Positions 1-64,000 of a DNA stretch of 64,000 nt are shown here, piece after piece; position 1 is the first letter of the stretch; each line of letters starts with the position of its first letter. Position numbers and translations under genes: made by a program. Location of the stretch: positions 1-64,000 of the IMG/VR virus record IMGVR_UViG_3300025121_000282. One strand, written 5' to 3'. Below the pieces are notes generated by a model. The model worked only from the letters and a program-made list of their open reading frames with translations, ran no database searches and was not told the DNA's origin.

Positions 1-31
1 CAGTGTATTTAACGATGGCAGCGGCCTAACA

Positions 32-952
32 ATGGAAACTTATTTTGTAACCGGTACTGATTCTTACAGAAAAACTGCTTGTGTACACACTATCAAAAAT
101 AAAAACAAGCAGCTTGACATGAAAGTACTGCGGTCAGACGATGATTTTATAGAGTATATAGAGGAAGAGAGTATATTCAACCCAACCAACAAGCTTCTTG
201 TGGTTTTAGACGCAGAGAAAATAAAACCAGACGAGCACATGAAGGCTGCTTTGGAGTGTGATAGGCCTCATGTAGTTATTTTTCATGCTTCTTCTGACCA
301 AAGAAACAAGAAGTTAGAATCTGTTTCTGGTATGAAAGTAATGGAATTTAACGGGCTAAAAACTTATGAAAACAACAATGAATTTAAACCGTGGGTAAAT
401 AGACTTATTCGTGCAAATGGACTGCTATTTTCTCCAGAGGCCAACGACCTTTTTTGTAGGTATGTAACCCCAGACTTGCACTCAGTCCAATCAGAATTAG
501 AAAAAATCAAATACTATAAGCCCGACGACACTATTACAACAGATGACATAAAGTTATTGATAGAATGTAGGTCTACACTAGGCATGTGGGACCCTGTGAT
601 GTCTTTGTTCGGTTCAGACAAAGACACAGCTGTACGTCAGCTTTTACAGTTATTGGAAGAAGACTCAGCCCCTGCTGTTTTAGCGGGTATGTACAATCTC
701 GTTTTCAAACTTTCCATGCTGAGCGACATGCTTTCTAAGAAAGAAAGCTTGGATAATATTTCCAAGACTTTAGGTATACCAAAGTTTCTTTTGTCGCTAA
801 ATTGGGTTGGAATTTCTGAAAAGACCTCTACTGAAAAGATTGTAAAGGTGCTGCACTACATGTGTACGGCAGATAACATGCTGACAACAAGTGCCGTGCC
901 ACCCAATGATGTTATGGTCCAGTTATTTAAGTCTATTAGCGATACAACCTGA
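32..952 (+). CDS. holA: DNA polymerase III delta (clamp loader) subunit-like protein
   Basis: 306 aa with a degenerate AAA+ layout: N-terminal YFVTG, clamp-contact-like 'EESIFN' (compare the delta SLF motif), 'DLHSVQSELEKIKYY' lid helix and a C-terminal collar. DnaX and a clamp-like gene lie in the same block. Confidence 0.75.
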   Translation: METYFVTGTDSYRKTACVHTIKNKNKQLDMKVLRSDDDFIEYIEEESIFNPTNKLLVVLDAEKIKPDEHMKAALECDRPHVVIFHASSDQRNKKLESVSGMKVMEFNGLKTYENNNEFKPWVNRLIRANGLLFSPEANDLFCRYVTPDLHSVQSELEKIKYYKPDDTITTDDIKLLIECRSTLGMWDPVMSLFGSDKDTAVRQLLQLLEEDSAPAVLAGMYNLVFKLSMLSDMLSKKESLDNISKTLGIPKFLLSLNWVGISEKTSTEKIVKVLHYMCTADNMLTTSAVPPNDVMVQLFKSISDTT

Positions 953-981
953 TTGACTGTAATACCGTAGTCATCAATACT
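953..981 (+). promoter_or_regulatory. candidate sigma70-like promoter upstream of the ligase
   Basis: TTGACT (953-958), a 17-nt spacer, then AATACT (976-981) in the short intergenic gap. The -10 element is imperfect. Confidence 0.3.
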
Positions 982-999
982 AGTAACAACCACGTACAG

Positions 1000-2961
1000 G
1001 TGATGTCTATGTCTACAAATTACATTGAAGAACTGGTAACCAAGCTTCAGGCCTGGGATGCCGCCTACACCATGGGCACCCCCGCCGTTAGTGACGATGT
1101 GTATGACGCTGTCAAAAGAGAAGTATACCTAGCTGCCCCTGGTCACCCGTATCTCAATGCAGTTGGCGCTCCTGTACCAGCCACCTCCCGATGGCCGGAA
1201 GTTAGGTATACCACTGTTATGGGTTCTCTGCACAAAGTGCACACAGAACCTGAGTTCAGAGACTGGGCAACCAAGACAGGCTCTAACACGTTTAGGGCCT
1301 CGTACAAGGGTGATGGTTTTGCTCTGTCTTTAATGTATGAAAAAGGTGTTTTGGTGTGTGCTGGCACTCGTGGGGAGGGAGACCGCGGGGAAAACATTTA
1401 CCATAATGCCATTTTGTTTGCTGGAGTGCCCCAGCGTTTACCTCACCCTTTAACCACTGAGATTCGTGGGGAGGTGATCCTTACCAATTCTCAGCGGCTA
1501 AAGATGGTGGAAGACGGTCTTCGTAGTGAGGCATACGCGAACAATAGGAATGGAGCAGTGGGGGCTGGGAAAGCTGGTGACCCGACAGATAGGTCTAAAT
1601 CCAAGCTTTGTTCCTACCTTACTTTTATCGCGTATGCTGTTGTTGGTGGTGTGAACGGACTAGTAGACAGAGAGATGGAATACAAGGTCCTTAGGTCCTT
1701 AGGTTTCAACACGTTCACATACATCACTGGTGGTATTGACGCCATAATTGGGTTTATGAATGACGAAACCCTGCGTCGTCCCCTTTTGGACTTTGATATT
1801 GATGGTGTGGTAGTAGAGGTATATAATTTCCAAGACTGCAACAAACTCGGCATGGGCCCTGACAATAGGCCGAGGTATGCAAGAGCCTGGAAGTTTGAAG
1901 CAGAAACCGCCATCGGAACTAACAATATGGTTACATGGGAAGTCGGTCAGGGTGGCACAATCACCCCCTGTGCCAACTTTAACCCTCCCATCAGCTTAGG
2001 TGGTACCAGTATTTCCAGGGCTTCTCTTCACAATGCAAAGTGGGTTAAAGACCACGCCATAGGCGATGGCGCAATCGTCGTAATTAAACGAGCAGGAGAC
2101 GTAATTCCGCAGGTAGTGTCTGTGGTTACCCCTGGCCCAAGCGGTGTTTCTTCACCCCCAGCTTTTTGCCCCGAGTGCGGCGCGGTAGTTGATTACAAAA
2201 CTACCAAAGACGGCGTGGGCGCTCATCTTTGGTGCACCAACATCAAGTGTTTCGCCAGAGTTTATGGCAAGATTGAACGTTGGATAGACACACTTGGTGT
2301 CAAGCAGTTTGGTGGGGCGTTGATTACTGCTCTGGTTAGAGAGAACTTGGTTTCTTCCCCGGATGACCTTTACAAACTGAAAGCGGATGCCGTCGCTGAG
2401 TTGCTTAAGCCTGATAGTAAATCCAGGTTTGGTGATTCGGCCAGGACTGCAATTCAAAACCTCAAGGCTGTGAAAGAAGTGGATTTAGCCACATTCGTTG
2501 CAGGCCTAGGTATTACGGGGGTAGACCGTTCAACGGTCCAGTTAGCTATAGACTCTGGGTTCAAAACATACGATAGCCTATTGGTCGCCACCGTGCCCAA
2601 GTTGGCTTCTATCCCTAAGATGGGCGCTCACACCGCTCAAAAATTGGTGGATGGGCTAATCTCCACTGCCCCCATCGGTAGACGACTACTGGTGGCAGGG
2701 ATCAAGGTAGCACCGCCAAAAACTGGTAAATTTACTGGACTCAAAATATGCTTTACTGGAAGTAGAGACTTAGTAGAGATAGCCTCTGCTGAGGGGGCCC
2801 GTATAGCCAGTTCTTGCTCCAAAGACACTAGTTTCTTGGTGGCGGAAGATCTGGCCTCTGTTTCTGGTAAAGCCGAACAGGCTAGAAAGTACGGCGTTAA
2901 AATCATAACCAGAGACGAGTTCTTGGCCATGTTGACAACTGCCGGGCCTCCTTGTTGCTAA
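1000..2961 (+). CDS. ligA: NAD-dependent DNA ligase
   Basis: Domain Ia 'DDVYDAVK', 'MGSLHKV', adenylation motif KGDG, OB fold 'RAGDVIPQV', Cys4 finger CPECG..C..C, HhH repeats and a C-terminal BRCT 'ICFTGS'. Confidence 0.97.
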   Translation: MMSMSTNYIEELVTKLQAWDAAYTMGTPAVSDDVYDAVKREVYLAAPGHPYLNAVGAPVPATSRWPEVRYTTVMGSLHKVHTEPEFRDWATKTGSNTFRASYKGDGFALSLMYEKGVLVCAGTRGEGDRGENIYHNAILFAGVPQRLPHPLTTEIRGEVILTNSQRLKMVEDGLRSEAYANNRNGAVGAGKAGDPTDRSKSKLCSYLTFIAYAVVGGVNGLVDREMEYKVLRSLGFNTFTYITGGIDAIIGFMNDETLRRPLLDFDIDGVVVEVYNFQDCNKLGMGPDNRPRYARAWKFEAETAIGTNNMVTWEVGQGGTITPCANFNPPISLGGTSISRASLHNAKWVKDHAIGDGAIVVIKRAGDVIPQVVSVVTPGPSGVSSPPAFCPECGAVVDYKTTKDGVGAHLWCTNIKCFARVYGKIERWIDTLGVKQFGGALITALVRENLVSSPDDLYKLKADAVAELLKPDSKSRFGDSARTAIQNLKAVKEVDLATFVAGLGITGVDRSTVQLAIDSGFKTYDSLLVATVPKLASIPKMGAHTAQKLVDGLISTAPIGRRLLVAGIKVAPPKTGKFTGLKICFTGSRDLVEIASAEGARIASSCSKDTSFLVAEDLASVSGKAEQARKYGVKIITRDEFLAMLTTAGPPCC

Positions 2962-2992
2962 GTAATCCTGTCGCTGCTGTATTGTTTGTACC

Positions 2993-5900
2993 ATGGAAAT
3001 AACTGTAAAAGCGCGGATCGACCGCGTCACATTTTCTACTCCGAATGAGCGCTTCTTCATATTTTATGCCACTCTTTTAGACACCCACAAAAAAGGCACA
3101 CGCCTATCATTTAAGGGCTATGCCCACTCGGTTGAGCCACACCCAGACCTAGTATTTACTGCAACAGGTAATTTTACTAGCCACCCTAAATATGGTGAGC
3201 AATTTGATTTTATAAAAATGTCTGAAGTACTCGAATCTGAGTACGGCATCGTTATGTTTCTTCAACATAACTTTAAGAGTATTGGGCCTGCGGCAGCCAA
3301 AAATATAGCCTCAAAATTCGGGGCAGACACCGTAAAGATTCTAAACGATAACATAGATGTACTTGATGACTGTGAGTTCTTAACCACAGAACAAAGACGT
3401 CAAATTAAAGAAAACTGGTTCAACTTAGCTAGGTATAGAGATGTTGCCCTATTTCTGCACGACTTGGGAGTCACTCCTGGGCTTGTGAGTAAAGTCTGGG
3501 CCAAGCTTGGCTCTGATACTCAAATAATACTCACTGAAAACCCATATAGACTTATGGATGTTCCTGGCATAGGGTTTACCAAAGCAGACATGATTGCAAC
3601 CAAAACAGGGTTTCCCCCTGATTCCAATTGCAGAATTCAGGCCTGTTTGAACCATTGTATTGATGAGGTTTGTTTTGCTGGGGGCAACACATACACCTAC
3701 GTAGACCCTCTTCTGTCCAGGATGCTGGACTATTTAGGCGACCACGTCACCCGAGTTAAAATTTTAGAGAATATAAAGCTGTTGCGTGACGCCAAAAAGC
3801 TTATCACCGATAAAGACAGCGATGGGGCAGTGACAGTAGCATCTCCCAAACTCCACTGGGCTGAACAAAGAAGTGCTGAATTCTTAGTAAAGCATATATC
3901 CACTAACGAAAATGTAGACTTAGATTACCTACCCAATTTCATTGCACGTCAAGAAGGTAAAATTGGTTATGGTCTGTCTGAGGACCAAAAGAAGTCAATA
4001 GAATTAGTATACACATTTGGGTGTGCAGTTATCACAGGTCTTCCGGGCACTGGCAAAACCACTGTTACACGGGTTGTGTACGAATTATTAAAGGACATGG
4101 GCAAACGTATATGTCTGATGGCCCCCACGGGGGTAGCAGCCAAAAGAATGGAATCTGCCATCCCCGGAGCAGCGGCTTTCACTATTCACCGCACTCTTGG
4201 ATACATGGGGGACGACGAGTTTAGCTTCAATGAAGACAACAAACTGGACTGCAGTGCTGCAATCATAGACGAATCGTCTATGGTTGACGTGGTGTTGCTT
4301 GAGAAACTTTTAGCAGCACTACCAGATTCCGCTGTGATAGTGTTTGTAGGCGATCACGCACAATTGCCATCTGTTGGCCCCGGCAATGTGTTGTTTGACC
4401 TTATAAATAGCAACATCATACCTGTGGTCAGGTTTACAAAGATTTATAGACAGGGCGAGTTGTCTGGTATCATTACCGCTGCTCACGACATATACTATGG
4501 TAAAGTGCCAGACTTTGGTAAAAAGGGTTCCGATTTTAGAGTTGTCGAGATTGTAGATTCTTCGAATTGCCCAGACCACGATAAGATTCGAGAATCGACC
4601 AAAGAAGTCGCTATCAGGTTGTTTAACGGAGATTTTGGTTCTTTTCAGGTTTTGGCCCCAATGTACAAAGGCCAAACAGGCATTCATGAGTTAAATACCC
4701 TGCTTAGAGACGCCCTCAACCCTCTGTCTCCTGGGGATTTGCAAACTAAAAAATTTAGAGTCAATGACAGAATCATGGTTACTGCCAATGACTACGACCT
4801 GGGTGTTTTTAATGGGGACATGGGCAAAGTAGACACCATAAACAAGGCATCCAACACTGTAACTATAAAAGTATTTGGAGACCCAGATAAATACGTCACT
4901 ATGGAGACTAACGAAGCTCACGATATGCTTACTCTGGCTTATTGTGTGTCCATCCATAAATGTGTCCACCCATCAACATACACAGAAGTTAATGGTGGGT
5001 TGTACCCTATCGGTATACTAAACAGTTCTGGGTCCATATCGTCCCACTCTGGCACTAAGCCTTATACCCAGGTACACAAGTATGGCGAAGCCCCTGCACT
5101 GCAATTGGAAACTGAGGATGGATATACACTTACGGCTACGCCAAATCATGGTTTAGACGTGTGGGACGGAACCTCGTTTACTAAGCAATTGTTTCAAGAT
5201 ATACGGCCGGGGGCACTAACACGACTCAAATTGGGGTGTGTAACTGACCGCACCTCTTATGTTACACTCCCACCCTCAGTTTCGGTACATTCTTCCGCCA
5301 TGTTACATAACATCCCCGTTCAAGTTACGCACGATGTGGCAGAATTTTTAGGACTGATGGTGGCAGATGGGACAGTTTATGATGCTGGTTTTAGACTGGC
5401 AAAAGAACATGTAGAAGTAGCTGATCGATTTGACGCATTGTGCCGCAGTATATTTGGAGTTGAACCAAAAAGATTCTTTACTTTGGGTGCTCACCATGTA
5501 GAAGTCAATTCGACATACCTCGTTGCTTGGTTAAGACAAATTGGGGGTATTCACCCAAACAACAAGTATGTACCCGATTGTGTAATGGAATCCGGCACTG
5601 CGGTGCAACGTAAGTTCTGTAAGGCTTTTTTTGAGGATGGGTCCGTACACCTTAGACGTGGTAGGAACATTTTAGACCATATACAAATTGCCATTCACAA
5701 CCCACACTTACGGTATCAAGTGTATACCTTACTACTGAGACTGGGTATAGCAGTTAGTTGTATAAAATCAAAAACTACCCCTATTTTGGCAATTTATGGC
5801 CAACAAGCACTTGTGTTTGGTAAGGAAATTGGATTTATAACATACGAAAAAGACCGCAGGTCTAAATTGCCTGCAGGGGCAGAATGGCACACCCCGATAC

Positions 5901-6454
5901 CAGTTTCGGCAGCCGAAATCCAAGAGTGTAGAAAGCACGCTATTGTCAGACTACCCAAAAATCTGCGAAACAAAGAATGGCTTAAACGTGGTACATGGAG
6001 TAAATACTTTTTAAATGGTGTGCTTTCTAAATTAGACCCCCAGTCTGACATACACAGCATACTTGTAGATAAGTTGGGATACAATTATCAGTTTGTTAAA
6101 TCTATGATTCCCACAGAGTGTGAGTCGGTTTGTGTAGAAGTTCCCGATGGGCATCAATTTCTTCAGAATGGGTTTTGTGGATGGAATTCTCAGGGTAACG
6201 CTTGGGACACAGTCATTATTATACTGACTCGTGACAATGGCCGCATGCTGTATCGTAACTTGATATACACAGCAATAACCAGGGCCAGATCTCGTGTTCT
6301 AATACTTGGTGACAGGCAAGCAGTTACCAGAGCCATAGAGAACAACGACGCCAACAAGAGAAACACTAAGTTGGCTAAAGTACTAAGGTCTGTGTACGAC
6401 AGCACAAAAAATACTGACACAAAAGAGACTGTTGATGTCGGAAGTGAAACCTGA
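2993..6454 (+). CDS. recD2: RecD2-like SF1B helicase containing an intein
   Basis: N-terminal OB and HhH region, Walker A GLPGTGKT, 'LMAPTGVAAKR', 'IIDESSM', 'VGDHAQLPSVGPG', 'SIHK|SQG' interrupted by an intein, and 'LIYTAITRAR'. Confidence 0.95.
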   Translation: MEITVKARIDRVTFSTPNERFFIFYATLLDTHKKGTRLSFKGYAHSVEPHPDLVFTATGNFTSHPKYGEQFDFIKMSEVLESEYGIVMFLQHNFKSIGPAAAKNIASKFGADTVKILNDNIDVLDDCEFLTTEQRRQIKENWFNLARYRDVALFLHDLGVTPGLVSKVWAKLGSDTQIILTENPYRLMDVPGIGFTKADMIATKTGFPPDSNCRIQACLNHCIDEVCFAGGNTYTYVDPLLSRMLDYLGDHVTRVKILENIKLLRDAKKLITDKDSDGAVTVASPKLHWAEQRSAEFLVKHISTNENVDLDYLPNFIARQEGKIGYGLSEDQKKSIELVYTFGCAVITGLPGTGKTTVTRVVYELLKDMGKRICLMAPTGVAAKRMESAIPGAAAFTIHRTLGYMGDDEFSFNEDNKLDCSAAIIDESSMVDVVLLEKLLAALPDSAVIVFVGDHAQLPSVGPGNVLFDLINSNIIPVVRFTKIYRQGELSGIITAAHDIYYGKVPDFGKKGSDFRVVEIVDSSNCPDHDKIRESTKEVAIRLFNGDFGSFQVLAPMYKGQTGIHELNTLLRDALNPLSPGDLQTKKFRVNDRIMVTANDYDLGVFNGDMGKVDTINKASNTVTIKVFGDPDKYVTMETNEAHDMLTLAYCVSIHKCVHPSTYTEVNGGLYPIGILNSSGSISSHSGTKPYTQVHKYGEAPALQLETEDGYTLTATPNHGLDVWDGTSFTKQLFQDIRPGALTRLKLGCVTDRTSYVTLPPSVSVHSSAMLHNIPVQVTHDVAEFLGLMVADGTVYDAGFRLAKEHVEVADRFDALCRSIFGVEPKRFFTLGAHHVEVNSTYLVAWLRQIGGIHPNNKYVPDCVMESGTAVQRKFCKAFFEDGSVHLRRGRNILDHIQIAIHNPHLRYQVYTLLLRLGIAVSCIKSKTTPILAIYGQQALVFGKEIGFITYEKDRRSKLPAGAEWHTPIPVSAAEIQECRKHAIVRLPKNLRNKEWLKRGTWSKYFLNGVLSKLDPQSDIHSILVDKLGYNYQFVKSMIPTECESVCVEVPDGHQFLQNGFCGWNSQGNAWDTVIIILTRDNGRMLYRNLIYTAITRARSRVLILGDRQAVTRAIENNDANKRNTKLAKVLRSVYDSTKNTDTKETVDVGSET
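4961..6187 (+). mobile_element. intein (409 aa) with LAGLIDADG homing endonuclease in RecD2
   Basis: Starts CVHPST after HK; block B 'TATPNH'; endonuclease motifs 'FLGLMVADG' and 'AFFEDG'; ends 'GFCGWN' followed by Ser. Removing it restores HKSQG. Confidence 0.93.
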
Positions 6455-6761
6455 GGATTTGTTGGTTACTAGTTTTACCGTGTCAGGTAAATTTGTTTCG
6501 CGTACATACAGAGGGGGTGACACATTTATCTCCATGACTGTGTCACCCAGGAGTCCTATCCCGCTTATGGATATGGCAGCCGCCCACGCTATAGCCTCTA
6601 AAAACCTATACAAAAGATTGATGACAGACGCCATATCCAAAGGCCATATCTCTAAACCTGATGGCCTAAATGAACTTAGACTGGTGCTTAGCAACATAGA
6701 CGCACTGTCTAATCCTAACAAAAAACCAGAACAAACAAAGACTGATTCAAATGAAACCTGA
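6432..6761 (+). CDS. hypothetical protein
   Basis: 109-aa ORF tightly coupled to both neighbours. Confidence 0.7.
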   Translation: MMSEVKPEDLLVTSFTVSGKFVSRTYRGGDTFISMTVSPRSPIPLMDMAAAHAIASKNLYKRLMTDAISKGHISKPDGLNELRLVLSNIDALSNPNKKPEQTKTDSNET

Positions 6762-7629
6762 AAGATTTGAGTACATATGTGGTAGACTAGACACTATGAA
6801 CTTGACCTTGCCACCTGACCCTGTTGAAGTTGGGTATGATGGCTTGGCTCAGTTGATATCCCAAGCCAGGGCATTTATGTCAGAGTCAGAAAGGTATATG
6901 AGGGAGACACTGAAAAACATACACATAGTCAGTATACTGCTCAATAACAAGAAGTCCCAGTATGAAATTCAGTCAGATTCATTATTAACAGACCACGACA
7001 TTAAACACCTGCCGAACATTCTAGACAGACGTGCTGCAGTTAATCAATTACTAAAACCCCTTATTGCCGAGATAGCAGCACACGAGGCAGAGTTGTTCAG
7101 TAATAACTCTGCCAGGACCATAATCAGGTCAAAAATGAACGACCTAAAGGGTATCATTATGGACCTGAAAACGATGCACCGGTTATTGGTGGATGATAAG
7201 CACTCTGGTGCGTACTATGGGTCAGAACACAAAGATCCCACTCTACCAGGAAAAGTCGTAGTTACTGTCCCAGAAAATGTCTCGGTTGATGACCTGATTT
7301 CGGGCGACGAAACCCCTACAGACTTTGGTCACGCAGTAATCGACTCGCCCGCCTCTGCCGTCACTACAGAAGACATAGACTGCATTGACGTCTCTGTACT
7401 GCTGACATCGGACATCCCTGCCCCGGTCTCTAACAAAAATTCAGATGCATTTGATATCGATGAGATACTTGCAAATGTGTCCAGTCCTTCAGTAGCGAAG
7501 CCAGTGTCCAGTCCCAGCCCCACGGATGACGATAACGTTTTAGCCTTGTTGAATCAGGTGCAAATACCCCCCAAAAAAGACATAGTTGCAGTTGACAGCT
7601 ATGACTTGGCCGGTCTTATAGGCGATTGA
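6751..7629 (+). CDS. coiled-coil protein with acidic tail, possibly a UvsY-like recombination mediator
   Basis: Helical N-terminal two-thirds and a disordered acidic C-terminus. It lies just upstream of the SSB-like, RuvC and RecA genes; the function is positional inference. Confidence 0.35.
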   Translation: MKPERFEYICGRLDTMNLTLPPDPVEVGYDGLAQLISQARAFMSESERYMRETLKNIHIVSILLNNKKSQYEIQSDSLLTDHDIKHLPNILDRRAAVNQLLKPLIAEIAAHEAELFSNNSARTIIRSKMNDLKGIIMDLKTMHRLLVDDKHSGAYYGSEHKDPTLPGKVVVTVPENVSVDDLISGDETPTDFGHAVIDSPASAVTTEDIDCIDVSVLLTSDIPAPVSNKNSDAFDIDEILANVSSPSVAKPVSSPSPTDDDNVLALLNQVQIPPKKDIVAVDSYDLAGLIGD

Positions 7630-7734
7630 GTGTGGTGATTTTTTGTTGTATAGTGGTAGTGCACAAGTGTGGCGTACTGACTTCTGGTGGTACCAGATCT
7701 TTCAGATGGCCTCCCATAAGCCGGAGAAATCAAA

Positions 7735-8526
7735 ATGGGTGCTGGATTCGTAGACTTAGACCTTGAAGATGGCGACAGCAAAGCCAACAAGTCCCTGACA
7801 GGGGGTAGAACTGAGACCTACAAGGGTATCAAGAACTACACCAACAGACTTTCTTTTATTTGGTATAACCAGATACCGGGTACTTCTGAAAAAGACCCTA
7901 TAGAAAGTCGGTATGCCACGGATACACGCCCCAAGTTCAAGGGTGCAAATGTTGCATATAAGAAAGACTCGGGCCTCGGATTCGTAATATACGAGGGGGA
8001 CAACGAGTTTATTAAGAGCGCCATAGGCGATTCCAAGGGTAGAGTAATCACCCTGGTAGTGAAATACTTGACCGACAAGGATGGCAATCTCATCAAGGGT
8101 GCCATTTCGCCTGAGCGCGGGTGGGAAGTTATACCGTGGGTTATGGCAAAGCAGCGCTTTGACGAACTCATGAAGTACCACAAGCAGAGCCCGTTCCAGA
8201 CTCATGACATTCTGGCGTCGTGCGAGAATTCCGAATTCCAGAATTTCAAGTTTATTTCGTGCAATGAGGCTTTGTGGCGCAATCCCAAACTCAGCAAGAA
8301 TATTCTTTCAGCCGCTGCTACTTTTAAAGAGGAAGAACTCTTAAAGCAGTTGGGCACAATTCGGTCGGACCAGTGGATTCTGGAGAAGTTGGGTAAGGGA
8401 CCCGGGTCGTCTGGCAATGTTGCCGACCTCGTAGCAGATGCTATTGACCTGGACGACCTTACCGCGGGCAGCAAGGCAGCTGGTGGCGACGTCCCCACGG
8501 ACTACGACGACCTACTGGCTCCTTGA
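7735..8526 (+). CDS. single-stranded DNA-binding protein-like (gp32-type)
   Basis: Aromatic- and Lys-rich core, strongly acidic C-terminal tail (DYDDLLAP), GGAG ribosome-binding site, GC-richer codons suggesting high expression, and location in the recombination cluster. Confidence 0.55.
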   Translation: MGAGFVDLDLEDGDSKANKSLTGGRTETYKGIKNYTNRLSFIWYNQIPGTSEKDPIESRYATDTRPKFKGANVAYKKDSGLGFVIYEGDNEFIKSAIGDSKGRVITLVVKYLTDKDGNLIKGAISPERGWEVIPWVMAKQRFDELMKYHKQSPFQTHDILASCENSEFQNFKFISCNEALWRNPKLSKNILSAAATFKEEELLKQLGTIRSDQWILEKLGKGPGSSGNVADLVADAIDLDDLTAGSKAAGGDVPTDYDDLLAP

Positions 8527-9170
8527 TCTACGGGCTTGACCCATCCCTAAATGGATTTGGTTGGGCGAAGCTGAATGGTTCTGGGCTGTTTGCAAATAGC
8601 GGCAGAATCCACACTTCGCCTAAAAACCAATTTGTCCATAGGCACTGGCACATAAAAACAGAGTTGGGTTCCATCATAGAGCCTAACTCTGTTGTAGGCA
8701 TTGAGAGCGTAGCCTTTGAAGGCACTCAATCCGAGGGGTTGTATGCCCTGTACACACACACAATGGAAGTGTTGTGGCAAAAGGGGTGTGACGTTGTACT
8801 CTTTGACCCCACTACCCTAAAGTGTCTCTCAAAAGAGAAATGGGCCGTAGACCCAGAAATAAAACCTTTTATAACTATGGACAAACCTGAGATGATACAG
8901 GTTGCCACCCAACTTTCTAATAACAATTTTAAGTCTTCAGATGAGGCAGACGCCTACTTGGCTGGGTACTTTGCAGATAGGTTTTGGCAACTGTACGATG
9001 GCCGAATAAGTGTTGGGGACCTTGGCCCATCTGAACAAAAATCTTTTGCGGGGATTAAGCAACCCACAAAAGGTAAAAATGCTGGACAGATTTTAAAAAC
9101 TGGTGCGATTTTTAGAGAAAACGTAAGATTTTTTCGATTTTCGCGCCATGACTTAAGTTTTGAGGAGTGA
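8523..9170 (+). CDS. ruvC: RuvC-like Holliday junction resolvase
   Basis: RNase H-fold acidic motifs 'GLDPSLNGFG', 'GIESVAF' and 'DEADA'. TTG start overlaps the upstream stop. Confidence 0.85.
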   Translation: MIYGLDPSLNGFGWAKLNGSGLFANSGRIHTSPKNQFVHRHWHIKTELGSIIEPNSVVGIESVAFEGTQSEGLYALYTHTMEVLWQKGCDVVLFDPTTLKCLSKEKWAVDPEIKPFITMDKPEMIQVATQLSNNNFKSSDEADAYLAGYFADRFWQLYDGRISVGDLGPSEQKSFAGIKQPTKGKNAGQILKTGAIFRENVRFFRFSRHDLSFEE

Positions 9171-9173
9171 CCC

Positions 9174-10433
9174 ATGGCTATGACATCCGCTCAGGTTGGC
9201 CTTTCTTTTTTAAAAAAGAAGTATAAAGATGTATATGACACCTCATACACAGAGATTTCCGAACAAAAACAAGTACCACACATACCTACTGGAAGTATAA
9301 TTCTTGACAACCTTATAGGCGGCACCCGGATAGACGGCAACAAGAGAGTGTGTCCCGGGTGGCCCAAGGGCAAAATCGTAGAGTGTTACGGGCATGAGAG
9401 TTCTGGTAAGTCTACAGTAGCCATGCACTACTGTGCCCAGATTTTGGCTGCAGGTGGGTCTGTTTGTTATGTAGACCTGGAGAATGCATTTTCGCATGGG
9501 TACGCGAAAAACATGGGCATCGACATACACAGCGATAGATTTATTTTGTTGCAACCGTATACATTTGAGGACGCATTTAATATTATAGAAGTTATGGTTG
9601 AAGCAAAGGTTGATGCAGTCATCATAGACTCGGTGTCCGGATTGATCCCTAAAGCTGTGTTTGAGGCCGAATTAGGCACCGGTCAACAGGTAGACTCGTT
9701 ACCTAAGTTGATGTCCCAGAATTTGAAAAGGGTGGTCCAACTACAAAGAAAGTGCGGGCTGATTACCACCATTTTCTTTGTGAATCAGGTTCGTGACAAA
9801 ATCAAGACCAGTAAGTACGACACCGGTCCCAATGAGGACACCAGCGGTGGCCGCGCTCTTAAGTTTTATGCAACACTAAGAATAAAGCTTAGGAGAAAAT
9901 CCATCGAATCGGCTATGGTCAGGGACCCCCTTACTGGAGATTCTAGCAAGCAGGCCATATCAAACGTCATCCAGGTGACTGGGGTTAAGAACAAGATAGA
10001 TTCTAGACAAAACCATACCGCACTTATGAACATAAGATACGGACATGGCATCGACAATTATAGGAGCATAATGGACATAGCCATTATGCGCAAGATTATA
10101 ACAAAGTACAACAAAACATACCTTGAGTATGTAGGCAGTTCTCCAGAGGTGTCATTCGGTAGGCCCGCTGACGATGGTACTTGGTCCCCCATGGCTGGCT
10201 CCAAAAATGGCATTGAACAATGTAGAGCGTTCATCATAAATAACCCATCTGTGTTCAAGGATATCCTGTCTAGGGTGATGGAATACTTGTCTACTGGTGT
10301 GCAGGAAATAAGTTCCGAAATGGTGGAAGGTGAAGAGCTTGAGTCCCAAACCGTGGGTGGTCAAGAAGATTTAGAGGCAGATGAAAACGTCCCAGATATT
10401 GCTGATTTGATCGGGGATGATGACATAGAGTAG
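9174..10433 (+). CDS. recA: RecA/UvsX recombinase
   Basis: 'IPTGSIILD', Walker A GHESSGKS, 'IIDSVSGL', 'FVNQVR' and 'GGRALKFYA'. Confidence 0.97.
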   Translation: MAMTSAQVGLSFLKKKYKDVYDTSYTEISEQKQVPHIPTGSIILDNLIGGTRIDGNKRVCPGWPKGKIVECYGHESSGKSTVAMHYCAQILAAGGSVCYVDLENAFSHGYAKNMGIDIHSDRFILLQPYTFEDAFNIIEVMVEAKVDAVIIDSVSGLIPKAVFEAELGTGQQVDSLPKLMSQNLKRVVQLQRKCGLITTIFFVNQVRDKIKTSKYDTGPNEDTSGGRALKFYATLRIKLRRKSIESAMVRDPLTGDSSKQAISNVIQVTGVKNKIDSRQNHTALMNIRYGHGIDNYRSIMDIAIMRKIITKYNKTYLEYVGSSPEVSFGRPADDGTWSPMAGSKNGIEQCRAFIINNPSVFKDILSRVMEYLSTGVQEISSEMVEGEELESQTVGGQEDLEADENVPDIADLIGDDDIE

Positions 10434-10444
10434 GCACACTGGTC

Positions 10445-11608
10445 ATGATTACAATTAGGATCAAGAATTTTCAAGCCATAACTGAGGCCGTACTAGAAGT
10501 ATCTGGTTTTACGACATTAGTAGGAAGGTCTAATGTTGGGAAATCGTCTGTTATACGTGCCATACAGTCTTGCATCACCAACAAGCCTCCCGCTGGATAT
10601 GTGAGAAGAGGAACTACCTCGGCGCAGGTTCAAATCTCAGATGGCAATTTTACTTTTGGGTGGGAAAAAGGCAAATCTGTATCTAAGTATACCGTAAACC
10701 AAACTACGTATGAAAAAACAGGCAGAGACGTACCCGACGAAATAACCAATAACGGGTACAGACAACTAGAAGTAAACGGTCAAAACCTGGATGTGCAAAT
10801 AGGGGCACAATGGTCTCCGCTGTTTATATTGTCCAAATCAGGATTCCTGCTGGCTGATTTGGTGTCTGGCTTTACCGGCTTGGCAGTTCTGATAGACGCC
10901 ATTCAATTGGCAAATGCCGATTTATCTTCTTTTAATAAGGGTCTTAATCTTCTCAAGTCTAATTTAGAGTCTACAACTGGGAGACTCGTAGGCTTTGATG
11001 GCATAGACCCTTTCAGAGATATAGTTGTCGGGATCGAAGGCTTAGTGGAGACAGCCAACGCCAAAAGGTCTGCACTTTCACAACTTAAAGAATACAAAGA
11101 CAAGATTGATGTAGAAGCACTAGTTTGTATACACAACAAAAGTATAAAACTGGTGAACATACCCGATGTAAACATAAGCACAGACCACATAAACATCCTT
11201 GTGGACTTGCACAACAAGTACCACTTGTACCACCGTCTGAGTAACTTTTGTGTTTTAGACTTACCCGAGGTGGACCTTGATGAGTTGTTACAGAAGCAAA
11301 ACGACAGAGACACACTAATTAAGGTAAACAAAGAGTTTGTCAGTCTTTGTTATGTTTCGGATCTGTCCGCTCCCGAGGTACCACATGTGCCAGACGACTT
11401 GTTTGACAAGTCCACCAAACTAGACGGTCTGCGTGTGGTGAATGGCCAATTAAGCTCTTTGGTAACTACAATAAACAGTCTTACTGCTGAACTAAAAGTC
11501 ATAGACAACCAAATAGCCGACACGGATGTCGAATTAGACACACTGTTGGCCTCCATGTCTATGTGCGACGTGTGTGGAACAATAATACATGATCACGCTA
11601 GTAACTAG
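10445..11608 (+). CDS. sbcC: SbcC/Rad50 N-terminal half (Walker A head, coiled coil, terminal zinc hook)
   Basis: 'IRIKNFQA', Walker A GRSNVGKS, Q-loop-like 'QIGAQWSP', coiled coil, ending CDVCG close to the stop. No signature or Walker B motif. Confidence 0.85.
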   Translation: MITIRIKNFQAITEAVLEVSGFTTLVGRSNVGKSSVIRAIQSCITNKPPAGYVRRGTTSAQVQISDGNFTFGWEKGKSVSKYTVNQTTYEKTGRDVPDEITNNGYRQLEVNGQNLDVQIGAQWSPLFILSKSGFLLADLVSGFTGLAVLIDAIQLANADLSSFNKGLNLLKSNLESTTGRLVGFDGIDPFRDIVVGIEGLVETANAKRSALSQLKEYKDKIDVEALVCIHNKSIKLVNIPDVNISTDHINILVDLHNKYHLYHRLSNFCVLDLPEVDLDELLQKQNDRDTLIKVNKEFVSLCYVSDLSAPEVPHVPDDLFDKSTKLDGLRVVNGQLSSLVTTINSLTAELKVIDNQIADTDVELDTLLASMSMCDVCGTIIHDHASN

Positions 11609-12569
11609 AAGCGACGTCCATTTGTCAGATGTTAGTCCTAAATCCAGGACTGACGACTACAAAGAGGCTATGTTTAATAAGCTCACCACAATATTCAAAA
11701 TGGCCGCCTCATTGGAAGCAGATGCCATCTTAGACGCTGGTGATTTGTTTCACGTCCCAGCTGCGTCTAGAAACACTCATGCTCTGGTGAAAAGAGCCAT
11801 AGAAGTGCACAGAGAGTGGGACATACCCACCTATGTACTGCCTGGAAATCACGACCTGCAGATGGGGTCTTACGATTCCCTAAATAAGCAACCGTTAGGT
11901 GTGATGTTTGCGTCTAAGACTGTATTGCCTCTGTGGGGGGATAACGAATTTGTTTTAATAAAAGATGGTATAAAAGTGCGGGTGGTGGGTGTACCATATA
12001 GTCCAAAACCATCTTTGGCTGACTTCAATATAAAGAAAAAGGACGAAGACATACTCATTTGTGTTACGCACGCCATGGTTGCAAAAGATGGAACTTTTGC
12101 ATGGAAGGGTGAGTACGAAACCGAGCCAATTATGTCGTGGGACCAATTATCCGAATTTGAACCTGACGTATTTTTTGGTGGTCACTGGCACAGAGACCAG
12201 GGGGCCGCGTTGCACAATAACAAGTGGTTTGTCTATCTTGGGTCTATAGCCAGAGGGTCATTATCTCATGACAACATTGGCAGAACGCCCCGCATCGGTG
12301 TTATAACTATCGACAGAATTGGTGGCTGTGTTAATGCCAATGTTAAAACACACACACTGCCTGTGCCACCCTCAGACTCTGTTTTCAACATGGAACAACA
12401 TGCTGAGACTGTAAATATTAGGTCTAGGATAGCAGACTTTGTCACCAAACTTACTTCTGAGTCATTCATCCAGAGTACTTCTCCTGTTGATGCCATAAAA
12501 AATAGAAAAGACTTGTCTCCTGAGATTATAGACTTAGTAGTAAAATACCTAACTAACGCTGCAAAGTAA
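11589..12569 (+). CDS. sbcD: SbcD/Mre11-like metallophosphoesterase nuclease
   Basis: Phosphoesterase motifs SDVH, AGDLFH, PGNHD, VTHA, GHWH and 'LGSIAR'. Confidence 0.92.
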   Translation: MITLVTRSDVHLSDVSPKSRTDDYKEAMFNKLTTIFKMAASLEADAILDAGDLFHVPAASRNTHALVKRAIEVHREWDIPTYVLPGNHDLQMGSYDSLNKQPLGVMFASKTVLPLWGDNEFVLIKDGIKVRVVGVPYSPKPSLADFNIKKKDEDILICVTHAMVAKDGTFAWKGEYETEPIMSWDQLSEFEPDVFFGGHWHRDQGAALHNNKWFVYLGSIARGSLSHDNIGRTPRIGVITIDRIGGCVNANVKTHTLPVPPSDSVFNMEQHAETVNIRSRIADFVTKLTSESFIQSTSPVDAIKNRKDLSPEIIDLVVKYLTNAAK

Positions 12570-12570
12570 A

Positions 12571-13398
12571 ATGTCCAGATACCTAAGCTACACAGGCATG
12601 TCTGTTTATAATGACTGCCCACTTAGATACAAGTGGCAGTACATTGACCAAAAAAAACCTGAGGACCCTGAAAATAAAGCTGGTACGGTGTATGGGTCGG
12701 TAATGGGTAGGATGCTCGAAAGATTTTATAATCAGGAAATGTGGAGAAACACCAGCACTGTTGTTCAAACATTATTGAATTTTGTAGACAAAGACGTAGC
12801 TCAGGTTGAATTTAAAAATAAAGACATAGACTACCCGAAAGCTAAACTAGACAGAAACCAAGTAATAGCTGATATAAACTCTCACATACCAGAAATGGTA
12901 AGGACAATCCAACGCAACTCTCTTTTAGGTATGTATGCTAAGTCAGAAGTTAAGATGAGCATTACTTCTGAAATAGATGGATGTGGGGAGTGGGAGATAA
13001 CCGGTAAAGCGGACCTGATATACACGCAGAAGGGAAAAACCTTCATCTTAGATGGTAAAGGATCTCCTAAAAGAGAAAAATATACGGACCCGGACCAACT
13101 ATTGTCGTATGCCTTGTTATACTGTAACCTACACGGGGTACCGCCAGATGGACTGGGTTGGGTATTTTTTAGATTTACTGGTGACGATTCTTTGTTGTGG
13201 CTGGACTTTACCATGGACAGTATCTTGCTGTTTAAGTCCAGGCTGTACAATACCATTAGGTCCATACATTCTGGTAAATTCGACCCCACCCCCTCAGTAA
13301 ATACGTGTAGAATGTGCCAGTACACAGACTGCAGTGCACGACTCTGTGCTAAAAAAGTTGTTAATACCTTCTCGTCAAGTGGAGCGATAGACTTATAA
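12571..13398 (+). CDS. PD-(D/E)xK nuclease (RecB/AddB/Cas4-like) with probable Fe-S cysteines
   Basis: 'YNDCPLRY', 'GKADL', 'ILDGK', 'QLLSY' and C-terminal 'CRMCQYTDC' (1+3 Cys arrangement). Confidence 0.85.
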   Translation: MSRYLSYTGMSVYNDCPLRYKWQYIDQKKPEDPENKAGTVYGSVMGRMLERFYNQEMWRNTSTVVQTLLNFVDKDVAQVEFKNKDIDYPKAKLDRNQVIADINSHIPEMVRTIQRNSLLGMYAKSEVKMSITSEIDGCGEWEITGKADLIYTQKGKTFILDGKGSPKREKYTDPDQLLSYALLYCNLHGVPPDGLGWVFFRFTGDDSLLWLDFTMDSILLFKSRLYNTIRSIHSGKFDPTPSVNTCRMCQYTDCSARLCAKKVVNTFSSSGAIDL

Positions 13399-13682
13399 TG
13401 TCAGAATTAACCGACAGGATACTCAAGCTGCGTGGCCAGAGTAAAACCCTTACCACTAGAAGAGCCACTCTAGTTGGACAGATTGATGCTAGCAAAGACC
13501 GGTTAAGACAGATTATAGACGAGATTAAGGCCAAGGGCTACGAGCCGACAACGCTGGGGGATACTATTAAATTAGAAGAGAGCCAGTTGTCTGTGCAGCT
13601 AGCCACCATTGAGAGTGAGTTGCAAAATGCAAACAGAGAACTCACTCGGATTGAAGAGGCCATAAGTGCAAATCGTCGTTAA
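13398..13682 (+). CDS. small coiled-coil protein
   Basis: 94 aa with a continuous heptad pattern and a central turn (KGYEP); translationally coupled on both sides. Confidence 0.75.
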   Translation: MSELTDRILKLRGQSKTLTTRRATLVGQIDASKDRLRQIIDEIKAKGYEPTTLGDTIKLEESQLSVQLATIESELQNANRELTRIEEAISANRR

Positions 13683-14841
13683 AGCTGCAGATTTATCCAA
13701 CACTCTAGACTTGGCTTCCTTGGTTCAGGAGGACAAGGATGACGCCCCGCTGTACAACTCAGTGGTATTTAAGTACCACAATCCCACTGAGGTACTTGCG
13801 CATGCTGCTATGAAAACCATGGACCGCTTTGGCATATTTGTATTACCCCTTCAAGTAGTCTCCCCCTCCTTTGACCCTGTAGCTATATCCATAGAATCTC
13901 TGAAGAAGGCCATAGACACAACAGACGACGACGAATTTATAACCATTAGCACTGGTACCTCTGTTTCTCTTCAGTTTTTATCTAGTGATGTAAAGTTACC
14001 TATTGTAAATCCTAAGGGATTCCCCAAACTTATTGATGCCGTTCCTAACTCCAGAGTGGGTGACCTGCCTGTTTTAGTTCTAAGACAGGCTTTAGAGTTA
14101 TGTAAGTCATACATAGGCAAAGACCCGTCTAAGCCCAACGCAATGGTGGCCGAGACTAGGAGCAGAAAGGCAGACCCCCAGGTCCCTAACAGTGTTGATG
14201 ACCACGCCATGTTGGCTCTAGACATGGCATGCCAGTCTGTCTTTTCAGACCCTAGTCTGTCTTTTCCATTTAGAATAGAAGCTGCACACATTAGTAAGTG
14301 TATTTCTCTTTTGAAAAAATTGCCCCCCGACTACATGTTGGAAATACACAACAACTCCACATGTATAGGTATAAAATCCAAATTTGGCGTATTTGTGTTT
14401 AGACAGAGTCCAATAGGGTTTTATCCGAGTCTTGTAAGTTACCTAGCGTCCATGCCCAGCACTACAGACCCGGATGCTGACATTCTTCAGATAAACTCAC
14501 AAGATTTAATAAAGGCAATAAAAATTATCACAGTCCCGCTATCTGATACAGAAAACAGAATGTCTGTGTTTGTGGGCTCTGGAGATTCTAAAATTAAGCT
14601 TTCCACCACCACTTCAGGCGAAACCTCGTCTACTGTGGTGTCGTGTACAAGGCCCTCTAACTTGTCTAATGAATTGGTATTTGACATAAACTACTTATAC
14701 CTGAAACAGGCCATCTCTCAGTTGGGCACTCCGGATGTGTTTTTGGTTACTTACAGAGATAAAGTCAAGTCCAACTGGGTACAAGTTGTTGCTACCCTGG
14801 GGACTTCTTGCGGGTCTATAGTTTTTGCCAAGAAACGATGA
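13666..14841 (+). CDS. DNA polymerase sliding clamp (beta/DnaN-like)
   Basis: 391 aa (beta-clamp size). N-terminus 'MQIVVKAADLSNTL' and C-terminal 'FDINYLYLKQAI' resemble DnaN alpha/beta repeats, and clamp-loader genes are nearby. Confidence 0.6.
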   Translation: MQIVVKAADLSNTLDLASLVQEDKDDAPLYNSVVFKYHNPTEVLAHAAMKTMDRFGIFVLPLQVVSPSFDPVAISIESLKKAIDTTDDDEFITISTGTSVSLQFLSSDVKLPIVNPKGFPKLIDAVPNSRVGDLPVLVLRQALELCKSYIGKDPSKPNAMVAETRSRKADPQVPNSVDDHAMLALDMACQSVFSDPSLSFPFRIEAAHISKCISLLKKLPPDYMLEIHNNSTCIGIKSKFGVFVFRQSPIGFYPSLVSYLASMPSTTDPDADILQINSQDLIKAIKIITVPLSDTENRMSVFVGSGDSKIKLSTTTSGETSSTVVSCTRPSNLSNELVFDINYLYLKQAISQLGTPDVFLVTYRDKVKSNWVQVVATLGTSCGSIVFAKKR

Positions 14842-15479
14842 ACATGGACTTTCTAGACATAAAAAACCGTGCGAACAGGGCTCTTTCTATCTACGATGAT
14901 CTCATTGCAGAAAAAGCAAGTATAGAAGCAAGTATACGCAAAGACACACACGAAGTAGAAAAAACTCGTCAGGCCATACTTATACTTCAAGAGTTGTATG
15001 ACCAACTTATTACTACTTGTGTTAAATCCATAGCTGACACAGTCACCGTGGGGCTGCAAGCAATATTTCATGACCAAAATTTGGTGTGTGTCCCAATTGT
15101 AGAAAAGCAACAAAGTAGAGTACAAGTAGAATTTAGAGTAAAAGAAGTATGTGTCGATGGGGAAACAGAAGGAGACATACTCACTTCTTTTGGTGGTGGT
15201 GTTGCTGCCATAGTTGACATGGTGTTACGTCTATATGCTTTAATTAAGTCCCCCTCACTAAAAAAGTTTTTGGCTCTAGACGAATCTTTGGGGGCTGTTT
15301 CGGATGAGTACATCCCCGCTACTGTTCAATTTATAAAAGAGTTTTGTAAAACGTCATCTGTGGATGTGTTATTAGTTACACACAAGCCAGCATTTTCTGA
15401 AAATGCCGATTTGAATTTCCAAGTTCAAAAAGACTCTTCTGGGTATAAGATAATAAAAACAGCAGAGTTTAGAACATGA
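14808..15479 (+). CDS. sbcC: SbcC/Rad50 C-terminal half (signature, Walker B, H-loop)
   Basis: Short coiled coil, then signature 'SFGGG', Walker B/D-loop 'FLALDESLGAVS' and H-loop 'LLVTH'. No Walker A. Confidence 0.85.
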   Translation: MRVYSFCQETMNMDFLDIKNRANRALSIYDDLIAEKASIEASIRKDTHEVEKTRQAILILQELYDQLITTCVKSIADTVTVGLQAIFHDQNLVCVPIVEKQQSRVQVEFRVKEVCVDGETEGDILTSFGGGVAAIVDMVLRLYALIKSPSLKKFLALDESLGAVSDEYIPATVQFIKEFCKTSSVDVLLVTHKPAFSENADLNFQVQKDSSGYKIIKTAEFRT

Positions 15480-15886
15480 CTGAAGACATACGCAACCAAC
15501 TTGATAAAGTAATAAAACTGCACAGAGAAATATACATTAACTCTAGAACAGAACGTGCCCCACAAAATTGTGCATATAACGCAGAGGCCACAGTGGGTAT
15601 GAATGGTTTCTGCGTAAAGACTCATGTTTGCTCGCTGCAAAACGCTCCAATCCAGGTATTGTGCGATGACCTGAATACAGCAATAAAATGCCCCTCTTTT
15701 ACTAAATACAAAACAACTGGGGATCTTAATGCAGAATACGAAGCCATACTGTCGGACCCAGACCAATTGTCTATACACTACCCAGAAATTAGAGCACTGA
15801 AATGGGTACTGTCAAAAATGGACCAAGAACCACAAGAACAGCACCACCGATTTTCTTGGAAACGGCTCTTAGGTCTTATACCGTAA
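15476..15886 (+). CDS. hypothetical Cys-containing protein
   Basis: 136-aa ORF with an ATGA overlap to the upstream gene; five Cys. Confidence 0.65.
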   Translation: MTEDIRNQLDKVIKLHREIYINSRTERAPQNCAYNAEATVGMNGFCVKTHVCSLQNAPIQVLCDDLNTAIKCPSFTKYKTTGDLNAEYEAILSDPDQLSIHYPEIRALKWVLSKMDQEPQEQHHRFSWKRLLGLIP

Positions 15887-16353
15887 AAGGACCATCTGAG
15901 TCTACCCTAGCCTTTGAACTGCCAACTAATGCTTTCTTTAATGTAGAAGATAAGTATATTATTAGTGGAGTCAACAAAACAGCGATTGCAAGACATAATA
16001 CCCATGAAAGTGTGATACGTCTCGGCTTGCATAAGGCAAAAACCATAACAGAATACTACGATGCCATTGCTCCACTACTTGGCACAAATGTGATAAAACT
16101 TGATACTGACACAGAACTCACAATCAGGGATCAGTATCTTGACCGTGAAATCCACGACGCAGTTGTTTTTACGGGGAATGAGTCATTTGCTGGTCTTGAG
16201 AGTACTAAAGACATACTAAACTTATCTGTTGTATATTATCCTGACTTAGGACCATTTGGTTTGTTGATACCAAAGGCAGGCCTTCTTATTCGGTCTGGTG
16301 ACTTAGTTGGATTTGTTTTGCCTGAGCCGAGTTTGGTGTATGCATTCATTTGA
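15802..16353 (+). CDS. hypothetical protein (start uncertain, possibly TTG at 15856)
   Basis: Fills the gap before the primase; the listed start overlaps the upstream gene by 85 nt. Confidence 0.55.
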   Translation: MGTVKNGPRTTRTAPPIFLETALRSYTVKGPSESTLAFELPTNAFFNVEDKYIISGVNKTAIARHNTHESVIRLGLHKAKTITEYYDAIAPLLGTNVIKLDTDTELTIRDQYLDREIHDAVVFTGNESFAGLESTKDILNLSVVYYPDLGPFGLLIPKAGLLIRSGDLVGFVLPEPSLVYAFI

Positions 16354-17044
16354 TACAGACTTTTTGAGTGACATAGTAAAGTTTGCACACTCAAATGTTG
16401 ATTTAGCCTACGACTACTTGTCTAAACGTGGGGTTTCTGAAGATCAAATTGATGAGTTTGACTTAGGCTTTGTCCCTAATATAAATTTTGACCTTGTTGG
16501 AGCCGGTCCGGACTTTGACCGGTTTTTAAAATTTACCCTGGGGCTAAAAAGACTATGTGGCACCGTTGTTATTCCAATCACCGATTTTGCTGGGTCCATT
16601 GTTGGAATACACACCCGGTCTATAACCGCTAAAGAATACTCCATATTTGTAACCAGTAGGGGCAAGTGGAGTCCATTCTTCATAGGTGCTAAACAGGCTG
16701 TTGAGCATATATGGGCCAAAAATAAAGCTAACATTGTAGAAGGCCCATTTGACTTTTTTCCCATACAAAGACATGCCAAAAATACCCTATGTTCTTTGGG
16801 GGCACAGGTAGCTGATACCCAGGTTGAGGGACTTGCTAGAGTATGTTCAGAAGTTCATTGTGTATTTGACGCTGACGAGGGGGGCACTAGTGGGTATTCA
16901 GAACTTGAGCCTCGTGCCACAAAGAGGGGCCTTTATTGCTACAATGATAGCATTGTAGGGGTTCCTGGGTGTAAAGACCCCGGAGCGGTTTGGGAATACG
17001 GTGGCGACTATCTGATCAAAAAGAAGATAGCACACCTGCTGTAA
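16307..17044 (+). CDS. dnaG: DnaG-type primase catalytic core (Toprim) lacking the zinc-binding domain
   Basis: 'YDYLSKRGVS', 'VIPITDFAGSIVGIHTR', Toprim 'IVEGPFD', DxD 'FDADEGG' and 'CKDPG'. No CHC2 finger. Confidence 0.85.
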   Translation: MDLFCLSRVWCMHSFDTDFLSDIVKFAHSNVDLAYDYLSKRGVSEDQIDEFDLGFVPNINFDLVGAGPDFDRFLKFTLGLKRLCGTVVIPITDFAGSIVGIHTRSITAKEYSIFVTSRGKWSPFFIGAKQAVEHIWAKNKANIVEGPFDFFPIQRHAKNTLCSLGAQVADTQVEGLARVCSEVHCVFDADEGGTSGYSELEPRATKRGLYCYNDSIVGVPGCKDPGAVWEYGGDYLIKKKIAHLL

Positions 17045-17070
17045 CGTGTTTGGTAACATGAGGTACTACT

Positions 17071-18324
17071 TTGAGAGATTGGGCAACTAGATATAGGCCA
17101 AAACTTTTTAATGAGGTTTTGGGTCAGCAGCACATTATTAAAATACTAAAGGGTATCAAGTCTAATAATAGTCAATACTCCTCATCATACATATTCTCTG
17201 GGCCATTTGGTACTGGTAAAACCACCCTAGCTAGAGTGTGGGCTAAGGTAATGTCATGTGAAAGTGTCTCTTCCGACATGGAGCCATGCAATTTGTGTGA
17301 CTCGTGTGTTGGTATAGACACTGACACTTCCATCCATTACACTGAAATTGACGGTGCTAACGAGTCTTCCAAGGAAGACATGCAGAGAATTATCGAGTCC
17401 ACCCAGTACCTGCACTCTGGCCCTAAAAAGATTTACACTGTTGACGAGGCCCACCGCTTATCCTTAGCTGCCAAGTCAGCCTTGCTGAAATCAGTAGAAG
17501 AGGATGACATAACTGGGGAAAAGCGGCTTTTGTGCATGTACTGCACTACGCATGTGAAATCCATGCCCGATGCGCTTAGGTCCAGGTGTTTAGAGTTTAA
17601 AGTACTGAAACCAAACGAAGAAGACATAATAAACAGACTACAAAGTATTTGTAATGAAAATGAGGTGCAGTTTACCCCCGCTGCCTTAAGTGTGATATGT
17701 AAAACCAAAAATAACCATCCCAGGTCTTGCTTTAACACTGCTTATGCCTTATCTTTAGCCGGGCCAATCACTGAGGACAACGTTAGACAATACCTCAGAG
17801 TTTACAGTATAAACATTGTGGACTCTATTTTGAACATGGATTTAAATGGTGTGTTGGAGTTTGTAGATTCCAATTTGGAATCAGTAAGCGCAGAATCCAT
17901 TTATCAGTCTTGGATGAACGAGATTAGTGGTGCCATAAGAAGTGGTGCCATTACCAAGGGTGTTGTTGAGACCTATGACTTAATCACTAAAAGAACATCA
18001 TTTACAGAGCACTCTCTCATTTGTGATGTGGTTAGGTCACATTTTTTAGTACACAGTGCAGAACAAGTTGTTGTAAACACAACACAACAGACCCTTCCAA
18101 GTGTGCCTGTTCCACTTGTCAGTATAGGTGCTGTTGGACAGCGCCGTAAGTTGCAAGAGGGTCCGCTGGCCCACTTGTTGCCTAATAAGACTACCAGGAC
18201 AGTGCAAGAAGACAAGCCCAGCTTGACTTTGCCTGTACTCTCTGGTTTAAATTTACCAGACAAAGATCGACCTATGCCAATATCTGAATTTAAAACATTT
18301 TATACCAGAATTGTCGGAGAATAA
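17071..18324 (+). CDS. dnaX: DNA polymerase III gamma/tau clamp-loader ATPase
   Basis: 'RYRPKLFNEVLGQ', Walker A GPFGTGKTT, Zn module C..PCNLCDSC, 'DEAH' and SRC motif. Confidence 0.93.
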   Translation: MRDWATRYRPKLFNEVLGQQHIIKILKGIKSNNSQYSSSYIFSGPFGTGKTTLARVWAKVMSCESVSSDMEPCNLCDSCVGIDTDTSIHYTEIDGANESSKEDMQRIIESTQYLHSGPKKIYTVDEAHRLSLAAKSALLKSVEEDDITGEKRLLCMYCTTHVKSMPDALRSRCLEFKVLKPNEEDIINRLQSICNENEVQFTPAALSVICKTKNNHPRSCFNTAYALSLAGPITEDNVRQYLRVYSINIVDSILNMDLNGVLEFVDSNLESVSAESIYQSWMNEISGAIRSGAITKGVVETYDLITKRTSFTEHSLICDVVRSHFLVHSAEQVVVNTTQQTLPSVPVPLVSIGAVGQRRKLQEGPLAHLLPNKTTRTVQEDKPSLTLPVLSGLNLPDKDRPMPISEFKTFYTRIVGE

Positions 18325-18327
18325 CAC

Positions 18328-18831
18328 ATGGGGTGGCTGTCTGTAGAATTGTCCTCGTCTTCTGCAGGCATGCGTTTGTCGGACATAAAGTATGCACTAT
18401 CAAAATCTTGTCCAAACAGCGAAATATTCGTCCCTATAACTGAAGAAGTAGACGTAAATGGTCAAGTAATAACAACAGTATTGTGTGAGGGGTATGCCTT
18501 TATAAAACACGTTCCGGATTTTGCTTTGTACAAGTTACAGAGGTGTAGTATAGTAATATCTGTTTTGTCTGAACTTAAAAGAGGCCAATTAGTACCGGCT
18601 ATCATATCTGACGACAAAATTGACAGGATGCGTCGCCAACTGGCTGACATCATCGGAAATAAAATATCAGACAACAGTAAAGTGCAAATACTATCAGGTC
18701 TTTACTCTGGCCTGAGCGGAGATGTGGTAGTTATAATTGATAACGAAGCCATAATCAAAATACGGGAAGTTAAATCTAAAACAATCCTTGCTACGGTCCC
18801 ACTGGGTGGCATTAAACTTGTAGAAGGGTAG
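18328..18831 (+). CDS. nusG: NusG-family transcription elongation factor
   Basis: NGN-like 'IFVP...EGYAFIK' and C-terminal KOW 'VQILSGLYSGLSGDVV'. Confidence 0.8.
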   Translation: MGWLSVELSSSSAGMRLSDIKYALSKSCPNSEIFVPITEEVDVNGQVITTVLCEGYAFIKHVPDFALYKLQRCSIVISVLSELKRGQLVPAIISDDKIDRMRRQLADIIGNKISDNSKVQILSGLYSGLSGDVVVIIDNEAIIKIREVKSKTILATVPLGGIKLVEG

Positions 18832-18848
18832 CTATTTGTTGTAAATTT

Positions 18849-19526
18849 ATGTGTGCATTTAAATTTGTAGGACTAAAAATGTCGTATCTGCAGTCATTCG
18901 ACCCCCATAACATAGAAACCCGAATCTCTTCAGAAAAGTCTTTGTGGTACCATATAGACTTTAGAGGTCCGGTGGACGAGGGTCAAAAAGACCGTATTTT
19001 ATCTTTATTAAGTAGGATACCACCAATAGAAGCCGATTATATACATCTCTACTTTATGTGTGGTAAGCGGCAGGACGACATCGCAGCCATTTTTCAACGT
19101 ACGCAAGCGGATGTGTCATACAGACTTTCTAAAGGTGTAAAAAGACTAAAATTTCTGCTTACTTTACCTGATGCTGTGGACGAAGACCTGATTCGTTTAA
19201 AGTTGAGCCCAATATTATGCAATGGTAGAGATAAAGACAGGATTTGCCATAATGGTGTTATGGTGGACCTGGACTTAGAAATTTTAGTTGGTATGTACAA
19301 AACTACATGTCAATCTTTTGTTGCTAGAACTCATGAAATAACTCAGGGCAAAGTTAGACACAGATTTTTTAGGTCTATGGAAAGGATTAGGTGTAGTGCC
19401 CAACATGAAGTAGACCCGGATGTGAGGCGGATTTTAGAGACCTTCGAAAAAATGTCTAGGCACGTAAATATACTTAGAGACATAAGTTATCCACAGTTTT
19501 TTGTACCTGATTGCATCTTATTTTAA
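18849..19526 (+). CDS. protein with two sigma70 region-4-like HTH motifs (probable start ATG 18879)
   Basis: 'LSRIPPIEADYIHLYFMCGKRQDDIAAIFQRTQADVSYRLSKG' and a second HTH 'TCQSFVARTHEITQGKVRHRFFR'. No recognisable region 2. Confidence 0.65.
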   Translation: MCAFKFVGLKMSYLQSFDPHNIETRISSEKSLWYHIDFRGPVDEGQKDRILSLLSRIPPIEADYIHLYFMCGKRQDDIAAIFQRTQADVSYRLSKGVKRLKFLLTLPDAVDEDLIRLKLSPILCNGRDKDRICHNGVMVDLDLEILVGMYKTTCQSFVARTHEITQGKVRHRFFRSMERIRCSAQHEVDPDVRRILETFEKMSRHVNILRDISYPQFFVPDCILF

Positions 19527-19577
19527 TCGTTAGATTCTCGATAAGCACAAGTTGATAACAATTGATCAGGATATACT

Positions 19578-19832
19578 ATGTCACGTAGAGTCCTTATGGC
19601 AAAGTCTGTTGCAGACTCTTTTGTGCAGAGTTTGCAGGCCGAGCACGAAACTACATTTCCGCACCCTACAAATACGGTTATCAGTGTATTAGACAGTAAC
19701 ACCAGCACATTCATTGCTAGGTGTGGTGGGGGGATTACCGTGTCCTCCTATGGAGAAAACTCCACGTCTGTGACCACACGATCGGCTGATTTGCATAAAT
19801 TGGTGAACGCCGTACTTAAGGCACTAAAATGA
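19578..19832 (+). CDS. hypothetical protein
   Basis: 84-aa ORF coupled to the next gene. Confidence 0.6.
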   Translation: MSRRVLMAKSVADSFVQSLQAEHETTFPHPTNTVISVLDSNTSTFIARCGGGITVSSYGENSTSVTTRSADLHKLVNAVLKALK

Positions 19833-20950
19833 TACAGCGTATAACAAATTTGGCCAGTGTTGTTGCCAATCAGTTTGTGATAGCACGAGAGGGGACTGTA
19901 GACGACTTTGCTGAGTATGTGTTTGCTACTCGCACCAGCCCCATCTCACCTAATGAAATAGAAGAATACCTCAAAGCCGAATTTGGCGTAGAGGTCTTGG
20001 ATGCCCTGCCGAGCAAGGCGGGAGTAGCCAGATTTAGTATAGAAGACCCCGTAACTGTAAACATAGAAAAGCACAAGGCAAAAGACTATCCCATAGCAGA
20101 CTGCCCAGAGTACCAAACACACAACGGTAAAGAGGGAATAGTTATCGACGTTCAGGGCCAGGATGTAGTGGTAGAACTTAGTGATGGGAACAAGGTTTTG
20201 TTCCATGGTGGTATGAAGGCCAACAGTGGCTTAACTAAGCCCACTAAATCATACGACGCACCCCCACATGGGCCTATCGAAATAATATACACCAGGAATC
20301 CTGAAAATAAGCCTAGCCGTATGGAGGCTGTGCAGGAATACCTAGATAAAAAGCCAGGACAAAGGTCCCCTAACTATTACAGCGGCAATTTTTCCAATCC
20401 ACGTAGAACCCAGAGTGGAGATAAGTGGACGTTGAATGTCAGGACCCAACAGCGGGCGGACCAGCCGGGCGGTGAATTTGGATTTGCGGCTATGGACCCG
20501 TTTAATGGTGCAATTTGGTACATTGGGAGACCAAATAAGAGACCTGTAGGTTGGTTTGCTAAGCTGAAACAAATCGTAGAAAACACACAAAAAACTGCCA
20601 GTGTCAAGACTGCTGGTAACCTTCCAAATGGTTTTGCAAACAGTATTTCTACTGGTTTGAAGTCATTAGGTATATTTGCTAATGGCATGGATACCAAGAT
20701 TGTGCACGCTCGTGGATTTGAACTTGAAACTCCTAGTGTATTAGCATCCGTAATAAATAAACTTAGTGTGTCTTTTAGCGGGAATCAGTTTGAGGGTGGA
20801 ATGTCCGAACAAGTTGTTGTAAGTATTTTACACGACACTGAAACGGGACCTGTCACTTACAAAATCCCGGTGGGTAAGTTTGTGTTTGATGCAAACACAA
20901 ACCAAACCACGTTTGTACCTGTAAGTGGGAAAACGAAAGAGATACCGTAA
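19829..20950 (+). CDS. putative virion/head-associated protein
   Basis: Position in the block upstream of the terminase; SH3/KOW-like 'GIVIDVQGQDVVVEL'; carries KTAS/KTAG motifs. Confidence 0.45.
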   Translation: MIQRITNLASVVANQFVIAREGTVDDFAEYVFATRTSPISPNEIEEYLKAEFGVEVLDALPSKAGVARFSIEDPVTVNIEKHKAKDYPIADCPEYQTHNGKEGIVIDVQGQDVVVELSDGNKVLFHGGMKANSGLTKPTKSYDAPPHGPIEIIYTRNPENKPSRMEAVQEYLDKKPGQRSPNYYSGNFSNPRRTQSGDKWTLNVRTQQRADQPGGEFGFAAMDPFNGAIWYIGRPNKRPVGWFAKLKQIVENTQKTASVKTAGNLPNGFANSISTGLKSLGIFANGMDTKIVHARGFELETPSVLASVINKLSVSFSGNQFEGGMSEQVVVSILHDTETGPVTYKIPVGKFVFDANTNQTTFVPVSGKTKEIP

Positions 20951-21549
20951 TGGACATTTTTACCCCGCAGTACTCGGGCATAGATCAGGCTCTGAGCAGA
21001 GAACAGAATTTTTTCTTTATTAAGCCCGAAATGGCTAGACAGTCTAACATAGGGCCGTTTGCTCGGCTGTCTGCTACTGACACGCTAGTTAGAATGTCTG
21101 AAAGAGACTTATGGGCTGTGGAACCCACAATTGATGGAAAGTATGTTATTAAAAGATTGTTTGATGACTCTGAGGGACCAATACAAATAGGTACTACTAA
21201 AACAGCCGGTCTCAACTCTGAAAAATACTATGTGATAGCTACAGGTTTGCATGGTGGAGTTGTGGCTAAACGGGGCCCGTTTGATTTTGCAATAGCCAGT
21301 GACAAGTTGGACATACTTAAAAAGGTGTGGGGTGCATCGAGTATTATCCAGGTACCCGGCAGTCAGATCGATTTGAATAAGTATGGCTTGGGTGCCACAG
21401 GCGACCCAGTGTCTACGCCGGGGGCATCTAAGTTACACAGACTTACTTCAATGGTCGCTATGACTTCATCCAGGCTATTGGTTCAGCGCAGTGCTAGTGT
21501 GACCAGCCAAATTTATGATTACCATGGTAATCCATACAGGGTTGTGTGA
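20950..21549 (+). CDS. putative virion/head-associated protein
   Basis: Coupled ORF in the head block with KTAG and RSAS motifs. Confidence 0.4.
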   Translation: MDIFTPQYSGIDQALSREQNFFFIKPEMARQSNIGPFARLSATDTLVRMSERDLWAVEPTIDGKYVIKRLFDDSEGPIQIGTTKTAGLNSEKYYVIATGLHGGVVAKRGPFDFAIASDKLDILKKVWGASSIIQVPGSQIDLNKYGLGATGDPVSTPGASKLHRLTSMVAMTSSRLLVQRSASVTSQIYDYHGNPYRVV

Positions 21550-22046
21550 TGTCAGACCTATACAAGACAGTCGCCACAAACCACGTATTCAGAGTCGCTT
21601 CGTCTGCTACTGGTGGCACTGGCAGGGCCATACCCGATTCTTTTAACGGTGACCAACTGTCACTAAAGCACTTGGCTAAAGCCCAGTGGCAACTCTTGGT
21701 TGCACTGGGTCATGTACTTAGCGGGTATAGTACTATCAGTAAAATAAAATCCACCTCTATGTCTCCAGATGGTAAGTTGGGTGGGTATGGATATGTTATG
21801 GGCATCAGTAACATTCGTAAAGACTTGGCTGAGATTGTTGAAAAATTATCAACTATAACAGATACCATCCACGACGAGACAAATGGGCCTCATTGGAAGA
21901 ATCAGCCCAAAGATACTCAGAAAATTCTTGAAGAAAGTGACCAGCTGCTGTCCAACGGATTAGAAGCAGTTGCCGAGTCTGAGTATGCAGAAGAAGTTCT
22001 AAATTCCGTTGGGCCTAAGGATAGTGGGCATGAACAAAGACCTTAA
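21546..22046 (+). CDS. putative virion/head-associated protein
   Basis: Coupled ORF with N-terminal RVAS motif and a helical core. Confidence 0.4.
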   Translation: MMSDLYKTVATNHVFRVASSATGGTGRAIPDSFNGDQLSLKHLAKAQWQLLVALGHVLSGYSTISKIKSTSMSPDGKLGGYGYVMGISNIRKDLAEIVEKLSTITDTIHDETNGPHWKNQPKDTQKILEESDQLLSNGLEAVAESEYAEEVLNSVGPKDSGHEQRP

Positions 22047-24483
22047 AATAAACCTTGGCGGTGTCATTAATTTAGATGGTTTTGTAGACGTTTCTATGTC
22101 TAATTTGGATTGGCTTGATGTGGACCCGGAAAGTTATAGGGAACACACACAACTACCTCGACAGAATGATGTTGTCGACCAGCTGAGTGGGCTGTGGAAT
22201 GGCCCAGACGCCAGTCATGCGCCGCCTGTCAACACCTCTATATTGTATGCCCCCCCGGCCGGCAGGACAGCTGGTTTTAATCCGGAAGCTGTATTTAAAT
22301 ACACCAGACTTAGTATAGCCGCTGGGCACAAGGGTGCTGACTTATACAACAGAATCGCTAGTATCATAAACCAATTTGCCCCTGACTTTGTGTCTAGCCA
22401 CTCGCGCATAGCCTCTACGCCACATGACGAAAAATACACCGCATTTAAAGACACACTATCCAACATAATTGCTTCTGAGCTTGGACTGTTAGGGAAATTA
22501 TACCTATACGCAAGTGATTTTAGTAAGTGCGAGTCTGGGGAAATTTTTAAGTTTTCTAAATCTGTAGGGATTAAGGCTACGCGTCTTTTGGCTAAAGACA
22601 AGTGTACTGACTGTATTTTCAAGCAAAATAACAAGTGCAATCCGTCTGGAATGAGTCTACATTCCTCGTTATCACTTGATAATCAACTTTTATCAGAGTT
22701 GGGTGTGTCCAACCCTGTTTCGGATATCCGTGCCGCCATTGTTTCTCACCTGGACCCAGCACCTGTAGTAAAAACCTCACACACTCCTTTTCTCATTAAC
22801 AAACCAGTAAGCGTATCAGCCGCACAGGCTGACGAATTCCTAGACTCAATAGAAGCTCCCCAAGCTGTCAAAAACAGTGACAACGATCGGCTAACCACTG
22901 TTTTGTATCAAAAGGCATGTCTGGGCAGCATCCCTATAAAGGGTGAATACAACAAAGTAGCATACGAGTTAGACTCGCTACACATTCATCATATGATTGG
23001 GTCTCAGTCTTTCAAGGATTGTACGTCTGCTGCACATTCTTTGAGGAACTCCAAAAATTTCGCTCCATTCATTGCTAAGTCTATATGCAAGTGTGGTGAT
23101 GTTGCTGTCTGTAACAAAACAAACCTGTATATTCATGATGACAAAACCCAACCATACCCTGACTCCTTTGAGGCTGTAAGAACAACTATTGACGCTGCTA
23201 TAAACCACGGATACAAAAGCGAACAGTTAGGGAAAAAAGCAGCTAGTCTCCTTGGTATTACCAAATTTACGTCCTTGCAGATTCTGTCAAAATTTTTAAG
23301 TGTCGCAGAGTCAATAAAGGCACAGAAGTTCGCTTCGCCTGAGATAATAAATACGCCGGTTACACTTACAGAGGCTGATAGAGTGATAGAGTCTTCTCTA
23401 GAATCTATCGACAACAACAACACGCGCGCCCATCAAGTGTTTGTTTCCAAAATAAATGAACCCGTGATAAGCTATGCCACTATGCTGTCAGCCCGCGGTA
23501 TTTCAGTCTCGGATGGATTGAATAAGACTGCCAGTAAATTCCCTGACAGAGATACAGACAGTATTCTGAAGGAATCTAGAATACTGGAGGACTGGGGCAT
23601 CATAGGCAAGCACTACGTACACTCAAGGAACTCTGCCTCTGAGTGTAAGAGAACTAATGATTTTTTGACCAAAACAGGGTCAGCAGCAATAGTGACCGTG
23701 GTGGCTTCAGAAGCCTGTGGTGGCTGTGTGCTTAACAGGGTTGGGACATGTTCTGCCTTTAGAGCCAAACTGTCATCTACCCCGTACACACCTGAAGTAC
23801 TGGGTGTGATTTCTAGCGACGTAAAGTCAGTCAAAGCAAGCCGGGTAGCTTCAGTAGAGGCGGGGCCATCTATAGAAGGTGCCATTAAGACATTTGTCAC
23901 CAGGAATGACCCCGCCCCACGCCAGACTCCTATTTCTTTGAACTCTGGCGTGGCTTTTAGTGGTGTAACCAACACTAAAAAAGTTATTTCCGCTGCTGAC
24001 GTGTCTAGTACTGTTACTAAAGTTAGGGTAGCCATAAACAACGGGCTCCACGGTCACGCCCTGATGGAGTTTATTTCTAAACTAGACAAAGATGTGGTAG
24101 TTGCAGCCAAGAGCGACATTTTGCCCTTGGTAAAACTAAGTGGCAATCTAGGTGTTAATTACATCGACCCTGCTGCATACCCCGATTATGGTGTTTGTAA
24201 GGTTGGCCCCGCCCAGCACCAAAATCGTAAAGCCCTGTTGGTACTGGAGCAAGAGAAATGCACCGGTTGCACCATGAAAAATGCACTGGGCGATTGCACT
24301 AGATACAACAGAAGACTGGTGTCTGAGCCATCTGCTCGTACCAACGAATCGATTACGGTTCAGTCTGCCCCTATACTGAACCCTGTACACGCATTTGACT
24401 TGCAATCTACTCTAAGTATAGAATTGAATCAAGAGGTAAACACGCTGCCTCTTGAAATTAAAATGCGTGGCAACACAATGTGA
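22009..24483 (+). CDS. large protein with four internal Cys4 repeats, putative virion protein
   Basis: Four modules of the form G..(Y/H)...C-x~20-Cx(x)C-x5-8-C (the second is degenerate), plus many [RK]xA[SG] motifs. Confidence 0.55.
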   Translation: MGLRIVGMNKDLKINLGGVINLDGFVDVSMSNLDWLDVDPESYREHTQLPRQNDVVDQLSGLWNGPDASHAPPVNTSILYAPPAGRTAGFNPEAVFKYTRLSIAAGHKGADLYNRIASIINQFAPDFVSSHSRIASTPHDEKYTAFKDTLSNIIASELGLLGKLYLYASDFSKCESGEIFKFSKSVGIKATRLLAKDKCTDCIFKQNNKCNPSGMSLHSSLSLDNQLLSELGVSNPVSDIRAAIVSHLDPAPVVKTSHTPFLINKPVSVSAAQADEFLDSIEAPQAVKNSDNDRLTTVLYQKACLGSIPIKGEYNKVAYELDSLHIHHMIGSQSFKDCTSAAHSLRNSKNFAPFIAKSICKCGDVAVCNKTNLYIHDDKTQPYPDSFEAVRTTIDAAINHGYKSEQLGKKAASLLGITKFTSLQILSKFLSVAESIKAQKFASPEIINTPVTLTEADRVIESSLESIDNNNTRAHQVFVSKINEPVISYATMLSARGISVSDGLNKTASKFPDRDTDSILKESRILEDWGIIGKHYVHSRNSASECKRTNDFLTKTGSAAIVTVVASEACGGCVLNRVGTCSAFRAKLSSTPYTPEVLGVISSDVKSVKASRVASVEAGPSIEGAIKTFVTRNDPAPRQTPISLNSGVAFSGVTNTKKVISAADVSSTVTKVRVAINNGLHGHALMEFISKLDKDVVVAAKSDILPLVKLSGNLGVNYIDPAAYPDYGVCKVGPAQHQNRKALLVLEQEKCTGCTMKNALGDCTRYNRRLVSEPSARTNESITVQSAPILNPVHAFDLQSTLSIELNQEVNTLPLEIKMRGNTM

Positions 24484-24491
24484 GAACCTAA

Positions 24492-24992
24492 ATGGCTGAT
24501 ACAATTCTGACTGTCCCGTACGTGGTTATGCAGCCAGACAAGACGAGTAAAGCAGAAATACTGGACTTCCCTGCTTTATACAAAGATTTTTCGGCCGATG
24601 AACTGGTATCCATGATTGAGGCAGATGCCTCTGGTCCAGAACTACAGAAAACCATACTCATTCAGATGGCAGAAGAGTGTGCTGTTCTTAAAGATAGAAG
24701 ACAACACATAACCACAAATCTTAAAGACCCATCTGAGGTTGTCTCTATCAGGGTAAAATCCCTTAAGCTGTTGTATGATACTATAGCAAAGTTTGACACT
24801 AGAGGCACTGCATTTGATTTTAACTCCCCTACAGTACAAGCTATATTTAGGGTTTGGATGGAAAGAATGCTGTCCACCCTACATGAGTGCGGTGTTCACT
24901 CAAACATGGTAGACAAAATATCTGGTTCTTTCGCCACTAATCTTGCCGATTGGCAAGAAGATGTTGTTGAGAGAATAAAGAAGACAGAGTGA
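24492..24992 (+). CDS. possible terminase small subunit
   Basis: 166-aa helical protein immediately upstream of the large terminase; positional inference only. Confidence 0.4.
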   Translation: MADTILTVPYVVMQPDKTSKAEILDFPALYKDFSADELVSMIEADASGPELQKTILIQMAEECAVLKDRRQHITTNLKDPSEVVSIRVKSLKLLYDTIAKFDTRGTAFDFNSPTVQAIFRVWMERMLSTLHECGVHSNMVDKISGSFATNLADWQEDVVERIKKTE

Positions 24993-24998
24993 CATTAC

Positions 24999-27900
24999 AT
25001 GGATGTCTTTTCGGATTTAATTAGAGACATAGTTTCAAAGTCTAAATCGTCTGTAGTAATAGAACAAAAACAAGAATCTGTGGTGGAATTTGTTGAGTCC
25101 TCTTGGGGGCTAAATTATAGACTGTTTCCAGGGCAGCGTTTTATTCTTAAGTTGTTTTATGATGAACCGTTAGACAACACAGAAAAAACTATACCAATAC
25201 CTGATCCTTTTACGGGACAAGTAAAAGAATGGTACTCAGAACAAGGGTATCTGGATCACTTATTTAGTAGTAAAAGAACTAATATAAAAAACACTGGTGG
25301 GGGCAAAAGAAACATACTAGTGCTCCCGATTGGCCGCCGAGGCACCAAATGTCTACGACCTGAAACACTAATTTATACTGATCATGGTATTTTACCTATC
25401 GGTTCTTTTGGTGATTTGTCAGGACCAGAAGTTCAGCCACTAAACATTACTGTAGTTAAACAAAACAGAAATACTGCTAAAACATCTAATTTCTACAATC
25501 CCGGTATTCTTAAAACCATAGACGTCAAAACACACTGTGGGTATGTTTTGGGTGGTTCTGAATCTCATCGTGTTAAGGTGTTATACCCAGATGGCAAAAT
25601 TGATTGGAAGTGTTTCCAAGACTTACAAGTTGGAGACAGGGTCGGCGTTCATCGAGGACCAGATCTATGGGGCCCTGGAGTAGATTTAACGCCACACCAC
25701 CCGATTTGGCGTTCAGATAACATCCGGTCTAGTGTCCCTCAATACCTAGATGAAGACTGGGGTCTGTTGCTGGGGTATTTGGTTGGAGACGGCACTTGGA
25801 CCCGCAAGTCATGGTTACAAATAACTACTTCGGGACAGATGATTGGGTCTGCTGCTGCATTGTGTTATAAGCTTTTCGGACGATGCACTGTCAAGGCATA
25901 CACCGACAGAAACTGTTCAGATATCAGAGTACACTCTAAGCCTATTCGTGAATTTTTAAACAGGTTGGGTTATACCTGGAATTCTAAGCCTAATACTAAA
26001 CACGTGCCCTGGGTCATTATGCAATCGCCTAAGGCAATAGTGGCTGCTTTTCTTAGAGGATTGTTTGAAGCAGATGGCTATTGTTCGGGTAGAAAAGTAG
26101 GGTTCACTTCTGCGTCATGGCAGTTAGCTCACGAAGTTCAAATGTTGTTGTTGAACTTTGGGGTTATAAGCAGACTTTATGTTGGAAACAGGTATAAAGG
26201 CAAAGACTACTACACTGTTAAGTTGATGGGTCGTCGTAGTCGCAGAATTTTTGCTGATGAGATTGGTTTTGCTACTCCATGCAAGGATGATGGTTTAAGC
26301 ATAAATGTAAATTATCATCAAGACTCGAATGGGAGTATTGAAGCCGTTCCTTTCCAAAAAATTTGGTTGCAACGGTGGCGTGATTCCATACCGTCATCAC
26401 ACGAACTGGCTGGAATACCCAGTGGCACTACCACCAATAAACTAGGATGGGAAAAGTCTAAGCTGCGTAAGATTTTAGGGAATAGCTTAAAAGCATCTAG
26501 TACAGAAAATGTGTCGTACACTAAGTTGCACAAAGCAGTGTCAGAGGGATGGTTAGATAAATGTAGGGATTTGGAAGTTAGGGCCCACTTTGAACATCTG
26601 CTTGAATCGGATTTATATTGGGACACAATTACTGAGACTTCTCATAGTGAAGCTCATTTATGTGACATTGAAGTTCCTGATGGGCATGACTACTCAGCGG
26701 GCGGATTTATAAATCATAACAGTGAAATAGCAGCACTTTGTGCTGTCTACGAAACTTGGAAGCTACTCCAAAAGAATGACCCCCAGAAGTATTATGGTCT
26801 GCCCCCGGGTGAATTTATAGAAATTATTGTTGTGGCCACCGAAAAGGAACAGGCGGCAACTATCTTTGCCCGCGCCGCCGCTCGTTTTGAAGGGAACCCA
26901 TATTTTAAGCCGTACATAGTTTCTCAGACTTTAACATTTATGAAATTTAGGACGCAGGCCGACATCGATAAACGGGGACCCAGAGCGAGAGCGTCTATAA
27001 AGGTCTCTTTTAGAGCTTGCAACGCCAAATCCTTGCGTGGTAAGGGGTACATAGTAGTAATACTGGACGAATTAGCCTTTTGGGAAGCAGAAGGCGGTTC
27101 GAGCCCCGATAAGGTCTGGACAGCAGTAACACCAGCTACTAAAACTTTTGCTCCTAAAGATCCTGAGGACGCCAGAATACCTATAGGCCCATCGGATGGC
27201 CGTATTATATGCATCTCATCCCCTATGAACAAAGCTGGCAAACTTTATGAATTATATGAAGATGGAATGAAGGGTGACCCTGATACCCTTGTGGTCCAAA
27301 CCCCTACGTGGGAGGTCAACCCAACCATACCACCTAAAGAGTACATAAGTGAACGTCACAAAATGGGCCCCGCCTTTTGGTGCGAGTGGGGTGGTGAGTT
27401 CTCTACACGAGTAAAGGGGTGGATAGAAAGAGAAGCAGACTTAGTAGACTGCATTAAAGACCCAAGTAGAAAACCTACCCACCGCGGTGCGGTCCGAGTG
27501 CCACACTACCTGGGCCTAGACTTAGGCTTGAGTGCGTTTCAAGATGGTACTGGTATTGCGGTGTCCCATGTGGACGGGGACATTATAGTTTTGGACGAAG
27601 TGATCGAAATTACTGCAGGCCTGGGCAGATACGAGCATAGAGAAAGACTGGACGTAGAGGAAGACATATACCCCATTATTGCTGATTTATGTGACCGGTT
27701 TATGGTAGTATCTGGTCTTTTTGACCAGTTTAATGGGTACCTTCTAGAACAGTTCTTACACCAAAAGAAACTAAAACAACTTAAAGTTGAACACATTACC
27801 CAAGAATTGCGCTCTAAAATGTACCAGAGATTTAAGCTCTTTATGTATGACAAAAAAATTGATCTACTCAATTTTCCACTACAAGATAGCCTGGATGGCC

Positions 27901-28199
27901 AACCACAGAAATTTTGTAAGTACATTAACGAACTGTTGGAACTTGAAGCTGAGAGAAAAAGTTACTCCATTGTGCAGGTTGGTCATCCAAAGCTTGCTGG
28001 GAAGCACGACGACATGTCAGATGCCATTATGAGATCAGTGTGGCTGGCTTCTGATCACGTTGGTACTTCATCAATCTCTGCACCCAGAATCATAGCTAAC
28101 TCTGGGAATCACCACAGTACTCTTGCCGCTCACAAAAGAAAATTAGCCTTTGGTCCTAGGAATCCCAGGATGGTACCACTTTCAAGGTTTGGCAGATGA
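24999..28199 (+). CDS. terL: terminase large subunit containing an intein
   Basis: Walker A 'GRRGTK|S' interrupted by an intein, Walker B 'VVILDELAF', motif III 'ISSP', nuclease 'LGLDLG' and 'HDDMSDA'. Confidence 0.93.
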   Translation: MDVFSDLIRDIVSKSKSSVVIEQKQESVVEFVESSWGLNYRLFPGQRFILKLFYDEPLDNTEKTIPIPDPFTGQVKEWYSEQGYLDHLFSSKRTNIKNTGGGKRNILVLPIGRRGTKCLRPETLIYTDHGILPIGSFGDLSGPEVQPLNITVVKQNRNTAKTSNFYNPGILKTIDVKTHCGYVLGGSESHRVKVLYPDGKIDWKCFQDLQVGDRVGVHRGPDLWGPGVDLTPHHPIWRSDNIRSSVPQYLDEDWGLLLGYLVGDGTWTRKSWLQITTSGQMIGSAAALCYKLFGRCTVKAYTDRNCSDIRVHSKPIREFLNRLGYTWNSKPNTKHVPWVIMQSPKAIVAAFLRGLFEADGYCSGRKVGFTSASWQLAHEVQMLLLNFGVISRLYVGNRYKGKDYYTVKLMGRRSRRIFADEIGFATPCKDDGLSINVNYHQDSNGSIEAVPFQKIWLQRWRDSIPSSHELAGIPSGTTTNKLGWEKSKLRKILGNSLKASSTENVSYTKLHKAVSEGWLDKCRDLEVRAHFEHLLESDLYWDTITETSHSEAHLCDIEVPDGHDYSAGGFINHNSEIAALCAVYETWKLLQKNDPQKYYGLPPGEFIEIIVVATEKEQAATIFARAAARFEGNPYFKPYIVSQTLTFMKFRTQADIDKRGPRARASIKVSFRACNAKSLRGKGYIVVILDELAFWEAEGGSSPDKVWTAVTPATKTFAPKDPEDARIPIGPSDGRIICISSPMNKAGKLYELYEDGMKGDPDTLVVQTPTWEVNPTIPPKEYISERHKMGPAFWCEWGGEFSTRVKGWIEREADLVDCIKDPSRKPTHRGAVRVPHYLGLDLGLSAFQDGTGIAVSHVDGDIIVLDEVIEITAGLGRYEHRERLDVEEDIYPIIADLCDRFMVVSGLFDQFNGYLLEQFLHQKKLKQLKVEHITQELRSKMYQRFKLFMYDKKIDLLNFPLQDSLDGQPQKFCKYINELLELEAERKSYSIVQVGHPKLAGKHDDMSDAIMRSVWLASDHVGTSSISAPRIIANSGNHHSTLAAHKRKLAFGPRNPRMVPLSRFGR
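25350..26720 (+). mobile_element. intein (457 aa) with LAGLIDADG homing endonuclease in TerL
   Basis: Starts CLRPET after the Walker A Lys; motifs 'LLGYLVGDG' and 'FLRGLFEADG'; ends 'GGFINHN' followed by Ser. Confidence 0.95.
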
Positions 28200-28378
28200 G
28201 TATTAAAACAGACATAATTATGCAAATCGCTCGCAGAACCATGTCTGACTCTCAGGTCAATCAGGTTGACCAGTTGTTTAAAGACGATGGTGGAAAGTGG
28301 GCCGAGGTGTTGAAGGCTAATGAAGAATCTGTAAAAAAACTTAAGAATATTGTTAAGGATGTTTTGTCACATGAGTAA
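28196..28378 (+). CDS. small hypothetical protein
   Basis: 60-aa ORF with an ATGA overlap on the terL stop. Confidence 0.55.
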   Translation: MSIKTDIIMQIARRTMSDSQVNQVDQLFKDDGGKWAEVLKANEESVKKLKNIVKDVLSHE

Positions 28379-28709
28379 CATCCAAGAATTAAACAACATC
28401 TTGGCAAGTATAAATGACATGTCTGCCAAGGCCCTAACTTTGTCTAGGGTACTTTTGGCCGAGGCCAAAGCATCTGATGATGCCACTACTGTAATACAAA
28501 CAAATATGTACGTAAGAATGCTGTCTGCAATGTTAAGTGGCTTGTCTAAACTTAGTCGCCACAAAATCTCTCCCATAAATGTACCCAATTATGTAAAAAA
28601 TGCCAGAGACAAAATGTTTTGGGTAGAAGCCAGAAGAATAGCATACAGCAAAAACAAAACTTCTGAAGTAGAAATTGAAAAGATATGGAAGGGGCTGACT
28701 CGTGCCTAA
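28350..28709 (+). CDS. hypothetical helical protein (start possibly ATG at 28371)
   Basis: Fills the gap to the portal gene. Confidence 0.6.
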   Translation: MLRMFCHMSNIQELNNILASINDMSAKALTLSRVLLAEAKASDDATTVIQTNMYVRMLSAMLSGLSKLSRHKISPINVPNYVKNARDKMFWVEARRIAYSKNKTSEVEIEKIWKGLTRA

Positions 28710-30363
28710 AAGTACAGATCAAGAAGGGCGCGTCGTCCGCACCATACTAACAAGTAATGTGAAAGTTGGCAAACCGTCTCGTAAAAACAGGCTAGCTGCC
28801 AACATCTCTATGGCGCAGAATTCTCAGTTCTATGATACTATCATGTCTGCGGACATGCTCGAATTGCCTCAACCGGGGCAAAACGAAGCCGCTGTAATCA
28901 GACACTTTTATGAGTATGACGAGTATGTTGGTGCTGCCATCGATATGCACACTCAGCTGCCTCTTTCAAAAATTAGGCTAGAGCAAGCTGAGTGCCCTGA
29001 TGTCGAGTTGTCTGAGAAGTCTTACAGATTTTTTTTTAAAATGTGTAAACGTATAAAATTGTTTAAACGTCTGGTTTCTATACTATTTGATTATAATCTC
29101 CATGGTGAGGCAGTTGTATGGGCGGAGGACAGTGCTGACTCTATGCCGTTAGACGTGCGGCACACAACCGAAAGATACATAAATGACTACGGAAAACCTG
29201 TAGAAGAACACATTGTTAGAGACGATGCGGACACTAGAGAAGTAGAGTGGTACAAAAAACATTACAAGGGTTGGGACAAAATTACCACTCTCCCACCTGA
29301 GTGTGTAGAAATAAAAACGTTTCCGTTTTCTAATTTTTCTTCAATAACCATACTACACGATGACCAGACGCGGGCTTTGGTTAACAGGGCTGACATAGAC
29401 CCGGTTTCCGCTCAGGCATACGATGCAATACCCCAAGAACTTAGACCCTATTTGACAGAATCAGATAGGATTCCACTTGGTACCGACCCGAATAAGGGGT
29501 CGTTTGTTTATCACCTAGCCAGGGCAAAATCTGATTATCAAGAACGTGGAGTACCTGTACTTAGGCGATGCCTGAAAACGTTAATTTATAGGGATAAGTT
29601 ACGTCAGGCCCAAACTCAGATCGCTTCCAGAGCTATGACCCCTAAGAGACTGATTTGGGCGGAAGACCTAAGCCCAGAACAGTTGGAAGACCTTCGGGAT
29701 CAGGTGGACATGTCCCTGATGGACCCTGATTTTAGTATTATCACCAACTATCAAGTCAACTGGGAGGAGTTAGGGGCTAGAGACCGTCTTTTAGACTTAG
29801 CATCGGAAGACGAATCCGCAAATAAAAGACTGGTGGCTGGACTCGGTATTACTGAGGGACTGATCACCGGAGAGGCCACCTACTCCGGTGACCGTATGCC
29901 CATAGAGGCAATCAACACCAAGTACATGCTTTTGCGTGAACACATTCAAGAGTATGTTCACGACTATTTATTTGAGCCCATAGCCAGAAAAAAGGGATTT
30001 GTATACATTGACGAGGACGGTGATGAGATAGCGGTGTACCCCACTATTGGGTTCACACGTATGGCACTCACTGATTCTCAGGATGCATATGACAAGCTTT
30101 ATAACCTGTACCAAAAGGGCTCCATTCCAATTAGTGTGATTTTAGACTTGCTTAACATTGAGCCTAGATACGCCAGAAAACAGTTGGAACAAGACCTGTT
30201 TACAGTAAATGACCCCAACTTCAACGAGGTACTCCGCTCCCTGTATGGAGAAATTGGTAGAGCTTTGGTGGAACAGTCTAATGCTGTAGCCAAAACGTCA
30301 GAATACCTTTCTTTGAAGCCTATAGCAAAAGAAGGGTCAGAAGAAGATAACAGGTTCAAGTAA
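28702..30363 (+). CDS. portal protein
   Basis: 553 aa, largely helical, in the canonical position between terL and the protease/capsid genes; 'EYVGAAIDMHTQLPLS' and 'GVPVLRRCLKTL' resemble large-phage portals. Confidence 0.72.
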   Translation: MPKSTDQEGRVVRTILTSNVKVGKPSRKNRLAANISMAQNSQFYDTIMSADMLELPQPGQNEAAVIRHFYEYDEYVGAAIDMHTQLPLSKIRLEQAECPDVELSEKSYRFFFKMCKRIKLFKRLVSILFDYNLHGEAVVWAEDSADSMPLDVRHTTERYINDYGKPVEEHIVRDDADTREVEWYKKHYKGWDKITTLPPECVEIKTFPFSNFSSITILHDDQTRALVNRADIDPVSAQAYDAIPQELRPYLTESDRIPLGTDPNKGSFVYHLARAKSDYQERGVPVLRRCLKTLIYRDKLRQAQTQIASRAMTPKRLIWAEDLSPEQLEDLRDQVDMSLMDPDFSIITNYQVNWEELGARDRLLDLASEDESANKRLVAGLGITEGLITGEATYSGDRMPIEAINTKYMLLREHIQEYVHDYLFEPIARKKGFVYIDEDGDEIAVYPTIGFTRMALTDSQDAYDKLYNLYQKGSIPISVILDLLNIEPRYARKQLEQDLFTVNDPNFNEVLRSLYGEIGRALVEQSNAVAKTSEYLSLKPIAKEGSEEDNRFK

Positions 30364-30371
30364 GGGCACCC

Positions 30372-30995
30372 ATGAAGTATCAATTTGCTACCGACAAAGA
30401 CCCTAATTCTTTAGGGACTGGTGTAAACCTCACTCCAGCCCAAAAAGAAGATAAAGAGGCCCGTCGTCTGGTACGCCCTGCACCTAAATTTAGAAATGTC
30501 AGAAGGGATGTCAGAAGAGAAATTGTAATTGACCCCACAGAGCCAGAAACAGGGTCAAAAGAGATAATCGCTTCGGAGTCTAAGTTAGTTTTAGTTTTTG
30601 ATGATGACGATTTTGACGATGACCCGTATAGGTTAGCTCAGGCGTGTGACATCAGACCATCTAATGTACACGACTTTTTGTGCGGCCATGTGAACGGCAA
30701 AAGAAAAGTAGTTTCTGCTCTCTTTTGTGGAGTGTCTGGTGACACAATGAGTTTTGATATTGTGGTAGACCCAGAATACAGAAGGCTTGGTTTAGCAAGT
30801 GACTTGGTAAAAGTGGTTATAGATGAGTACGAATCAAACCGAGAAGCAGTCCCAGACTTAGTATTGCAAGCAGACGCAGTTAACCCAAACATGCAAAAAA
30901 TATTATTGGATAATGGTTTTAAAATTACTAGGCCCTCTCACAGTGGTTATAACATGGAAAAAGTCTCTTCACTCCTAAGACACTCCCTGCGTTAA
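30372..30995 (+). CDS. GNAT-family acetyltransferase with basic N-terminal extension
   Basis: Acetyl-CoA motif A 'IVVDPEYRRLGLASDLV' and motif B 'AVNPNMQKILLDNGF'. Confidence 0.75.
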   Translation: MKYQFATDKDPNSLGTGVNLTPAQKEDKEARRLVRPAPKFRNVRRDVRREIVIDPTEPETGSKEIIASESKLVLVFDDDDFDDDPYRLAQACDIRPSNVHDFLCGHVNGKRKVVSALFCGVSGDTMSFDIVVDPEYRRLGLASDLVKVVIDEYESNREAVPDLVLQADAVNPNMQKILLDNGFKITRPSHSGYNMEKVSSLLRHSLR

Positions 30996-31048
30996 ATCTT
31001 CTATATTTGGTTGAGTTCAACCACTCAGTGGTTGTCAACACTGCTTAA

Positions 31049-31453
31049 GTGGTTGTAGACCGCACTTCAAAAGGTAAACTAATGCCATCAAATATTGAAC
31101 AGGCCAGAAATTGGATCAGCAGACTGGATCGCTGCGCCTCTATGTGCGAAAAAAAGTTTGCTGATCTTGGTCTCACAGCAGACCAAGGTGTTAAGATGGC
31201 ATCAAAAATCGATTTAATATCTGATGCTATTGAAATTAAGTACCTTGGGAAAGAGTCATTTAAGGCCAGAGTTTCTGGGGTGTTAAACCGCGACCCAGAC
31301 GAGTCTTACATGGACTCTTTTTCTGAAGATGGTGTTATAGATGGACTCATGAATTGGGACGAGTTCATGGCAGACTTTAAGAATCAAGACGAGGCTGCCA
31401 TACCGCCCGCCGCTGTTAGTGGTAATGGTGGGAATTTTGCGTCCAAAGGTTGA
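31049..31453 (+). CDS. hypothetical head-module protein (probable start ATG 31082)
   Basis: Acidic C-terminus and KMAS motif; lies between the portal and protease genes. Confidence 0.6.
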   Translation: MVVDRTSKGKLMPSNIEQARNWISRLDRCASMCEKKFADLGLTADQGVKMASKIDLISDAIEIKYLGKESFKARVSGVLNRDPDESYMDSFSEDGVIDGLMNWDEFMADFKNQDEAAIPPAAVSGNGGNFASKG

Positions 31454-31465
31454 GTAGGTACTAAA

Positions 31466-32032
31466 GTGGAAACACCCGCACCCAATGATGAGTACCATCC
31501 CGATTCCAGAGAATTGGGGAACCATTATAATGTGGGTGATTTTGTAGCTAGACAATTACCTGATGGCGGTATCACTGACGTAGTTGGCGTAATCACCGCC
31601 GTTCTCCGTAAAATTGGATTTGTAGACGTAGAGTTTCCTACAGGAAATGAGCGGATTTCCATTGTAGAAGTGTGGAAAGTACCTAAGGACTCCATATTTT
31701 ATGCCCCCGCTACGCTGAACACTTCCATGGAAACATGGGACACCTCTATGTCTAGATATCTAGATGGGGTTAATTCTGGGTATAGCTACGCTCACCCAAG
31801 AGTTAGCAGTGTTGTTTCGAAGCACATGTTTCGTACATACAGCCCTGTAGTCTCCTTTATTAAAAGGGCTTTCTCAGCGGGGCTTTCTTCAAAACAGATA
31901 ACTGATGTGCTTGGGCGTGTTTTACCTTCCAATTCATTTGTTGAAATGCAAGAATTGGTCGCACACGTCCATGGCGAAGTCTTTAGAAGCAAATTGCCTT
32001 TACTCCAAATGGATAATATAACGGTGAGTTAA
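31466..32032 (+). CDS. hypothetical head-module protein with SH3/KOW-like N-terminal fold
   Basis: 'VGDFVAR...GVITAV...VDVEFP'; coupled to the protease gene. Confidence 0.55.
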   Translation: METPAPNDEYHPDSRELGNHYNVGDFVARQLPDGGITDVVGVITAVLRKIGFVDVEFPTGNERISIVEVWKVPKDSIFYAPATLNTSMETWDTSMSRYLDGVNSGYSYAHPRVSSVVSKHMFRTYSPVVSFIKRAFSAGLSSKQITDVLGRVLPSNSFVEMQELVAHVHGEVFRSKLPLLQMDNITVS

Positions 32033-33498
32033 TGGGGTTTATACGAACGGCTGAAGCTGCTGTCATACACACGGGCTGGACTCGTGAGCAGTGGGGTCGT
32101 ATTCGTGACGAGGCAAAAGACCAGGGCGGCAATGACCGTTTGGCCTCCGTTAATGAAGAATTTAGGCACTTTGACCCTAGCAAGTATTTGTTATCTCATC
32201 TAACAATAATGTGTTCTGTTGATGTGGAAGAGTCTCCACTACCGTTAGGTAAATTCAACTCTTCAAAAATAAAGTCTTCTTCGCTAACTAAGTTTCTACC
32301 CGGCTACGGCATAACTAATCGCAATTTCTCAGATTTTTTAGTTAAGCCTGAACACTCTAAGTACGTGAATGGCAACGGTGACTGTTGGGAACGGAAGCTT
32401 TTACTCTCTGCGTACAAGACCTTTATAGGCGGGGCAAACTATTATGAACACTTACAGGTCCCGGAATTAAATAAGGGCATAATAGTAGATGCTGTCGCTC
32501 GCGATGTCGGGGACACAATTTACATCGACCTGTTGAAAGCAACTGATCGTAAGCACACATATATAACAGAAGACCTTGAGTCGGATGTGCTTAATACAGC
32601 AAGTATGGGGTGTAACGCTTCCTTTGCTATTTGTACTAGATGTGGAAACGTTGCTATAGAAGACACGGACGTCTGTGATTGCGTGTCTCAGGGCTATAAG
32701 CTCAGTTATTACACTGACAACGACATTCGCAGGATCGTGGCTGAGCTAATAGGCCACTGGTCCGACCCCAATTCTTGTGTATTTTTTGAGTCGTCATGGG
32801 TTCGCAATCCAGCCTTTAAAGGCGCTGTAAAACGCAAAATTTTGACCCCACTTGAGGTAAACTCCTCCTCTGGTGTCCCTATCACATTTCCCGAACTAAG
32901 GGTAGCCTCTTTAACGGCCACTCGGTCGGCCCGAGTTGCTAACTTAATGTGGCCCCTACTTGTTGGAAATGTTATGGCCGATGGTACTCCTCAAAAAGGA
33001 CAAGACACTCGGCCCGATGCTCTTAAAAAGTTATACCCACAAAAAACTGCCCCTCCTGCTGAACCCGTTGTGGAGGAGCCTGAGGAATCAGACCCATCCA
33101 CTAAAGAGGAACCAGCACCTCCTCCTGAAGATATTGCCCCGCAGCAGGAGGAGTCTGTAGACCCTCCTGTGGCTGAGCCAGAGCCAGAGCCTGTTGAAGA
33201 CAGGTCCCCCGTTGAGTTGGACATACAGGATGCCAAAGACGCTCTTCGTCAGACGCTCCTGGAGCAGGTTGTAGACGAACTCACAGACAAAAATAAAAAA
33301 GAGTACGTCCCTGATCCTAACCAAGATAACAATCTGTTTGCTACTGTAGCATTGAAGCACATAAATCGTGGTAGAGTAGCCTCAGTTTTGTTTAAATCTG
33401 AAAATGATGTGCATACCACTAAGTACATACAAGCCTTAGCATCAAAGATTGGTGCAGTGCACACCTCCAGACAACCGTCTGGAATTAGACGCCCGTGA
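32032..33498 (+). CDS. prohead (maturation) protease, HK97/herpes assemblin-like, with zinc-ribbon insert and acidic Pro-rich tail
   Basis: His 'YYEH', Ser 'TASMGC', 'ICTRCGN..CDC' insert and 'FESSWVRNPAF' (ExSxVxxPA-type motif). Position before the scaffold and capsid genes. Confidence 0.78.
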   Translation: MGFIRTAEAAVIHTGWTREQWGRIRDEAKDQGGNDRLASVNEEFRHFDPSKYLLSHLTIMCSVDVEESPLPLGKFNSSKIKSSSLTKFLPGYGITNRNFSDFLVKPEHSKYVNGNGDCWERKLLLSAYKTFIGGANYYEHLQVPELNKGIIVDAVARDVGDTIYIDLLKATDRKHTYITEDLESDVLNTASMGCNASFAICTRCGNVAIEDTDVCDCVSQGYKLSYYTDNDIRRIVAELIGHWSDPNSCVFFESSWVRNPAFKGAVKRKILTPLEVNSSSGVPITFPELRVASLTATRSARVANLMWPLLVGNVMADGTPQKGQDTRPDALKKLYPQKTAPPAEPVVEEPEESDPSTKEEPAPPPEDIAPQQEESVDPPVAEPEPEPVEDRSPVELDIQDAKDALRQTLLEQVVDELTDKNKKEYVPDPNQDNNLFATVALKHINRGRVASVLFKSENDVHTTKYIQALASKIGAVHTSRQPSGIRRP

Positions 33499-33515
33499 AG
33501 GGTGTGGAGTAGACC

Positions 33516-34454
33516 ATGTCTGATCGTAATCGTTCCACCTGGAGCCGGGCGGCTGCAACCAATCGTCAGGCCGACCCGTTCACAATGAACCAGACTCGCG
33601 TTCAGCCCAGTGAGGATGCCTATGCAAATGGGGACCCGTCAACTTGGGGTGAAGATGTGGACCACAGCAACATGTGGAAGAATGAGACACGTAATGAGAT
33701 CGGCCAGCCTGTGCCGCACTCTAACGTGATAGATTCCGCGCTGCAGGTAGAGGAAGCTGCCCGTGTTGCTGCCCAGAAAGCGGCAACAGCGGCAACTACT
33801 CCTCCCCCCGTAGACCCCACCATTTTTCAGTATCACCTGAAGAGAGCAAAGCTCGCAACTATGATTGCAGAGTCTATGCTTCCTGGTGGCACCTCCGACG
33901 AGGTTGTTGTGGCCTCAGCCGGACATCTGATGTACCTCCCGGACACGGCTCTTGCAGGGCTGAGAGAAGTTCAGCGTAATGCTGGTCTGGTTAAGTATGC
34001 CAAGGAAGAGGCACCCGCTCCCGAGGCTCCCGCTCCCGAGGTTGTGGCACCCGCTCCCGAGGCTCCCGCTCCTGTGAATGCCTCAATGGACTTTGACGCA
34101 GAATTAGAAGCAGCACTTTTTGCTGGTACAGAAGAAGGTCAGGGCGGAGATAATGGTATAGAACTGCCCTCTTGTGATCTTGGCCTTGAAGACCCGGCCG
34201 AGGGTGTAGACCCAATTATAGCAGCACTGTTTGAGCAGGCACTACCCGCCCCCGTAGTGCGTGCGGCCTCGGTTACTCGGACAGCTTCCCAACAGCCCCA
34301 GGCCCCTGCTACGCCGCAGCGGCTGGGTGCGGCGCCCAGAGCGAGAATGGCCTCTGGGGACGCAAACAGAGCGTCAGCTGACCTTTCGGCCCTTTGGAGT
34401 TCAGAGCCCGACGTGTCAGCCCACTTTGGGACCCCCATCAGCATCAAAGACTAA
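33516..34454 (+). CDS. probable capsid scaffolding protein
   Basis: Ala/Pro/Glu-rich low-complexity protein between the protease and the decoration/capsid genes; strong GGAG ribosome-binding site. Confidence 0.6.
   Translation: MSDRNRSTWSRAAATNRQADPFTMNQTRVQPSEDAYANGDPSTWGEDVDHSNMWKNETRNEIGQPVPHSNVIDSALQVEEAARVAAQKAATAATTPPPVDPTIFQYHLKRAKLATMIAESMLPGGTSDEVVVASAGHLMYLPDTALAGLREVQRNAGLVKYAKEEAPAPEAPAPEVVAPAPEAPAPVNASMDFDAELEAALFAGTEEGQGGDNGIELPSCDLGLEDPAEGVDPIIAALFEQALPAPVVRAASVTRTASQQPQAPATPQRLGAAPRARMASGDANRASADLSALWSSEPDVSAHFGTPISIKD
34011..34072 (+). repeat. 26-bp direct repeat (period 36) encoding APAPEAPAP
   Basis: gcacccgctcccgaggctcccgctcc at 34011-34036 and 34047-34072. Confidence 0.9.
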
Positions 34455-34477
34455 ATAGAACTCAATCATAGCTAGCA

Positions 34478-34526
34478 GCTGAGGCCAACTTTCCGTAACA
34501 AGGAAGTTGGCCTCAGCCGTATTTGG
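34478..34526 (+). terminator. GC-rich hairpin with GTATTTG tail after the scaffold gene
   Basis: Perfect 14-bp inverted repeat gctgaggccaactt (34478-34491) / aagttggcctcagc (34504-34517), followed by cgtatttgg. Confidence 0.65.
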
Positions 34527-34618
34527 ATATCAAAGTTGGCCCAAACCTCGTTAAACCTTAAATCAAATGTTAGGTGTTAGGTGTTCATACCGTACTTGTA
34601 GTTTAAGGAGAATCAAAA

Positions 34619-35239
34619 ATGGCAGGTCAGTCTAATGCTGATTTCAAGGGAAGCAGCGATCGACTTCGAATTTTGTATCGAGGCCACTCGAATTCTAGTT
34701 CGAAGCTAACGGAAGATGCTTACACTAACACCAACCCTCCGATTGCGGCGCTTGCTGGAGTTGCCAGCAGCACCCTGACCGGAATCACCAAGACTGGTGT
34801 TCTTGGCTCCTCGGTGGCTGTCACCCGTCCGGATGCTGGTGGTGGCTACATTGGTGGCCCTCCGTCAAATGAGGCTCTCGAAGGCAACTTCCGCCCCCTC
34901 GGTCTCTTCCGTCGTGACGCCAATGGCCTCCCGAATGAGAACGACCCGGGCGTTGCATCGGAAAAGACTGCTTACCTCCACGGCGGTGGCCAGTATGGAT
35001 GCCAGTTGTACGAATCCAAGATTCTAAACACTGGCGCCGCACTTTCGCCGTCTTGGACCAGTGGTGTTCTGGTTTATTGCTCCCGCAATGGTCTCATCAC
35101 CACGCTGGACAACGCCAACAACACCCTGGAGCGGGTTGCTGCTCACAGCATGTCTCCTGCCACTGGCACCGTGATGGGCGTGGTTCTTATGGGCCCGACT
35201 TCGGCAATTGCTGAGGTTACGCTCGACCTTCACGTTTAA
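34619..35239 (+). CDS. putative head decoration/cement protein (paralogue 1)
   Basis: Gly-rich beta protein upstream of the capsid gene with an AAGGAG ribosome-binding site; clearly homologous to the next ORF. Confidence 0.6.
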   Translation: MAGQSNADFKGSSDRLRILYRGHSNSSSKLTEDAYTNTNPPIAALAGVASSTLTGITKTGVLGSSVAVTRPDAGGGYIGGPPSNEALEGNFRPLGLFRRDANGLPNENDPGVASEKTAYLHGGGQYGCQLYESKILNTGAALSPSWTSGVLVYCSRNGLITTLDNANNTLERVAAHSMSPATGTVMGVVLMGPTSAIAEVTLDLHV

Positions 35240-35250
35240 TTGGAGGTCAC

Positions 35251-36036
35251 ATGAGCTACTTTGGAATCTCAAATCAGGATTTTAAGGGGCTAGCCGGTCG
35301 GCTTCGCATCCTTTATCGGGGCCATGGCAACTGCATGGCAGTCCTGGTGGATGACGCCTACACCCAGGCTAACCCGGGTCAGGCCATCGTATCAGATGAA
35401 GCCACCCCCACTTCCAGCACCTTGACGGGTGTTACGAAGCGTGGTGTGCTTTCTGGTTCGGTAGCTTTCACTCGTCCTTCCACATCAGGCAACGTGGCTG
35501 TGGATAACATGGTAGGTGGCCCTCGTCGTCGTGGTGGTTCCAGCATCGGGGCCGCTAACGCTGAACAGGCCGTAGATGGCACCAACGCCCACGCAGAAGA
35601 TGCACGGACGCACGTAATTGGCCTGTTTATCAACGATGCAATGGGCAACCAGAGCTTCGACAATCAGGCAGGCGTTGCATCGGGTAAGATTGCGTATCTT
35701 TCTGGTCCCGTTGGGTCGGTGGGCGTCCAGGTCTACGAGACCCGGCAGCAAATTGACTGGGCCCGTGGCGGGGCTGGGGCGGCTGTCTCTTGGGGCAGTG
35801 GTCAGTATGTGTACGGGTCTATAAACGGACTTGTCACCAACCTTGTTCGTGATGCTCTGGAGTCCTATTCCACTGGCGTACTGAATGATGCCGGTAATGG
35901 ACTTACTGATGCAGCCGGTGGAGCAGTGGCCGCTCCGTCAGTGTCCATCATGGGAACCACTAAGTTCGGGCCTACTGCGGCTTTGCCAGAGGTCTGTTTT
36001 GACATGCGCTTGTTCAAGTACCGTACGGTCGCTTAA
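35251..36036 (+). CDS. putative head decoration/cement protein (paralogue 2)
   Basis: Shares 'DFKG...RLRILYRGH', 'STLTG(I/V)TK.GVL' and 'GVAS.K.AYL' with 34619..35239; GGAGG ribosome-binding site. Confidence 0.6.
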   Translation: MSYFGISNQDFKGLAGRLRILYRGHGNCMAVLVDDAYTQANPGQAIVSDEATPTSSTLTGVTKRGVLSGSVAFTRPSTSGNVAVDNMVGGPRRRGGSSIGAANAEQAVDGTNAHAEDARTHVIGLFINDAMGNQSFDNQAGVASGKIAYLSGPVGSVGVQVYETRQQIDWARGGAGAAVSWGSGQYVYGSINGLVTNLVRDALESYSTGVLNDAGNGLTDAAGGAVAAPSVSIMGTTKFGPTAALPEVCFDMRLFKYRTVA

Positions 36037-36061
36037 TCTTAATCAGTAGAGGTAAAAGAAA

Positions 36062-36937
36062 ATGTCAGTAAGTAACGCAGTGAAGCAGCAGAAGATTGCT
36101 GAACTCATTGGATCTCAGGGCGGCCGTGACATTATCGCCCGTTCAATGATTCAGCCCCTTCGGTCCCGTCGTGACTATTTCGCTGTAGGGCGTAAGTCAC
36201 TCCACGTCGAGCAGCTTCCCGATGGTGCGCTCCCGATTTATGACAAGGATGTGGACGTCGTCGCCTACATCGTGTCGGAAGAGGGTGATAACATCGTTGC
36301 TGTGCAGAAGCCTCGCCGGGTTCATTTCCCGACCTTCGAGATTGCTGCCAACCCTGAGATTCCCCTGTCTCAGATCCGCCAGCGCCGGTTCGACGTGATC
36401 GACCGGTCGCAGGACGCGGCCAGAAGCCAGATTCAGGCTGCTGAAGACCAGCGGTACTTTGCTACCCTGGATTCGGTTGCTGTTGACGGCTACGACAATG
36501 TGTCGGGCTCGGCTGCACGTGACGTTCAGGTCATTGCTCCCATCTCCCCCAGCGTTCTTGCTGAGGCCTTCTCGGAGATTGAGCAGAACGACCTCCAGGT
36601 CAGCCGGATGTTCTTCAATGCGAAGGACTACAGCGACGTCCGCAAGTTCGGCAGAGACATCCTGGACATCGAGTCCCAGGCCGTCCTGCTGAAGACCGGT
36701 CTGATGGCGCAGCTTTGGGGCGCGCAGATCATGATCAGCCGACTGGTCCCCCAGGGCTTCGTTTATATCGTCTGCGAGCCGCTGTACTTGGGGAGAATGC
36801 CAGTACGCACAGAACTCACCGTAATATCCGCTGATGACCCTAGACGCCGTATGATAGGCTTCTCGGTCTTCGAAGAGATTGGCATTGGCGTGTATAACCC
36901 CGCTGGCGTCACCCGTCTCGTGGTACAGCGCGGTTAA
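36062..36937 (+). CDS. major capsid protein (HK97-like fold, no delta domain)
   Basis: 291 aa with the strongest C/G-ending codon bias in the window; 'VEQLPDGALPIYDKD' and 'FPTFEIAANPEI' resemble large-phage capsid proteins. Last gene of the head operon, followed by a hairpin. Confidence 0.8.
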   Translation: MSVSNAVKQQKIAELIGSQGGRDIIARSMIQPLRSRRDYFAVGRKSLHVEQLPDGALPIYDKDVDVVAYIVSEEGDNIVAVQKPRRVHFPTFEIAANPEIPLSQIRQRRFDVIDRSQDAARSQIQAAEDQRYFATLDSVAVDGYDNVSGSAARDVQVIAPISPSVLAEAFSEIEQNDLQVSRMFFNAKDYSDVRKFGRDILDIESQAVLLKTGLMAQLWGAQIMISRLVPQGFVYIVCEPLYLGRMPVRTELTVISADDPRRRMIGFSVFEEIGIGVYNPAGVTRLVVQRG

Positions 36938-36971
36938 TCTCAGCGGTCTTCCAGACCGTTTTTCGTTCATA

Positions 36972-37018
36972 ATCAACCCGAGGAGCCCGTTAAAGTTCCT
37001 CGGGTTGATGTGTATTTG
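36972..37018 (+). terminator. hairpin with GTATTTG tail after the capsid gene
   Basis: 13-bp inverted repeat atcaacccgagga (36972-36984) / tcctcgggttgat (36997-37009), followed by gtgtatttgg. Confidence 0.7.
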
Positions 37019-37020
37019 GG

Positions 37021-37170
37021 ATTCTTGTTAGTACTTTATACCAATCTTGGCTATATGTCTATTATGTTGTTTAAAGACACTTTCTTGTTACTAGGTTATA
37101 TGTCCCCAACTCGGTGTTAGTTCTTTGTTATTGTTCTGAGTGTTACTAGGCCGTATGCCTATTTAAACTT
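37021..37170. repeat. imperfect direct repeats in a T-rich intergenic region
   Basis: ttcttgtta at 37022 and 37082; tgttactagg at 37085 and 37141; tatatgtc at 37052 and 37097. Confidence 0.55.
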
Positions 37171-37255
37171 AGTACAAATTATTTTATCTCTCCAAAGACA
37201 ACAAGACCAATAATTATTTTGTGGGTACTGTCTGTACTATTGTTTATTTTTTATA

Positions 37256-37285
37256 TTGCGCTGAGCAGCCCCGATCTTGTATAAT
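37256..37285 (+). promoter_or_regulatory. candidate sigma70-type promoter
   Basis: TTGCGC (37256-37261), an 18-nt spacer, then TATAAT (37280-37285), with an AT-rich upstream tract; 30 nt before the ATG. Confidence 0.45.
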
Positions 37286-37315
37286 GTTGTAACACAGCAT
37301 AGGAAATAAACAAAA

Positions 37316-40189
37316 ATGACTGATTACCAACAATTGTTAATTGCTGCAGGCATTACTCCGGGTACTATCCATGAACTGTACCTAAAGCACACAGATGTGG
37401 AATTGGCAGCCCAGGCTTCTGTGTTTGACCAGATAGTCCCGGAACATGTGGTGGCTTATTGGCGTAAAAAATGGGGCGTGAAGACTCTAACCTTTCGTCA
37501 GCGTAGAGACCTGGGCAAAGGTATACCAGACATTTCTGGACTCACTAAAGAGAAGTTTCTGGAGTTACATACCAATTTTGGAGACACTCAAATTGCCAAA
37601 ATTTATAACATCAGTAAACAGGGTATAGCCAAGCTTAGACAGCGATATGGCATTGCAGCCGTCAGTTATGAGAAGAGAATTAACCCAACAGACGAACTTA
37701 CTGATTTTCAGAAAGCCGTAATTATTGGAACATCTTTGGGAGATGGCCACATTACTGCGTCAGGATGTTTAAAGTTAGATCACTCTGCGGCTCAAATGAA
37801 TTACATCAAATTCAAACACGGTGTAGTTGCAAATATTTCTAAACGATTGCAATACTTTGAAGGAGATAGATTTAGAGAATACTTGACTTATGGGTTCACT
37901 TTCGTGACCTCTCCACACTCATGGGTAAAGGAGCTTCGTTCTATTTTGTACCCAGATGGAATCAAAGTTTTTCCATTGGATGTAATTGCTAGTTTGAAGC
38001 CTGTCTCTTTAGCTATGTGGTATTTTGACGATGGTCACTATGAAGACTATCCTAGTATTGCGATGGGACTGGCTACTTTGACTGATGTAGACAACGCTAT
38101 TGTTGGATTAGACACAGCCTTTGGTCTTAAAACGTATCTTTCTCCACGATCTTTACCCAATTGCCATGTTCTTCAGTTCAGAGCAGAGTCTAGTGATAGA
38201 CTATTTGAGTTAGTAGCTGAGTTTGCTACTCCAGATGTTGCCCACAAGATCCCTAAAAAATTTTGGCCTATTAAAATCGACTTACCTAAATACAAGGTTA
38301 CCAGAGAGGAGCTTCAGGTATCTAATGACCTGCAGAAGAAGTCTAAGTCTTGGCTCACAATGACTGAGGCAGAACAAGCAGAGCACACAAATAACGTTTT
38401 TCTTGGGTGGAGAGAAGTTGGTTTTCCTTTTCAGACTCCTAAATCAGAAGAGCTTCAAACCATCGTTGGTTTAGAAGACTATCAGATTTTAGACGAAGAT
38501 ACGATCAAAGCTTGCCAAGTTGGGCAAAGTATATGTCAAGCTTTCATGCCCCACATTTGGGGTCAAAAACCCATTGATTCTACTTACTCTATTAAAGAGA
38601 TTTTTGATGATGATCACATGTTTAAAACCGTTATTGTCAAATCTTTAAATGAAAAGAAGTCTGTTACAGCTGGTGCAATTAGAAGTTCTTTGCGTTCATA
38701 TCGCCGTTCAGGCTTATACAATTTTCGCCCAGCAGCTGCCCGTGTGTTGGTAGATAAGTATTGCGTTTCTGGCGGTACTGTATTTGACCCCTGTGCAGGG
38801 TGGGGTGGCAGACTTTTAGGTGTATTGCTATCTGAACAGAGGGTCAATTATGTGGCCTGTGAGCCTAGCTCTGCTACTTTTAATGGTTTAAATGAACTGA
38901 CCAATTGGTTGCAAGAGCACGGGGTAAATGCCAACAATCGCGTTCATTTGCACAACACCCCAATAGAGGACTTCATAGTTCCGGATGGCATAGACCTTAT
39001 TCTGACCTCCCCTCCATACTGGAAAAAAGAAATTTATTCAGACGAACCAACCCAATCTAGTATTAGGTATACTACTTATTCTGACTGGTTGGATCGATTT
39101 TTGAAACCGTTGATTGAGAATTCTTGGAAGAAACTCAATGCTGGTGGCCACATGATTTTGAATGTAGACGATTTTAATTTAAATAAGGAAACTTACAACT
39201 TAGTAGAGGATACTCAACGAATTGCGACTCAAGTTGGGTGCGGCTCTCCAATATCAATTTTTAAATATGACATGGCTTCTTATGGTGTAGAAAATTTTGA
39301 GTCGGTTTTAATATGGCAGAAAGAATCTGGGGTTGTACTTCCATTCCATACTAGACCTAAAGTCAAGTGTCAGCACTGTGGTGGTGATTTTGAAGCTAGA
39401 GCCGGCAAACAATTTTGCTCTACTTTGTGTCGAGTAAAAGGACATCGTCATAATTCTAAATTGCAATCTGACACAGCCAAATTTTGGGCATTGGACGAGT
39501 ATACCCGTTCTATTACAGATAAGTGTAGGTCTTGTGGATTTTATAAACTAAAATCTAATCTTTTGGGTCATGTATGTTCTGACTGTTCTGTTTTACCTCA
39601 TAACCCCAAGAAAATTTGCAAATTTTGTTCAAACCCGTTTCAAGCCGAAAATCTTACTCATCAATACTGTACTGAAGCCTGTTATAAAAAATACCGCAGA
39701 CGTGAATATCGAAAAACAGTTCCTGCTAAAACAACTCGCACAGCCAAATGTCAAATTTGTGAGAACGAATGGGAAGTCCCAGCAACAGGTGGGTGGCCTA
39801 CTAAATGTGATCAGTGTAAGAATCAATCTGATTTAGACGATCGGAAACGAGTTTGTCAGTATAGACATTGCAACACTGAATTTGTAGACACCTCTAAGTT
39901 TCAGGGTATGCATTTTTGTTCACCTGAACATCGAGGTGCCGAAAAACGCATACGTTCAGGTGCAACTGCTGATGTGCCCCCTAAGGATCTCGTTATTGGT
40001 CGTCAACGCAGTAAATGTATGCTGTGTAAACAGCCATTTCTGCTTAATGGAACTAAAAATACTCGTTGTGATGATTGTAAGGTAAAGACCAGAACTAAAC
40101 AGTGTTTGCGGTGTAGCAATCCTTTTATTGATGACAGTGCAAATAACACGTGCAAATTTTGTATTGTTTGCACTAAAATTTCACGTTAA
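37316..40189 (+). CDS. HTH + LAGLIDADG endonuclease + amino-DNA methyltransferase + multiple zinc-finger fusion
   Basis: HTH 'DTQIAKIYNISKQGIAKLR'; LAGLIDADG motifs 'IIGTSLGDG' and 'AMWYFDDG'; MTase 'FDPCAGWGGR' and 'LTSPPY'; about seven CxxC...C(x)xxC motifs at the C-terminus. Confidence 0.85.
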   Translation: MTDYQQLLIAAGITPGTIHELYLKHTDVELAAQASVFDQIVPEHVVAYWRKKWGVKTLTFRQRRDLGKGIPDISGLTKEKFLELHTNFGDTQIAKIYNISKQGIAKLRQRYGIAAVSYEKRINPTDELTDFQKAVIIGTSLGDGHITASGCLKLDHSAAQMNYIKFKHGVVANISKRLQYFEGDRFREYLTYGFTFVTSPHSWVKELRSILYPDGIKVFPLDVIASLKPVSLAMWYFDDGHYEDYPSIAMGLATLTDVDNAIVGLDTAFGLKTYLSPRSLPNCHVLQFRAESSDRLFELVAEFATPDVAHKIPKKFWPIKIDLPKYKVTREELQVSNDLQKKSKSWLTMTEAEQAEHTNNVFLGWREVGFPFQTPKSEELQTIVGLEDYQILDEDTIKACQVGQSICQAFMPHIWGQKPIDSTYSIKEIFDDDHMFKTVIVKSLNEKKSVTAGAIRSSLRSYRRSGLYNFRPAAARVLVDKYCVSGGTVFDPCAGWGGRLLGVLLSEQRVNYVACEPSSATFNGLNELTNWLQEHGVNANNRVHLHNTPIEDFIVPDGIDLILTSPPYWKKEIYSDEPTQSSIRYTTYSDWLDRFLKPLIENSWKKLNAGGHMILNVDDFNLNKETYNLVEDTQRIATQVGCGSPISIFKYDMASYGVENFESVLIWQKESGVVLPFHTRPKVKCQHCGGDFEARAGKQFCSTLCRVKGHRHNSKLQSDTAKFWALDEYTRSITDKCRSCGFYKLKSNLLGHVCSDCSVLPHNPKKICKFCSNPFQAENLTHQYCTEACYKKYRRREYRKTVPAKTTRTAKCQICENEWEVPATGGWPTKCDQCKNQSDLDDRKRVCQYRHCNTEFVDTSKFQGMHFCSPEHRGAEKRIRSGATADVPPKDLVIGRQRSKCMLCKQPFLLNGTKNTRCDDCKVKTRTKQCLRCSNPFIDDSANNTCKFCIVCTKISR

Positions 40190-40242
40190 CTATTCTTTTA
40201 CCCTTTTTATGCCCGTGTTAGTTTAACTACATAGGTTTTACC

Positions 40243-40677
40243 ATGACTACCATTGCAGATGCCATTTTAAGAGTAGCTTCGGTTTTACAAATCTCTGCTG
40301 ATAAACCTGTTGACAGGCTGCAAGTTATAATAGACAAAATTACTGAAGAGATGAAGATCAGTGACAACCCTGGTCTTGAACGTTTTCCAGCCGTTGTACG
40401 GTATCTAAGAGACCACAGAACGTCTGAATCCCTAGCCACAGACGTTCTGCATAAGATGTTCCCTAAAGACATGTCCCGTGATGTCAAGAACACTGTGTAC
40501 ACCAATAGGTACAACCCTAAAGTTGGTGACCATGTTAAGATTGTTGGTGGCAACTACAATGGGCATGTTGGTACCGTTCAAAGCCTGCACGAAGACAAAG
40601 TTATAATTGTTCTCAATAAACCAGTTACTGTTACGTATCATTCAGTATCAGTCCCTGACGTTTACATACATCGATAA
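40243..40677 (+). CDS. KOW-motif protein
   Basis: C-terminal 'KVGDHVKIVGGNYNGHVGTVQS'; N-terminal 'ILRVAS'. Confidence 0.65.
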   Translation: MTTIADAILRVASVLQISADKPVDRLQVIIDKITEEMKISDNPGLERFPAVVRYLRDHRTSESLATDVLHKMFPKDMSRDVKNTVYTNRYNPKVGDHVKIVGGNYNGHVGTVQSLHEDKVIIVLNKPVTVTYHSVSVPDVYIHR

Positions 40678-40685
40678 GCCACAAC

Positions 40686-41078
40686 ATGTCTCTTTTGAAT
40701 AAACTGAGATCCATCAGAACAGAGATGGCTCACGCTGCTCAAGAGGTGTATGACTCTTGGGACCAGGATGAAGATGGGGACGACCCAAAATTTGGCTCTG
40801 GTGGTATTTGTGACCGCATTTCTGACGCACTGGCTAGCGTAGTTGTCAACGCCATAGAAGACGTGGAAGTGCACGAGGGTGGGCAAGATGGGGACGACCA
40901 CTCGTGGTTAATCGTTATGAATAATGCCGAGGCCTACTCAGTGGACATACCACCCAGGGTGTACGAGACTGGTGGTGGGTACTCCTGGAAGAAAATTCCG
41001 GATGTTGTGTTCAAGTCTGACGACATTGTAATAGATAACATTCCTATTGGAGATGTTATAAATTTACTTGAGGATTGA
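40686..41078 (+). CDS. acidic hypothetical protein
   Basis: 130-aa ORF coupled to the next gene. Confidence 0.65.
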   Translation: MSLLNKLRSIRTEMAHAAQEVYDSWDQDEDGDDPKFGSGGICDRISDALASVVVNAIEDVEVHEGGQDGDDHSWLIVMNNAEAYSVDIPPRVYETGGGYSWKKIPDVVFKSDDIVIDNIPIGDVINLLED

Positions 41079-41683
41079 AAATGACACCAGACAACATACT
41101 TGAAAAATACACAAATAAAATTACAACCTACCTTAAGGACCCAAAACGGTCCAGAAACATTTTGGACCAAGTACTTATAAACCTGCATACCCAAATATTT
41201 GAAGAGTTACCAGTCTCAGTCTCTATTACAAAAAAAGAACATATAGACCTCGGCCACGGTAGGGTTGATGGATACGAAGACATAAAAGTACCCGGTGTAC
41301 CCTCTAGGTGTCTCTTGAAGTTAAGTTATACTATCGACATCCCAGAGGTACCGGGTTCGGTTGAACACGAAGCAGTAAGTGACATAATTAAGTTTCTGTA
41401 TGCTATTTTGCATGAAGAGGACCAGCTAGAGAAAATAGTTGAGCACACTATAGAGAACGACGATGAAAACTTTCCTGGGACCATAGACTGTGGCAGGGGC
41501 ATTTCTGCTGCTGTTGTGTACCAATTGCACACGTTGGAAGCAGATACTTTCATTGGCCACCAGGACCAATCTAAAATTTCTGTGAAGCTTGACATACACT
41601 TAAACCTTGATCCAGAAACTAAGTTTCATAAAGATGAATACCCCCACTTGAAGCCCGAAAGTCATAGAAGAGTGGAACCATAA
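41075..41683 (+). CDS. hypothetical protein (probable start ATG 41080 region)
   Basis: 202-aa ORF, acidic and His-rich. Confidence 0.6.
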   Translation: MKMTPDNILEKYTNKITTYLKDPKRSRNILDQVLINLHTQIFEELPVSVSITKKEHIDLGHGRVDGYEDIKVPGVPSRCLLKLSYTIDIPEVPGSVEHEAVSDIIKFLYAILHEEDQLEKIVEHTIENDDENFPGTIDCGRGISAAVVYQLHTLEADTFIGHQDQSKISVKLDIHLNLDPETKFHKDEYPHLKPESHRRVEP

Positions 41684-41742
41684 CGAAACCCGTGTTCGTT
41701 GTATAATTATAGCTGACGTGTAATAACAACACAGGAAAACCA

Positions 41743-42624
41743 ATGTCAGAGATTGAATACGAACGCGGCGTGTTTTTTACTTATGTGGTGCGCAGTGTGT
41801 TTACTGATGGCCAACAGGACATGCGGTTCAGTGTAGGTGACGAATTCGAGTACGACGGGACAATACTTCGTATTGGTAATGAAGAGACTACGTCACAAAG
41901 AATTAGAGGCGCCATCAAACACGGGTGGGCCACCAGACTGGGAAGCCCTAAGGTTGCGTTACAAGCACCCAGGGCCAACATAAAGATCTCTGCTGCACTT
42001 CCTGAAAACCGGGCTAAAGGTATGATGGAAATGACTGTGGAGAGATTTGAAGACGAGCGGGTGGTGGGTACTGTTGATGGCATCCGCGCTGCCGCTAAAA
42101 ACCCGAGTGGTAACATAGGGAAAGACCGTCAGCCCGCTCCTGCAGTTCGTACGGCATCAGAACTCAACTTTGTTGGTGATTCGGTGAGTGCTCCTGTCTC
42201 TCGTGGGGACAGAGTTGTAGCTACAATAAGCACCCCTCTTAAGACCTCATTTAACACAGAAACTGGTAAGACTGTGGACTTGAATACCGGCAAGCCCATT
42301 TTATCTGTGGATGAGGGTAAAAGAATAAATAGTGGCTACAGCGAAGCAGAAATTGCTAACATAAACAGAGACACTGCTCCTTCTCGGGTGGTTGAGCGTG
42401 CATCTAGACCCTCTGTTGCCCGTCCAACAGTTAAGGCACCAGTCCAGGCCGCTCCTACAGAATTGGAGTGGGACCTTAGTGCCAATCCTATGAAGAGAAT
42501 TGGAGACATGAGAAAGCAGTTTGCTGACCGTCCCGATGTTCTTTTACAGCTTTACAGCATAGAAACGCCTAAAATTAAGGCCATGATGGTGGAAAGATTT
42601 CCAGGGGTGTCATTTCCTAAGTGA
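41743..42624 (+). CDS. hypothetical protein with folded termini and low-complexity linker
   Basis: 293 aa; TATAAT at 41702 and an AGGA ribosome-binding site upstream. Confidence 0.7.
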   Translation: MSEIEYERGVFFTYVVRSVFTDGQQDMRFSVGDEFEYDGTILRIGNEETTSQRIRGAIKHGWATRLGSPKVALQAPRANIKISAALPENRAKGMMEMTVERFEDERVVGTVDGIRAAAKNPSGNIGKDRQPAPAVRTASELNFVGDSVSAPVSRGDRVVATISTPLKTSFNTETGKTVDLNTGKPILSVDEGKRINSGYSEAEIANINRDTAPSRVVERASRPSVARPTVKAPVQAAPTELEWDLSANPMKRIGDMRKQFADRPDVLLQLYSIETPKIKAMMVERFPGVSFPK

Positions 42625-43190
42625 TACTTGTATTAGCACAGCTGGTGAGTCCTATCACCCCTCCAACAGAGGATGTTTGTATAAACCACACAATGTGGTC
42701 CGCGCAAATACGCCCTCTGTTGGAGAAGTTAGATAGACTTGAAAAAAGTACCCCCAGTATAGAGCTAGACCCAGTATACATTGTAGAGGACCAGTTCGGT
42801 AGAACGTACGTAAAGAATACCAAGGCAAAAGGCACTCTTAGATGGGCGGATTTTACCGTAGACCTTGAGTGGGAACCTAAGGTAGACATACATAAAATCC
42901 AAACTTCGAAGTCAGAGTCCAAATTTGACTTGGAATTTCAGTTTTTGTTGTACCCATTCGGAGTTTACAAATCTGGGCCTGTAATAGAAAATTTTGACAT
43001 TTCTTTAGCGTACCCACTTTTTGAGTGGAATTCATTCTCACCAATAGTGTACACAGGCATTCAGTCATACGGATTTGGAACTCAGTATCGTCTGGTACCT
43101 CATATGGCTTTGAGTGTAGTATTGGGTAATGGATGGTACACTCAAATTGACCTGTATGGCGGTCTAGGTGTGGCGTTTAGTATTTTTTAA
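42621..43190 (+). CDS. hypothetical protein with outer-membrane beta-strand-like C-terminus
   Basis: Alternating hydrophobic/aromatic C-terminal strands ending in Phe (YGGLGVAFSIF); short hydrophobic N-terminus. Confidence 0.4.
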   Translation: MILVLAQLVSPITPPTEDVCINHTMWSAQIRPLLEKLDRLEKSTPSIELDPVYIVEDQFGRTYVKNTKAKGTLRWADFTVDLEWEPKVDIHKIQTSKSESKFDLEFQFLLYPFGVYKSGPVIENFDISLAYPLFEWNSFSPIVYTGIQSYGFGTQYRLVPHMALSVVLGNGWYTQIDLYGGLGVAFSIF

Positions 43191-43198
43191 CTCTTGTA

Positions 43199-44839
43199 TT
43201 GTTACACATGGATAACACAGTATACGACAAACTAAAATCAATCCGCTCAAAGACTGATTTAGAGATTAAGCCTTCACAGTTTATAAACAAGACTCTGCCT
43301 GGAACTGACACACCACTAGAAGCTAGAAACTACCAGAAGATAGGTATACTTCATATACTACTAACCCCTAGGATGGTACTTGGAGATGACACTGGACTCG
43401 GAAAGACCCTGAGTAGCATTTTTGCTTTATGTTACATATGGGAACGTGAGTCTCTAAAGACCATAGTTGTTACCACCAAATCGGCTAAGAGACAGTGGTG
43501 GGACGAGTTTTACAAATTCACCAACCAGGGTGACAAGGTTAAAGTTGTAGAGGGTAAGCCACAAGCACGTAGAGAAGTGTATGAGGCGTTTGCCAAAGAT
43601 GACAGTCGAGTCCTTATACTACACTACCACCTGTTGATTCAAGATTATGCCTACCTACTATCAGCCATAAAGGGGATAAGATACGCCCTGGTACTGGACG
43701 AAGTGGCTAATTTAAAAAATCCAAAGTCCAAAACACATAAAATATGCTTTGCTTTAGCAAATAACAAAAATGTAGCCAGGGTAGTCGGACTTACAGCCAC
43801 ATTACTTAAGAACAGATTGGAAGAGGGTTTTGGTGTTTACAGGATAGTTAAGCCTGACGTATTTTCTACTTATTATAAGTTTTTAGACGAGTATTGCATC
43901 GTTAAAATGCAGAAAGTCCCTGGAAACAGACAAGTACCCATAGTGGTTGGCCATTCTAAGATTCAGATTCATAACTTTAGACAGGCCATCGACCCATATT
44001 TTATAGGCAGGCTAAAGTATGATGTTGCCAAAGAGTTGCCTAAGATAATAACAAGAATAATAGACTGTTCTATGTCTAAACAGCAAATAGACCTATATAA
44101 AGAGATATATATAAACAACACACTTACTAAACCCAACGGAGAAGTCCTAGAGCTTACAGACTTGACTCAGAATGGGTATGCCCAAGCTGTGGTAAATAGC
44201 CCCCATTTGCTAGGTTTCACTGTAACTGAAGACCCCAAGTTAGAGACAATACTAGACTTACTAGAGAATGAGCTAAGCGGCGACAAAGTTATTATTTTTA
44301 GTCAGTTACGCACCATGATAGACACCATGGTGCCCCGGTTAACCAAAATAGGAAGGAAGCCATGCAGGATAACCGGGTCTGACAAAGAAAAAGAACGGGA
44401 AGCAGCCAAGAAGGGATTTCAGGGGGATAGGTATGACACTATATGTATTACCACCGCTGGGTCTGAGGCTATTAACTTACAACAAGCATCGGTCATCATA
44501 CTATACGACACCCCCTGGTCCTGGGGTGACTATCTACAGATTCTAGGTAGAGCAGTGAGAATTGGGTCTCCTTATGAGGGCGTTACGGTGTATCATATAG
44601 CAGCCAGTATACCCTCAATTCATAAGATGGGAAAGATTGCGTCTCCATCTAAACGACTCTGTCCTTCGGATTCTGTCCCTACTATTGATTACATCAAGAT
44701 AGCAAGGATCATGTCCAAAAAGAGCTTGATCGAAGCGGCTATGGCTCAGTCTTCTACAGTTTTAGACATAGACAAAGATGATGTTGTGTCGAATAAAGAT
44801 TTGATTCGTCTTGCCAGAGAAGAACTGGCAGCACAATGA
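43199..44839 (+). CDS. SNF2-family SF2 helicase/ATPase
   Basis: 'GDDTGLGKT', 'VLDEV', 'LTAT', 'AGSEAINLQ' and 'QILGRAVRIG'. Confidence 0.92.
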   Translation: MLHMDNTVYDKLKSIRSKTDLEIKPSQFINKTLPGTDTPLEARNYQKIGILHILLTPRMVLGDDTGLGKTLSSIFALCYIWERESLKTIVVTTKSAKRQWWDEFYKFTNQGDKVKVVEGKPQARREVYEAFAKDDSRVLILHYHLLIQDYAYLLSAIKGIRYALVLDEVANLKNPKSKTHKICFALANNKNVARVVGLTATLLKNRLEEGFGVYRIVKPDVFSTYYKFLDEYCIVKMQKVPGNRQVPIVVGHSKIQIHNFRQAIDPYFIGRLKYDVAKELPKIITRIIDCSMSKQQIDLYKEIYINNTLTKPNGEVLELTDLTQNGYAQAVVNSPHLLGFTVTEDPKLETILDLLENELSGDKVIIFSQLRTMIDTMVPRLTKIGRKPCRITGSDKEKEREAAKKGFQGDRYDTICITTAGSEAINLQQASVIILYDTPWSWGDYLQILGRAVRIGSPYEGVTVYHIAASIPSIHKMGKIASPSKRLCPSDSVPTIDYIKIARIMSKKSLIEAAMAQSSTVLDIDKDDVVSNKDLIRLAREELAAQ

Positions 44840-45570
44840 CCAATTTAAACCCTAACTGTACTAAGTGTGGGGGGCGTGGCCACTACAAGACTCATAAAGA
44901 CGAATTGGGCCGCCGTGTCTTTAAAAGATGTGAACTGTGCCACCCTACTACAGCCAGTTTGGCTAATTTGGGCAGGCTGGAAAATGCACCGACTCTGTTG
45001 CAAGACACCACAGAGTCTAACCCTATACTTAAATTTTTAAGTTCTAATTTGGTTATACGTGACACCAACTACTCAGACCAGTACAGCATGTTTGACGTTT
45101 TGCTTAAAAATGCGGTGCTAAAAACCCCTGACTGGGTATACGGGGAAGTTACAGACAGAGAGTTGGTTGATGCTTGGTTGGGTAAAAGTGATTTGCTAGA
45201 GGGCATGGGCATCACCAGGGAACGGCAGTCTAGTACAGATTTGGTAAGAAAACCACCGCTGTTGATTCTAAGATTAGGGTTTATTACATACAAACACAAT
45301 GGGTTATCTGAACAAGTGTCTGATGCTCTGTTATTTAGAAAAATGTACAACAAACCCACTTGGGTTGTACTAGGTATATCAGACGACTTTGACCAGACAC
45401 ACCCCTGCTGGTCTCCTAAAAACGCTGAGATACTCTCCAGCTTTCCTCAAACCACCCTTGCTAAAGGGGCCAAAAAAATACCCAAGCCAAAGCCCGGTGT
45501 TGCTCCAGACACTTCAGGTACATCTGGTATACCTAATGACGGATATTTCTCGGATATTTCGAAGGTTTAA
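44836..45570 (+). CDS. degenerate DnaC/DnaI-like helicase loader
   Basis: N-terminal CTKCGGRG..CELC finger; AAA+-like 'LLILRLG' and 'RKMYNKPTWV'; no intact P-loop; directly upstream of dnaB. Confidence 0.5.
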   Translation: MTNLNPNCTKCGGRGHYKTHKDELGRRVFKRCELCHPTTASLANLGRLENAPTLLQDTTESNPILKFLSSNLVIRDTNYSDQYSMFDVLLKNAVLKTPDWVYGEVTDRELVDAWLGKSDLLEGMGITRERQSSTDLVRKPPLLILRLGFITYKHNGLSEQVSDALLFRKMYNKPTWVVLGISDDFDQTHPCWSPKNAEILSSFPQTTLAKGAKKIPKPKPGVAPDTSGTSGIPNDGYFSDISKV

Positions 45571-45575
45571 CAACA

Positions 45576-48407
45576 ATGTCCGAAGGAATCAATAAAATAC
45601 TACGCAGTTTGCTTGTACTTAATGACAAGCCCGACCAAGAGAATGCAGCTAGGAATTTTGAACAGGTTTTAGTATATAGAATAGACTTTACTGAAGATGA
45701 AGAGAAAGAGATCTTTAATAAAATAAAGAACCACTTTTCTACCTATAGAGAAACCCCTACTATTCAAGACTTGCGTGATGCATTTGAGTTAGAAAAGAAT
45801 CCTGGGGCCATTTTAGTTTTAGATGAAATTTCGAAAGAACCTTGTTACGTCCGCAGTTCTTTTGAAGCTTTGGTTATGGGAGAACTGGAGAAGCAAAGAA
45901 TAGCCAAAATCCATATTTTGGCCAAAGAGTCAGCGCACATAGCATCACATGGCTTAAAAATAGGCAAAGTAGAGCTAAAGGGAGTCAATGATGCCATTCG
46001 TCATTTCACCGGTGGAGCCGACTCTCTACTTGTGATGAATAACGGCGTCAGATTGTCTGGCGATGTGACCCAGGACCATGACGACTTTATAGAAGAAGTT
46101 GAGTACACCCACTCGCACCCAGAAGAAGCTTATGGGTGCCTTACTGGTATAATCCAGGTTGATGAAGGGTGTATGGGGGTAAAACCCTCTGAATTCTGGG
46201 CACACGCTGCATACAGCGGGGGGTTGAAATGTATTAGTGGGGGGTCACGTATTTTTGATAGCAGAGTAGGCATTTTACGTGAAGCCCGAGATGTATACCA
46301 GAATGGTGCCGTAGGTCTGTACACCCACTCATTAAACCACGCCACTGGACAAATCGAATTGGCTGGCGTTAGCCACATACAAGAAAACGGAGTTCGACCT
46401 GTATTTGTACTTGAAAGCTCTCAAGGCCGACAGACAGGGGTCTCAGACAACCACCCATTTCTTACACCTAATGGGTACGTAGAACTTAAGGACCTTAAGA
46501 TTGGAGATTGGATTGCAGTTCCATCTCGTCTTCCAATCCCACTCAGTGCAACCAATCAATTTACTGATGCTCATGCAAAATTGATTGGCTATATGCTGGG
46601 GGGCGGATACATGAACAAAGGTCTGACTTTTGTTACTGTGTCTGACGCCATTAGAACAGATTTTATTGAGCAACTGGTTACTATGGGGTATGTAGAAGGA
46701 AAAGCTACCCCATTACACCCACATTTTCGGTCCACATTTCCCAAAACTAGAGTGCCCACATTACGTATGGGCCATTCTGCTCGTAGTACTAAACGTTATT
46801 GTGCTTCCCCATTGTTACTGTTATTACAATCTTTGGGGCTAATGGGTAAAATTGCGTCCACCAAATTTATTCCAAATCAGCTGTGGTCTATGTCGGATCA
46901 TCAGTTAAAATTACTGGTTGGGGCCATGTGGTCCACTGATGGCCACCTCTCTGTGTGGCGCAATGGTAAGGGTAAAAGGGTACCATCAGTCAAAATTAAG
47001 TACACCACCAAAAGTAGACAACTGGGGGCAGATTTACAATTAGTCTTGCAACGTTTGGGGATTCGTACCTCGTTGGACCGGCACTGGGTTAAATACAAAG
47101 GAGAACGAAGACTGTATTGGACAATAGCAGTTATAGGCCATTCGGCTAAATTCAAATTCTTAACAGACATTGTGGTGATTGGCAAGACTGAAGCTTGTCG
47201 TCTTGCTATTGAAGCGCTTGAGACCCAGCGTGATACATGTGATGACCACATACCTCTGTCTGTATTTAAGAATGTCAAGATTCCACTTCGGGCTGTAAAC
47301 AAAACAGGCAAGACCCCTGTTTACATTGGTTCTATAACCAAGAAGCAAAAAAAAGTGTCTAGAACTGTGGCACTACAATTTGCTTCTGTGCTGAATGACC
47401 CTAGTATCAATACACTGTTGAGTGACCATTTAAACTGGGAACAGGTCCGCTCGATAGTGTGTACTGGTGAGGAGATGACATATGACCTGTCTGTGCCGTC
47501 TAACGAGAACTTTGTTGTAGACGGCTTTGTTACCCACAACACTACTTTTGCTTTAAACTGGGCATACTTTACTGCTGTGTTTCTTAGGAAGAATGCTGAG
47601 TATTTTAGCCTGGAAATGCCATACAAACAGGTTAGACGCATACTAAAGGTGATGCATTCTACTCATTGGAAGTTTACTGATGCACCTTCTGAGGGTGGTC
47701 TCGGGTGGGAACCACTAGAATATAAGAAAGTGCGAGATGGCAAACTAACCCCAATTGAGTTAGAGCGCCTTAAGTACATATCCAAGGACCTTTCAAATCA
47801 AGAGTTACATGGGGCAATACACGTAGTCAAACCCGACCGTGAAGTAACTATAGCAGACCTTAGATTTGTAGCCGAGGCCCAGCATAAGAAGACACCTCTC
47901 TCTGTTATATTTATAGACTACTTGCAATTAGTACAGTCTTCGGATAAGTCTTTAAGGTCAACTACAGAACGGCAAAATGAAGTAGCCCGCGCAGGTAAGC
48001 ACCTCGCCATGAATTTCAATGGTGGTGCAGGGATAGCGGTGATAGGCCTGTGGCAGATCAATAACGAAGGCTACAAACACGCCCAGAAGAAAATGGAAGC
48101 TAAGGAAGAAAAGAAAGGTGGTGTATACGATTTGTCTCACCTTTCTTGGGCAAACGAACTAAAGAATGCCGCCGATTATGTTACATACACCTATGTTGAT
48201 GATGACCTTCGTGCTACAAACGAGGCCATTATAGGCAATATGAAAAACAGAGATAATAGCATCTTTTCTGAAGCTAGAATGAGAGTTGAATGGGGGCAAC
48301 GTAAGTTGGAGTCCCTAATGATCAACTCACCCCTATCTGCCAACAAATCATTTGAAACAGCAGGCGTGAAGGACTTAGACATCGATGTCCTCCTCGGCGG
48401 TCCTTAA
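45576..48407 (+). CDS. dnaB: DnaB-like replicative helicase containing an intein
   Basis: Walker A 'AYSGGLK|TT' interrupted by an intein, 'YFSLEM', 'IFIDYLQL', 'WQIN' and 'MKNRD'. Confidence 0.92.
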   Translation: MSEGINKILRSLLVLNDKPDQENAARNFEQVLVYRIDFTEDEEKEIFNKIKNHFSTYRETPTIQDLRDAFELEKNPGAILVLDEISKEPCYVRSSFEALVMGELEKQRIAKIHILAKESAHIASHGLKIGKVELKGVNDAIRHFTGGADSLLVMNNGVRLSGDVTQDHDDFIEEVEYTHSHPEEAYGCLTGIIQVDEGCMGVKPSEFWAHAAYSGGLKCISGGSRIFDSRVGILREARDVYQNGAVGLYTHSLNHATGQIELAGVSHIQENGVRPVFVLESSQGRQTGVSDNHPFLTPNGYVELKDLKIGDWIAVPSRLPIPLSATNQFTDAHAKLIGYMLGGGYMNKGLTFVTVSDAIRTDFIEQLVTMGYVEGKATPLHPHFRSTFPKTRVPTLRMGHSARSTKRYCASPLLLLLQSLGLMGKIASTKFIPNQLWSMSDHQLKLLVGAMWSTDGHLSVWRNGKGKRVPSVKIKYTTKSRQLGADLQLVLQRLGIRTSLDRHWVKYKGERRLYWTIAVIGHSAKFKFLTDIVVIGKTEACRLAIEALETQRDTCDDHIPLSVFKNVKIPLRAVNKTGKTPVYIGSITKKQKKVSRTVALQFASVLNDPSINTLLSDHLNWEQVRSIVCTGEEMTYDLSVPSNENFVVDGFVTHNTTFALNWAYFTAVFLRKNAEYFSLEMPYKQVRRILKVMHSTHWKFTDAPSEGGLGWEPLEYKKVRDGKLTPIELERLKYISKDLSNQELHGAIHVVKPDREVTIADLRFVAEAQHKKTPLSVIFIDYLQLVQSSDKSLRSTTERQNEVARAGKHLAMNFNGGAGIAVIGLWQINNEGYKHAQKKMEAKEEKKGGVYDLSHLSWANELKNAADYVTYTYVDDDLRATNEAIIGNMKNRDNSIFSEARMRVEWGQRKLESLMINSPLSANKSFETAGVKDLDIDVLLGGP
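46230..47540 (+). mobile_element. intein (437 aa) with LAGLIDADG-type endonuclease in DnaB
   Basis: Starts CISGGS; block B 'VSDNHP'; motifs 'LIGYMLGGG' (degenerate) and 'AMWSTDG'; ends 'GFVTHN' followed by Thr. Confidence 0.95.
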
Positions 48408-48984
48408 AGAAGCACAAGACGAATTACGACGTAAAGAAAACCTTGCTAAAAGAATAGCACGTATTAAAGAGTGTGCCAAAATACATGATGTGATCAAGCA
48501 CCATGGGCTTGAAGTGAGAAATGGTCCTGAGTATGGTGACGACTCCCCATGCAAGTGCCCCTTTCATGGGTATGACAACAGACCTTCTGCTATGGTGTAC
48601 TACCACAGTAACACGTTTTATTGCTTTAAGTGTAAAAAATCGCACGACTTGGTTGGCTTGGAATCCCAACTGTCCAACACCACGTATTTCTCTGCACTCA
48701 GGATTTTAGAGTTTAGGTACAGTCTTCCTTTTATAGGGGAAGAAAAAGAAGAAGTAGAAGAAGTAGAAGAAGTTAAGATCGAAGATATAATATACGCTCT
48801 TAAGAAAAATTTGATAAGGAATAAGGGTGTAGCATCGCTAAACACCTATTTAAAAATATTTAAAGCTTTGGACATGGTGTCATATGACAACCATTTACCA
48901 GACGCAGACACAGATAAGCTTAAAGCAATACTGGTCAAAATTACAGATAGGATGAAAGAACTGTATGAACGAAGAGTTTGTTGA
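48385..48984 (+). CDS. stand-alone primase CHC2 zinc-binding domain protein
   Basis: 'CPFHGYDNRPS...FYCFKC', then 'YFSALRILEFRY' helices and an acidic linker. No Toprim domain. Confidence 0.85.
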   Translation: MSSSAVLKEAQDELRRKENLAKRIARIKECAKIHDVIKHHGLEVRNGPEYGDDSPCKCPFHGYDNRPSAMVYYHSNTFYCFKCKKSHDLVGLESQLSNTTYFSALRILEFRYSLPFIGEEKEEVEEVEEVKIEDIIYALKKNLIRNKGVASLNTYLKIFKALDMVSYDNHLPDADTDKLKAILVKITDRMKELYERRVC

Positions 48985-49147
48985 TTGTCGATGTTGCAGG
49001 TGTGGCAGGGGAATTCGAGTCCTTATAACCGTCTCTCAGTCTAAAAGTGCCATGTGTAAGTCATGTAAAGAGAAATACGCTTTCGTGACTAAACTCAATA
49101 CAGACACAGAGTCCCGGTTTACAAATAAACACGGTGTTATTTATTGA
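48965..49147 (+). CDS. small zinc-ribbon protein
   Basis: 60 aa with CCRC and CKSC motifs; overlaps both neighbours. Confidence 0.5.
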   Translation: MNEEFVDCRCCRCGRGIRVLITVSQSKSAMCKSCKEKYAFVTKLNTDTESRFTNKHGVIY

Positions 49148-49562
49148 AGTGTCTAACTATACAAAGATAAACTTTAACGGAGTTTATGAAAAATTTTTAG
49201 TCATTCGGATGGAAAACGGGGTTATAGAGCCTCAGTGGGCTCAATTATACAGTCAAATACTGAACACTGACTGGCTTAGAGACCTTATACCGATGGTCCC
49301 GGAAGACGTGTGGTTGGAGGCTACACGGTACAGGAACACTAACAAACTACAAACCTATATAAGAATGGAAAAAGGTCAGTACTACAGAAAAGTACCAGCA
49401 GAATATAGGTGCTGTAGAATAACACAACAGTGTGACGTGGCACAACAAAAGTGCACACTTTTTGTGACTGCACCTGTCTGTTTCGAGTCTGACACTTTTC
49501 AGCTTAGAGAAGTGTTAATGGCTTGGAAAGAAAAACACCACGTAATCGTAACGTTTGCATGA
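49134..49562 (+). CDS. hypothetical protein with C-terminal Cys cluster
   Basis: 142-aa ORF (GTG start) upstream of the polymerase. Confidence 0.6.
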   Translation: MLFIEVSNYTKINFNGVYEKFLVIRMENGVIEPQWAQLYSQILNTDWLRDLIPMVPEDVWLEATRYRNTNKLQTYIRMEKGQYYRKVPAEYRCCRITQQCDVAQQKCTLFVTAPVCFESDTFQLREVLMAWKEKHHVIVTFA

Positions 49563-49574
49563 GGAGCCACTAAT

Positions 49575-52352
49575 ATGGACATGTTTTCTTTGTCTCGCGC
49601 TATAGCGCGTCCCGACTGGTTGGACGAATGCAAAACCAGGGTGGTCGGGTCATTACAGGAACTGTCGGATTTGGTGGACGAGGTCTTATCTCAACCTAAG
49701 CCTTGTGTTGCCTCAGACATAGAGACCACGGGTCTGGACGCCAGGGTATACAGAGCAGACCAGCTTGACATAATAGAAAAAATACGTAGAGAGAAGCCCA
49801 TCCAATATAGAGAGTGGTCTCCTAGTGAAATAGAATGGGTACACAAAGTAGGGCACACCACTATAGATAAAGTTTGTGGCATTGGTTTATCACCGAATGG
49901 CATACGGGGGTACTATATACCCCTGCGTCACAGACCTTGGGATGCAAATTGCTCCAACTTGCCAATTCCACAGACTGTGGAAATACTAAAAAAGTTGTAC
50001 GCCAACGCTACCATTGTAGAACACCACTCTAAATATGATAATGAGGTTATGGAGTATGACCTAGGTATACCCATGTCTGGTATCAGTTTGCACGATACCA
50101 TGATAAAACATTATGTTCTAAATTCCAACGCTAAACGCCATGGTCTTAAGGGACTGGCTAAAGATTTGTTGGACATGTCGATGATTGAGTTGGAAGACTT
50201 ATTTCCTCATGCTGTAGGAAAAGGGAAGAAAGAACGGGTAGAAGTTCAAAATCTTTTCCCTGAAGAGATTGAAGAGTACGGGTGCAGTGACGTCATTGTT
50301 ACATACCGCTTGGATAAATTTTTAGACTACCACTGCTGGATTAAGAGGGGCACACGGATAGATCAGCACTCTCATTTTTCGCACCCAAACGGCTCCATGC
50401 GGGTTAAAGAGGTAGACAGCTTTAAAAATTTGGTTCAGTCTTTAGAAAATCCTATTAATAATGAAAAGCAGCACGGGGAGTGGGTCAATCTCTTTGTTTT
50501 CCAGAGAGACCTGCTGTCAATAGAACACAGACTGGTAGACGCCATTAGAGATACTGAGAGGCGCAGAGTCAAACTTAACATACCTATGTTGGAGCAAAAC
50601 AAGGCCAACATAATTGTAAAACTTGCTAAGATTGAACGAGAAATTCTTTCTGAATTAGGGGAAAAGGCTCTGGTCCGTATAGAGTCAGAACCTAACCCGT
50701 GGTATTGCAGTTTGAGGTCTGCTAGGGACCTGTCTGTTTTAATATACCATAACTTGGGTTTTAAACCCCTGGAAAACTTTGCAGGAACAACGGGCCCAGG
50801 AGCGGGGAATAAGGCAGCAGTGGACGCCACTGCTTCTACGGATGCTGCAATTCTGGCCGACTTGATTAAAGAAAATCCTAAAAATAAAAACATAACAATA
50901 CTGCAAAAAATACTTGACTACAGAGCCTTAGACAAGGCTCTGATGTCTTATTACGAGCCTGTTCTTCAGTCAGTTGATCCCAATGGGGAGGCCAGAATAT
51001 CGTATAGCCCCTGGTCTGTAGATACCGGTCGTCTCGCTGCAAGGTCAGGTAATTACCTAGTTGATGGATACTCTGAAGTACAGTGGCACGCCATCCCGTC
51101 TCCGGATGAACTCTCTCCTCAAGAAGTGAATGACCTTAAGAGTATGGTCGTCCCTAGAGAGGGGTACATACTCTGTTCTGCCGATTTTAGTGGTGAAGAA
51201 CTGAGGATTGCCGCAAACCTATCTAGAGAAGAGAAATGGATCAAAGAGTTTCTGGAGGGTACTGGGGATCTACACTCTATTACGGCTAGAATTCTATACG
51301 ACCTGGGTGACAATGGCACACCTACCAAGTCTCAGAGACAGGCAGGTAAGAGAACCAATTTTGCCAAATTATATGGTGGAGGTGGCCCCGCCATAGCCCG
51401 CGCAGTGGGGGCTGCGGACGCAAGTGAGGGCTGGCGCCTAGCAGGCAAGCTCGAATCCGGTCTCCCAGGAATTGCCGCGTGGCAAAAGCGTCAGGAGAGC
51501 GTGGCGAAGCAGCTTGGATTTGTAGTTACAGCTGCAAAGCGCGTCAGATTAGTTCCGCAGATGTTCCCGGATGTAGCAGACGAGCGTGAGTTCCGCAAGA
51601 TTTACGCGTATGGGGTAAGAACGTCAATCAATACTGTTGTCCAGGGCACCGCAGCAGACATTATCAAGTTGGCTATGTCTCTATTAAGGAATAGATTTAA
51701 AAAAGAAGGTTGGAGTATGGACATTGTGGCTATGTTGCACAACGTTCACGACGAGATACTATTTGAAATCAACCTGAAGTGGCTGCACAAAGTTATCCCT
51801 GTTATCGTTGAGTGTATGGAGATGAAGAATATCCTAATGAAACTGTGGGGGTGGGTTGTCCCACTTGTTATTGAGCCCGCTATCGGCATGGACTGGACTG
51901 CCAAATACAAGTGGGAGTCCATACACAAACCCCCGTGTGAGAACTGCAAGGATGGGATTCCCGCAGAGTCCAAGAAAGATTACGAGTGTGGAAAGTGTGG
52001 CAGGCAGGTAGTTCCAAAAGAGTGGGGGGTCAGCCAAGAGGACATAGATGCAGAAACATCCAAAATAAGTAGCCACGCCACCCTTAAAGTACTACAGCCC
52101 AAAGAGGAACCTCGACCAGTACCTGTTATGCTACAGTCCGGTGTTATTAGATACAAACTGGCAAGCCCGCTGAGTAAACGCACGGCACAGCTATTGTTTA
52201 CTGCTGTGAATGCATCCCAGGGTTCAGAGCCCCTGGTTGTTTATGATTCTGTAGGGAATGTGATTTTTGACGAATCTGAGGGGATTAAGATTGACTACAA
52301 CCTGTTCAAAGAGAACGTAGACAAGCATCATTTGGTTGGTGTGTTGAATTGA
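49575..52352 (+). CDS. polA: family A DNA polymerase with 3'-5' exonuclease, no 5' nuclease
   Basis: ExoI 'SDIETTG', ExoII 'HHSKYD', ExoIII 'YGCSD'; motif A 'ADFSGEELR', motif B 'RQAGKRTNFAKLYG', motif C 'VHDE'. Confidence 0.96.
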   Translation: MDMFSLSRAIARPDWLDECKTRVVGSLQELSDLVDEVLSQPKPCVASDIETTGLDARVYRADQLDIIEKIRREKPIQYREWSPSEIEWVHKVGHTTIDKVCGIGLSPNGIRGYYIPLRHRPWDANCSNLPIPQTVEILKKLYANATIVEHHSKYDNEVMEYDLGIPMSGISLHDTMIKHYVLNSNAKRHGLKGLAKDLLDMSMIELEDLFPHAVGKGKKERVEVQNLFPEEIEEYGCSDVIVTYRLDKFLDYHCWIKRGTRIDQHSHFSHPNGSMRVKEVDSFKNLVQSLENPINNEKQHGEWVNLFVFQRDLLSIEHRLVDAIRDTERRRVKLNIPMLEQNKANIIVKLAKIEREILSELGEKALVRIESEPNPWYCSLRSARDLSVLIYHNLGFKPLENFAGTTGPGAGNKAAVDATASTDAAILADLIKENPKNKNITILQKILDYRALDKALMSYYEPVLQSVDPNGEARISYSPWSVDTGRLAARSGNYLVDGYSEVQWHAIPSPDELSPQEVNDLKSMVVPREGYILCSADFSGEELRIAANLSREEKWIKEFLEGTGDLHSITARILYDLGDNGTPTKSQRQAGKRTNFAKLYGGGGPAIARAVGAADASEGWRLAGKLESGLPGIAAWQKRQESVAKQLGFVVTAAKRVRLVPQMFPDVADEREFRKIYAYGVRTSINTVVQGTAADIIKLAMSLLRNRFKKEGWSMDIVAMLHNVHDEILFEINLKWLHKVIPVIVECMEMKNILMKLWGWVVPLVIEPAIGMDWTAKYKWESIHKPPCENCKDGIPAESKKDYECGKCGRQVVPKEWGVSQEDIDAETSKISSHATLKVLQPKEEPRPVPVMLQSGVIRYKLASPLSKRTAQLLFTAVNASQGSEPLVVYDSVGNVIFDESEGIKIDYNLFKENVDKHHLVGVLN

Positions 52353-52699
52353 AAGACCTAACTAGACAGTGCCTAGAAGACGTTAAGTCCGTAGATGCTG
52401 CAGCAACCATACAGGTATTGAGGCAGGGTTTCTGTAAGGGTTCCCCACCCTGTAGAAACCCTGGTTGTTTGTGGTCTGTGGCTAAAGGAACCTTGTTTGA
52501 GTCTAGAATAGCCACAAACTTCGACAGACTGCTAAACTCTGAAAAAGCTGACCCAAACGATAAAGAATTTGAGCACATAAGGAACCAGGACTTTAAGGAT
52601 GTAAATGCACCGACCAAGGTGTTTGTGTCTGGTTATACTTCCAAGCCTATTGTGGTTACCTCTGGGTCGGTTATAACTTTCTCTAAGAAGCCTACTTAA
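52349..52699 (+). CDS. hypothetical protein with CxxCxxxxC motif
   Basis: 116-aa ORF with a TTG start overlapping the polymerase stop. Confidence 0.6.
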   Translation: MKDLTRQCLEDVKSVDAAATIQVLRQGFCKGSPPCRNPGCLWSVAKGTLFESRIATNFDRLLNSEKADPNDKEFEHIRNQDFKDVNAPTKVFVSGYTSKPIVVTSGSVITFSKKPT

Positions 52700-52705
52700 C
52701 TGTAT

Positions 52706-52735
52706 GTACTCCGGATTGAAATACCCCGGAGTGTG
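52706..52735 (+). promoter_or_regulatory. hairpin overlapping the Shine-Dalgarno sequence
   Basis: actccgg (52708-52714) / ccggagt (52726-52732) pairs over GGAG. Confidence 0.4.
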
Positions 52736-53428
52736 AAATACATGTCAGCAGATACTGAATACCCCACCACTAGGGTTATAATTAAGTCTCTTGGCGGAGT
52801 AGTTGTTGAACAACTAAACGAACAAGAGTACTTGGCAAAGATCCCGATCAATGCCCATGATAGTCCAGTCGGCAAACTCGCTGCACTCGCCTCTTTGGTG
52901 GGTAGTAATGGGCTTGCCGGTTCTGAGGTAGTAAACGAGTACCTAACTGGATTGGGATTTACGACTTGCTTAACTAGCCATTTGAGGTTTGTACTAAAAG
53001 AAATAGAAGCAAAAAGACTGACTTGGGGCGACGCCCTAAAAATGTTGCAAACGCCAGTAAGTCAGGACCTGATCTATAGAATAATTGTCAAGCCTATGGC
53101 ACTTGAACATCTGAGTATGTTCGTGTCAGACGGGATTAGTCACGGGTACGGCTTTGCCTGGGCAGATCGAGACACTATAATCATCGACCGGTTTCTTCCG
53201 GGTGATTTTATGTCTGAAATAAACGACCTACCTCAAGTGCAGTGGACTACCAACGAAAGTGGGTTTATTTCCGGATTCCAAAAGCCACTTTCAGGTGGCT
53301 GGCAATTGCTTCTGTGCCCCGGTAACAGTAAGCTGATACTGGGTGAGAGTACTGTACCCATGGCAGGCTTGTCTGTGAACGTACATAAGGAATTTAGGGT
53401 GTCATTCTCTACACCAGGAATATTTTAA
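52733..53428 (+). CDS. hypothetical protein (probable start ATG 52742)
   Basis: 231-aa ORF; GGAG lies 10 nt upstream of ATG 52742. Confidence 0.65.
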   Translation: MKYMSADTEYPTTRVIIKSLGGVVVEQLNEQEYLAKIPINAHDSPVGKLAALASLVGSNGLAGSEVVNEYLTGLGFTTCLTSHLRFVLKEIEAKRLTWGDALKMLQTPVSQDLIYRIIVKPMALEHLSMFVSDGISHGYGFAWADRDTIIIDRFLPGDFMSEINDLPQVQWTTNESGFISGFQKPLSGGWQLLLCPGNSKLILGESTVPMAGLSVNVHKEFRVSFSTPGIF

Positions 53429-53970
53429 TGTCTACTAAAAAGGTTGGTGAGTACGAACCTTCTAAGGCTAAATTAATAGAGCATCGTAAGGTGCTGTGGT
53501 CCGCCAAGACTGTACCTGTATACTACGAGAAGTCCACGTGGAAGTTCTTTGCTTTTCCTGACCCGGCGGACCTAGAAAACATACTCACTGCTGAAACCAT
53601 GCATAAGCTATGCGACCAACTTGACGGGTGGGACAAGACCCAAGCCCATAAGTTTGTGTGGCACAAAGAGATTTGGATTGTGTTTGTAAATGACCTTAAG
53701 ACTTTTAGATTTGACCTCCATGTTGTAGACGTGGGCACCCACCCACTAATCTCGATAAGGTATAAAAACCAGCCGAACGGCTATTACAGCAAGACCACTA
53801 AAATCCCATACAGCCCCGTTGCTGAATCCACTCTAAGAACTTACCTGAAGACACTGAACAGCGATGTTGACAGAATTGTAAGTGAAGATTCTATCCGCAT
53901 GGCTTTCCCACTAGTTTTTGGGGAGAAACCGCCCGTATCTAAACGGTTCAAGCACTTGGAAATGGACTAA
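53428..53970 (+). CDS. hypothetical protein
   Basis: 180-aa ORF with TAATG coupling. Confidence 0.65.
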   Translation: MSTKKVGEYEPSKAKLIEHRKVLWSAKTVPVYYEKSTWKFFAFPDPADLENILTAETMHKLCDQLDGWDKTQAHKFVWHKEIWIVFVNDLKTFRFDLHVVDVGTHPLISIRYKNQPNGYYSKTTKIPYSPVAESTLRTYLKTLNSDVDRIVSEDSIRMAFPLVFGEKPPVSKRFKHLEMD

Positions 53971-53975
53971 TTACA

Positions 53976-54290
53976 ATGTCTGTCACAAAATTTAATGTAG
54001 AATATACAGTTCGTGCTTGTCAGCCCAGTGTAAATGCCGCAGCCCCTGTTACAGAATACTTAGAAGTGCCATACCTAACAGTTGAGGCCTGGGTCGGTGC
54101 AATGAAGAAAGTGGGAAGTTTGGTATTTGACGATCCCATGTTTGGTAAGCTTGGTTTTGTTGATAGTAACGATGTTTGGCACACCCTCCATACACACGTT
54201 GTTACTACAGTTACAAGTCTGTCTCAAACTGATCGGAACTTTTTACAGACTCCAGAGAGCCGGGCACTACTACTTGGAAACAGGCCATAA
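53976..54290 (+). CDS. hypothetical protein
   Basis: 104-aa ORF in a tight operon. Confidence 0.6.
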   Translation: MSVTKFNVEYTVRACQPSVNAAAPVTEYLEVPYLTVEAWVGAMKKVGSLVFDDPMFGKLGFVDSNDVWHTLHTHVVTTVTSLSQTDRNFLQTPESRALLLGNRP

Positions 54291-54293
54291 ACA

Positions 54294-54749
54294 GTGTCTG
54301 GGTTCAAACGAGACGAGGTTGTAGCCCTTCCTGGGTTCGAATCAACAGACCGCAAAACTTGGCTCAGGCTGAACACAATCATGGCTGACGAAAATCTGAT
54401 GCGACGGTTACACATGGGCCTCCCAGTTGGAAATCTCAAAGACCGCACTCAAGACCTTTATTTTGTAGAAGCCGCTAAGCACTTTGGAATCCCAATCGAA
54501 GAAGTCACCCCAGAACAGCGTCGCCAGATGAAGGATATTCTATTCGGTCAGCTGTATGGTCAATCTGAAGAAGTAAAAGCACTTCGTGCTGAGGCCAAGT
54601 TCATGAATTTTGCCGAAGGCCTCCCTTATGGCATGCCAGACAAACTTGTGGAACAACCATCAGACAAATACAGACTTGCTAGACAGCAGGCAATGGCTAA
54701 CGTGTGGAGAATAGTGTACGGGTTGCCAGACGAGCCCACTGAAGACTAA
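54294..54749 (+). CDS. small protein with PolA fingers/O-helix-like repeats
   Basis: 'DLYFVEAAKHFGIPIEEVTPEQRRQMKDILFGQLYG' matches PolA motif B and its upstream helices; two further degenerate copies follow. Confidence 0.65.
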   Translation: MSGFKRDEVVALPGFESTDRKTWLRLNTIMADENLMRRLHMGLPVGNLKDRTQDLYFVEAAKHFGIPIEEVTPEQRRQMKDILFGQLYGQSEEVKALRAEAKFMNFAEGLPYGMPDKLVEQPSDKYRLARQQAMANVWRIVYGLPDEPTED

Positions 54750-54847
54750 CCCTTTTATAAATACTGAAAATACCAGTGCTTCCGCGACCTGGGCCAACAG
54801 CGCGGTAATCTCGTCCAAGTTGTAACATAACTGACTGGAGATTACCC

Positions 54848-55303
54848 ATGGCAATGGTTCGCGCAAAATACCGGTGCATGGCCTTGACCCAGCATTATGA
54901 TGGTCATACAACAGCAACGTTTCGCCCTGTTTACCGCAATAGTAAACAAGGACCGGATGAGGAAAACAAACTATTCAGCCTGGAGACACCATCCGGCGAG
55001 GCTGAACTGAACTACACCGAGTGCCCAGCCGATTTAAAAGCTGGTGATTTTTATTATATTGACATGGAAAAATGTACTGGTGAAGAATGCCCACAGGCTT
55101 GGACCATAACAGGGACTGAGCGGCAAGCTGGATGGAACAACACTAAAATTACTTTAGCTCTTCCATGGCAATACTCCTCTGCAAATCCCCGATGCGGTTC
55201 TGTCCAGCTTGGGATTACTCGCCAGGAGACCGCTGACTTATTTACTCCTTTTGGTAGTAAGTGGAAAGTGACATTTAGTTTCGCTGAAAAGTCAGCTGAC
55301 TAA
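54848..55303 (+). CDS. hypothetical small beta protein, apparently two tandem domains
   Basis: 'VRAKY...TPSGEAEL...GDFYYIDM' followed by a similar '..CGSVQL...GSKWKVTF'; GGAG ribosome-binding site. Confidence 0.65.
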   Translation: MAMVRAKYRCMALTQHYDGHTTATFRPVYRNSKQGPDEENKLFSLETPSGEAELNYTECPADLKAGDFYYIDMEKCTGEECPQAWTITGTERQAGWNNTKITLALPWQYSSANPRCGSVQLGITRQETADLFTPFGSKWKVTFSFAEKSAD

Positions 55304-55338
55304 AGATTTTGGTTACTTTTTATGACTTGGTACCTGTA

Positions 55339-55398
55339 CCAACCTGAGGGCAACCAAAGATGTCATTCAAGAAACTTTCTGCTCAACTCCGATCCGCT
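55339..55398 (+). repeat. 5' cassette repeat (UTR plus first 13 codons), copy 1
   Basis: 54 of 60 nt identical (my count) to 61542..61601. Confidence 0.9.
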
Positions 55399-55743
55399 CT
55401 AAAGTTTTATGATATAGCCGAAACAATAGACATGGGGGACATAAGGGTAGACCTGCGAGACCGAGATACATGGTATGGTATAGCTGGGGACTTTAGGGGT
55501 ATAGAAAAATCATGGAAAGATGGCCCTCCTATTTACACCATAGAAGTAGCAGACCGTCTTGATTTGTTATCTGACTACGACAATGAAGATGTGGTATAGC
55601 TGATAAACGAAACGACCGAGACTCTGCGTTTGATGCTTGAGAGCACATACAAAACTATATCTCAAGAAGAGGGGTATCATTTGATCCCATCTCCAGAGAA
55701 AATATTTGAAAGCCAAGACGCCTACATAAAAAGTGGTGTGTGA
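55360..55743 (+). pseudogene. KLSAQLRSA-leader protein interrupted by an in-frame TAG at 55597-55599
   Basis: The ORF track stops at 55599, but the frame stays open for 47 more codons to TGA 55741-55743, about 20 nt before the hairpin. Read-through length is 127 aa. Confidence 0.55.
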
Positions 55744-55763
55744 CAAGTAACGCAACCCTGTAA

Positions 55764-55814
55764 CTGAGCCCCAGTTTTGAGTTTTCCTCACTGGGGCTCA
55801 GCTGTATTTGAAAT
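55764..55814 (+). terminator. hairpin with GTATTTG tail, 3' cassette repeat copy 1
   Basis: 12-bp stem ctgagccccagt / actggggctcag; 55765..55814 is 49/50 identical to 61935..61984. Confidence 0.8.
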
Positions 55815-55864
55815 AGCTCTTTATTGGTGTTCGTACACACAAGAAGCAATGGAGATGTACGAGC

Positions 55865-56311
55865 ATGGAAAAGTTGTCTGTACTTTTACTGAAGTCAGTG
55901 CTTGGTGGTGAGTCTAGTGTTCCTAAAAAATACATGCACATTGACTTCAAGCCTCCTATGTCGGTAGCAGATGCCGCCGCCAAAGGGCTTGAATACAGGA
56001 GAAGAGCCTCTCCCTCAAATAAAGGAGGCTTAACTCCTGCAGAAGCTGCTAAGCATGGTCTGGGGTCCGGAGTACAAAGGGCCATAAACTTAAAGAACAG
56101 AGACCGCGTATCACCAGAAGTTATACGCCAGATGGTATCTTTCTTTTCACGTCATGAGAAGAACGCAACCATAGAGCCTGAAAACAAAGAAACCCCTTGG
56201 AACGACAGGGGTTATGTCGCGTGGCTTCTTTGGGGTGGAGACCCGGGCAGGTCCTGGGCTAATAAGGTTATGAACCAAATGCGTGCAGCAGATAATAAAT
56301 ATAACGATTGA
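55865..56311 (+). CDS. conserved phage hypothetical protein (WLLWGGD motif)
   Basis: 'AAAKGLEYRR', 'MVSFFSRHE' and 'GYVAWLLWGGDPG' resemble a widespread small phage protein family; function unknown. Confidence 0.6.
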   Translation: MEKLSVLLLKSVLGGESSVPKKYMHIDFKPPMSVADAAAKGLEYRRRASPSNKGGLTPAEAAKHGLGSGVQRAINLKNRDRVSPEVIRQMVSFFSRHEKNATIEPENKETPWNDRGYVAWLLWGGDPGRSWANKVMNQMRAADNKYND

Positions 56312-56332
56312 CAGTCCGACTTATAATGGGAA

Positions 56333-56360
56333 GTACTCCATAACTAGTAGTGTGGAGTGT
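56333..56360 (+). promoter_or_regulatory. hairpin overlapping the Shine-Dalgarno sequence of the PARP gene
   Basis: actcca (56335-56340) / tggagt (56353-56358); TATAAT at 56322-56327 just upstream. Confidence 0.4.
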
Positions 56361-57910
56361 CTCAAGTGGGAACTATTGCGCACAATGTCGTCCTCAACTT
56401 CACTGATCTGACTGGCGACAAGACCGGCTGTGTAACACTTGGCTCCAATAAGTTCTGGAAGGGCCACGTGGTTGATCACGGAAATGGTACTGCAGACTTC
56501 GAGTGTAAGTGGGGCCCTACAGGAGAGCCTGGGTCAGACAAAGGTAGCAAGAGGGGGATTTCACTTGCTGAGGCCATCAAGATTCTCAATTCGAAAGTGG
56601 CCGAGAAGGAAAAGAAGGGTTACACCCGCCTTCAGGTACGGGATGATGCTGAAGAGGCCGCCAAGCAGGCAGCGAAGGGCATCGTAGCGGCTGTGGCTCC
56701 TGGCATTGCAGCTGCTCCAGCCCCCAAGCGTATTTTCCACCCTGAGGTGGGTAAGCTTCTCTCCACGATTTATGGAGCTACATCTACAGTAGTTCGAGCC
56801 GGTTTGTCATCTCAGGCGGGTGCTACAGCTAGCAATCCCATCGGAAACCTCTCCGATAGCCAACTGGACATTGGTGGGTCGATCTTGGATGAAATCGGAC
56901 TCGCTCTTGAAGCTGAATTCGGTCGAGAGTCCACCAACAACAAAGCCACCACTTTCCCTCTCGCCAAAGACGGCACTCCCAGTCCGAAAGTGATCGACCT
57001 GACCAATCGATTTATGTCCAATGTTCCAAGGGAAATTGGGCGAGAAATGCGTGGTCGTGAGAATCTTCATCGACTGGTCATCTCAAGTTATGAGCGCCTC
57101 CAGGCTCAGCGTGAATTCCTACAACTGTTGAGAGACGCGCATCTGACGCAAGCAGTCTTTCAGGCAGCAGGAGCACAGACTGCCTCCTCTGACAAAGAGG
57201 CAGTCTGGTACGACGGGTTGAATTGTGCCATCGAGCACTTGGACCCAGCAAGTCCCGAATTCCGCAGGGTGGTCGAGATCTTTAGCACTGGCCAGAGTCA
57301 GAAGAACTCAAACTGGTTTCGTAATGGTCGATCCACTCTGCGAGTGGCTAACGTTTTCAAATACTGCAGAAACGGAACGGAGTCCACTTTTAGTGCCTAC
57401 GCCGACAAGGTAGCCCGAAAGCCTGGAGCAGTTGGCAAAATCATGGCATGGCATGGTACGAAAGCCGAAAACACTATCGGGATATCCAAGCAGGGTCTTT
57501 TGATGCCTGAGAATTTGCCGCGGGGTGTGAGTCAAACTGGCAAAGCCTTTGGAAAAGGGATCTACCACGCCCCTAACTTCCTCGTTGCTGGAGTTAAAAC
57601 GGTTGGTCCTTACCCCACTGATGGTACTAATGGTGCGCTCAAGAGCATGAACTATACCGGCATGTCTGGAGCCGCTTATGGTGGCGGGAATGCCGCGGCA
57701 TACATGTTTCTTCAAGAAGTGGCTTTGGGTAAGGCTGATGTCCATTTCTCAGCTTGTTGGGATAAACACCGCCCCAACGACTTCCCGAACAACGACTTTA
57801 TCTTTGCTTGTGGTGCCAAGAACCAAGGCGGTTTTGTCCACGACGAAATTGTGACATTCGACCAGAACGCACAGAAGTTCGCTTATTTACTTCTCATCAA
57901 GAGTGTCTAG
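56357..57910 (+). CDS. PARP-like ADP-ribosyltransferase with WGR, helical regulatory and catalytic domains (start possibly GTG 56366)
   Basis: WGR-like 'SNKFW...CKWGPTG'; regulatory-like 'IGNLSDSQL' and 'DLTNRFMSNVP'; catalytic H-Y-E triad 'WHGT', 'FGKGIYHA', 'HDEIVTFD'. Confidence 0.9.
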   Translation: MSQVGTIAHNVVLNFTDLTGDKTGCVTLGSNKFWKGHVVDHGNGTADFECKWGPTGEPGSDKGSKRGISLAEAIKILNSKVAEKEKKGYTRLQVRDDAEEAAKQAAKGIVAAVAPGIAAAPAPKRIFHPEVGKLLSTIYGATSTVVRAGLSSQAGATASNPIGNLSDSQLDIGGSILDEIGLALEAEFGRESTNNKATTFPLAKDGTPSPKVIDLTNRFMSNVPREIGREMRGRENLHRLVISSYERLQAQREFLQLLRDAHLTQAVFQAAGAQTASSDKEAVWYDGLNCAIEHLDPASPEFRRVVEIFSTGQSQKNSNWFRNGRSTLRVANVFKYCRNGTESTFSAYADKVARKPGAVGKIMAWHGTKAENTIGISKQGLLMPENLPRGVSQTGKAFGKGIYHAPNFLVAGVKTVGPYPTDGTNGALKSMNYTGMSGAAYGGGNAAAYMFLQEVALGKADVHFSACWDKHRPNDFPNNDFIFACGAKNQGGFVHDEIVTFDQNAQKFAYLLLIKSV

Positions 57911-58001
57911 AAAAGCAAACTTCAGTCTTGACAAGTCTCGATTGACCCTACCCCTCTTGTGACGAATAAGTTGTAAGCCCTAACCAACTGGAGTATATAC
58001 T

Positions 58002-58145
58002 ATGGTCATCATCGTTATCCTGCTCGTCTGCTCTGCCCTCGGCTATGCCATGGCGGGAACCCGCAAGAAGGCCCTTGGAGCAATCCTCGGTTTCTTCCTG
58101 GGACCATTCGGTATCCTGATCGCCGCCATTGCGTGCAAGGACTGA
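58002..58145 (+). CDS. 47-aa two-TM membrane protein (not in ORF track)
   Basis: Translated by hand as MVIIVILLVCSALGYAMAGTRKKALGAILGFFLGPFGILIAAIACKD; GGAG ribosome-binding site upstream. Confidence 0.75.
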   Translation: MVIIVILLVCSALGYAMAGTRKKALGAILGFFLGPFGILIAAIACKD

Positions 58146-58149
58146 TGCC

Positions 58150-58470
58150 ATGAGCACTTATTCAAAATGGCTTCTGACCATCTTGTCCGTGGTTGCCGTG
58201 CTTTCGGGCGCTACCTACTTTCATCGCTATAGGAAAGATCACTGCAAGGAACGACTCAAGGCGCAGGCTAGTGAATTCGCCATAATGAATGAGGGGGAGG
58301 TCCGAGCGTGTTATGGTGATCTCACCACGAGTGCGGCCCTGGATACCCATATCAAATCACTCGGGTTGGCTTCTGGGGCTGAGCTGACCTGGAGTGAGAG
58401 GCATGACGCCTTTGTCGCCATTGCCAAGGGTAGGTTCGCAGACGGCAATACGGGAGGACTGGTCAAATGA
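58150..58470 (+). CDS. N-terminally anchored membrane protein
   Basis: MSTYSKWLLTILSVVAVLSGATYF hydrophobic anchor; in frame with track ORF 58129..58470. Confidence 0.6.
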   Translation: MSTYSKWLLTILSVVAVLSGATYFHRYRKDHCKERLKAQASEFAIMNEGEVRACYGDLTTSAALDTHIKSLGLASGAELTWSERHDAFVAIAKGRFADGNTGGLVK

Positions 58471-58646
58471 ACACCCTCCTGAAACTCGCCATGACCTTTC
58501 TTTTTGCTACGGGCTGTGGTCGAGGCACCACGTGTACGAGTGGTGCAGGCTGCTTCGTCGGGCTGTATTGCACATCTTCGGGGTTCTGCCAGGACAATTC
58601 CGAGAATGCACCAAAGGTCATCTACATTTACAAAGACTGCCGCTGA
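58467..58646 (+). CDS. 59-aa Cys-rich putative lipoprotein (not in ORF track)
   Basis: MNTLLKLAMTFLFATG|CGRGTTCTSGAGCFVGLYCTSSGFCQDN...; lipobox-like Cys and an ATGA overlap. Confidence 0.75.
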   Translation: MNTLLKLAMTFLFATGCGRGTTCTSGAGCFVGLYCTSSGFCQDNSENAPKVIYIYKDCR

Positions 58647-58648
58647 AC

Positions 58649-58870
58649 ATGAATACCCTCCTAATCCTCACCTTCATCCTGGCCTGTGGGTGCTCCCGTC
58701 TGGGAGAGGATTGCTTCAACCATTGGGATTGTGACGACAACCAGAGGTGTTCTTTTTCTGGCACCTGTCGTTTGTCTTGGTATCTGGACAGATGTGTGGA
58801 GAAGAATTCCTGCGCCCATGGGCTGTATTGCTCAGACCCAGGCGTCTGCCTGCGGGAACCGAAGGACTGA
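58649..58870 (+). CDS. 73-aa Cys-rich putative lipoprotein
   Basis: MNTLLILTFILACG|CSRLGEDC..C..C..C plus a second C..C..GLYC..C module. Confidence 0.75.
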   Translation: MNTLLILTFILACGCSRLGEDCFNHWDCDDNQRCSFSGTCRLSWYLDRCVEKNSCAHGLYCSDPGVCLREPKD

Positions 58871-58874
58871 TCCC

Positions 58875-59141
58875 ATGAACACCTTCCTCAAATTCCTTCT
58901 GATCGCGTCCCTCATTGCCCCCAGCGCCGTTCAGGCCAAGCCCTGCGGTCGCGGGTACATCGCGGACAACAAGGTCTGTCACAAGGGTGGTGGATACTAC
59001 CTCCCGGCCCCCGCCCGCAAAGTGCCCAAGACCAAGGGACGTCTTGGTTCTGTGTGTGCCAGCAACTCGGAGTGCAAGAAAGGGCTGTACTGTACCACAT
59101 CGGGTTATTGTCAGGAGAACAACCACAAGGTGGCCAAATGA
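58875..59141 (+). CDS. 88-aa secreted Cys-rich protein
   Basis: Signal peptide ending AVQA, then 'KPCGRGYIADNKVCHKG' and 'CASNSECKKGLYCTTSGYC'. Confidence 0.75.
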   Translation: MNTFLKFLLIASLIAPSAVQAKPCGRGYIADNKVCHKGGGYYLPAPARKVPKTKGRLGSVCASNSECKKGLYCTTSGYCQENNHKVAK

Positions 59142-59473
59142 ACACCCTGAATACCATCCTGACAATAACCCTGGTCACTGCCCTCATCTTGCCCAATGCG
59201 GCCGGCGCCAAGCCATGTGGGGATAGTTACATCTCAGACAACGAGACCTGTCACAAAGGCGGGGGCGGGGATGACAGCACCCCGCCTTCTTGGGGAAGTG
59301 TTATCCTTTGGAGTTCAGTGGTTGTTGGGGGCTTGTTTTTCCTGGCCTGGGCCACGAGTAAAAGCGGCAACCCGTCTCACGGTACAGGTCCTGGCCCAAA
59401 TGTGCAGCGGGGCGACTCGTTCGAGTCCTTTGTACAAGACCTCGGCGGGACTGTCACTATCACTCACAAGTGA
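59138..59473 (+). CDS. 111-aa exported, membrane-anchored Cys-motif protein
   Basis: Signal peptide ending AAGA, 'KPCGDSYISDNETCHKG', then a TM helix. Confidence 0.75.
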   Translation: MNTLNTILTITLVTALILPNAAGAKPCGDSYISDNETCHKGGGGDDSTPPSWGSVILWSSVVVGGLFFLAWATSKSGNPSHGTGPGPNVQRGDSFESFVQDLGGTVTITHK

Positions 59474-59480
59474 GGAGAAA

Positions 59481-59702
59481 ATGGCACATAGACCTAACAG
59501 AACCCTGCAAGACACAGATGACCACATTGTTTCAATTGTGGTCGTGATTGTAGCCGTACTATTCGCACTTGGGGTTGGGGTGTATACAGTCTCATCCAGC
59601 ATCGACTGTGACCGCAAGTGTGCACCCAAGCAGGGTGTATTCGCCCGCCAAATCATGTCTTACCAGTGTGTCTGTGTAGACCCAGAAGACATAAAAGAAT
59701 AG
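59481..59702 (+). CDS. 73-aa single-TM protein with Cys4 C-terminal domain
   Basis: GAGGAG ribosome-binding site, TM 'IVSIVVVIVAVLFALGVGVY', then C..C..CxC. Confidence 0.7.
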   Translation: MAHRPNRTLQDTDDHIVSIVVVIVAVLFALGVGVYTVSSSIDCDRKCAPKQGVFARQIMSYQCVCVDPEDIKE

Positions 59703-59725
59703 CCTTTTAATTTGGTTTTGATGTT

Positions 59726-60109
59726 ATGCAAAAACTCTCTACCAAACTCAAAAACATATTCAGAAATAAAATCACTCCTCGGATCAAGACGGAGTTTGCC
59801 AATCGGGCCGAGAAGGCCGGATTGGACGGCAAAGGTCGTTTCCCTACTATAGGCAGGGCCATTAACATCATCAATGGCATCCTTGAAAAGCCCTACACCC
59901 TGAGTGATGGCACCCAAGTCTCCATAGAATTGGACGACATCACCTCTGCGGACCTTTTCGTGAAGAGTCCGGCACCCGCTCTTTCCATCTCGCCTTTAAA
60001 ACTACTGACCCTTTTCTCTCCGGACCCCATTGGCAACTCGATGCTTGCCATGTCCTGGCACTACATCAAAGAGCGGGACAACTACGAGGTCCTGGCCTAC
60101 CTGTCGTAA
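59726..60109 (+). CDS. hypothetical protein with KLS-type N-terminus
   Basis: 127-aa ORF starting MQKLSTKLK. Confidence 0.6.
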   Translation: MQKLSTKLKNIFRNKITPRIKTEFANRAEKAGLDGKGRFPTIGRAINIINGILEKPYTLSDGTQVSIELDDITSADLFVKSPAPALSISPLKLLTLFSPDPIGNSMLAMSWHYIKERDNYEVLAYLS

Positions 60110-60157
60110 TTGACCCGCTATAAACTTATGGTAAATAACTCCGAGGGACTATTATAA

Positions 60158-60592
60158 ATGACCGATAAACTCTCAGATCAACTCCGTTTTGCCATGGCTT
60201 TCTCCCGGAGAGATTTTATAGACAGAGCCCACGAGTACATTGCTGGTGCCATCATAGAGTTTTATAAGGTTAAGCTCGCTAAGAAAAATGGTTTTACTAA
60301 GTGGGTTGTACACTGGGATAACGAGTCTAAGCGGTTGATTGACAGACAACTTGTTCTGCTATTTCTGCACCCCATCCGTGGATTTAAAGACACGAAGTCT
60401 GCGGCTTTGCAGGCGCTTAGTGATATCATGGTTGGCAGCAATGGGTACCAAACTGTCGCCACTAATGATGTAAAGAAGGATTTTAAAGTTCAGGGTCTCC
60501 AGACAGGCCTAGACGAGCAAGACGCCCAAGACTTTAAAAACTGGGTCAGTTTGGCCATTGAGGCTAATCATGACCTGAGGGTCCGAAAATGA
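60158..60592 (+). CDS. KLSxQLRxA-leader protein, tandem paralogue 1
   Basis: MTDKLSDQLRFA; colinear homology to 60589..61008. Confidence 0.8.
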   Translation: MTDKLSDQLRFAMAFSRRDFIDRAHEYIAGAIIEFYKVKLAKKNGFTKWVVHWDNESKRLIDRQLVLLFLHPIRGFKDTKSAALQALSDIMVGSNGYQTVATNDVKKDFKVQGLQTGLDEQDAQDFKNWVSLAIEANHDLRVRK

Positions 60593-61008
60593 CCGATAAA
60601 CTCTCAGACCAACTTCGCTATGCAATGGCTTTCTCCCGTCGCGACTTCATCGACAGAGCCCACGAGTACATCTCAGGTGCTATCAGAGAATTCTATAAAG
60701 CTAAACTGGCCCGTAAAAATGGCCTTACTGAGTGGGTCACCCACTGGGATAACGAGGCAAAGCGTTTGGTAAATGACCAGCTTGCTGCGTTATTCTTGCA
60801 TCCGATTCGAGGTTTTAAAAACAAGAAACAAGCTGCCACTCAGGCATTCGAGGACATCTTTGAAAAAAGTGCGGGGTACCAGAGGATCGCTACTACTACC
60901 GTCAAACGAGACTTTAACGTCACCGGTCTAGTCCACAGCCTCGATGTCAGTGATGCTGATGAGTTTCGAGAGTGGGTATTGTCAGTCATCAGCGAGTCGG
61001 AGGACTAA
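60589..61008 (+). CDS. KLSxQLRxA-leader protein, tandem paralogue 2
   Basis: MTDKLSDQLRYA; shares SRRDFIDRAHEYI, HWDNE and FLHPIRGFK with the upstream gene. Confidence 0.8.
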   Translation: MTDKLSDQLRYAMAFSRRDFIDRAHEYISGAIREFYKAKLARKNGLTEWVTHWDNEAKRLVNDQLAALFLHPIRGFKNKKQAATQAFEDIFEKSAGYQRIATTTVKRDFNVTGLVHSLDVSDADEFREWVLSVISESED

Positions 61009-61013
61009 TTGCA

Positions 61014-61043
61014 ATGACTGATAAACTATCAAAGAGTCACTAG
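61014..61043 (+). pseudogene. truncated third copy or minigene MTDKLSKSH
   Basis: atgactgataaactatca matches the paralogue start, has GGAGG upstream, and stops after 9 codons. Confidence 0.5.
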
Positions 61044-61091
61044 ACAATACCCCCTTAATATGTTTTATTGGCAAAAATAGGAGTTAGTAAA

Positions 61092-61484
61092 ATGAATAAA
61101 CTCTCTGTCCAACTCCGTGAAGCCGCCGCAGACTACAGGTCTTGGTTCATTGTCCTTGACAAGGATGGGGACGAGCCGAAGACTGAGTACAAGGTGAGCG
61201 GGTGGACTACCCTGCTCAGTACCCTGGATGATGCAGCTGACGTGGCTGGTTATGACGCAGACGAGGAAAAGTATACCATTTTTGAGGTACTTCCCACTTC
61301 TGACATTTACCCCCACTCCAAAGCCATTGACCTGGGGGCCACAGGAGAACCGCACGAAGATGGGGCAGAACCTGGAGAATCAGAGTACCCTTCTGGTCAG
61401 CCCATGGCTATGGTAAAAGGCAAGAGCTATAATGTGGTTAAGACATACAAATATGACACAGACAAGAAAAAGTTTGTGAACTAA
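61092..61484 (+). CDS. acidic KLSxQLRxA-leader protein
   Basis: MNKLSVQLREAA; AGGAG ribosome-binding site before ATG 61092 (in frame with track ORF 61068). Confidence 0.75.
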   Translation: MNKLSVQLREAAADYRSWFIVLDKDGDEPKTEYKVSGWTTLLSTLDDAADVAGYDADEEKYTIFEVLPTSDIYPHSKAIDLGATGEPHEDGAEPGESEYPSGQPMAMVKGKSYNVVKTYKYDTDKKKFVN

Positions 61485-61541
61485 ATAGCACTGATCACTG
61501 GTCCCACTTGGTCATTGTTTTATAGGCCTTTGTGATTACAG

Positions 61542-61601
61542 CCAACCTGAGGACAACCAAAGATGTCTTTCAAGAAACTTTCTGCTCAACTTCGTTCTGC
61601 C
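61542..61601 (+). repeat. 5' cassette repeat copy 2
   Basis: 54 of 60 nt identical to 55339..55398. Confidence 0.9.
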
Positions 61602-61910
61602 GCTGGTAGTAAAATTGACGGCTCTATGTGTTTAACCAACGACCACGACATGGGAACCCCAACCAAGTTTGTGGCTTGGTCTTTTGACGCAGCTTTAAAG
61701 TACCTTTTAAAGTCTCCGCGTCACGCTGTTGTGCTAAAAAGCCCCGAGGGTAAGGTTGCAGTATTTTGTGGAGCAAGCGACGGTCCCAGTAATTATTATG
61801 TCTCAACTTTCCCTATGGACGACCCCAACGACGCAGACGGTGGGGACTGGACTGCTCGCAGTGCTCTTCAAGAAGCTTGCGGCATGACTGTTATGTCTTC
61901 TAACACATAA
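61563..61910 (+). CDS. KLSAQLRSA-leader protein
   Basis: Its first 13 residues are identical to those of the 55360 ORF; the remainder is unrelated. Confidence 0.8.
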   Translation: MSFKKLSAQLRSAAGSKIDGSMCLTNDHDMGTPTKFVAWSFDAALKYLLKSPRHAVVLKSPEGKVAVFCGASDGPSNYYVSTFPMDDPNDADGGDWTARSALQEACGMTVMSSNT

Positions 61911-61934
61911 AATCAGTTATTGTTAAGTTGGTGT

Positions 61935-61984
61935 TGAGCCCCAGTTTTGAGTTTTCCTCGCTGGGGCTCAGCTGTATTTGAAAT
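61935..61984 (+). terminator. hairpin with GTATTTG tail, 3' cassette repeat copy 2
   Basis: tgagccccag / ctggggctca stem; 49/50 identical to 55765..55814. Confidence 0.8.
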
Positions 61985-62055
61985 CAGTTATTAACTAACC
62001 AGTTATACGTGTGTAAGTAACACTGTACCATAATGTCTTACTGATAGAGTACAAA

Positions 62056-62487
62056 ATGCCTCCCGTCTTTGTGTATTTGACCCTTTTTGGGTTGGCAATC
62101 TTTTTGCTTATGCTGATTGCCATATTTTGGCCCAAGTATGTGTCTGCTAACCCAACTAAAATACTGCCTACAGTGGTGTGTGTTACCAAGGGTCATACGT
62201 GGCACGAGGGGGATGATACCCCGCACACCTTAGCAGGGGCCAAAAATAGTGGCTTTCATTGGTGTACATTTACATGGAGATGCAAGCGGTGTGGTGTCTG
62301 CACAGAGCCTGGAGACTCACCTCCGCCCAACTTTACTTGGGACCACACCTGGGTAAATCCTATGGACGAGCCATCATGGTTTGACGGTCGTCCAGGTGAT
62401 TGTGCAAACATTTATCGTAAACGTCAAGACAAAATAAAAGAAATTAAAATGGCCTGGGCGCGGCAGGAGCAAGACAATGTGGTATAA
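62056..62487 (+). CDS. membrane-anchored protein with Cys/His finger
   Basis: N-terminal TM, then 'CVTKGHTW...CKRCG'. Confidence 0.6.
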   Translation: MPPVFVYLTLFGLAIFLLMLIAIFWPKYVSANPTKILPTVVCVTKGHTWHEGDDTPHTLAGAKNSGFHWCTFTWRCKRCGVCTEPGDSPPPNFTWDHTWVNPMDEPSWFDGRPGDCANIYRKRQDKIKEIKMAWARQEQDNVV

Positions 62488-62719
62488 CAATGACCCTAGG
62501 CACGTGGTTGGTAAGCGAGCCACTGTCATTGTGTGGTGTCCTCCTGACGTAGTGTTTACGGCCTATGTTGAAACTAAGAATACTTATTGGGTTGACGTGA
62601 GGAATCATCCGTCAAATACCATGGCTTCTAATGGTATCGGGGACAACTGGCCCGAGGGTTGGTTGTGGACTTGGCTCCCAACCCCTTCAAAAGCTGTTAT
62701 GAACGAGGAGAAGTGCTGA
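62477..62719 (+). CDS. small Trp-rich hypothetical protein
   Basis: 80-aa coupled ORF. Confidence 0.55.
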   Translation: MWYNNDPRHVVGKRATVIVWCPPDVVFTAYVETKNTYWVDVRNHPSNTMASNGIGDNWPEGWLWTWLPTPSKAVMNEEKC

Positions 62720-62720
62720 A

Positions 62721-63698
62721 ATGGGTGGTAATTTCTGGAAGCTGGACAGAATGGCACGTGTTGCCTACTTAGACATAGAGGACGACCTGAGGCGATACCT
62801 GGACGAAGCAGCCCCGGGTCAATACAGAATTCCGGAGTATTGTGGGGACAAAGCTACCTTTGGAGACTTGGACGTACTACTGTCCTCGAATGTTTTAGTC
62901 AAAAACCCACAATTTTATGATACCCTGCATCGCGATCTGGGCATCACCCAGTTTGATAGTCTGCACACCGGGCATACCACAGTCTATCGTGGGTTGCAGG
63001 TAGACTTCTTTATTGTGTCTCCCGATAACCTCAAGTCCTCGTATAATTTCATGTCATACGGAGAGTTGGGTAACATTATCGGTAGAATGGTCAAGAGATT
63101 TGACTGTAAGTGGGGTGGAGACGGCCTTACTTTCATCTTCAGATGGGGAGACCATTTCAAGAGAGAAGTTAATCTTACTAAAAACTTCGAAATAGTATGT
63201 GAATGCTTTTGTTTGAACTATGACATTTGGTCTAAGGGGTTCGCAACCCAGAGAGACTCGTTTATTTGGGCCACCAATTCTATGTGGTTCCGGTCTGAAC
63301 CATACTTTAGAGAAGACGGCCCCGTAGCCAACAGAATTAAGACCCGTACAGGCATGATAGACTTTGTAGCCTTCGTCAAGTCAAACTTTGGCCCCAACTC
63401 GGGAGCTAAAACAGACGACCCCATTGGACACTTGGAAAAGTACTTCCCTGGGTCAAACCTAAGAGAGAAAATAAGTAAATTCGAGGCTCAGGTAAAGACC
63501 ATAGAAGCAGTTTCTGCCAAGTTCAATGGCAGATACATCATGGGACTCAGACCGGGACTTGCCGGGAAAGAATTGGGAGACTTTATCAGTAAGTTTAAGG
63601 CATCTAAAGAGAACTTTGAGGAGTGGGTCATAGGGAATGACCAACCCACAATTGATAGTGCCGTACTCGGATTTGTCCCCAATCGGAGCGAATTGTAA
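62721..63698 (+). CDS. DNA polymerase beta-superfamily nucleotidyltransferase
   Basis: 'TFGDLDVLL' (DxD), third acid in 'QVDFF', and X-family-like 'YGELGNIIGRMVK'. Confidence 0.65.
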   Translation: MGGNFWKLDRMARVAYLDIEDDLRRYLDEAAPGQYRIPEYCGDKATFGDLDVLLSSNVLVKNPQFYDTLHRDLGITQFDSLHTGHTTVYRGLQVDFFIVSPDNLKSSYNFMSYGELGNIIGRMVKRFDCKWGGDGLTFIFRWGDHFKREVNLTKNFEIVCECFCLNYDIWSKGFATQRDSFIWATNSMWFRSEPYFREDGPVANRIKTRTGMIDFVAFVKSNFGPNSGAKTDDPIGHLEKYFPGSNLREKISKFEAQVKTIEAVSAKFNGRYIMGLRPGLAGKELGDFISKFKASKENFEEWVIGNDQPTIDSAVLGFVPNRSEL

Positions 63699-64000
63699 AT
63701 GAGTGATGACAAGATCCACATTCGGAAAAGTAGCTTTGCGGATACCCGTACATGCGATTACACACAGGTGTCGGAGGCCCAACTTTTAGAGGCTTCCAGA
63801 CAGCACATAAACGACATTGGCCTTGCTATGCGCTTTTTTAGAAGCCTGATTCTAAGAGCCATGCAAGTTCATGACTTTGATAAATTCACGGATATCAAGT
63901 CTTTCCATGAGGATTTTCTCACCGGGTTCAAGCAAACTGGGTGGTGGGACCGGCACAGACGTGTAAATCGTCACCATCTTTTGGTGGCAGACGGTGTGCC
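63699..64000 (+). CDS. partial HD-like protein (runs off the window)
   Basis: Translated by hand: MSDDKIHIRKS...QHINDI...VHDFDK...HRRVNRHH, a His/Asp-rich metal-binding pattern. Confidence 0.55.
   Translation, partial: MSDDKIHIRKSSFADTRTCDYTQVSEAQLLEASRQHINDIGLAMRFFRSLILRAMQVHDFDKFTDIKSFHEDFLTGFKQTGWWDRHRRVNRHHLLVADGV

What the first reader, a model, noticed from the sequence alone, without database searches (positions are those of the whole stretch)
7300..48407. Shared acidic-hydrophobic C-terminal motif on several replication/recombination proteins
Seen directly: 6751 ORF ends YDLAGLIGD (internal SVDDLISG, FDIDEILA); the SSB-like protein ends DYDDLLAP (internal IDLDDLTAG); RecA ends PDIADLIGDDDIE; DnaB ends DLDIDVLLGGP. 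The consensus is roughly D-hydrophobic-(D/A)-x-L-hydrophobic-(G/A). It resembles in design the T4 clamp-binding tail (S/T)LDFL and SSB C-terminal docking tails. Inference: a phage-specific short linear motif docks these unrelated proteins onto one hub, possibly the phage clamp.
Basis: partly seen in the sequence, partly recalled or inferred. Interest (0 to 1): 0.6.

Follow-up and report, generated by a model that had tools for sequence, protein, structure and literature searches.

The report
Shared SSB-type tail on replication proteins
Several DNA-handling proteins of a 315-kb phage end in the same short acidic-hydrophobic peptide; it is the C-terminal tip known from the phage T4 single-strand-binding protein gp32, and a whole clade of phages also carries it on the protein encoded next to their SSB, so it is probably a common docking tag whose receptor is still unknown.

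Summary
The "SSB-like" protein (7735-8526) is a remote structural relative of T4/RB69 gp32. I built a scoring matrix (PSSM) from the tails of 149 distant homologues, leaving out the window's own proteins. It gives [DE]-h-D-[DNS]-[LM]-[LI]-x-x and scores T4 gp32's own end (DLDDLLNDL) at 18.2 bits. So the motif is the old gp32 C-terminal tip, not something specific to this phage.

With that matrix, the four best C-termini among 499 ORFs of the genome are RecA, the SSB, the 292-aa protein and DnaB.

- **292-aa protein (6751-7629):** strongest support. It is a helical hairpin plus a disordered tail and always lies just upstream of the SSB. All 35 distinct homologues end in the motif, and its tip matches the SSB tip of the same phage.
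- **RecA:** good support in this lineage, looser across the clade.
- **DnaB:** weak. Orthologues keep a different terminal motif.

In T4 only gp32 carries the tip. The receptor is unknown, nothing points to the clamp, and my single co-fold (RecD2 with the SSB tail) gave no answer.

Verdict: a real short linear motif and a new variant of the known SSB-tail docking principle.

The parts
6751..7629 (+). Gene for the 292-aa protein ('p292'). The N-terminal 1-155 is a long helical hairpin and the rest is a disordered tail with five motif copies. It overlaps the upstream ORF by 11 nt and lies directly upstream of the SSB gene.
   Evidence: ORF and translation. AF2 model: pLDDT 94-98 for residues 1-150 and about 45-60 for the tail. 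There are 39 ORF hits (35 distinct proteins) in related loci, typically just upstream of the SSB. No Pfam or PHROG hit.
7282..7305 (+). p292 motif copy 1 (SVDDLISG). It corresponds to the family-wide motif just after the folded domain, D..EL..L[ML].
   Evidence: Family alignment. PSSM 10.5 bits.
7384..7410 (+). p292 motif copy 2 (IDVSVLLTS)
   Evidence: Conserved in L002 while its flanks diverge.
7450..7476 (+). p292 motif copy 3 (FDIDEILAN)
   Evidence: PSSM 13.6 bits, the third best hit in the whole proteome..
7528..7557 (+). p292 motif copy 4 (DDNVLALLNQ)
7600..7626 (+). p292 C-terminal tip (YDLAGLIGD)
   Evidence: 10.3 bits, third best C-terminus of 499 ORFs. All 35 distinct homologues end in the same kind of tip.
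7735..8526 (+). gp32-like single-strand DNA-binding protein, 263 aa: OB-fold core followed by an acidic disordered tail.
   Evidence: AF2 pLDDT 88. Best structural matches are RB69 gp32 (Z 7.4, 156 aa) and T4 gp32 (Z 6.9, 155 aa), with other OB-fold SSBs below. Foldseek 8gme_B probability 0.90. 241 homologues by HMMER. No Pfam or PHROG hit.
8416..8469 (+). First acidic amphipathic segment of the SSB tail (NVADLVAD...IDLDDLTAG). By position it is analogous to the Dda-binding helix of T4 gp32 (residues 248-270).
   Evidence: PSSM 11.4 bits. T4 peptide and contacts from PMC11551737. The analogy is inference.
8500..8523 (+). SSB C-terminal tip (DYDDLLAP)
   Evidence: 13.2 bits. In the family, 127 of 149 homologues have their best hit at 9 bits or more, and 113 of those lie within 6 aa of the end. 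T4 gp32's tip scores 18.2 bits.
9174..10433 (+). RecA/UvsX-type recombinase, 419 aa, with a long acidic tail.
   Evidence: Pfam RecA 1.5e-48. phrog_97 UvsX-like.
10392..10430 (+). RecA tail motif (PDIADLIGDDDIE)
   Evidence: 14.6 bits: best C-terminus of the genome and second best of all 98,025 positions. Kept as PD[IL]ADLIGD in relatives whose RecA is 96% and 85% identical, while the residues after it change. The relative with 37% identical RecA has DDDLFGG.
45576..48407 (+). DnaB-family replicative helicase, 943 aa, interrupted by an intein at about aa 251-655.
   Evidence: Pfam DnaB_C, Intein_splicing and LAGLIDADG_3. phrog_19.
48372..48404 (+). DnaB tail (DLDIDVLLGGP): a possible but unproven copy of the tip.
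   Evidence: 9.3 bits, fourth best C-terminus; tail-shuffle p = 0.013. Orthologue tails differ.
2993..6454 (+). RecD2/Dda-type SF1B helicase (with an intein): a candidate receptor. Its gene runs into the small ORF 6432-6761 and then p292, with overlapping stops and starts.
   Evidence: Pfam. Overlaps. RecD2-p292-SSB order seen across loci. T4 gp32 tail binding to Dda is the precedent. The co-fold gave no answer.
13666..14841 (+). Not tested and no support.
   Evidence: phrog_947 'DNA polymerase processivity factor' 4.8e-10. 38 family members in related loci, none ending in the tip.

Best explanation
The shared tail is the C-terminal tip of gp32-type single-strand DNA-binding proteins. It is a short acidic peptide with hydrophobic residues spaced as in an amphipathic helix (h-x-x-h-h-x-x-h), sitting at or next to the C-terminus of a disordered tail.

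In a large clade of mostly uncultured, often jumbo phages, the same tip is also carried by the protein encoded just upstream of the SSB. That protein (p292) is a helical hairpin with a disordered tail. In the window's own lineage a close copy sits on RecA and a weaker one on DnaB.

Proposed mechanism (inferred). The tip is a docking peptide for one receptor groove within the network of proteins that work on SSB-coated ssDNA. Proteins that carry it therefore compete with, or replace, the SSB tail at that groove. This would couple removal of SSB to loading of the recombinase and the helicase.

My preferred receptor is the SSB core itself, which is where the T4 literature places the acidic end of gp32 when no DNA is bound (about 0.35). 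Other single receptors together get about 0.4: RecD2, the p292 N-domain acting as a UvsY-like mediator, PolA, the clamp loader or the clamp.

Shown: the motif, its family-wide conservation, its identity with the T4 tip, and its co-variation between SSB and p292. Inferred: that it binds anything, and what it binds.
For: 1. SSB identity. The AF2 model (pLDDT 88) matches RB69 and T4 gp32 best (Z 7.4 and 6.9, about 155 aa, clearly above the next hit at 4.5).
2. Tip conservation. 241 homologues were found, and nearly all listed ones end in the motif. The PSSM was built without any window protein.
3. T4 gp32 ends DLDDLLNDL and scores 18.2 bits. It is the only strong C-terminal hit in the T4 proteome.
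4. That PSSM picks RecA, SSB, p292 and DnaB as the top four C-termini of 499 ORFs. The RecA tail is the second best of all positions.
5. p292 family. All 35 distinct homologues end in the tip. Half score 9 bits or more, with a mean of 8.6 against 2.3 for shuffled tails.
6. SSB and p292 tips of the same phage resemble each other more than permuted pairs do (13.6 against 9.7 +/- 1.2, p = 0.0008). In L047 both end SYDDLLK.
7. Conservation forms islands inside the disordered region. The RecA and SSB tips are kept in relatives with 85-96% identical RecA while their flanks change.
8. A looser core pattern is enriched in RecA tails across the clade (18 of 65 against 3.1 expected). It is absent from RuvC, PD-(D/E)XK nuclease, RecD2, clamp-loader and Toprim tails.
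9. In other members of the clade the tip also sits on a DNA methylase, an SbcD-like nuclease, an RNase H and a metallopeptidase. This is how a portable tag would behave.
10. Literature. The gp32 C-terminal domain binds UvsX, UvsY, Dda and gp59 (PMC3016280). It can also occupy gp32's own cleft or core (PMC11551737; PMC12424635).
Against: - No receptor was identified. The one co-fold allowed gave no answer.
- The AF2 monomer models do not dock the tips confidently; tail pLDDT is about 55-65.
- The motif carries little information. The number of C-termini at 9 bits or more (4) is not far above chance (about 1.7).
- With the strict PSSM, RecA tails across the clade are not enriched: 15% reach 9 bits and 8% have p <= 0.05.
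- The looser pattern that is enriched was chosen after I had seen the data.
- DnaB orthologues keep a different terminal motif...MF[SQ][IV]. The two orthologues at 40% identity show no clear copy.
- The co-variation test is confounded by shared ancestry of the phages.
- In T4 the tip is not shared with UvsX, gp41, gp59 or UvsY, so the T4 literature says nothing about sharing.
Confidence: 0.6

Rival explanations
1. Clamp tag. The motif is a clamp-binding peptide like T4 [ST]LDFL[FY] or bacterial QL[SD]LF. It tethers SSB, p292, RecA and DnaB to the phage's beta-type sliding clamp (13666-14841).
For: - The motif resembles the T4 clamp tag, and its hydrophobic spacing h-x-x-h-h is that of PIP boxes (what the sequence shows, plus established knowledge).
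- The phage encodes a clamp and a clamp loader.
- In relatives the motif occurs on varied DNA enzymes (methylase, RNase H, nuclease), as clamp tags do.
- No clamp in the clade carries the tip itself.
Against: - PolA and the ligase, the usual clamp clients, do not end in it.
- T4 proteins with the true clamp tag score low with the PSSM: the best hit anywhere in each protein is 5.4 for gp43, 3.2 for gp55 and 2.8 for gp33.
- The aromatic residue at position 4 of the T4 tag and the Gln of the bacterial tag are absent.
- As far as I know (my own knowledge, not checked here), the T4 gp32 tip is not described as binding the clamp.
- It was not tested by co-folding.
Confidence: 0.1
2. T7-like arrangement. 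As with T7 gp2.5 and gp4, the acidic tails of the SSB and the replicative helicase both dock on a basic patch of the family-A DNA polymerase (49575-52352). The RecA and p292 copies use or compete for the same patch.
For: - The replicative polymerase here is family A (Pfam DNA_pol_A 4.5e-53).
- In T7 the SSB tail competes with ssDNA for the SSB groove and anchors to the polymerase's front basic patch. A gp4-tail peptide occupies the same site in PDB 6P7E (bioRxiv 10.1101/2025.03.07.642097).
Against: - The terminal aromatic residue that defines the T7 tails is missing.
- The same tip occurs in T4, whose polymerase is family B, so a receptor conserved from T4 to this clade cannot be PolA.
- It gives no role to RecA or p292.
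- Not tested.
Confidence: 0.1
3. Only the SSB and p292 share a functional motif. The RecA and DnaB tails of this phage look alike through the composition of acidic disordered tails plus chance, and each serves its own family-specific purpose: RecA self-regulation, and DnaB contact with its loader.
For: - The strict PSSM shows no family-wide enrichment in RecA tails.
- DnaB orthologues have their own conserved end...MF[SQ][IV], and an upstream G[LI]S[IL]D motif.
- DnaB scores only 9.3 bits, and about 1.7 C-termini at 9 bits or more are expected by chance.
- T4 UvsX and gp41 lack the tip.
Against: - The RecA tail is the best C-terminus and the second best position in the proteome, with about 0.05 expected by chance.
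- It is kept in relatives with 85-96% identical RecA while neighbouring residues change.
- The looser core is about six-fold enriched in RecA tails of the clade.
- The four top C-termini all belong to proteins that act on ssDNA.
Confidence: 0.3
4. No trans-acting hub. Each tail folds back on the DNA-binding surface of its own protein as an ssDNA mimic and self-inhibitor. The similarity only reflects what any such mimic needs, which is acidic and hydrophobic residues.
For: - The gp32 and T7 gp2.5 tails compete with ssDNA for their own clefts.
- The C-terminal tail of E. coli RecA is self-inhibitory (established knowledge).
- SSB, RecA and DnaB all bind ssDNA.
Against: - p292 has no recognisable DNA-binding domain, yet its tip is conserved in all 35 distinct homologues and tracks the SSB tip of the same phage.
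- The tip also sits on a methylase, an RNase H and a metallopeptidase in relatives.
- A specific, register-conserved helix at the extreme C-terminus argues for a defined pocket.
Confidence: 0.15

Closest known systems
Acidic C-terminal domain ('A-domain') of phage T4 gp32
   Same: - The core fold is the same.
- The tail has the same layout: a first acidic amphipathic segment, a Gly/Ser/Ala-rich linker, then the terminal tip.
- The tip is the same. T4 DLDDLLNDL scores 18.2 bits with the PSSM of the window's SSB family.
- The T4 domain is the known contact site for UvsX, UvsY, Dda and gp59, and can fold back on gp32 itself.
   Different: - In T4 only gp32 carries the tip. Here a second conserved protein (p292) carries it across the clade, and RecA, and perhaps DnaB, carry it in this lineage.
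- There is no Pfam match to the gp32 family.
- The N-terminus is acidic rather than the basic cooperativity motif of gp32.
- The partner of the extreme tip is not defined even in T4. The solved Dda contact uses residues 248-270.
T7 gp2.5 and gp4 acidic C-terminal tails docking on T7 DNA polymerase
   Same: It is the one well-studied case in which an SSB and a replicative helicase of a phage carry look-alike acidic tails that use the same receptor site. The SSB tail there also competes with ssDNA for its own groove. A family-A polymerase is present in both phages.
   Different: - The T7 tails depend on a terminal aromatic residue, whereas these end in aliphatic residues, often followed by Gly, Ala or Asp.
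- A different SSB family is involved.
- RecA and the p292 protein have no T7 counterpart.
- Binding was not tested here.
Bacterial SSB C-terminal tip (SSB-Ct, ...DDDIPF) as interaction hub
   Same: It is an acidic run followed by hydrophobic residues at the extreme C-terminus of a disordered SSB tail, and it is used to gather many DNA enzymes (established knowledge). In the window's SSB family, 113 of 127 tips lie within 6 residues of the end.
   Different: The polarity may be reversed. In bacteria only the SSB has the tip and the enzymes have pockets for it. Here other proteins, and in relatives several enzymes, carry the tip themselves. There is no Pro-Phe end.
T4 clamp-binding tail [ST]LDFL[FY] (gp43, gp55, gp33)
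   Same: It is a portable C-terminal peptide found on unrelated proteins, with L-D at positions 2-3 and hydrophobic residues at positions 5-6.
   Different: The aromatic residue at position 4 is replaced by Asp, Asn or Gly. T4 carriers of the clamp tag score 2.8-5.4 bits (best hit anywhere in each protein) against 18.2 for gp32. The polymerase here lacks the motif.
T4 UvsY recombination mediator (as a model for p292)
   Same: - It is a small helical protein acting between the SSB and the recombinase, and T4 UvsY binds the gp32 A-domain and UvsX.
- The p292 N-domain aligns with the whole UvsY chain 4zwq_A (Z 10.3, 129 of 136 residues).
- Two Atlas clusters near p292 include UvsY-annotated members.
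   Different: - There is no sequence relationship: Pfam has no hit, hhalign probability is 0.3%, and a profile search of the T4 proteome gives E = 2.6.
- The structural score is tied with many unrelated helical hairpins.
- UvsY has no disordered tail and no tip.

Membership tests
gp32-type phage SSB (for ORF 7735-8526) | OB-fold core with the gp32 topology | tested here: met
   RB69 gp32 Z 7.4 (156 aa, rmsd 3.6) and T4 gp32 Z 6.9 (155 aa), next hit 4.5, with other SSB OB folds below. Foldseek 8gme_B probability 0.90, E 4.7e-3. This is a fold-level match only.
gp32-type phage SSB (for ORF 7735-8526) | Sequence match to the curated gp32 family model | tested here: not met
   No Pfam or PHROG family at E <= 0.01. 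A profile of 60 homologues finds no PDB sequence.
gp32-type phage SSB (for ORF 7735-8526) | Acidic disordered C-terminal domain ending in the D-L-D-D-L-L type tip | tested here: met
   The window tail scores 13.2 bits and T4 gp32 18.2 bits with the same PSSM. Tail pLDDT is 55-65.
gp32-type phage SSB (for ORF 7735-8526) | Basic N-terminal cooperativity segment (KRKST 'LAST' motif) | tested here: not met
   The N-terminus reads as acidic (FVDLDLEDGD within the first 15 residues). The T4 motif is as described in PMC12893549.
gp32-type phage SSB (for ORF 7735-8526) | Binds ssDNA cooperatively | not testable with these tools
   Needs biochemistry.
Short linear docking motif (SLiM) | Lies in an intrinsically disordered region | tested here: met
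   Low pLDDT in the tails of the SSB and p292. The RecA and DnaB motifs lie beyond their Pfam domains.
Short linear docking motif (SLiM) | Conserved as an island while flanks diverge, across orthologues | tested here: met
   p292: 86% identity in the motifs against 54% in the rest of the disordered region, and 35 of 35 homologues have the tip. SSB family. RecA: only within relatives whose RecA is at least 85% identical, and loosely beyond that. DnaB: not met.
Short linear docking motif (SLiM) | Binds a defined pocket on a partner | tested here: inconclusive
   One co-fold (RecD2 with the SSB tail) returned 'no answer'. No other partner could be tried.
Sliding-clamp binding tag (T4 [ST]LDFL[FY], bacterial QL[SD]LF) | Sequence fits the tag consensus | tested here: not met
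   No Gln at position 1 and no aromatic residue at position 4. T4 tag carriers score 2.8-5.4 bits with the tip PSSM (best hit anywhere in each protein) against 18.2 for gp32.
Sliding-clamp binding tag (T4 [ST]LDFL[FY], bacterial QL[SD]LF) | Present on the replicative polymerase and other clamp clients | tested here: not met
   The PolA and ligase C-termini lack it. PolA's best hit is an N-terminal segment at 10.5 bits.
Sliding-clamp binding tag (T4 [ST]LDFL[FY], bacterial QL[SD]LF) | Peptide binds the clamp's hydrophobic pocket | not tested
T7-type shared acidic tails (gp2.5 and gp4) | Tail ends in an essential aromatic residue | tested here: not met
   The tails end in ...LLAP...LIGD...DDDIE and ...LLGGP.
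UvsY mediator family (for p292) | Match to Pfam PF11056 or to T4 UvsY by sequence | tested here: not met
   None of the 28 family members hits it at E <= 1. hhalign probability is 0.3%. A profile search against the T4 ORFs gives UvsY E = 2.6, rank 6.
UvsY mediator family (for p292) | UvsY-like helical fold | tested here: inconclusive
   4zwq_A Z 10.3 over 129 of 136 residues, but rank 10 among helical hairpins with Z 9-11.5. Atlas clusters with 12-15% UvsY annotation.

The most novel reading that the evidence does not exclude
This phage clade runs the SSB interaction network with reversed polarity. Instead of enzymes having pockets for the SSB tail, the proteins that must take over SSB-coated ssDNA carry a copy of the SSB's own C-terminal tip. 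These are a conserved mediator-like protein encoded next to the SSB, the recombinase and the replicative helicase; in relatives a nuclease, an RNase H and a methylase carry it too. The tip binds the SSB core, or the mediator's helical domain. Each carrier can then displace the SSB tail, loosen the SSB from DNA locally, and load itself.
Probability: 0.25. Interest if true: 0.75.

Novelty: new variant of a known kind. Interest (0 to 1): 0.55.

Why it matters
How recombinases and helicases get onto ssDNA that is already coated by SSB is a central problem in replication and recombination. T4 solves it with separate mediator proteins that contact the gp32 tail. The partner of the extreme gp32 tip is still undefined.

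Three things here would be useful if they hold:
- A large, unannotated gp32-like SSB family keeps that tip.
- A conserved neighbour gene carries the same tip and tracks it from phage to phage.
- In this lineage the recombinase also bears a copy, and the helicase possibly a weaker one.

Together they give a natural experiment. The receptor can be fished out with four related peptides, and the result would also say what the T4 tip does. It would also assign a role to two protein families that today have no Pfam or PHROG annotation.

Tried and rejected
**Co-fold.** RecD2 (the intein-free orthologue from L002, alignment A5) with SSB tail residues 219-263 gave 'no answer': ipSAE 0.01-0.02 and the controls were not run. 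This is not evidence for or against binding. I chose RecD2 because of the T4 gp32-Dda structure and the overlapping RecD2/p292 genes. The clamp, SSB core, PolA, clamp loader and p292 N-domain could not be tried because only one job is allowed.

**Searches for close relatives that found nothing:**
- Megablast against known phages.
- Single-protein scans of viral contigs with the SSB and with RecA.
- A word search with the SSB found only the protein itself.
- The SSB alignment was too divergent for a pattern scan.
- Three informative contigs had no DNA on file.

**PDB sequence searches.** Profiles of the SSB and p292 families found nothing.

**p292 fold.** Foldseek against PDB and the viral library gave only generic helical hairpins. 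UvsY homology was rejected at the sequence level and is kept only as a structural lead.

**RecA with the strict PSSM.** There is no family-wide enrichment in RecA tails. I therefore do not claim that RecA tails carry the tip throughout the clade.

**Discarded look-alikes:**
- The SbcC-like protein 10445-11608 scores 11.3 bits 17 residues from its end, but the hit lies in a coiled coil next to a CxxC hook, and the L005 orthologue lacks it.
- Tails of orf94 homologues score above shuffles, but they look like ordinary coiled-coil helices.
- The ribonucleotide reductase small subunit of L005 ends DFSDIWDD. This is the known R2 tail for R1, a different system.

Full report
**Setting**

The window is the first 64 kb of a single-contig virus record of 314,886 bp. 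All large genes in it lie on the + strand.

It encodes a replication and recombination module:
- NAD-dependent ligase, and a RecD2 helicase carrying an intein.
- A 292-aa protein and a 263-aa protein, neither with a family hit.
- A RuvC-like resolvase.
- RecA, SbcC-like and SbcD-like proteins.
- A PD-(D/E)XK nuclease, a Toprim primase domain and a clamp-loader ATPase.
- A beta-type clamp (phrog_947).
- Further on, an SNF2 helicase, DnaB with an intein, and a primase zinc ribbon.
- A family-A DNA polymerase.

No known phage is close at the DNA level. Near-identical and 85% identical relatives exist only as metagenome contigs.

**The observation**

The 292-aa protein, here called p292, has five copies rather than three.

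That test is circular, because the pattern was derived from those four tails.

**What the SSB-like protein is**

A full HMMER search found 241 homologues. An AF2 model built on 60 of them (pLDDT 88) matches RB69 and T4 gp32 best. The scores are Z 7.4 and 6.9 over about 155 residues, the next hit is at 4.5, and the rest of the list is full of OB-fold SSBs. Foldseek agrees.

Nearly all homologues end in an acidic-hydrophobic tip. Of 149 homologues, 127 have their best hit at 9 bits or more, and 113 of those lie within 6 residues of the end.

**A non-circular motif model**

I built a PSSM by expectation-maximisation from the last 30 residues of the 149 homologues, excluding the window's own proteins. 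It gives [DE]-[VFILY]-D-[DNS]-[LM]-[LI]-[DGS]-[DGS].

T4 gp32, fetched from the T4 record, ends DLDDLLNDL and scores 18.2 bits. So the motif is the gp32 C-terminal tip. It is ancient, not specific to this phage.

In the complete T4 proteome gp32 is the only strong C-terminal hit; the next is 10.0, on a small hypothetical protein. UvsX, gp41, gp59 and UvsY do not end in it.

**Scanning this genome**

Over all 98,025 positions, the RecA tail is the second best hit (14.6 bits) and a p292 copy the third (13.6).

Restricted to the last 15 residues, the top four of 499 ORFs are:

| Rank | Protein | Bits |
|---|---|---|
| 1 | RecA | 14.6 |
| 2 | SSB | 13.2 |
| 3 | p292 | 10.3 |
| 4 | DnaB | 9.3 |
| 5 | orf130 (40686-41078) | 7.9 |

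The motif is short, so the count alone is weak. About 1.7 C-termini at 9 bits or more are expected by chance. Only RecA is significant on its own, with about 0.05 expected. Relatives therefore have to decide.

**Relatives**

A RecA alignment retrieved 80 viral contigs, and other look-ups added L001-L007. In 43 loci a gp32-like SSB is present, in most of them about 1 kb upstream of RecA.

p292:
- Homologues (39 ORF hits, 35 distinct proteins) typically lie just upstream of the SSB, and RecD2 homologues are found in 37 of the loci.
- All 35 distinct p292 homologues end in the tip.
- Half score 9 bits or more, with a mean of 8.6 against 2.3 for composition-matched shuffles.
- The family alignment shows a conserved helical N-domain, a motif just after it, a mid-tail ..FL motif, and the tip.

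Co-variation:
- The SSB and p292 tips of the same phage resemble each other more than permuted pairs do (13.6 against 9.7 +/- 1.2, p = 0.0008).
- In L047 both end SYDDLLK. In L017, L016 and L021 both have the D-F-x-x-h-L-x-N-h ending.
- Shared ancestry inflates this test, so I treat it as supportive rather than proof.

Islands of conservation: between the window and a close relative (RecA 96% identical), p292 is 86% identical in the N-domain, 86% in the motif segments and 54% in the rest of the disordered region.

**RecA and DnaB**

RecA:
- The tip is kept as PD[IL]ADLIGD in relatives whose RecA is 96% and 85% identical, while the residues after it change.
- The syntenic relative L005 (37% identity) has DDDLFGG.
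- Across the clade the strict PSSM is not enriched in RecA tails: 15% reach 9 bits.
- A looser core, acid-x-h-h-x-x-h, is enriched: 18 of 65 against 3.1 expected. It is absent from the tails of five other module proteins. I chose that pattern after seeing the data.

DnaB:
- The two orthologues at 40% identity show no clear copy.
- Four jumbo relatives keep a different end...MF[SQ][IV], and an upstream G[LI]S[IL]D motif.
- The DnaB tail of this phage is therefore a possible copy, not a demonstrated one.

**A portable tag?**

In other clade members strong C-terminal tips sit on a DNA methylase, an SbcD-like nuclease, an RNase H and, in two different phages, a PF18894 metallopeptidase. The clamps and RecD2 helicases never carry it.

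**What p292 is**

The N-domain (residues 1-155, pLDDT 94-98) is a long helical hairpin. PDB and viral Foldseek searches give only generic hairpins.

T4 UvsY aligns over its whole length (Z 10.3, 129 of 136 residues), but it ranks tenth among many tied helical proteins. Two Atlas clusters near p292 contain UvsY-annotated members. Sequence tests are negative. A UvsY-like mediator role is a lead only.

**Mechanism**

- From the literature: the gp32 C-terminal domain contacts UvsX, UvsY, Dda and gp59 (PMC3016280). Dda binds the helix at residues 248-270 (PMC11551737). The acidic end can occupy gp32's own cleft or core.
- Shown here: the motif, its conservation, and its sharing between proteins.
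- Inferred: the tip is a docking helix for one receptor, and the carriers compete with the SSB tail there. This would link SSB removal to loading of RecA and DnaB.
- My preferred receptor is the SSB core, at about 0.35. It is the one candidate present in every tip-bearing phage, T4 included, and it would explain why varied DNA enzymes acquire the tag.
- RecD2, the p292 N-domain, PolA (the T7 precedent), the clamp loader and the clamp remain open.

**What failed**

The one co-fold allowed, RecD2 with the SSB tail, gave no answer and counts neither way. The clamp idea has no support but was not tested directly.

**Verdict**

This is a real short linear motif. Sharing is firmly established for the SSB and p292, probable for RecA in this lineage, and uncertain for DnaB. 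It is a new variant of the known SSB-tail docking principle, and the receptor is unknown.

Noticed in passing
window 56357-57910 (+): A 517-aa protein with WGR, PARP regulatory and PARP catalytic domains (Pfam E 5.8e-10, 3.2e-8, 3.8e-11). It lies in a stretch of raised G+C (0.52 against about 0.44). A PARP-like enzyme is unusual in a phage.
   Followed up: partly
window 33000-37000: G+C-rich island (0.52-0.565 against about 0.43 on either side) holding four + strand ORFs (33516-34454, 34619-35239, 35251-36036, 36062-36937) with no Pfam family. A 259-aa ORF on the opposite strand (36197-36976) overlaps the last one, so the coding strand there is uncertain. It may be foreign DNA.
   Followed up: partly
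window 2993-6454, 24999-28199, 45576-48407: Three genes carry inteins with LAGLIDADG homing-endonuclease domains: RecD2, an unidentified 1066-aa protein, and DnaB. The close relative L002 (RecA 96% identical) has an intein-free RecD2 of 744 aa, so that intein is recent or mobile.
   Followed up: partly
window 37316-40189 (+): One 957-aa ORF combines a LAGLIDADG_2 endonuclease domain (aa 134-296) with a weak N6/N4 DNA methylase match (aa 559-672).
   Followed up: no
window 16307-17044 and 48385-48984: The primase seems to be split. The Toprim/DnaG catalytic part and the CHC2 zinc ribbon are separate genes 31 kb apart, and the zinc ribbon gene overlaps the end of dnaB.
   Followed up: no
window 40686-41078 (+): An unannotated 130-aa protein ends GDVINLLED. 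At 7.9 bits it is the fifth-ranked C-terminus with the tip PSSM and may be a further weak carrier.
   Followed up: no
window 44836-45570 (+): A 244-aa protein directly upstream of dnaB (6-nt gap). It has an N-terminal CxxC...CxxC zinc ribbon and a disordered tail ending GYFSDISKV. By position it is a candidate helicase loader. Its tail does not score with the PSSM.
   Followed up: partly
L090, L092, L093, L094 (DnaB genes of four jumbo relatives): DnaB orthologues share their own conserved C-terminal tail: G[LI]S[IL]D about 20 residues from the end, and a terminal ...MF[SQ][IV]. This looks like a separate, undescribed helicase tail motif.
   Followed up: partly
window 6432-6761 (+): A 109-aa ORF overlaps both the end of RecD2 and the start of p292. 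It is conserved in L002 but absent in L005, where the RecD2 gene overlaps the p292 gene directly.
   Followed up: no
genome G000:C1 66000-234000 (outside the window): The middle of the genome is filled with short ORFs (mean 120-200 aa) on frequently alternating strands. Both ends have long genes in single-strand blocks. My simple ORF caller may be unreliable in that region.
   Followed up: no
L010 16751-17953; L079 8768-9862; L084 18292-18738; L024 18658-19149; L051 18279-18797: In related phages the SSB-type tip sits at the C-terminus of a DNA methylase, an SbcD-like phosphoesterase, an RNase H and, twice, a PF18894 metallopeptidase.
   Followed up: partly

What the first reader, a model, noticed from the sequence alone, without database searches (positions are those of the whole stretch)
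10445..15479. SbcC/Rad50 split at the zinc hook into two genes 3.2 kb apart
10445..11608 has Walker A and a coiled coil and ends just after CDVCG (hook-like CxxC). 14808..15479 has the signature, Walker B and H-loop. Between them lie SbcD, a PD-(D/E)xK nuclease, a coiled-coil mini-protein and the clamp-like gene. Rad50, SbcC and T4 gp46 are normally single chains in which both ends form one ATPase head. The interleaved intact genes argue against a simple frameshift or decay, so the ATPase would have to assemble in trans.
Basis: partly seen in the sequence, partly recalled or inferred. Interest (0 to 1): 0.75.

Follow-up and report, generated by a model that had tools for sequence, protein, structure and literature searches.

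The report
Phage Rad50/SbcC ATPase encoded in pieces
This huge phage makes its Rad50/SbcC-type DNA-end-processing ATPase from separate genes cut just after the zinc hook, an arrangement kept in many distantly related phages, so a motor that is one chain in all studied organisms probably assembles here from two, perhaps three, proteins.

Summary

- **The two halves.** Gene 10445-11608 encodes the Walker A/Q-loop lobe, a helical arm and a C-terminal CxxC. That end is best matched in the PDB by the P. furiosus Rad50 zinc hook.
- **Genes between them.** They are intact: SbcD, a PD-(D/E)xK nuclease, a 94-aa helical hairpin ("mini") and a clamp.
- **Conservation.** The same layout occurs in 54 of 59 related IMG/VR loci, and every N-half ends a few residues after CxxC. 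The halves are also separate genes in Tunturi_5 (about 108 kb apart), Bacillus phage 0305phi8-36 and the 58-kb phage vB_BboS-125.
- **Family size.** The best 150 of 3591 related protein clusters are all stand-alone C-halves.
- **Assembly check.** Contigs from four metagenome runs are colinear with the window.
- **Co-fold.** The prediction supports N-C binding: score 0.72, best control 0.03.

Most likely this is a two-chain, possibly three-chain, SbcCD-type nuclease. I found no paper describing the split. I rate it a new variant of a known kind.

The parts
10445..11608 (+). N-half of the Rad50/SbcC-like ATPase (387 aa). It holds head lobe I with Walker A (nt 10523-10546) and Q-loop Q122 (nt 10808-10810). 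The helical arm covers residues about 133-370 and contains modules of about 41 aa ending (V/L)x(V/L)P. The terminal CDVC hook motif is at nt 11564-11575, followed by 10 residues.
   Evidence: Pfam AAA_23 at 28.6 bits against a cut-off of 27, plus AAA_15 and SMC_N positions 4-51. phrog_16465. Invariant residues. Hook profile match to 1L8D and 6ZFF. AF2 model with Foldseek/VIA matches to Rad50, SMC and RecN N-lobes.
11589..12569 (+). SbcD/Mre11-type nuclease (326 aa). Its start overlaps the N-half stop by 20 nt.
   Evidence: Metallophos E 1.8e-13. Best PDB matches are P. furiosus Mre11 and T. maritima SbcD. TIGR00619 sbcd E 4e-9, below its cut-off. Junction sequence.
12571..13398 (+). PD-(D/E)xK exonuclease (275 aa). 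It is a conserved neighbour in the block. Nothing shows that it is a subunit.
   Evidence: PDDEXK_1 E 1.7e-24. Present at this position in 57 loci.
13398..13682 (+). 'Mini' protein (94 aa), an antiparallel helical hairpin with a conserved turn (consensus A-G-Y-D-P-K). It is a conserved companion of the split ATPase and a candidate third piece or accessory subunit.
   Evidence: Found in 61 loci. Alignment A7. Homologues are 0305phi8-36 gp7 (E 8e-9), Tunturi_5 gp180 (E 7e-5) and vB_BboS-125 gp34 (E 4e-12). Hairpin fold in the Atlas model. Residues 68-89 touch the C-half in the co-fold.
13666..14841 (+). Sliding-clamp-like gene (391 aa) lying between mini and the C-half. It is probably not part of the nuclease.
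   Evidence: phrog_947 processivity factor E 4.8e-10. Weak NCBIfam match to DNA pol III beta. Absent between mini and the C-half in L059, L062/63 and vB_BboS-125.
14838..15479 (+). C-half of the ATPase (213 aa from ATG 14838; the ORF is open from TTG 14808). It holds the return helix (residues 3-76), the signature-like SFGGG (nt 15186-15200), Walker B D148-E149 (nt 15279-15284), the D-loop, and H-loop H182 (nt 15381-15383).
   Evidence: phrog_15167, full length, E 5.9e-17. Invariant residues. AF2 pLDDT 92.8. Foldseek best matches are the C-terminal chains of SMC and Rad50 heads: 5H66_B, 5DAC, 9A9J_B, 1F2U_B. ATGA junction.

Best explanation
This is the phage's only Mre11-Rad50 (SbcCD) type DNA-end-processing enzyme, and its ATPase subunit is built from separately translated polypeptides.

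What each piece supplies:
- The N-half supplies ATPase lobe I (Walker A, Q-loop), the outgoing arm and the CPxC zinc-hook motif at its very C-terminus.
- The C-half supplies a return helix of about 75 residues and lobe II (signature, Walker B, D-loop, H-loop).

How they join:
- The halves join non-covalently by completing the ABC head.
- N residues about 143-201 and C residues about 1-65 also form an antiparallel coiled coil.

How the enzyme then works (inferred):
- Two such heads would dimerise on ATP.
- SbcD, which is translationally coupled to the N-half, would bind the coiled-coil base.
- The terminal CxxC motifs would link two arms through zinc.
- The enzyme would serve recombination-dependent replication or repair, alongside the neighbouring SSB-like, RuvC, RecA/UvsX and PD-(D/E)xK genes.
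- The conserved 94-aa hairpin protein is probably a further subunit bound at the coiled coil.

Shown: gene anatomy, motifs, conservation, structural similarity, and a co-fold that passes its controls.
Inferred: the actual assembly, zinc binding, ATPase and nuclease activity, and the role of mini.
For: Complementary motifs. Each half has only half of an ABC site, with invariant Walker A and Q-loop in N and signature, Walker B, D-loop and H-loop in C.

Structure.
- The AF2 models match the N-terminal and C-terminal chains of Rad50 and SMC heads.
- Those PDB entries (1F2U, 1II8, 3QKR, 5H66) are themselves two-chain constructs. That a head can form from two polypeptides follows from this deposited chain composition.

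Hook. Invariant CxxC, with best PDB matches 1L8D and 6ZFF.

Co-fold. ipSAE 0.72 (runs 0.71, 0.73, 0.72) against a best control of 0.03. The contacts are heptad-spaced along N 143-201 and C 1-65. The mark was reached by 58 of 80 solved complexes and 2 of 110 mismatched pairs.

Conservation.
- 54 of 59 IMG/VR loci carry N ... C in the same order. Four of the other five are cut by contig ends.
- The halves are about 108 kb apart in Tunturi_5.
- They are split in 0305phi8-36, vB_BboS-125 and a distant metagenomic member.
- The top 150 of 3591 profile hits are all 98-324 aa.

No other SbcC-like gene exists in the genome.

The genes are translationally coupled at their junctions.

Independent assemblies are colinear.
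Against: - No biochemical data exist.
- The co-fold used my own alignments and three chains, which is outside the calibration. A pass for a family with solved relatives may reflect likeness only.
- The signature motif has Gly where ABC ATPases have Ser (SFGGG instead of LSGG).
- Pfam SbcC_Walker_B does not match, and SMC_N matches are below the cut-off. Fold alone cannot separate Rad50 from SMC or RecN.
- Arm length varies from 192 to 315 residues in steps of about 41 aa, with no compensating change in mini or the C-half. The distal arm therefore cannot be a canonical intramolecular antiparallel coiled coil, and its structure is unknown. The N-half model has pTM 0.35.
Confidence: 0.8

Rival explanations
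1. Three-piece enzyme. The ancestral SbcC was cut twice, so that N-half, mini and C-half are colinear fragments (head lobe I + arm + hook | upper return arm | lower return arm + lobe II). Mini would be a structural part of the arm, not an accessory.
For: - The gene order N ... mini ... C holds in every lineage examined.
- Mini lies directly before the C-half in L059 and L062/63. In vB_BboS-125 only an AP2-domain gene separates N from mini-C.
- Mini occurs in 61 of 63 loci that have a C-half.
- It touches the C-half helix in the co-fold.
- hhalign aligns its first helix and turn with the last helix and hook of the N-half, at 42% probability.
Against: - Mini is predicted to be a closed hairpin on its own.
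- In the co-fold it lies alongside the C-half helix, not ahead of it.
- Its length is fixed at 88 +/- 1.6 aa while the arm varies by more than 120 aa.
- No mini-C or N-mini fusion appears among the top 150 relatives.
- Mini was not the tested partner in the co-fold, so it has no control.
Confidence: 0.35
2. The two genes are unrelated remnants or independent proteins. On this view the N-half acts alone as a scaffold or DNA binder, or with another partner. The C-half would be a separate SMC-like fragment, or the pair would be a decaying SbcC.
For: Neither half reaches curated thresholds for SbcC-specific models. The halves are far apart in Tunturi_5 and Magritte. The Magritte N-half lacks the CxxC end.
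Against: - Half an ABC site cannot bind or hydrolyse ATP alone (established ABC ATPase architecture).
- All catalytic residues are invariant at 25-30% identity.
- The two halves hit the same four phage genomes in tblastn.
- The co-fold controls stayed at 0.00-0.03.
- No other candidate partner exists in the genome.
Confidence: 0.05
3. Assembly or annotation artefact, or a gene rejoined at the DNA, RNA or protein level (rearrangement, intron, intein trans-splicing), so that the real product is one chain.
For: Inteins and LAGLIDADG endonucleases do occur in neighbouring genes of relatives: SbcD in L050 and the clamp loader in L039.
Against: - Contigs from four runs in four studies are colinear, with no joints or indels.
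- Four intact, conserved genes lie between the halves.
- No intein or Hint family is listed among the Pfam families matched by any of 50 N-halves or 50 C-halves at E <= 0.01.
- The tail after CxxC is 4-29 aa, too short for a split intein.
- The halves lie about 108 kb apart in Tunturi_5.
Confidence: 0.02

Closest known systems
SbcCD / Mre11-Rad50 (E. coli SbcCD, T4 gp46-gp47, P. furiosus and T. maritima Mre11-Rad50)
   Same: It has an ABC ATPase head with all motifs and a coiled coil leaving the head. It has a CPxC zinc-hook motif that aligns with the P. furiosus hook. An adjacent Mre11/SbcD metallophosphoesterase is present, in a recombination gene context.
   Different: The ATPase is encoded by two genes cut 4-29 residues after the hook, plus a conserved 94-aa partner. 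The return helix is only about 75 residues. The arm is made of repeated modules of about 41 aa. The signature motif is SFGGG. SbcC-specific Pfam and NCBIfam models do not match.
Engineered two-chain Rad50 and SMC catalytic domains (PDB 1F2U, 1II8, 3QKR, 5H66, 3KTA)
   Same: N- and C-terminal head segments exist as separate polypeptides that form one ATPase head. These chains are the best structural matches of the two halves.
   Different: Those are laboratory truncations lacking the arm and hook. Here the division is natural and conserved, and the N chain keeps the whole arm and hook.
Mre11/Rad50 fusion proteins (Mimivirus R555 type; Bacillus phage 0305phi8-36 gp8), Yoshida, Claverie and Ogata 2011, PMC3175470
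   Same: 0305phi8-36 gp8 is a relative of the window's N-half (A6 HMM E 1.5e-36), fused behind an SbcD domain. The paper noted that one P-loop NTPase segment 'was not observed' in this phage.
   Different: The missing segment is the separate gene gp5, with gp7 as the mini homologue. In the window SbcD is not fused; it follows the N-half.
Phage 'genes in pieces' (Aeromonas phage Aeh1 NrdA split by a homing endonuclease gene; T4 topoisomerase gp39/gp60; split RNA polymerase and Pol III alpha of jumbo phages)
   Same: An enzyme that is normally one chain is encoded by separate genes whose products reassemble. Mobile endonuclease genes sit in or next to the block in relatives: AP2-domain gp33 in vB_BboS-125, and LAGLIDADG inteins in L039 and L050. 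Split Pol III and RNAP are described in PMC7824862. The Aeh1 and T4 cases are from my own knowledge.
   Different: A split SbcC/Rad50 is not listed among those cases. PMC7824862 treats SbcC as a single ABC ATPase.

Membership tests
Rad50/SbcC (SMC-superfamily ABC ATPase of the Mre11-Rad50 complex) | N-terminal ABC lobe with Walker A and Q-loop | tested here: met
   G27-S34 and Q122 are invariant in 50 sequences. AAA_23 is over its cut-off. Structural Z is 8.6-10.5 to the Rad50 and SbcC heads 3QF7, 3QKU, 6S6V and 9Q9H.
Rad50/SbcC | C-terminal ABC lobe with signature, Walker B, D-loop and H-loop | tested here: met
   FGGG, D148-E149, LGAVSD and T181-H182 are conserved. Foldseek E values of 3e-8 to 1e-6 to Rad50 C-lobes. 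Caveat: Gly replaces the signature Ser.
Rad50/SbcC | Both lobes on one polypeptide, joined by an intramolecular antiparallel coiled coil | tested here: not met
   The lobes are separate genes 3.2 kb apart, and up to about 108 kb apart in Tunturi_5. Only the basal 60 residues or so pair, in trans. The distal arm has no partner of matching length.
Rad50/SbcC | CxxC zinc hook at the end of the outgoing arm | tested here: met
   CxxC is invariant. The best PDB hits of the terminal profile are the P. furiosus hooks 1L8D (E 6.6e-4) and 6ZFF, with the motif aligned. Zinc binding itself cannot be tested here.
Rad50/SbcC | Cognate Mre11/SbcD nuclease encoded alongside | tested here: met
   The adjacent, overlapping Metallophos gene has Mre11 and SbcD as its best PDB and NCBIfam matches. 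It is conserved in 59 loci.
Rad50/SbcC | Match to curated SbcC/Rad50 sequence models (Pfam SbcC_Walker_B; NCBIfam SbcC/Rad50) | tested here: not met
   PF13558 finds nothing in the genome. SMC_N scores 16.8 bits against a cut-off of 40. NCBIfam gives only weak RecN and SMC-related N-terminal hits.
Rad50/SbcC | ATP-dependent head dimerisation and stimulation of nuclease activity | not testable with these tools
   This needs biochemistry.
Anti-phage ABC ATPases (OLD, Gabija GajA, Septu PtuA, Lamassu LmuB) | Full-length match and defence-system gene context | tested here: not met
   PADLOC hits cover only the P-loop region (residues 3-47), apart from a weak LmuB coiled-coil match. The C-half has no hit. 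The context is a phage replication and recombination block.

The most novel reading that the evidence does not exclude
A naturally fragmented Rad50 with a different arm architecture. The chain ends at the zinc hook, the distal arm is a stack of 41-residue modules in variable number with no antiparallel return strand, and a separate 90-aa hairpin protein plus a short return helix complete the base. Hook-to-head communication and ring closure would then work across non-covalent joints. This would be a distinct structural class of SMC-like complex, present in many phage lineages.
Probability: 0.35. Interest if true: 0.85.

Novelty: new variant of a known kind. Interest (0 to 1): 0.7.

Why it matters
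Rad50, SbcC and all SMC proteins studied so far fold one chain back on itself, so the hook or hinge and the ATPase head are joined by two continuous helices. How signals travel along that arm is an open question in the field.

This natural, conserved version differs in three ways:
- the chain stops at the hook;
- the return strand is mostly absent or supplied by other proteins;
- arm length changes in discrete modules.

That gives a ready-made test of which covalent connections the mechanism needs. Cultured hosts exist for relatives: Tunturi_5, 0305phi8-36 and vB_BboS-125.

It also has practical consequences:
- It corrects annotation. The pieces are currently named 'exonuclease', 'ATPase', 'chromosome segregation ATPase' or 'hypothetical protein'.
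- It explains the 'missing' NTPase segment noted for 0305phi8-36.
- It adds SbcC to the list of phage enzymes encoded in pieces.

Tried and rejected
- Megablast of the 5-kb region against GenBank phages found no match.
- Two scans of 185,579 species genomes found no relative. Each scan depends on one or two peptide patterns, and prophage-like Bacillus phages do carry the system, so this is no evidence of absence.
- My iterative search did not link the clamp gene across loci. It is too diverged, so I did not pursue it.
- Second 'N-half' hits of 605-681 aa downstream of the clamp loader are not ABC ATPases. Their N-termini show no Walker A, and Tunturi_5 annotates a transcription antiterminator at the equivalent position. 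I judged them spurious coiled-coil matches.
- I tested whether arm length correlates with mini or C-half helix length, which would indicate a paired return strand. It does not: Spearman 0.04-0.12.
- hhalign of mini against the hook end gave 42% probability, which is inconclusive.
- The profile of mini against the PDB gave only generic coiled coils.
- The AF2 N-half model is confident for the head and individual helices, but not for how the distal helices pack (pTM 0.35). I make no claim about arm geometry.
- Literature searches for a split Rad50 or SbcC found nothing. The library is incomplete.
- Mini's placement in the co-fold has no control of its own, because the tested partner was the C-half.

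Full report
**What the window is.** The window is the first 64 kb of a 314,886-bp virus record that CheckV rates complete. The same DNA is present in groundwater and soil metagenomes. All genes discussed lie on the + strand, in a replication and recombination block:
- a 263-aa SSB-like gene at 7735-8526 (named from position only);
- RuvC-like, 8523-9170;
- RecA/UvsX, 9174-10433;
- N-half, 10445-11608;
- SbcD, 11589-12569;
- PD-(D/E)xK nuclease, 12571-13398;
- a 94-aa protein ('mini'), 13398-13682;
- a clamp, 13666-14841;
- C-half, 14808/14838-15479;
- a conserved 136-aa gene, a primase, and a clamp loader.

**Check of the observation.** The N-half (387 aa) has Walker A (G27-S34) and a Q-loop glutamine (Q122). 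A helical region follows from about residue 133. CDVC lies at residues 374-377, ten residues before the stop. It matches Pfam AAA_23 above the cut-off, and matches AAA_15 and the first 50 positions of SMC_N.

The C-half matches phrog_15167 ('ATPase', 211 positions) over its full length. It carries S-F-G-G-G, Walker B D148-E149, the D-loop and the H-loop. Its probable start is ATG 14838, which overlaps the clamp gene's stop as ATGA. The SbcD start overlaps the N-half stop by 20 nt.

**Not an artefact.** Logan contigs from four runs in four studies cover 10300-15600 colinearly, with no joints or indels. One run carries a strain with three substitutions; two of the runs may be the source sample. 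The genome holds exactly one N-half, one C-half and one mini. No other AAA_23, SMC_N or SbcC_Walker_B match exists.

**The split is a family trait.** tblastn with either half finds the same four GenBank phages, always as separate genes:
- *LR745208* (485 kb): same order as here.
- *Tunturi_5* (309 kb): the N-half gp181 sits with SSB, RuvC, UvsX and SbcD. The C-half gp14 sits with the clamp, primase and clamp loader, about 108 kb away.
- *Bacillus phage 0305phi8-36*: gp8 is SbcD fused to the N-half and ends shortly after CPTC. gp7 is mini and gp5 is the C-half. Yoshida et al. 2011 had noted that one NTPase segment 'was not observed' in this phage (PMC3175470). That segment is gp5.
- *Microbacterium phage Magritte*: the halves are far apart and the N-half lacks the hook.

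The C-half query also hit several smaller Bacillus phages over part of its length. I examined one, the 58.5-kb vB_BboS-125. Its order is N-half gp32 (ending ICPLC plus 9 residues), an AP2-domain gene, mini gp34, C-half gp35, then an unannotated Metallophos ORF.

In IMG/VR, 59 loci encode a C-half. In 54 of them an N-half lies 3.3-4.6 kb upstream on the same strand, and four of the other five are cut by contig ends. The order SSB-like, RuvC, RecA, N, SbcD, PD-(D/E)xK, mini, (clamp), C, o136, primase, clamp loader is essentially invariant. A more distant metagenomic member shows the same layout.

A profile search of 1.84 billion representative proteins gave 3591 clusters at E <= 1e-3 and 1764 at E <= 1e-10. 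The best 150 are all 98-324 aa, mostly 200-235 aa, so they are stand-alone C-halves.

**The cut is at the hook.** In 48 of 49 distinct N-halves, CxxC (consensus CPTC) lies 4-29 residues from the C-terminus, and both cysteines are invariant. A profile of the last 100 residues has the P. furiosus Rad50 zinc-hook crystal structures as its best PDB hits: 1L8D at E 6.6e-4 and 6ZFF at E 1.5e-3. CPxC aligns with CPVC, and a following His also aligns.

**Structural identity of the halves.**
- The AF2 model of the C-half (pLDDT 92.8) is one helix (residues 3-76) followed by an ABC lobe II. Its best Foldseek matches are the C-terminal chains of SMC and Rad50 heads: 5H66_B, 5DAC, 9A9J_B and 1F2U_B.
- The N-half model (pLDDT 75, pTM 0.35) has a lobe I that matches Rad50, SMC, RecN and RecF heads. 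Helices follow at 133-183, 187-232, 247-265, 278-305 and 317-370.
- Fold alone does not separate Rad50 from SMC. The hook and the coupled SbcD gene argue for Rad50/SbcC.
- Several of the matched PDB entries are two-chain constructs. This shows that such heads can form from two polypeptides.

**Assembly in trans.** I co-folded N-half, mini and C-half using my own alignments A6, A7 and A8, with the C-half as the tested partner. The ipSAE was 0.72 in three concordant runs, against 0.00, 0.00 and 0.03 for the controls. That mark was reached by 58 of 80 solved complexes and 2 of 110 mismatched pairs. The calibration holds only roughly here, and a pass may reflect likeness to solved heads.

The interface includes the P-loop region and residues 103-141 of N. 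It also includes heptad-spaced contacts along N 143-201 and C 1-65, consistent with an antiparallel coiled coil. Residues 68-89 of mini lie against the C-half.

**What remains odd.** The C-half supplies only about 75 helical residues, whereas the N-half arm has about 230. Across 45 loci the arm takes lengths of 192, about 235, about 274 and about 315 residues. These are steps of one module of about 41 aa ending (V/L)x(V/L)P. Mini (88 +/- 1.6 aa) and the C-half helix (about 76 aa) stay constant and do not correlate with arm length. Most of the arm therefore has no return strand of matching length.

It may pair with the arm of a second N-half, pack on itself, or use mini. I could not decide between these.

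Mini is a conserved helical hairpin that always lies between N and C in gene order. It may be a third fragment of the ancestral arm or an accessory subunit. hhalign to the hook end is inconclusive at 42%.

**Origin (inference).** Mobile endonuclease genes occur in this block in relatives:
- an AP2-domain gene lies between N and mini in vB_BboS-125;
- a LAGLIDADG domain is inserted in the SbcD of L050 and a LAGLIDADG intein in the clamp loader of L039.

Insertion at the hook loop, as in other phage 'genes in pieces', is a plausible origin for the split. No intein or Hint family is among the Pfam families matched by the 50 N-halves or the 50 C-halves, so protein splicing is unlikely.

**Literature.** Searches found no description of a split Rad50 or SbcC. 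The broad jumbo-phage survey describes split RNA polymerase and split Pol III alpha but treats SbcC as one ABC ATPase (PMC7824862). The Tunturi paper does not discuss these genes. The library does not cover subscription journals, so this is absence of evidence only.

**Verdict.** The arrangement is a conserved feature of many phage lineages: an SbcCD-type enzyme whose ATPase is encoded in two, possibly three, pieces cut at the zinc hook. I rate it a new variant of a known kind. It has clear experimental handles, and the structure of the arm is unresolved.

Noticed in passing
window 15476-15886: A 136-aa gene follows the C-half directly, with an ATGA stop/start overlap. It is conserved at this position in 58 related loci. 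It has no Pfam, PHROG or NCBIfam match. In one distant relative a NYN-domain gene occupies the slot.
   Followed up: partly
L050:5027-7414 and L039:12919-15657 (IMG/VR relatives): The SbcD of L050 (795 aa) carries a LAGLIDADG domain. The clamp loader of L039 (912 aa) carries an intein splicing domain plus a LAGLIDADG domain. SbcD ORFs of about 690-717 aa also occur in L020, L022, L039 and L049, but the L020 ORF showed only Metallophos.
   Followed up: partly
L072 (Bacillus phage vB_BboS-125, record 22411-23417): A 372-aa open frame with a Metallophos (SbcD-like) match lies in a stretch of the GenBank record that has no annotated CDS. It sits just downstream of the split ATPase genes.
   Followed up: partly
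L001 (Bacillus phage 0305phi8-36 gp5, gp7, gp8): The published Mre11/Rad50 'fusion' gp8 was reported to lack one NTPase segment. That segment is the separate gene gp5, annotated 'chromosome segregation ATPase'. gp7 is the mini homologue.
   Followed up: yes
window 15186-15200 and alignment A8: The ABC signature motif of the whole C-half family reads S/A-F-G-G-G, with Gly where ABC ATPases have the phosphate-contacting Ser.
   Followed up: no
L071:4992-6044 (Microbacterium phage Magritte gene 155): This N-half relative (350 aa) matches only HMM positions 4-296 and has no terminal CxxC. The 96-aa gene before its C-half is not recognisably mini. It appears to be a hook-less variant of the split system.
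   Followed up: partly
window 32001-38000 and 56001-60000: G+C rises to 0.49-0.56 and 0.51-0.53 against a background of about 0.43, with negative AT skew at 34-40 kb. This may be foreign or differently oriented genes. No tRNA genes occur anywhere in the window.
   Followed up: no

What the first reader, a model, noticed from the sequence alone, without database searches (positions are those of the whole stretch)
19829..42624. Recurrent [RK]-x-A-[SGA] motif in head-module proteins: candidate maturation cleavage code
Seen directly: KTAS/KTAG (19829), KTAG/RSAS (20950), RVAS (21546), RTAG/RIAS x2/KAAS/KTAS/RVAS (22009), RLAA (portal), KMAS (31049), RLAS/RVAS x2/RVAN (protease), RVAA/RAAS/RTAS/RMAS (scaffold), RVAS (40243), RTAS (41743). 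By eye it is much rarer in the replication enzymes, and it often borders low-complexity linkers. Herpesvirus assemblin, structurally related to HK97-type prohead proteases, cleaves after Ala, typically Ala-Ser. Inference: the 32032 protease cuts at [RK]-x-A|S, so the motif marks proteins processed inside the prohead.
Basis: partly seen in the sequence, partly recalled or inferred. Interest (0 to 1): 0.7.

Follow-up and report, generated by a model that had tools for sequence, protein, structure and literature searches.

The report
Candidate head-protease cleavage motif R-x-A-S
The short peptide motif Arg/Lys-x-Ala-Ser is strongly over-represented in the head-assembly proteins of this 315-kb uncultivated jumbo phage and its many relatives, and it most likely marks where a herpesvirus-like head protease cuts, although no cleavage has been measured.

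Summary
In an unbiased scan of about 24,400 three-residue patterns, R-x-A-S ranks first in the head module: 14 seen against 2.3 expected, P=1.9e-7. The rest of the 315-kb genome sits at expectation (18 against 23), and no other 21-gene block reaches this density.

The core is [KR]-x-A-S; the Gly and Lys-Ala forms are at chance here.

It replicates independently. K-x-A-S is among the top patterns in the head modules of phage G, Tunturi_5 and LR745208, and in pooled IMG/VR relatives (129 against 26).

Site placement fits a cleavage role:
- R-T-A-S is present in 38 of 40 scaffold homologues, at the junction of a low-complexity linker and a conserved C-terminal tail.
- Sites flank the protease fold on both sides.

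The protease domain models confidently, and its best structural matches are herpesvirus proteases and T4 gp21.

Best reading: a prohead-protease recognition and cleavage motif, with a release-site and maturation-site layout like that of herpesviruses. Cleavage itself and the exact bond (Ala|Ser) remain inferred. I found no published report of this motif for this clade.

The parts
32032..33498 (+). Prohead protease precursor, 488 aa. The assemblin/gp21-like fold spans about residues 45-280, followed by a Pro/Glu-rich linker and a helical C-terminal part.
   Evidence: PHROG 18299 head maturation protease, E=3e-7. AF2 model of residues 40-290 has pLDDT 90.6. Best PDB matches are VZV protease Z=11.1, T4 gp21 Z=9.7 and HCMV protease Z=8.2; Foldseek's top hits are T4 gp21 and pseudorabies pUL26N. 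H140, S191 (in S-M-G), C201, C204, C215 and E238 are invariant in 76 homologues. It is the single copy in the genome.
32137..32148 (+). RLAS, protease residues 36-39. Candidate N-terminal propeptide site just before the fold begins.
   Evidence: The aligned column is R/K-x-A-[S/A/T] with Ala nearly invariant in 30-51 homologues. 47 of 71 database homologues carry such a site 8-30 residues before the fold. It lies in a pLDDT<50 segment of the full-length model.
32899..32910 (+). RVAS, protease residues 290-293. Candidate release site at the C-terminal end of the protease fold.
   Evidence: The last helix of the model ends at about residue 278 and confidence collapses after about 280. K.AS and R.AS are the two most enriched of all 3-residue patterns in the C-terminal extensions of 71 homologues (60 against 9.6; 48 against 7.5). 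Phage G gp19 and Tunturi_5 gp331 carry KVAS at the same place.
33373..33384 (+). RVAS, protease residues 448-451. The cut would fall 38 residues from the C-terminus.
   Evidence: It lies in a low-confidence segment. The position is not conserved in the alignment.
33516..34454 (+). Presumed scaffolding protein, 312 aa. It has an N-terminal conserved part, an Ala/Pro/Glu-rich linker and a conserved C-terminal tail.
   Evidence: The gene lies between the protease and the decoration/MCP genes. Homologues are present in 46 related loci at about 32% identity. No family match in Pfam or PHROGs, so the scaffold role is inferred from position and architecture.
34260..34289 (+). RAAS (residues 249-252) and RTAS (255-258) in the scaffold. 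Candidate maturation site at the junction of linker and tail; the two cuts would release 61 and 55 C-terminal residues.
   Evidence: In the family alignment the column reads R 38/40, T 37/40, A 40/40, S 36/40. It directly precedes the conserved tail ..TRTVGTRP..GG..LSxLWxSAPDV..FG.
34344..34355 (+). RMAS, scaffold residues 277-280. The cut would release the last 33 residues.
   Evidence: Specific to this phage; not a conserved column.
22009..24483 (+). 824-aa protein of unknown function with six [KR]xAS sites (residues 115, 133, 410, 440, 506, 612). Candidate head-internal or ejection protein.
   Evidence: It is the most motif-enriched protein in the whole genome (6 against 0.83 expected). The syntenic 614-aa protein of LR745208 is similar only at the C-terminus (E=2e-6), yet it is also motif-rich.
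19829..22046 (+). Three small genes upstream (19829-20950, 20950-21549, 21546-22046) carrying KTAS 255, RSAS 180 and RVAS 16.
   Evidence: 21546 has a homologue at the same position in LR745208. No family annotation.
28702..30363 (+). Portal protein, 553 aa, with RLAA at residues 30-33.
   Evidence: PHROG 16240 portal, E=3e-27. Phage G portal has KMAS 55 and KIAS 625. There is no conserved motif column at the portal N-terminus in relatives.
31049..31453 (+). 134-aa protein with RCAS 28 and KMAS 49.
   Evidence: In 32 homologues the column at residue 30 has Ala in 31 of 32 and R/K in 21 of 32.
34619..36036 (+). Two paralogous decoration-like proteins with no [KR]xAS.
   Evidence: 39% identical to each other. 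Both match the single gene preceding the MCP in LR745208. Phage G gp26 at that position is annotated as capsid decoration.
36062..36937 (+). Major capsid protein, 291 aa, no delta domain and no [KR]xA[SGA].
   Evidence: PHROG 2522, E=4e-51. 65% identical to the LR745208 MCP and 38% to phage G gp27. Relatives have KTAAGRxKLAAS in the N-arm; this phage does not.
40243..42624 (+). Downstream genes with single sites: RVAS at residue 10 of 40243-40677, and RTAS at residue 136 of 41743-42624.
   Evidence: 41743 has weak homologues in 17 loci. Function unknown.

Best explanation
[KR]-x-A-S is the recognition and cleavage motif of the phage's single assemblin-fold prohead serine protease (32032-33498). 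In this phage the motif is mostly R-[V/I/T/A/L/M]-A-S; in relatives it is mostly K-T-A-S.

Proposed sequence of events:
1. The protease is made as a 488-aa precursor and is co-assembled into the prohead with the scaffold.
2. It frees its catalytic domain by cutting at RLAS (36) and RVAS (290).
3. It severs the scaffold core from its conserved capsid-binding C-terminal tail at RAAS/RTAS (249/255), and possibly at RMAS (277), so the scaffold can leave.
4. It trims or fragments other proteins packaged in the prohead: 22009, 31049, 21546, 40243, and perhaps the portal N-terminus.

The most likely scissile bond is Ala|Ser.

Shown here: the motif's enrichment, its restriction to the head module, its conservation and placement, the protease fold, and the invariant Ser and His.
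Inferred: that the motif is cut, by this enzyme, and at that bond.
For: Statistics in this genome:
- R.AS ranks first of about 24,400 patterns in the head module (14 against 2.3).
- Genome-wide, [KR].AS is 19 against 4.8 in the head module and 41 against 46 elsewhere, and the four most enriched proteins in the genome are all head-module proteins.
- No other 21-gene block matches the density.
- The only paralogous pair in the module is the two decoration-like genes, which carry no [KR]xAS, so paralogy does not explain it. Codon choice does not explain it either.

Independent replication:
- K.AS is among the top patterns in the head loci of LR745208, Tunturi_5 and phage G.
- In pooled non-redundant proteins upstream of the MCP in IMG/VR loci, K.AS is 129 against 26 and R.AS is 91 against 21.

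Residue logic typical of a protease subsite:
- At P1 only Ala is enriched (4.7x); every other residue is at or below 1.5x.
- At P1', Ser (4.7x) exceeds His, Ala and Gly (about 2x).
- At P3, K and R (4.9x and 4.4x).
- At P2, Thr.

Placement:
- R-T-A-S occurs in 38 of 40 scaffolds, exactly at the linker/tail junction.
- Sites flank the protease fold.
- All three protease sites lie in pLDDT<50 segments.

Enzyme: assemblin/gp21 fold. S191 and H140 are invariant. The genome has one copy of this protease and no ClpP.

Precedent: herpesvirus assemblins cut after Ala at a release site and at a maturation site that removes the capsid-binding tail. In PrV these are YLQA-T and VQA-S, the latter removing 37 residues (PMC4498786).
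Against: - There is no biochemical or proteomic evidence for cleavage in this phage or in any relative that I could read. Gonzalez 2020 on phage G is not held.
- A structure-based test of protease plus scaffold residues 240-290 gave no verdict.
- The conserved RTAS block could be conserved for binding and not for cutting.
- The MCP, the usual prime substrate, has no motif here.
- Sites in the protease C-terminal extension are not positionally conserved.
- Actinophage relatives (I3, E3) show no K/R.AS enrichment; they have only R-T-A-G and K-T-A-G near their C-termini.
- Fold does not determine specificity: T4 gp21 has the same fold and cuts after Glu.
Confidence: 0.68

Rival explanations
1. 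The motif is a conserved docking or targeting element, not a cleavage site. Examples would be a capsid-targeting or scaffold/MCP/portal-binding peptide, or an exosite that recruits proteins to the protease or the prohead interior.
For: The best-conserved instance (RTAS) sits inside a longer conserved block, RTASTRTVGTRP. Relatives' MCP N-arms carry the conserved KTAA/KLAA in a structural element. Head-restricted enrichment would also be expected for a targeting signal.
Against: - Instances occur at non-homologous positions in unrelated proteins and in fast-evolving linkers.
- The strict requirement for Ala followed by small residues is typical of an S1/S1' pocket.
- The sites bracket the protease fold exactly where autoprocessing is expected.
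Confidence: 0.12
2. The motif is cut, but by another enzyme (a host protease or a different phage protease), or at a bond other than Ala|Ser, for example after the Arg/Lys.
For: The scissile bond is not determined by any result here. Basic residues are common P1 residues of trypsin-like host proteases.
Against: - The genome has one assemblin-like protease and no ClpP.
- The motif is kept across hosts as different as Lysinibacillus (phage G) and Acidobacteriota (Tunturi_5). That argues for a phage-encoded specificity that travels with the protease family.
- Ala and Ser are as tightly constrained as K/R.
Confidence: 0.1
3. R-x-x-S is a phosphorylation (basophilic kinase-type) or other modification site on head proteins.
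For: Arg at -3 from a Ser matches generic basophilic kinase consensus. This rests on my own knowledge and was not tested.
Against: At conserved columns Ser is replaced by Ala or Gly, which cannot be phosphorylated. Examples: the protease N-terminal site has S 18 and A 12; scaffold column 178 has S 18 and A 8; actinophages have RTAG. Ala at -1 is as constrained as Ser. No kinase was looked for.
Confidence: 0.04
4. Chance or compositional artefact of Ala/Ser/Arg-rich head proteins, found by post-hoc motif picking.
For: Head proteins at 32-36 kb are GC-rich and Ala-rich.
Against: - Expectations were computed per protein from each protein's own composition and by shuffling.
- The unbiased scan puts R.AS first, and it survives Bonferroni correction.
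- The same motif class emerges independently in three relatives and in pooled loci.
Confidence: 0.02

Closest known systems
Herpesvirus assemblin (pUL26/VP24 family) with release (R) and maturation (M) sites
   Same: - The same protease fold: VZV protease Z=11.1, HCMV Z=8.2, PrV pUL26N Foldseek probability 0.98.
- A motif with Ala followed by Ser.
- One site at the C-terminal end of the protease fold, and one near the scaffold C-terminus just upstream of a conserved tail. The herpes M-site removes the MCP-binding tail (PMC4498786).
   Different: - P3 is Lys/Arg here, not Val/Leu/Ile; [VLI].AS is not enriched.
- Protease and scaffold are separate genes with unrelated C-termini, not nested in-frame genes. 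In the actinophage relatives I3 and E3 the protease is fused to a long C-terminal extension.
- There is an extra conserved site before the fold.
- An invariant four-Cys cluster lies next to the catalytic Ser.
- No sequence-level family match.
- Cleavage is not demonstrated.
T4 gp21 and phiKZ gp175 / SPN3US gp245 prohead proteases and their Glu-specific codes (L/I-x-E; S/A/G-x-E; A-x-E)
   Same: - The same fold (T4 gp21 Z=9.7; Foldseek top hit).
- The same logic of a short motif recurring in scaffold, protease, portal and many internal head proteins of a large phage (PMC10052503 for SPN3US).
- Autoprocessing of the protease.
   Different: - The motif is entirely different. No x-x-E pattern is enriched in the head module.
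- The MCP of this phage has no propeptide and no motif.
- hhalign against T4 gp21 is not significant.
Phage G gp19, Tunturi_5 gp331 and mycobacteriophage cluster C / Rhodococcus E3 prohead proteases
   Same: True homologues of the window's protease (tblastn E 1e-8 to 2e-51), with homologous MCPs. Phage G and Tunturi_5 head loci show the same K-x-A-S enrichment, with KVAS just after the protease fold.
   Different: - The phage G and Tunturi_5 proteases are short (300 and 287 aa) and lack the long C-terminal extension.
- Actinophage homologues are 895-1408 aa fusions without K/R.AS enrichment.
- I could not find published cleavage sites for any of them.

Membership tests
Assemblin / T4 gp21 / HK97-type prohead serine protease (fold superfamily) | Herpesvirus-protease-like beta-barrel fold | tested here: met
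   AF2 model of residues 40-290 has pLDDT 90.6 and pTM 0.86. An exhaustive structural search ranks VZV protease (Z 11.1), T4 gp21 (9.7) and HCMV protease (8.2) first, above unrelated folds at Z<=6.8. Foldseek's top eight hits are T4 gp21, PrV and KSHV proteases, although all have E>1e-3.
Assemblin / T4 gp21 / HK97-type prohead serine protease (fold superfamily) | Conserved catalytic Ser and His at equivalent positions | tested here: inconclusive
   S191 (in S-M-G) and H140 (in E-H) are invariant in 27-76 homologues. Their order and spacing (His, then Ser 51 residues later) resemble my recollection of T4 gp21. hhalign to T4 gp21 aligns only the N-x-N helix just upstream of the His and is not significant (probability 0.8%). 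Residue-level structural superposition was not available.
Assemblin / T4 gp21 / HK97-type prohead serine protease (fold superfamily) | Sequence membership in a curated protease family (Pfam S21/S77/S78 and the like) | tested here: not met
   No Pfam match at E<=0.1. No PDB sequence match with a single sequence or a profile. The only match is PHROG 18299 'head maturation protease', E=3e-7.
Assemblin / T4 gp21 / HK97-type prohead serine protease (fold superfamily) | Gene sits in the head module between the portal and the scaffold/MCP | tested here: met
   Gene order is TerL, portal, three small genes, protease, scaffold-like, two decoration-like genes, MCP. The same order is seen in related loci.
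Herpesvirus-type Ala|Ser processing with R- and M-sites | Substrate motif with Ala at P1 and Ser at P1' | tested here: inconclusive
   The motif x-A-S preceded by K/R is strongly enriched and conserved. The cut itself and its position cannot be read from sequence.
Herpesvirus-type Ala|Ser processing with R- and M-sites | Hydrophobic P3 (V/L/I-x-A|S) | tested here: not met
   P3 is K/R (4.9x and 4.4x), with Ile secondary at 3.5x in relatives. [VLI].AS is not enriched in the window (12 against 9.2).
Herpesvirus-type Ala|Ser processing with R- and M-sites | Site at the end of the protease domain, and a site upstream of a conserved C-terminal scaffold tail | tested here: met
   RVAS 290 lies about 12 residues after the last modelled helix. 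RTAS occurs in 38 of 40 scaffolds at the linker/tail junction.
Herpesvirus-type Ala|Ser processing with R- and M-sites | Protease and scaffold share a C-terminus (nested in-frame genes) | tested here: not met
   They are separate adjacent genes. Neither alignment shows the scaffold tail motif in the protease C-terminus.
T4/phiKZ-type Glu-specific prohead processing | Recurrent x-x-Glu motif (L/I-x-E, S/A/G-x-E, A-x-E) in head proteins | tested here: not met
   Head-module counts are at expectation: [LI].E 70 against 58.7; [SAG].E 84 against 90.2; A.E 30 against 31.5. None is among the top patterns.

The most novel reading that the evidence does not exclude
A very large, environmentally widespread clade of jumbo phages (phage G, Tunturi_5 and hundreds of 230-512-kb IMG/VR genomes) matures its heads with herpesvirus-style logic: an assemblin-fold protease that cuts after Ala at [KR]-x-A|S, with release-type sites flanking the enzyme and a maturation-type site that detaches the scaffold from its capsid-binding tail. 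If so, this is the closest phage counterpart of the herpesvirus protease/scaffold system. It would also give a sequence rule for predicting the processed, head-internal proteome of uncultivated jumbo phages.
Probability: 0.45. Interest if true: 0.65.

Novelty: new variant of a known kind. Interest (0 to 1): 0.55.

Why it matters
Prohead proteases and their short cleavage codes are known for T4 (L/I-x-E), phiKZ and SPN3US ((S/A/G)-x-E, A-x-E), and herpesviruses (A|S).

If the reading is right, this clade would add a new code in phages, and one resembling the herpesvirus code. The clade includes the largest cultivated phage and hundreds of soil and freshwater jumbo-phage genomes. At least 859 protease clusters at 50% identity belong to the family.

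That would have three uses:
- It would strengthen the evolutionary link between the head-maturation machinery of tailed phages and herpesviruses at the level of substrate logic, beyond shared fold.
- It would give a simple predictor of which unannotated proteins are packaged and processed in the head, that is, candidate ejection proteins.
- It is directly testable with existing isolates (phage G, Tunturi_5) or with recombinant protein.

Tried and rejected
- The full-length protease model from a 27-sequence alignment was poor (pLDDT 50) and its fold search was uninformative. It was replaced by a domain model built on 76 database homologues.
- Complex prediction of the protease domain with scaffold residues 240-290 gave no verdict (score 0.01, controls not run). 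This is not evidence either way.
- Pfam on ten head proteins gave no hits. PDB sequence searches with a single sequence and a profile gave nothing relevant. hhalign against T4 gp21 was not significant.
- The megablast search against the phage collection found nothing.
- Literature: no paper was found that reports cleavage sites for phage G-like phages. Gonzalez et al. 2020 (J Mol Biol; PMC7316594) is not held. A search for the genome length found nothing.
- Considered and rejected:
  - DNA-level repeat: codons at the sites are diverse.
  - Paralogy: the only paralogous pair carries no [KR]xAS.
  - Glu-type codes.
  - Herpes-like hydrophobic P3.
  - ClpP as an alternative protease: absent.
- Excess of sites in the first 50 residues: 7 of 32 against 14% expected by length. 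I counted this by hand; it is not significant and is not claimed.

Full report
**Context.** The window is the first 64 kb of a 314,886-bp virus record from IMG/VR. All long ORFs lie on the + strand.

PHROG searches place the following genes in the region:
- large terminase, 24999-28199
- portal, 28702-30363
- head maturation protease, 32032-33498
- major capsid protein (MCP), 36062-36937

The region 19829-42624 is flanked on both sides by replication genes. Upstream are ligase, RecD/ExoV-like helicase, UvsX, SbcCD, clamp, clamp loader and primase. Downstream are helicase, DnaB, primase and DNA polymerase.

The MCP and protease have homologues in several phages:
- the uncultured 485-kb phage LR745208 (MCP 65% identical)
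- Tunturiibacter phage Tunturi_5 (42%)
- Bacillus/Lysinibacillus phage G (38%)
- more distantly, cluster C mycobacteriophages and Rhodococcus phage E3

[RK]xA[SGA] occurs 32 times in the 21 head-module proteins (7,279 aa). Per-protein shuffles give 13.6 +/- 3.6, and none of 500 shuffles reached 32.

In the head module the top pattern is R-x-A-S: 14 observed against 2.34 expected, P=1.9e-7, or about 0.005 after Bonferroni correction. It is not among the top patterns in the other 440 proteins.

Genome-wide results:
- [KR]xAS is 19 against 4.8 in the head module and 41 against 46 elsewhere. The four most enriched proteins in the whole genome are 22009-24483, the scaffold-like protein, the protease and 31049-31453.
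- No other block of 21 consecutive genes reaches the head module's density.
- The large baseplate and tail-fibre proteins at 236-300 kb are at baseline.
- The only paralogous pair in the module, the two decoration-like genes, carries no [KR]xAS.
- The 19 sites use all Arg, Ala and Ser codon families, so the constraint is on the protein.

In this phage R-x-A-S carries the signal. R-x-A-A is weak (7 against 2.6), K-x-A-S is weak (5 against 2.5), and the Gly forms are at expectation.

**Replication in relatives.** The same unbiased scan on 40-kb head loci gives K-x-A-S among the top patterns each time:

| Relative | Observed | Expected |
|---|---|---|
| LR745208 | 18 | 4.8 |
| Tunturi_5 | 14 | 3.6 |
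| phage G | 14 | 3.5 |

A scan of IMG/VR with an MCP alignment returned more than 570 relatives. I kept 80 loci, from contigs of up to 512 kb. After clustering proteins at 60% identity, the proteins encoded upstream of the MCP show K.AS at 129 against 26 and R.AS at 91 against 21. Apart from poly-Gln and other Gln-rich low-complexity patterns, K.AS is the strongest pattern.

Position-by-position scans show:
- P1: Ala only (4.7x); no other residue exceeds 1.5x.
- P1': Ser (4.7x), then His, Ala and Gly (about 2x).
- P3: Lys and Arg (4.9x and 4.4x), then Ile (3.5x).
- P2: a strong preference for Thr.

**Where the sites sit.**

Scaffold:
- The scaffold-like protein (33516-34454) has homologues in 46 loci at about 32% identity.
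- In their alignment one column reads R 38/40, T 37/40, A 40/40, S 36/40.
- This column lies exactly where a Gln/Glu/Ala-rich linker ends and a conserved C-terminal tail of about 60 residues begins (..RTASTRTVGTRP..GG..LSxLWxSAPDV..FG).
- The window protein has RAAS and RTAS there (residues 249 and 255), plus RMAS at 277.
- Further K-T-A-S columns are conserved at about residues 90 and 113-126 of the relatives.

Protease:
- An R/K-x-A-[S/A/T] column with nearly invariant Ala lies about 14 residues before the fold begins; in the window it is RLAS at 36.
- RVAS 290 lies about 12 residues after the last modelled helix.
- In 71 intein-free database homologues from different 50%-identity clusters, K.AS and R.AS are the two most enriched of all patterns in the C-terminal extensions: 60 against 9.6 and 48 against 7.5.
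- All three window sites fall in low-confidence, probably disordered segments of the full-length model.

Other proteins:
- The 824-aa protein 22009-24483 has six [KR]xAS sites. Its syntenic counterpart in LR745208 is alignable only at the C-terminus (E=2e-6) yet also carries many such sites. The motif therefore recurs at non-homologous positions.

**The enzyme.** Pfam and PDB sequence searches give nothing.

A model of residues 40-290 built on 76 homologues is confident (pLDDT 90.6). An exhaustive structural search ranks varicella-zoster virus protease (Z 11.1), T4 gp21 (Z 9.7) and HCMV protease (Z 8.2) first. Foldseek's best hits are T4 gp21 and the pseudorabies and KSHV proteases.

H140 and S191 (in S-M-G) are invariant, together with a four-Cys cluster and E238. 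I could not show residue-level equivalence to known catalytic residues.

The genome has one copy of this protease and no ClpP.

**Interpretation.** The most economical reading is that [KR]-x-A-S is the cleavage motif of this protease, in a layout that parallels herpesviruses. There, autoproteolysis at a release site frees the protease, and cleavage at a maturation site near the scaffold C-terminus removes the capsid-binding tail. In PrV these sites are YLQA-T and VQA-S, and 37 residues are removed (PMC4498786).

Here the equivalent cuts would release:
- a catalytic domain of about 254 residues (39-292);
- the last 33-61 residues of the scaffold.

The Ala|Ser bond is inferred from the strict small-residue pattern and from the herpesvirus analogy. 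It is not shown.

Differences from herpesviruses:
- a basic residue at P3, not a hydrophobic one;
- separate protease and scaffold genes;
- an extra conserved site before the fold.

Unlike T4, phiKZ and SPN3US, no Glu-type motif is enriched (PMC10052503).

The MCP of this phage has neither a delta domain nor a motif. Relatives carry KTAAGRxKLAAS in the N-arm, which this phage lacks, so MCP processing is open.

Actinophage relatives fuse the protease to a C-terminal extension that brings the whole protein to 895-1408 aa. They show no K/R.AS enrichment, only R-T-A-G-R and K-T-A-G-G near the C-termini of two adjacent proteins. This may be a diverged version of the maturation site.

**Rivals.**
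- A non-cleaved docking or targeting motif cannot be excluded, especially for RTAS, which is embedded in a conserved block.
- Cleavage by another enzyme or at another bond is possible but is disfavoured. The motif travels with the protease family across very different hosts.
- A phospho-acceptor reading is contradicted by Ser-to-Ala and Ser-to-Gly replacement at conserved columns.
- Chance and composition are excluded.

**Limits.**
- Gene calls are my own greedy longest-ORF calls, so start codons are approximate.
- In the pooled counts, orthologues below 60% identity are not independent.
- The scaffold role of 33516-34454 and the head location of 19829-24483 are inferred from position and motif load.
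- The complex prediction gave no verdict.

**Verdict.** It would be a new variant of a known kind of system, directly testable in phage G or Tunturi_5 or with recombinant proteins.

Noticed in passing
window 24999-28199: The large terminase is 1066 aa, against 639 aa in LR745208. Only residues 27-119 and 575-1060 align, leaving an insert of about 455 aa that looks like an intein. PHROG 9666 matches residues 247-429, and the same PHROG also matches the UvsX-like gene 9174-10433.
   Followed up: partly
window 37316-40189: A 957-aa ORF right after the MCP matches a LAGLIDADG homing endonuclease (residues 127-314), an HNH endonuclease (626-740) and methyltransferase-like fragments. It is conserved at the same place in LR745208 (1229 aa, 37% identity). 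It may be a host protein interrupted by inteins or homing elements.
   Followed up: no
window 45576-48407: The DnaB-like helicase ORF is 943 aa, but the DnaB match covers only residues 656-908. A short piece (620-668) matches a terminase PHROG that probably contains intein sequence. This is possibly another intein.
   Followed up: no
protease homologues P0011-P0151; loci L007, L008, L012, L031, L041: Many homologues of the prohead protease are 900-1500 aa with two or three matched stretches. The breaks fall just before the invariant E139-H140 and near C201, which suggests inteins inserted at the presumed active site of a head protease. This also points independently to these residues as the functional centre.
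   Followed up: partly
window 32032-33498, residues 191-215: An invariant Cys cluster (C194 nearly invariant; C201, C204 and C215 invariant) directly follows the invariant Ser191 (S-M-G-C...C-x-x-C...C). It looks like a zinc-ribbon-like insertion in an assemblin-type fold.
   Followed up: no
window 34619-35239 and 35251-36036: These are two tandem paralogues (39% identity) of the single gene that precedes the MCP in LR745208. Phage G's gene at that position, gp26, is the capsid decoration protein. Neither paralogue carries [KR]xAS.
   Followed up: partly
window 32001-36000 and 56001-60000: G+C is about 52% in these two stretches, against 42-46% elsewhere in the window. The first stretch covers the protease, scaffold and decoration genes, which are rich in Ala, Pro and Gly.
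   Followed up: no
window 36942-37009: Two terminator-like hairpins (36942-36960 and 36972-37009) lie in the 380-bp gap immediately after the MCP stop codon.
   Followed up: partly
L084 (phage I3) 10075-14301; L085 (phage E3) 11638-14325: In the actinophage relatives the protease is fused to a very long C-terminal extension (1408 and 895 aa in total) with no separate scaffold gene. The protease and the preceding large protein both end with R-T-A-G-R-like motifs about 20-45 residues from the C-terminus.
   Followed up: partly
window 36062-36937, residues 17-30: 42-45 of 48 relatives have KTAAGRxKLAAS in the MCP N-arm. The window's MCP has GSQGGRDIIARS instead, so it has lost both [KR]xA[AS] elements.
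   Followed up: partly
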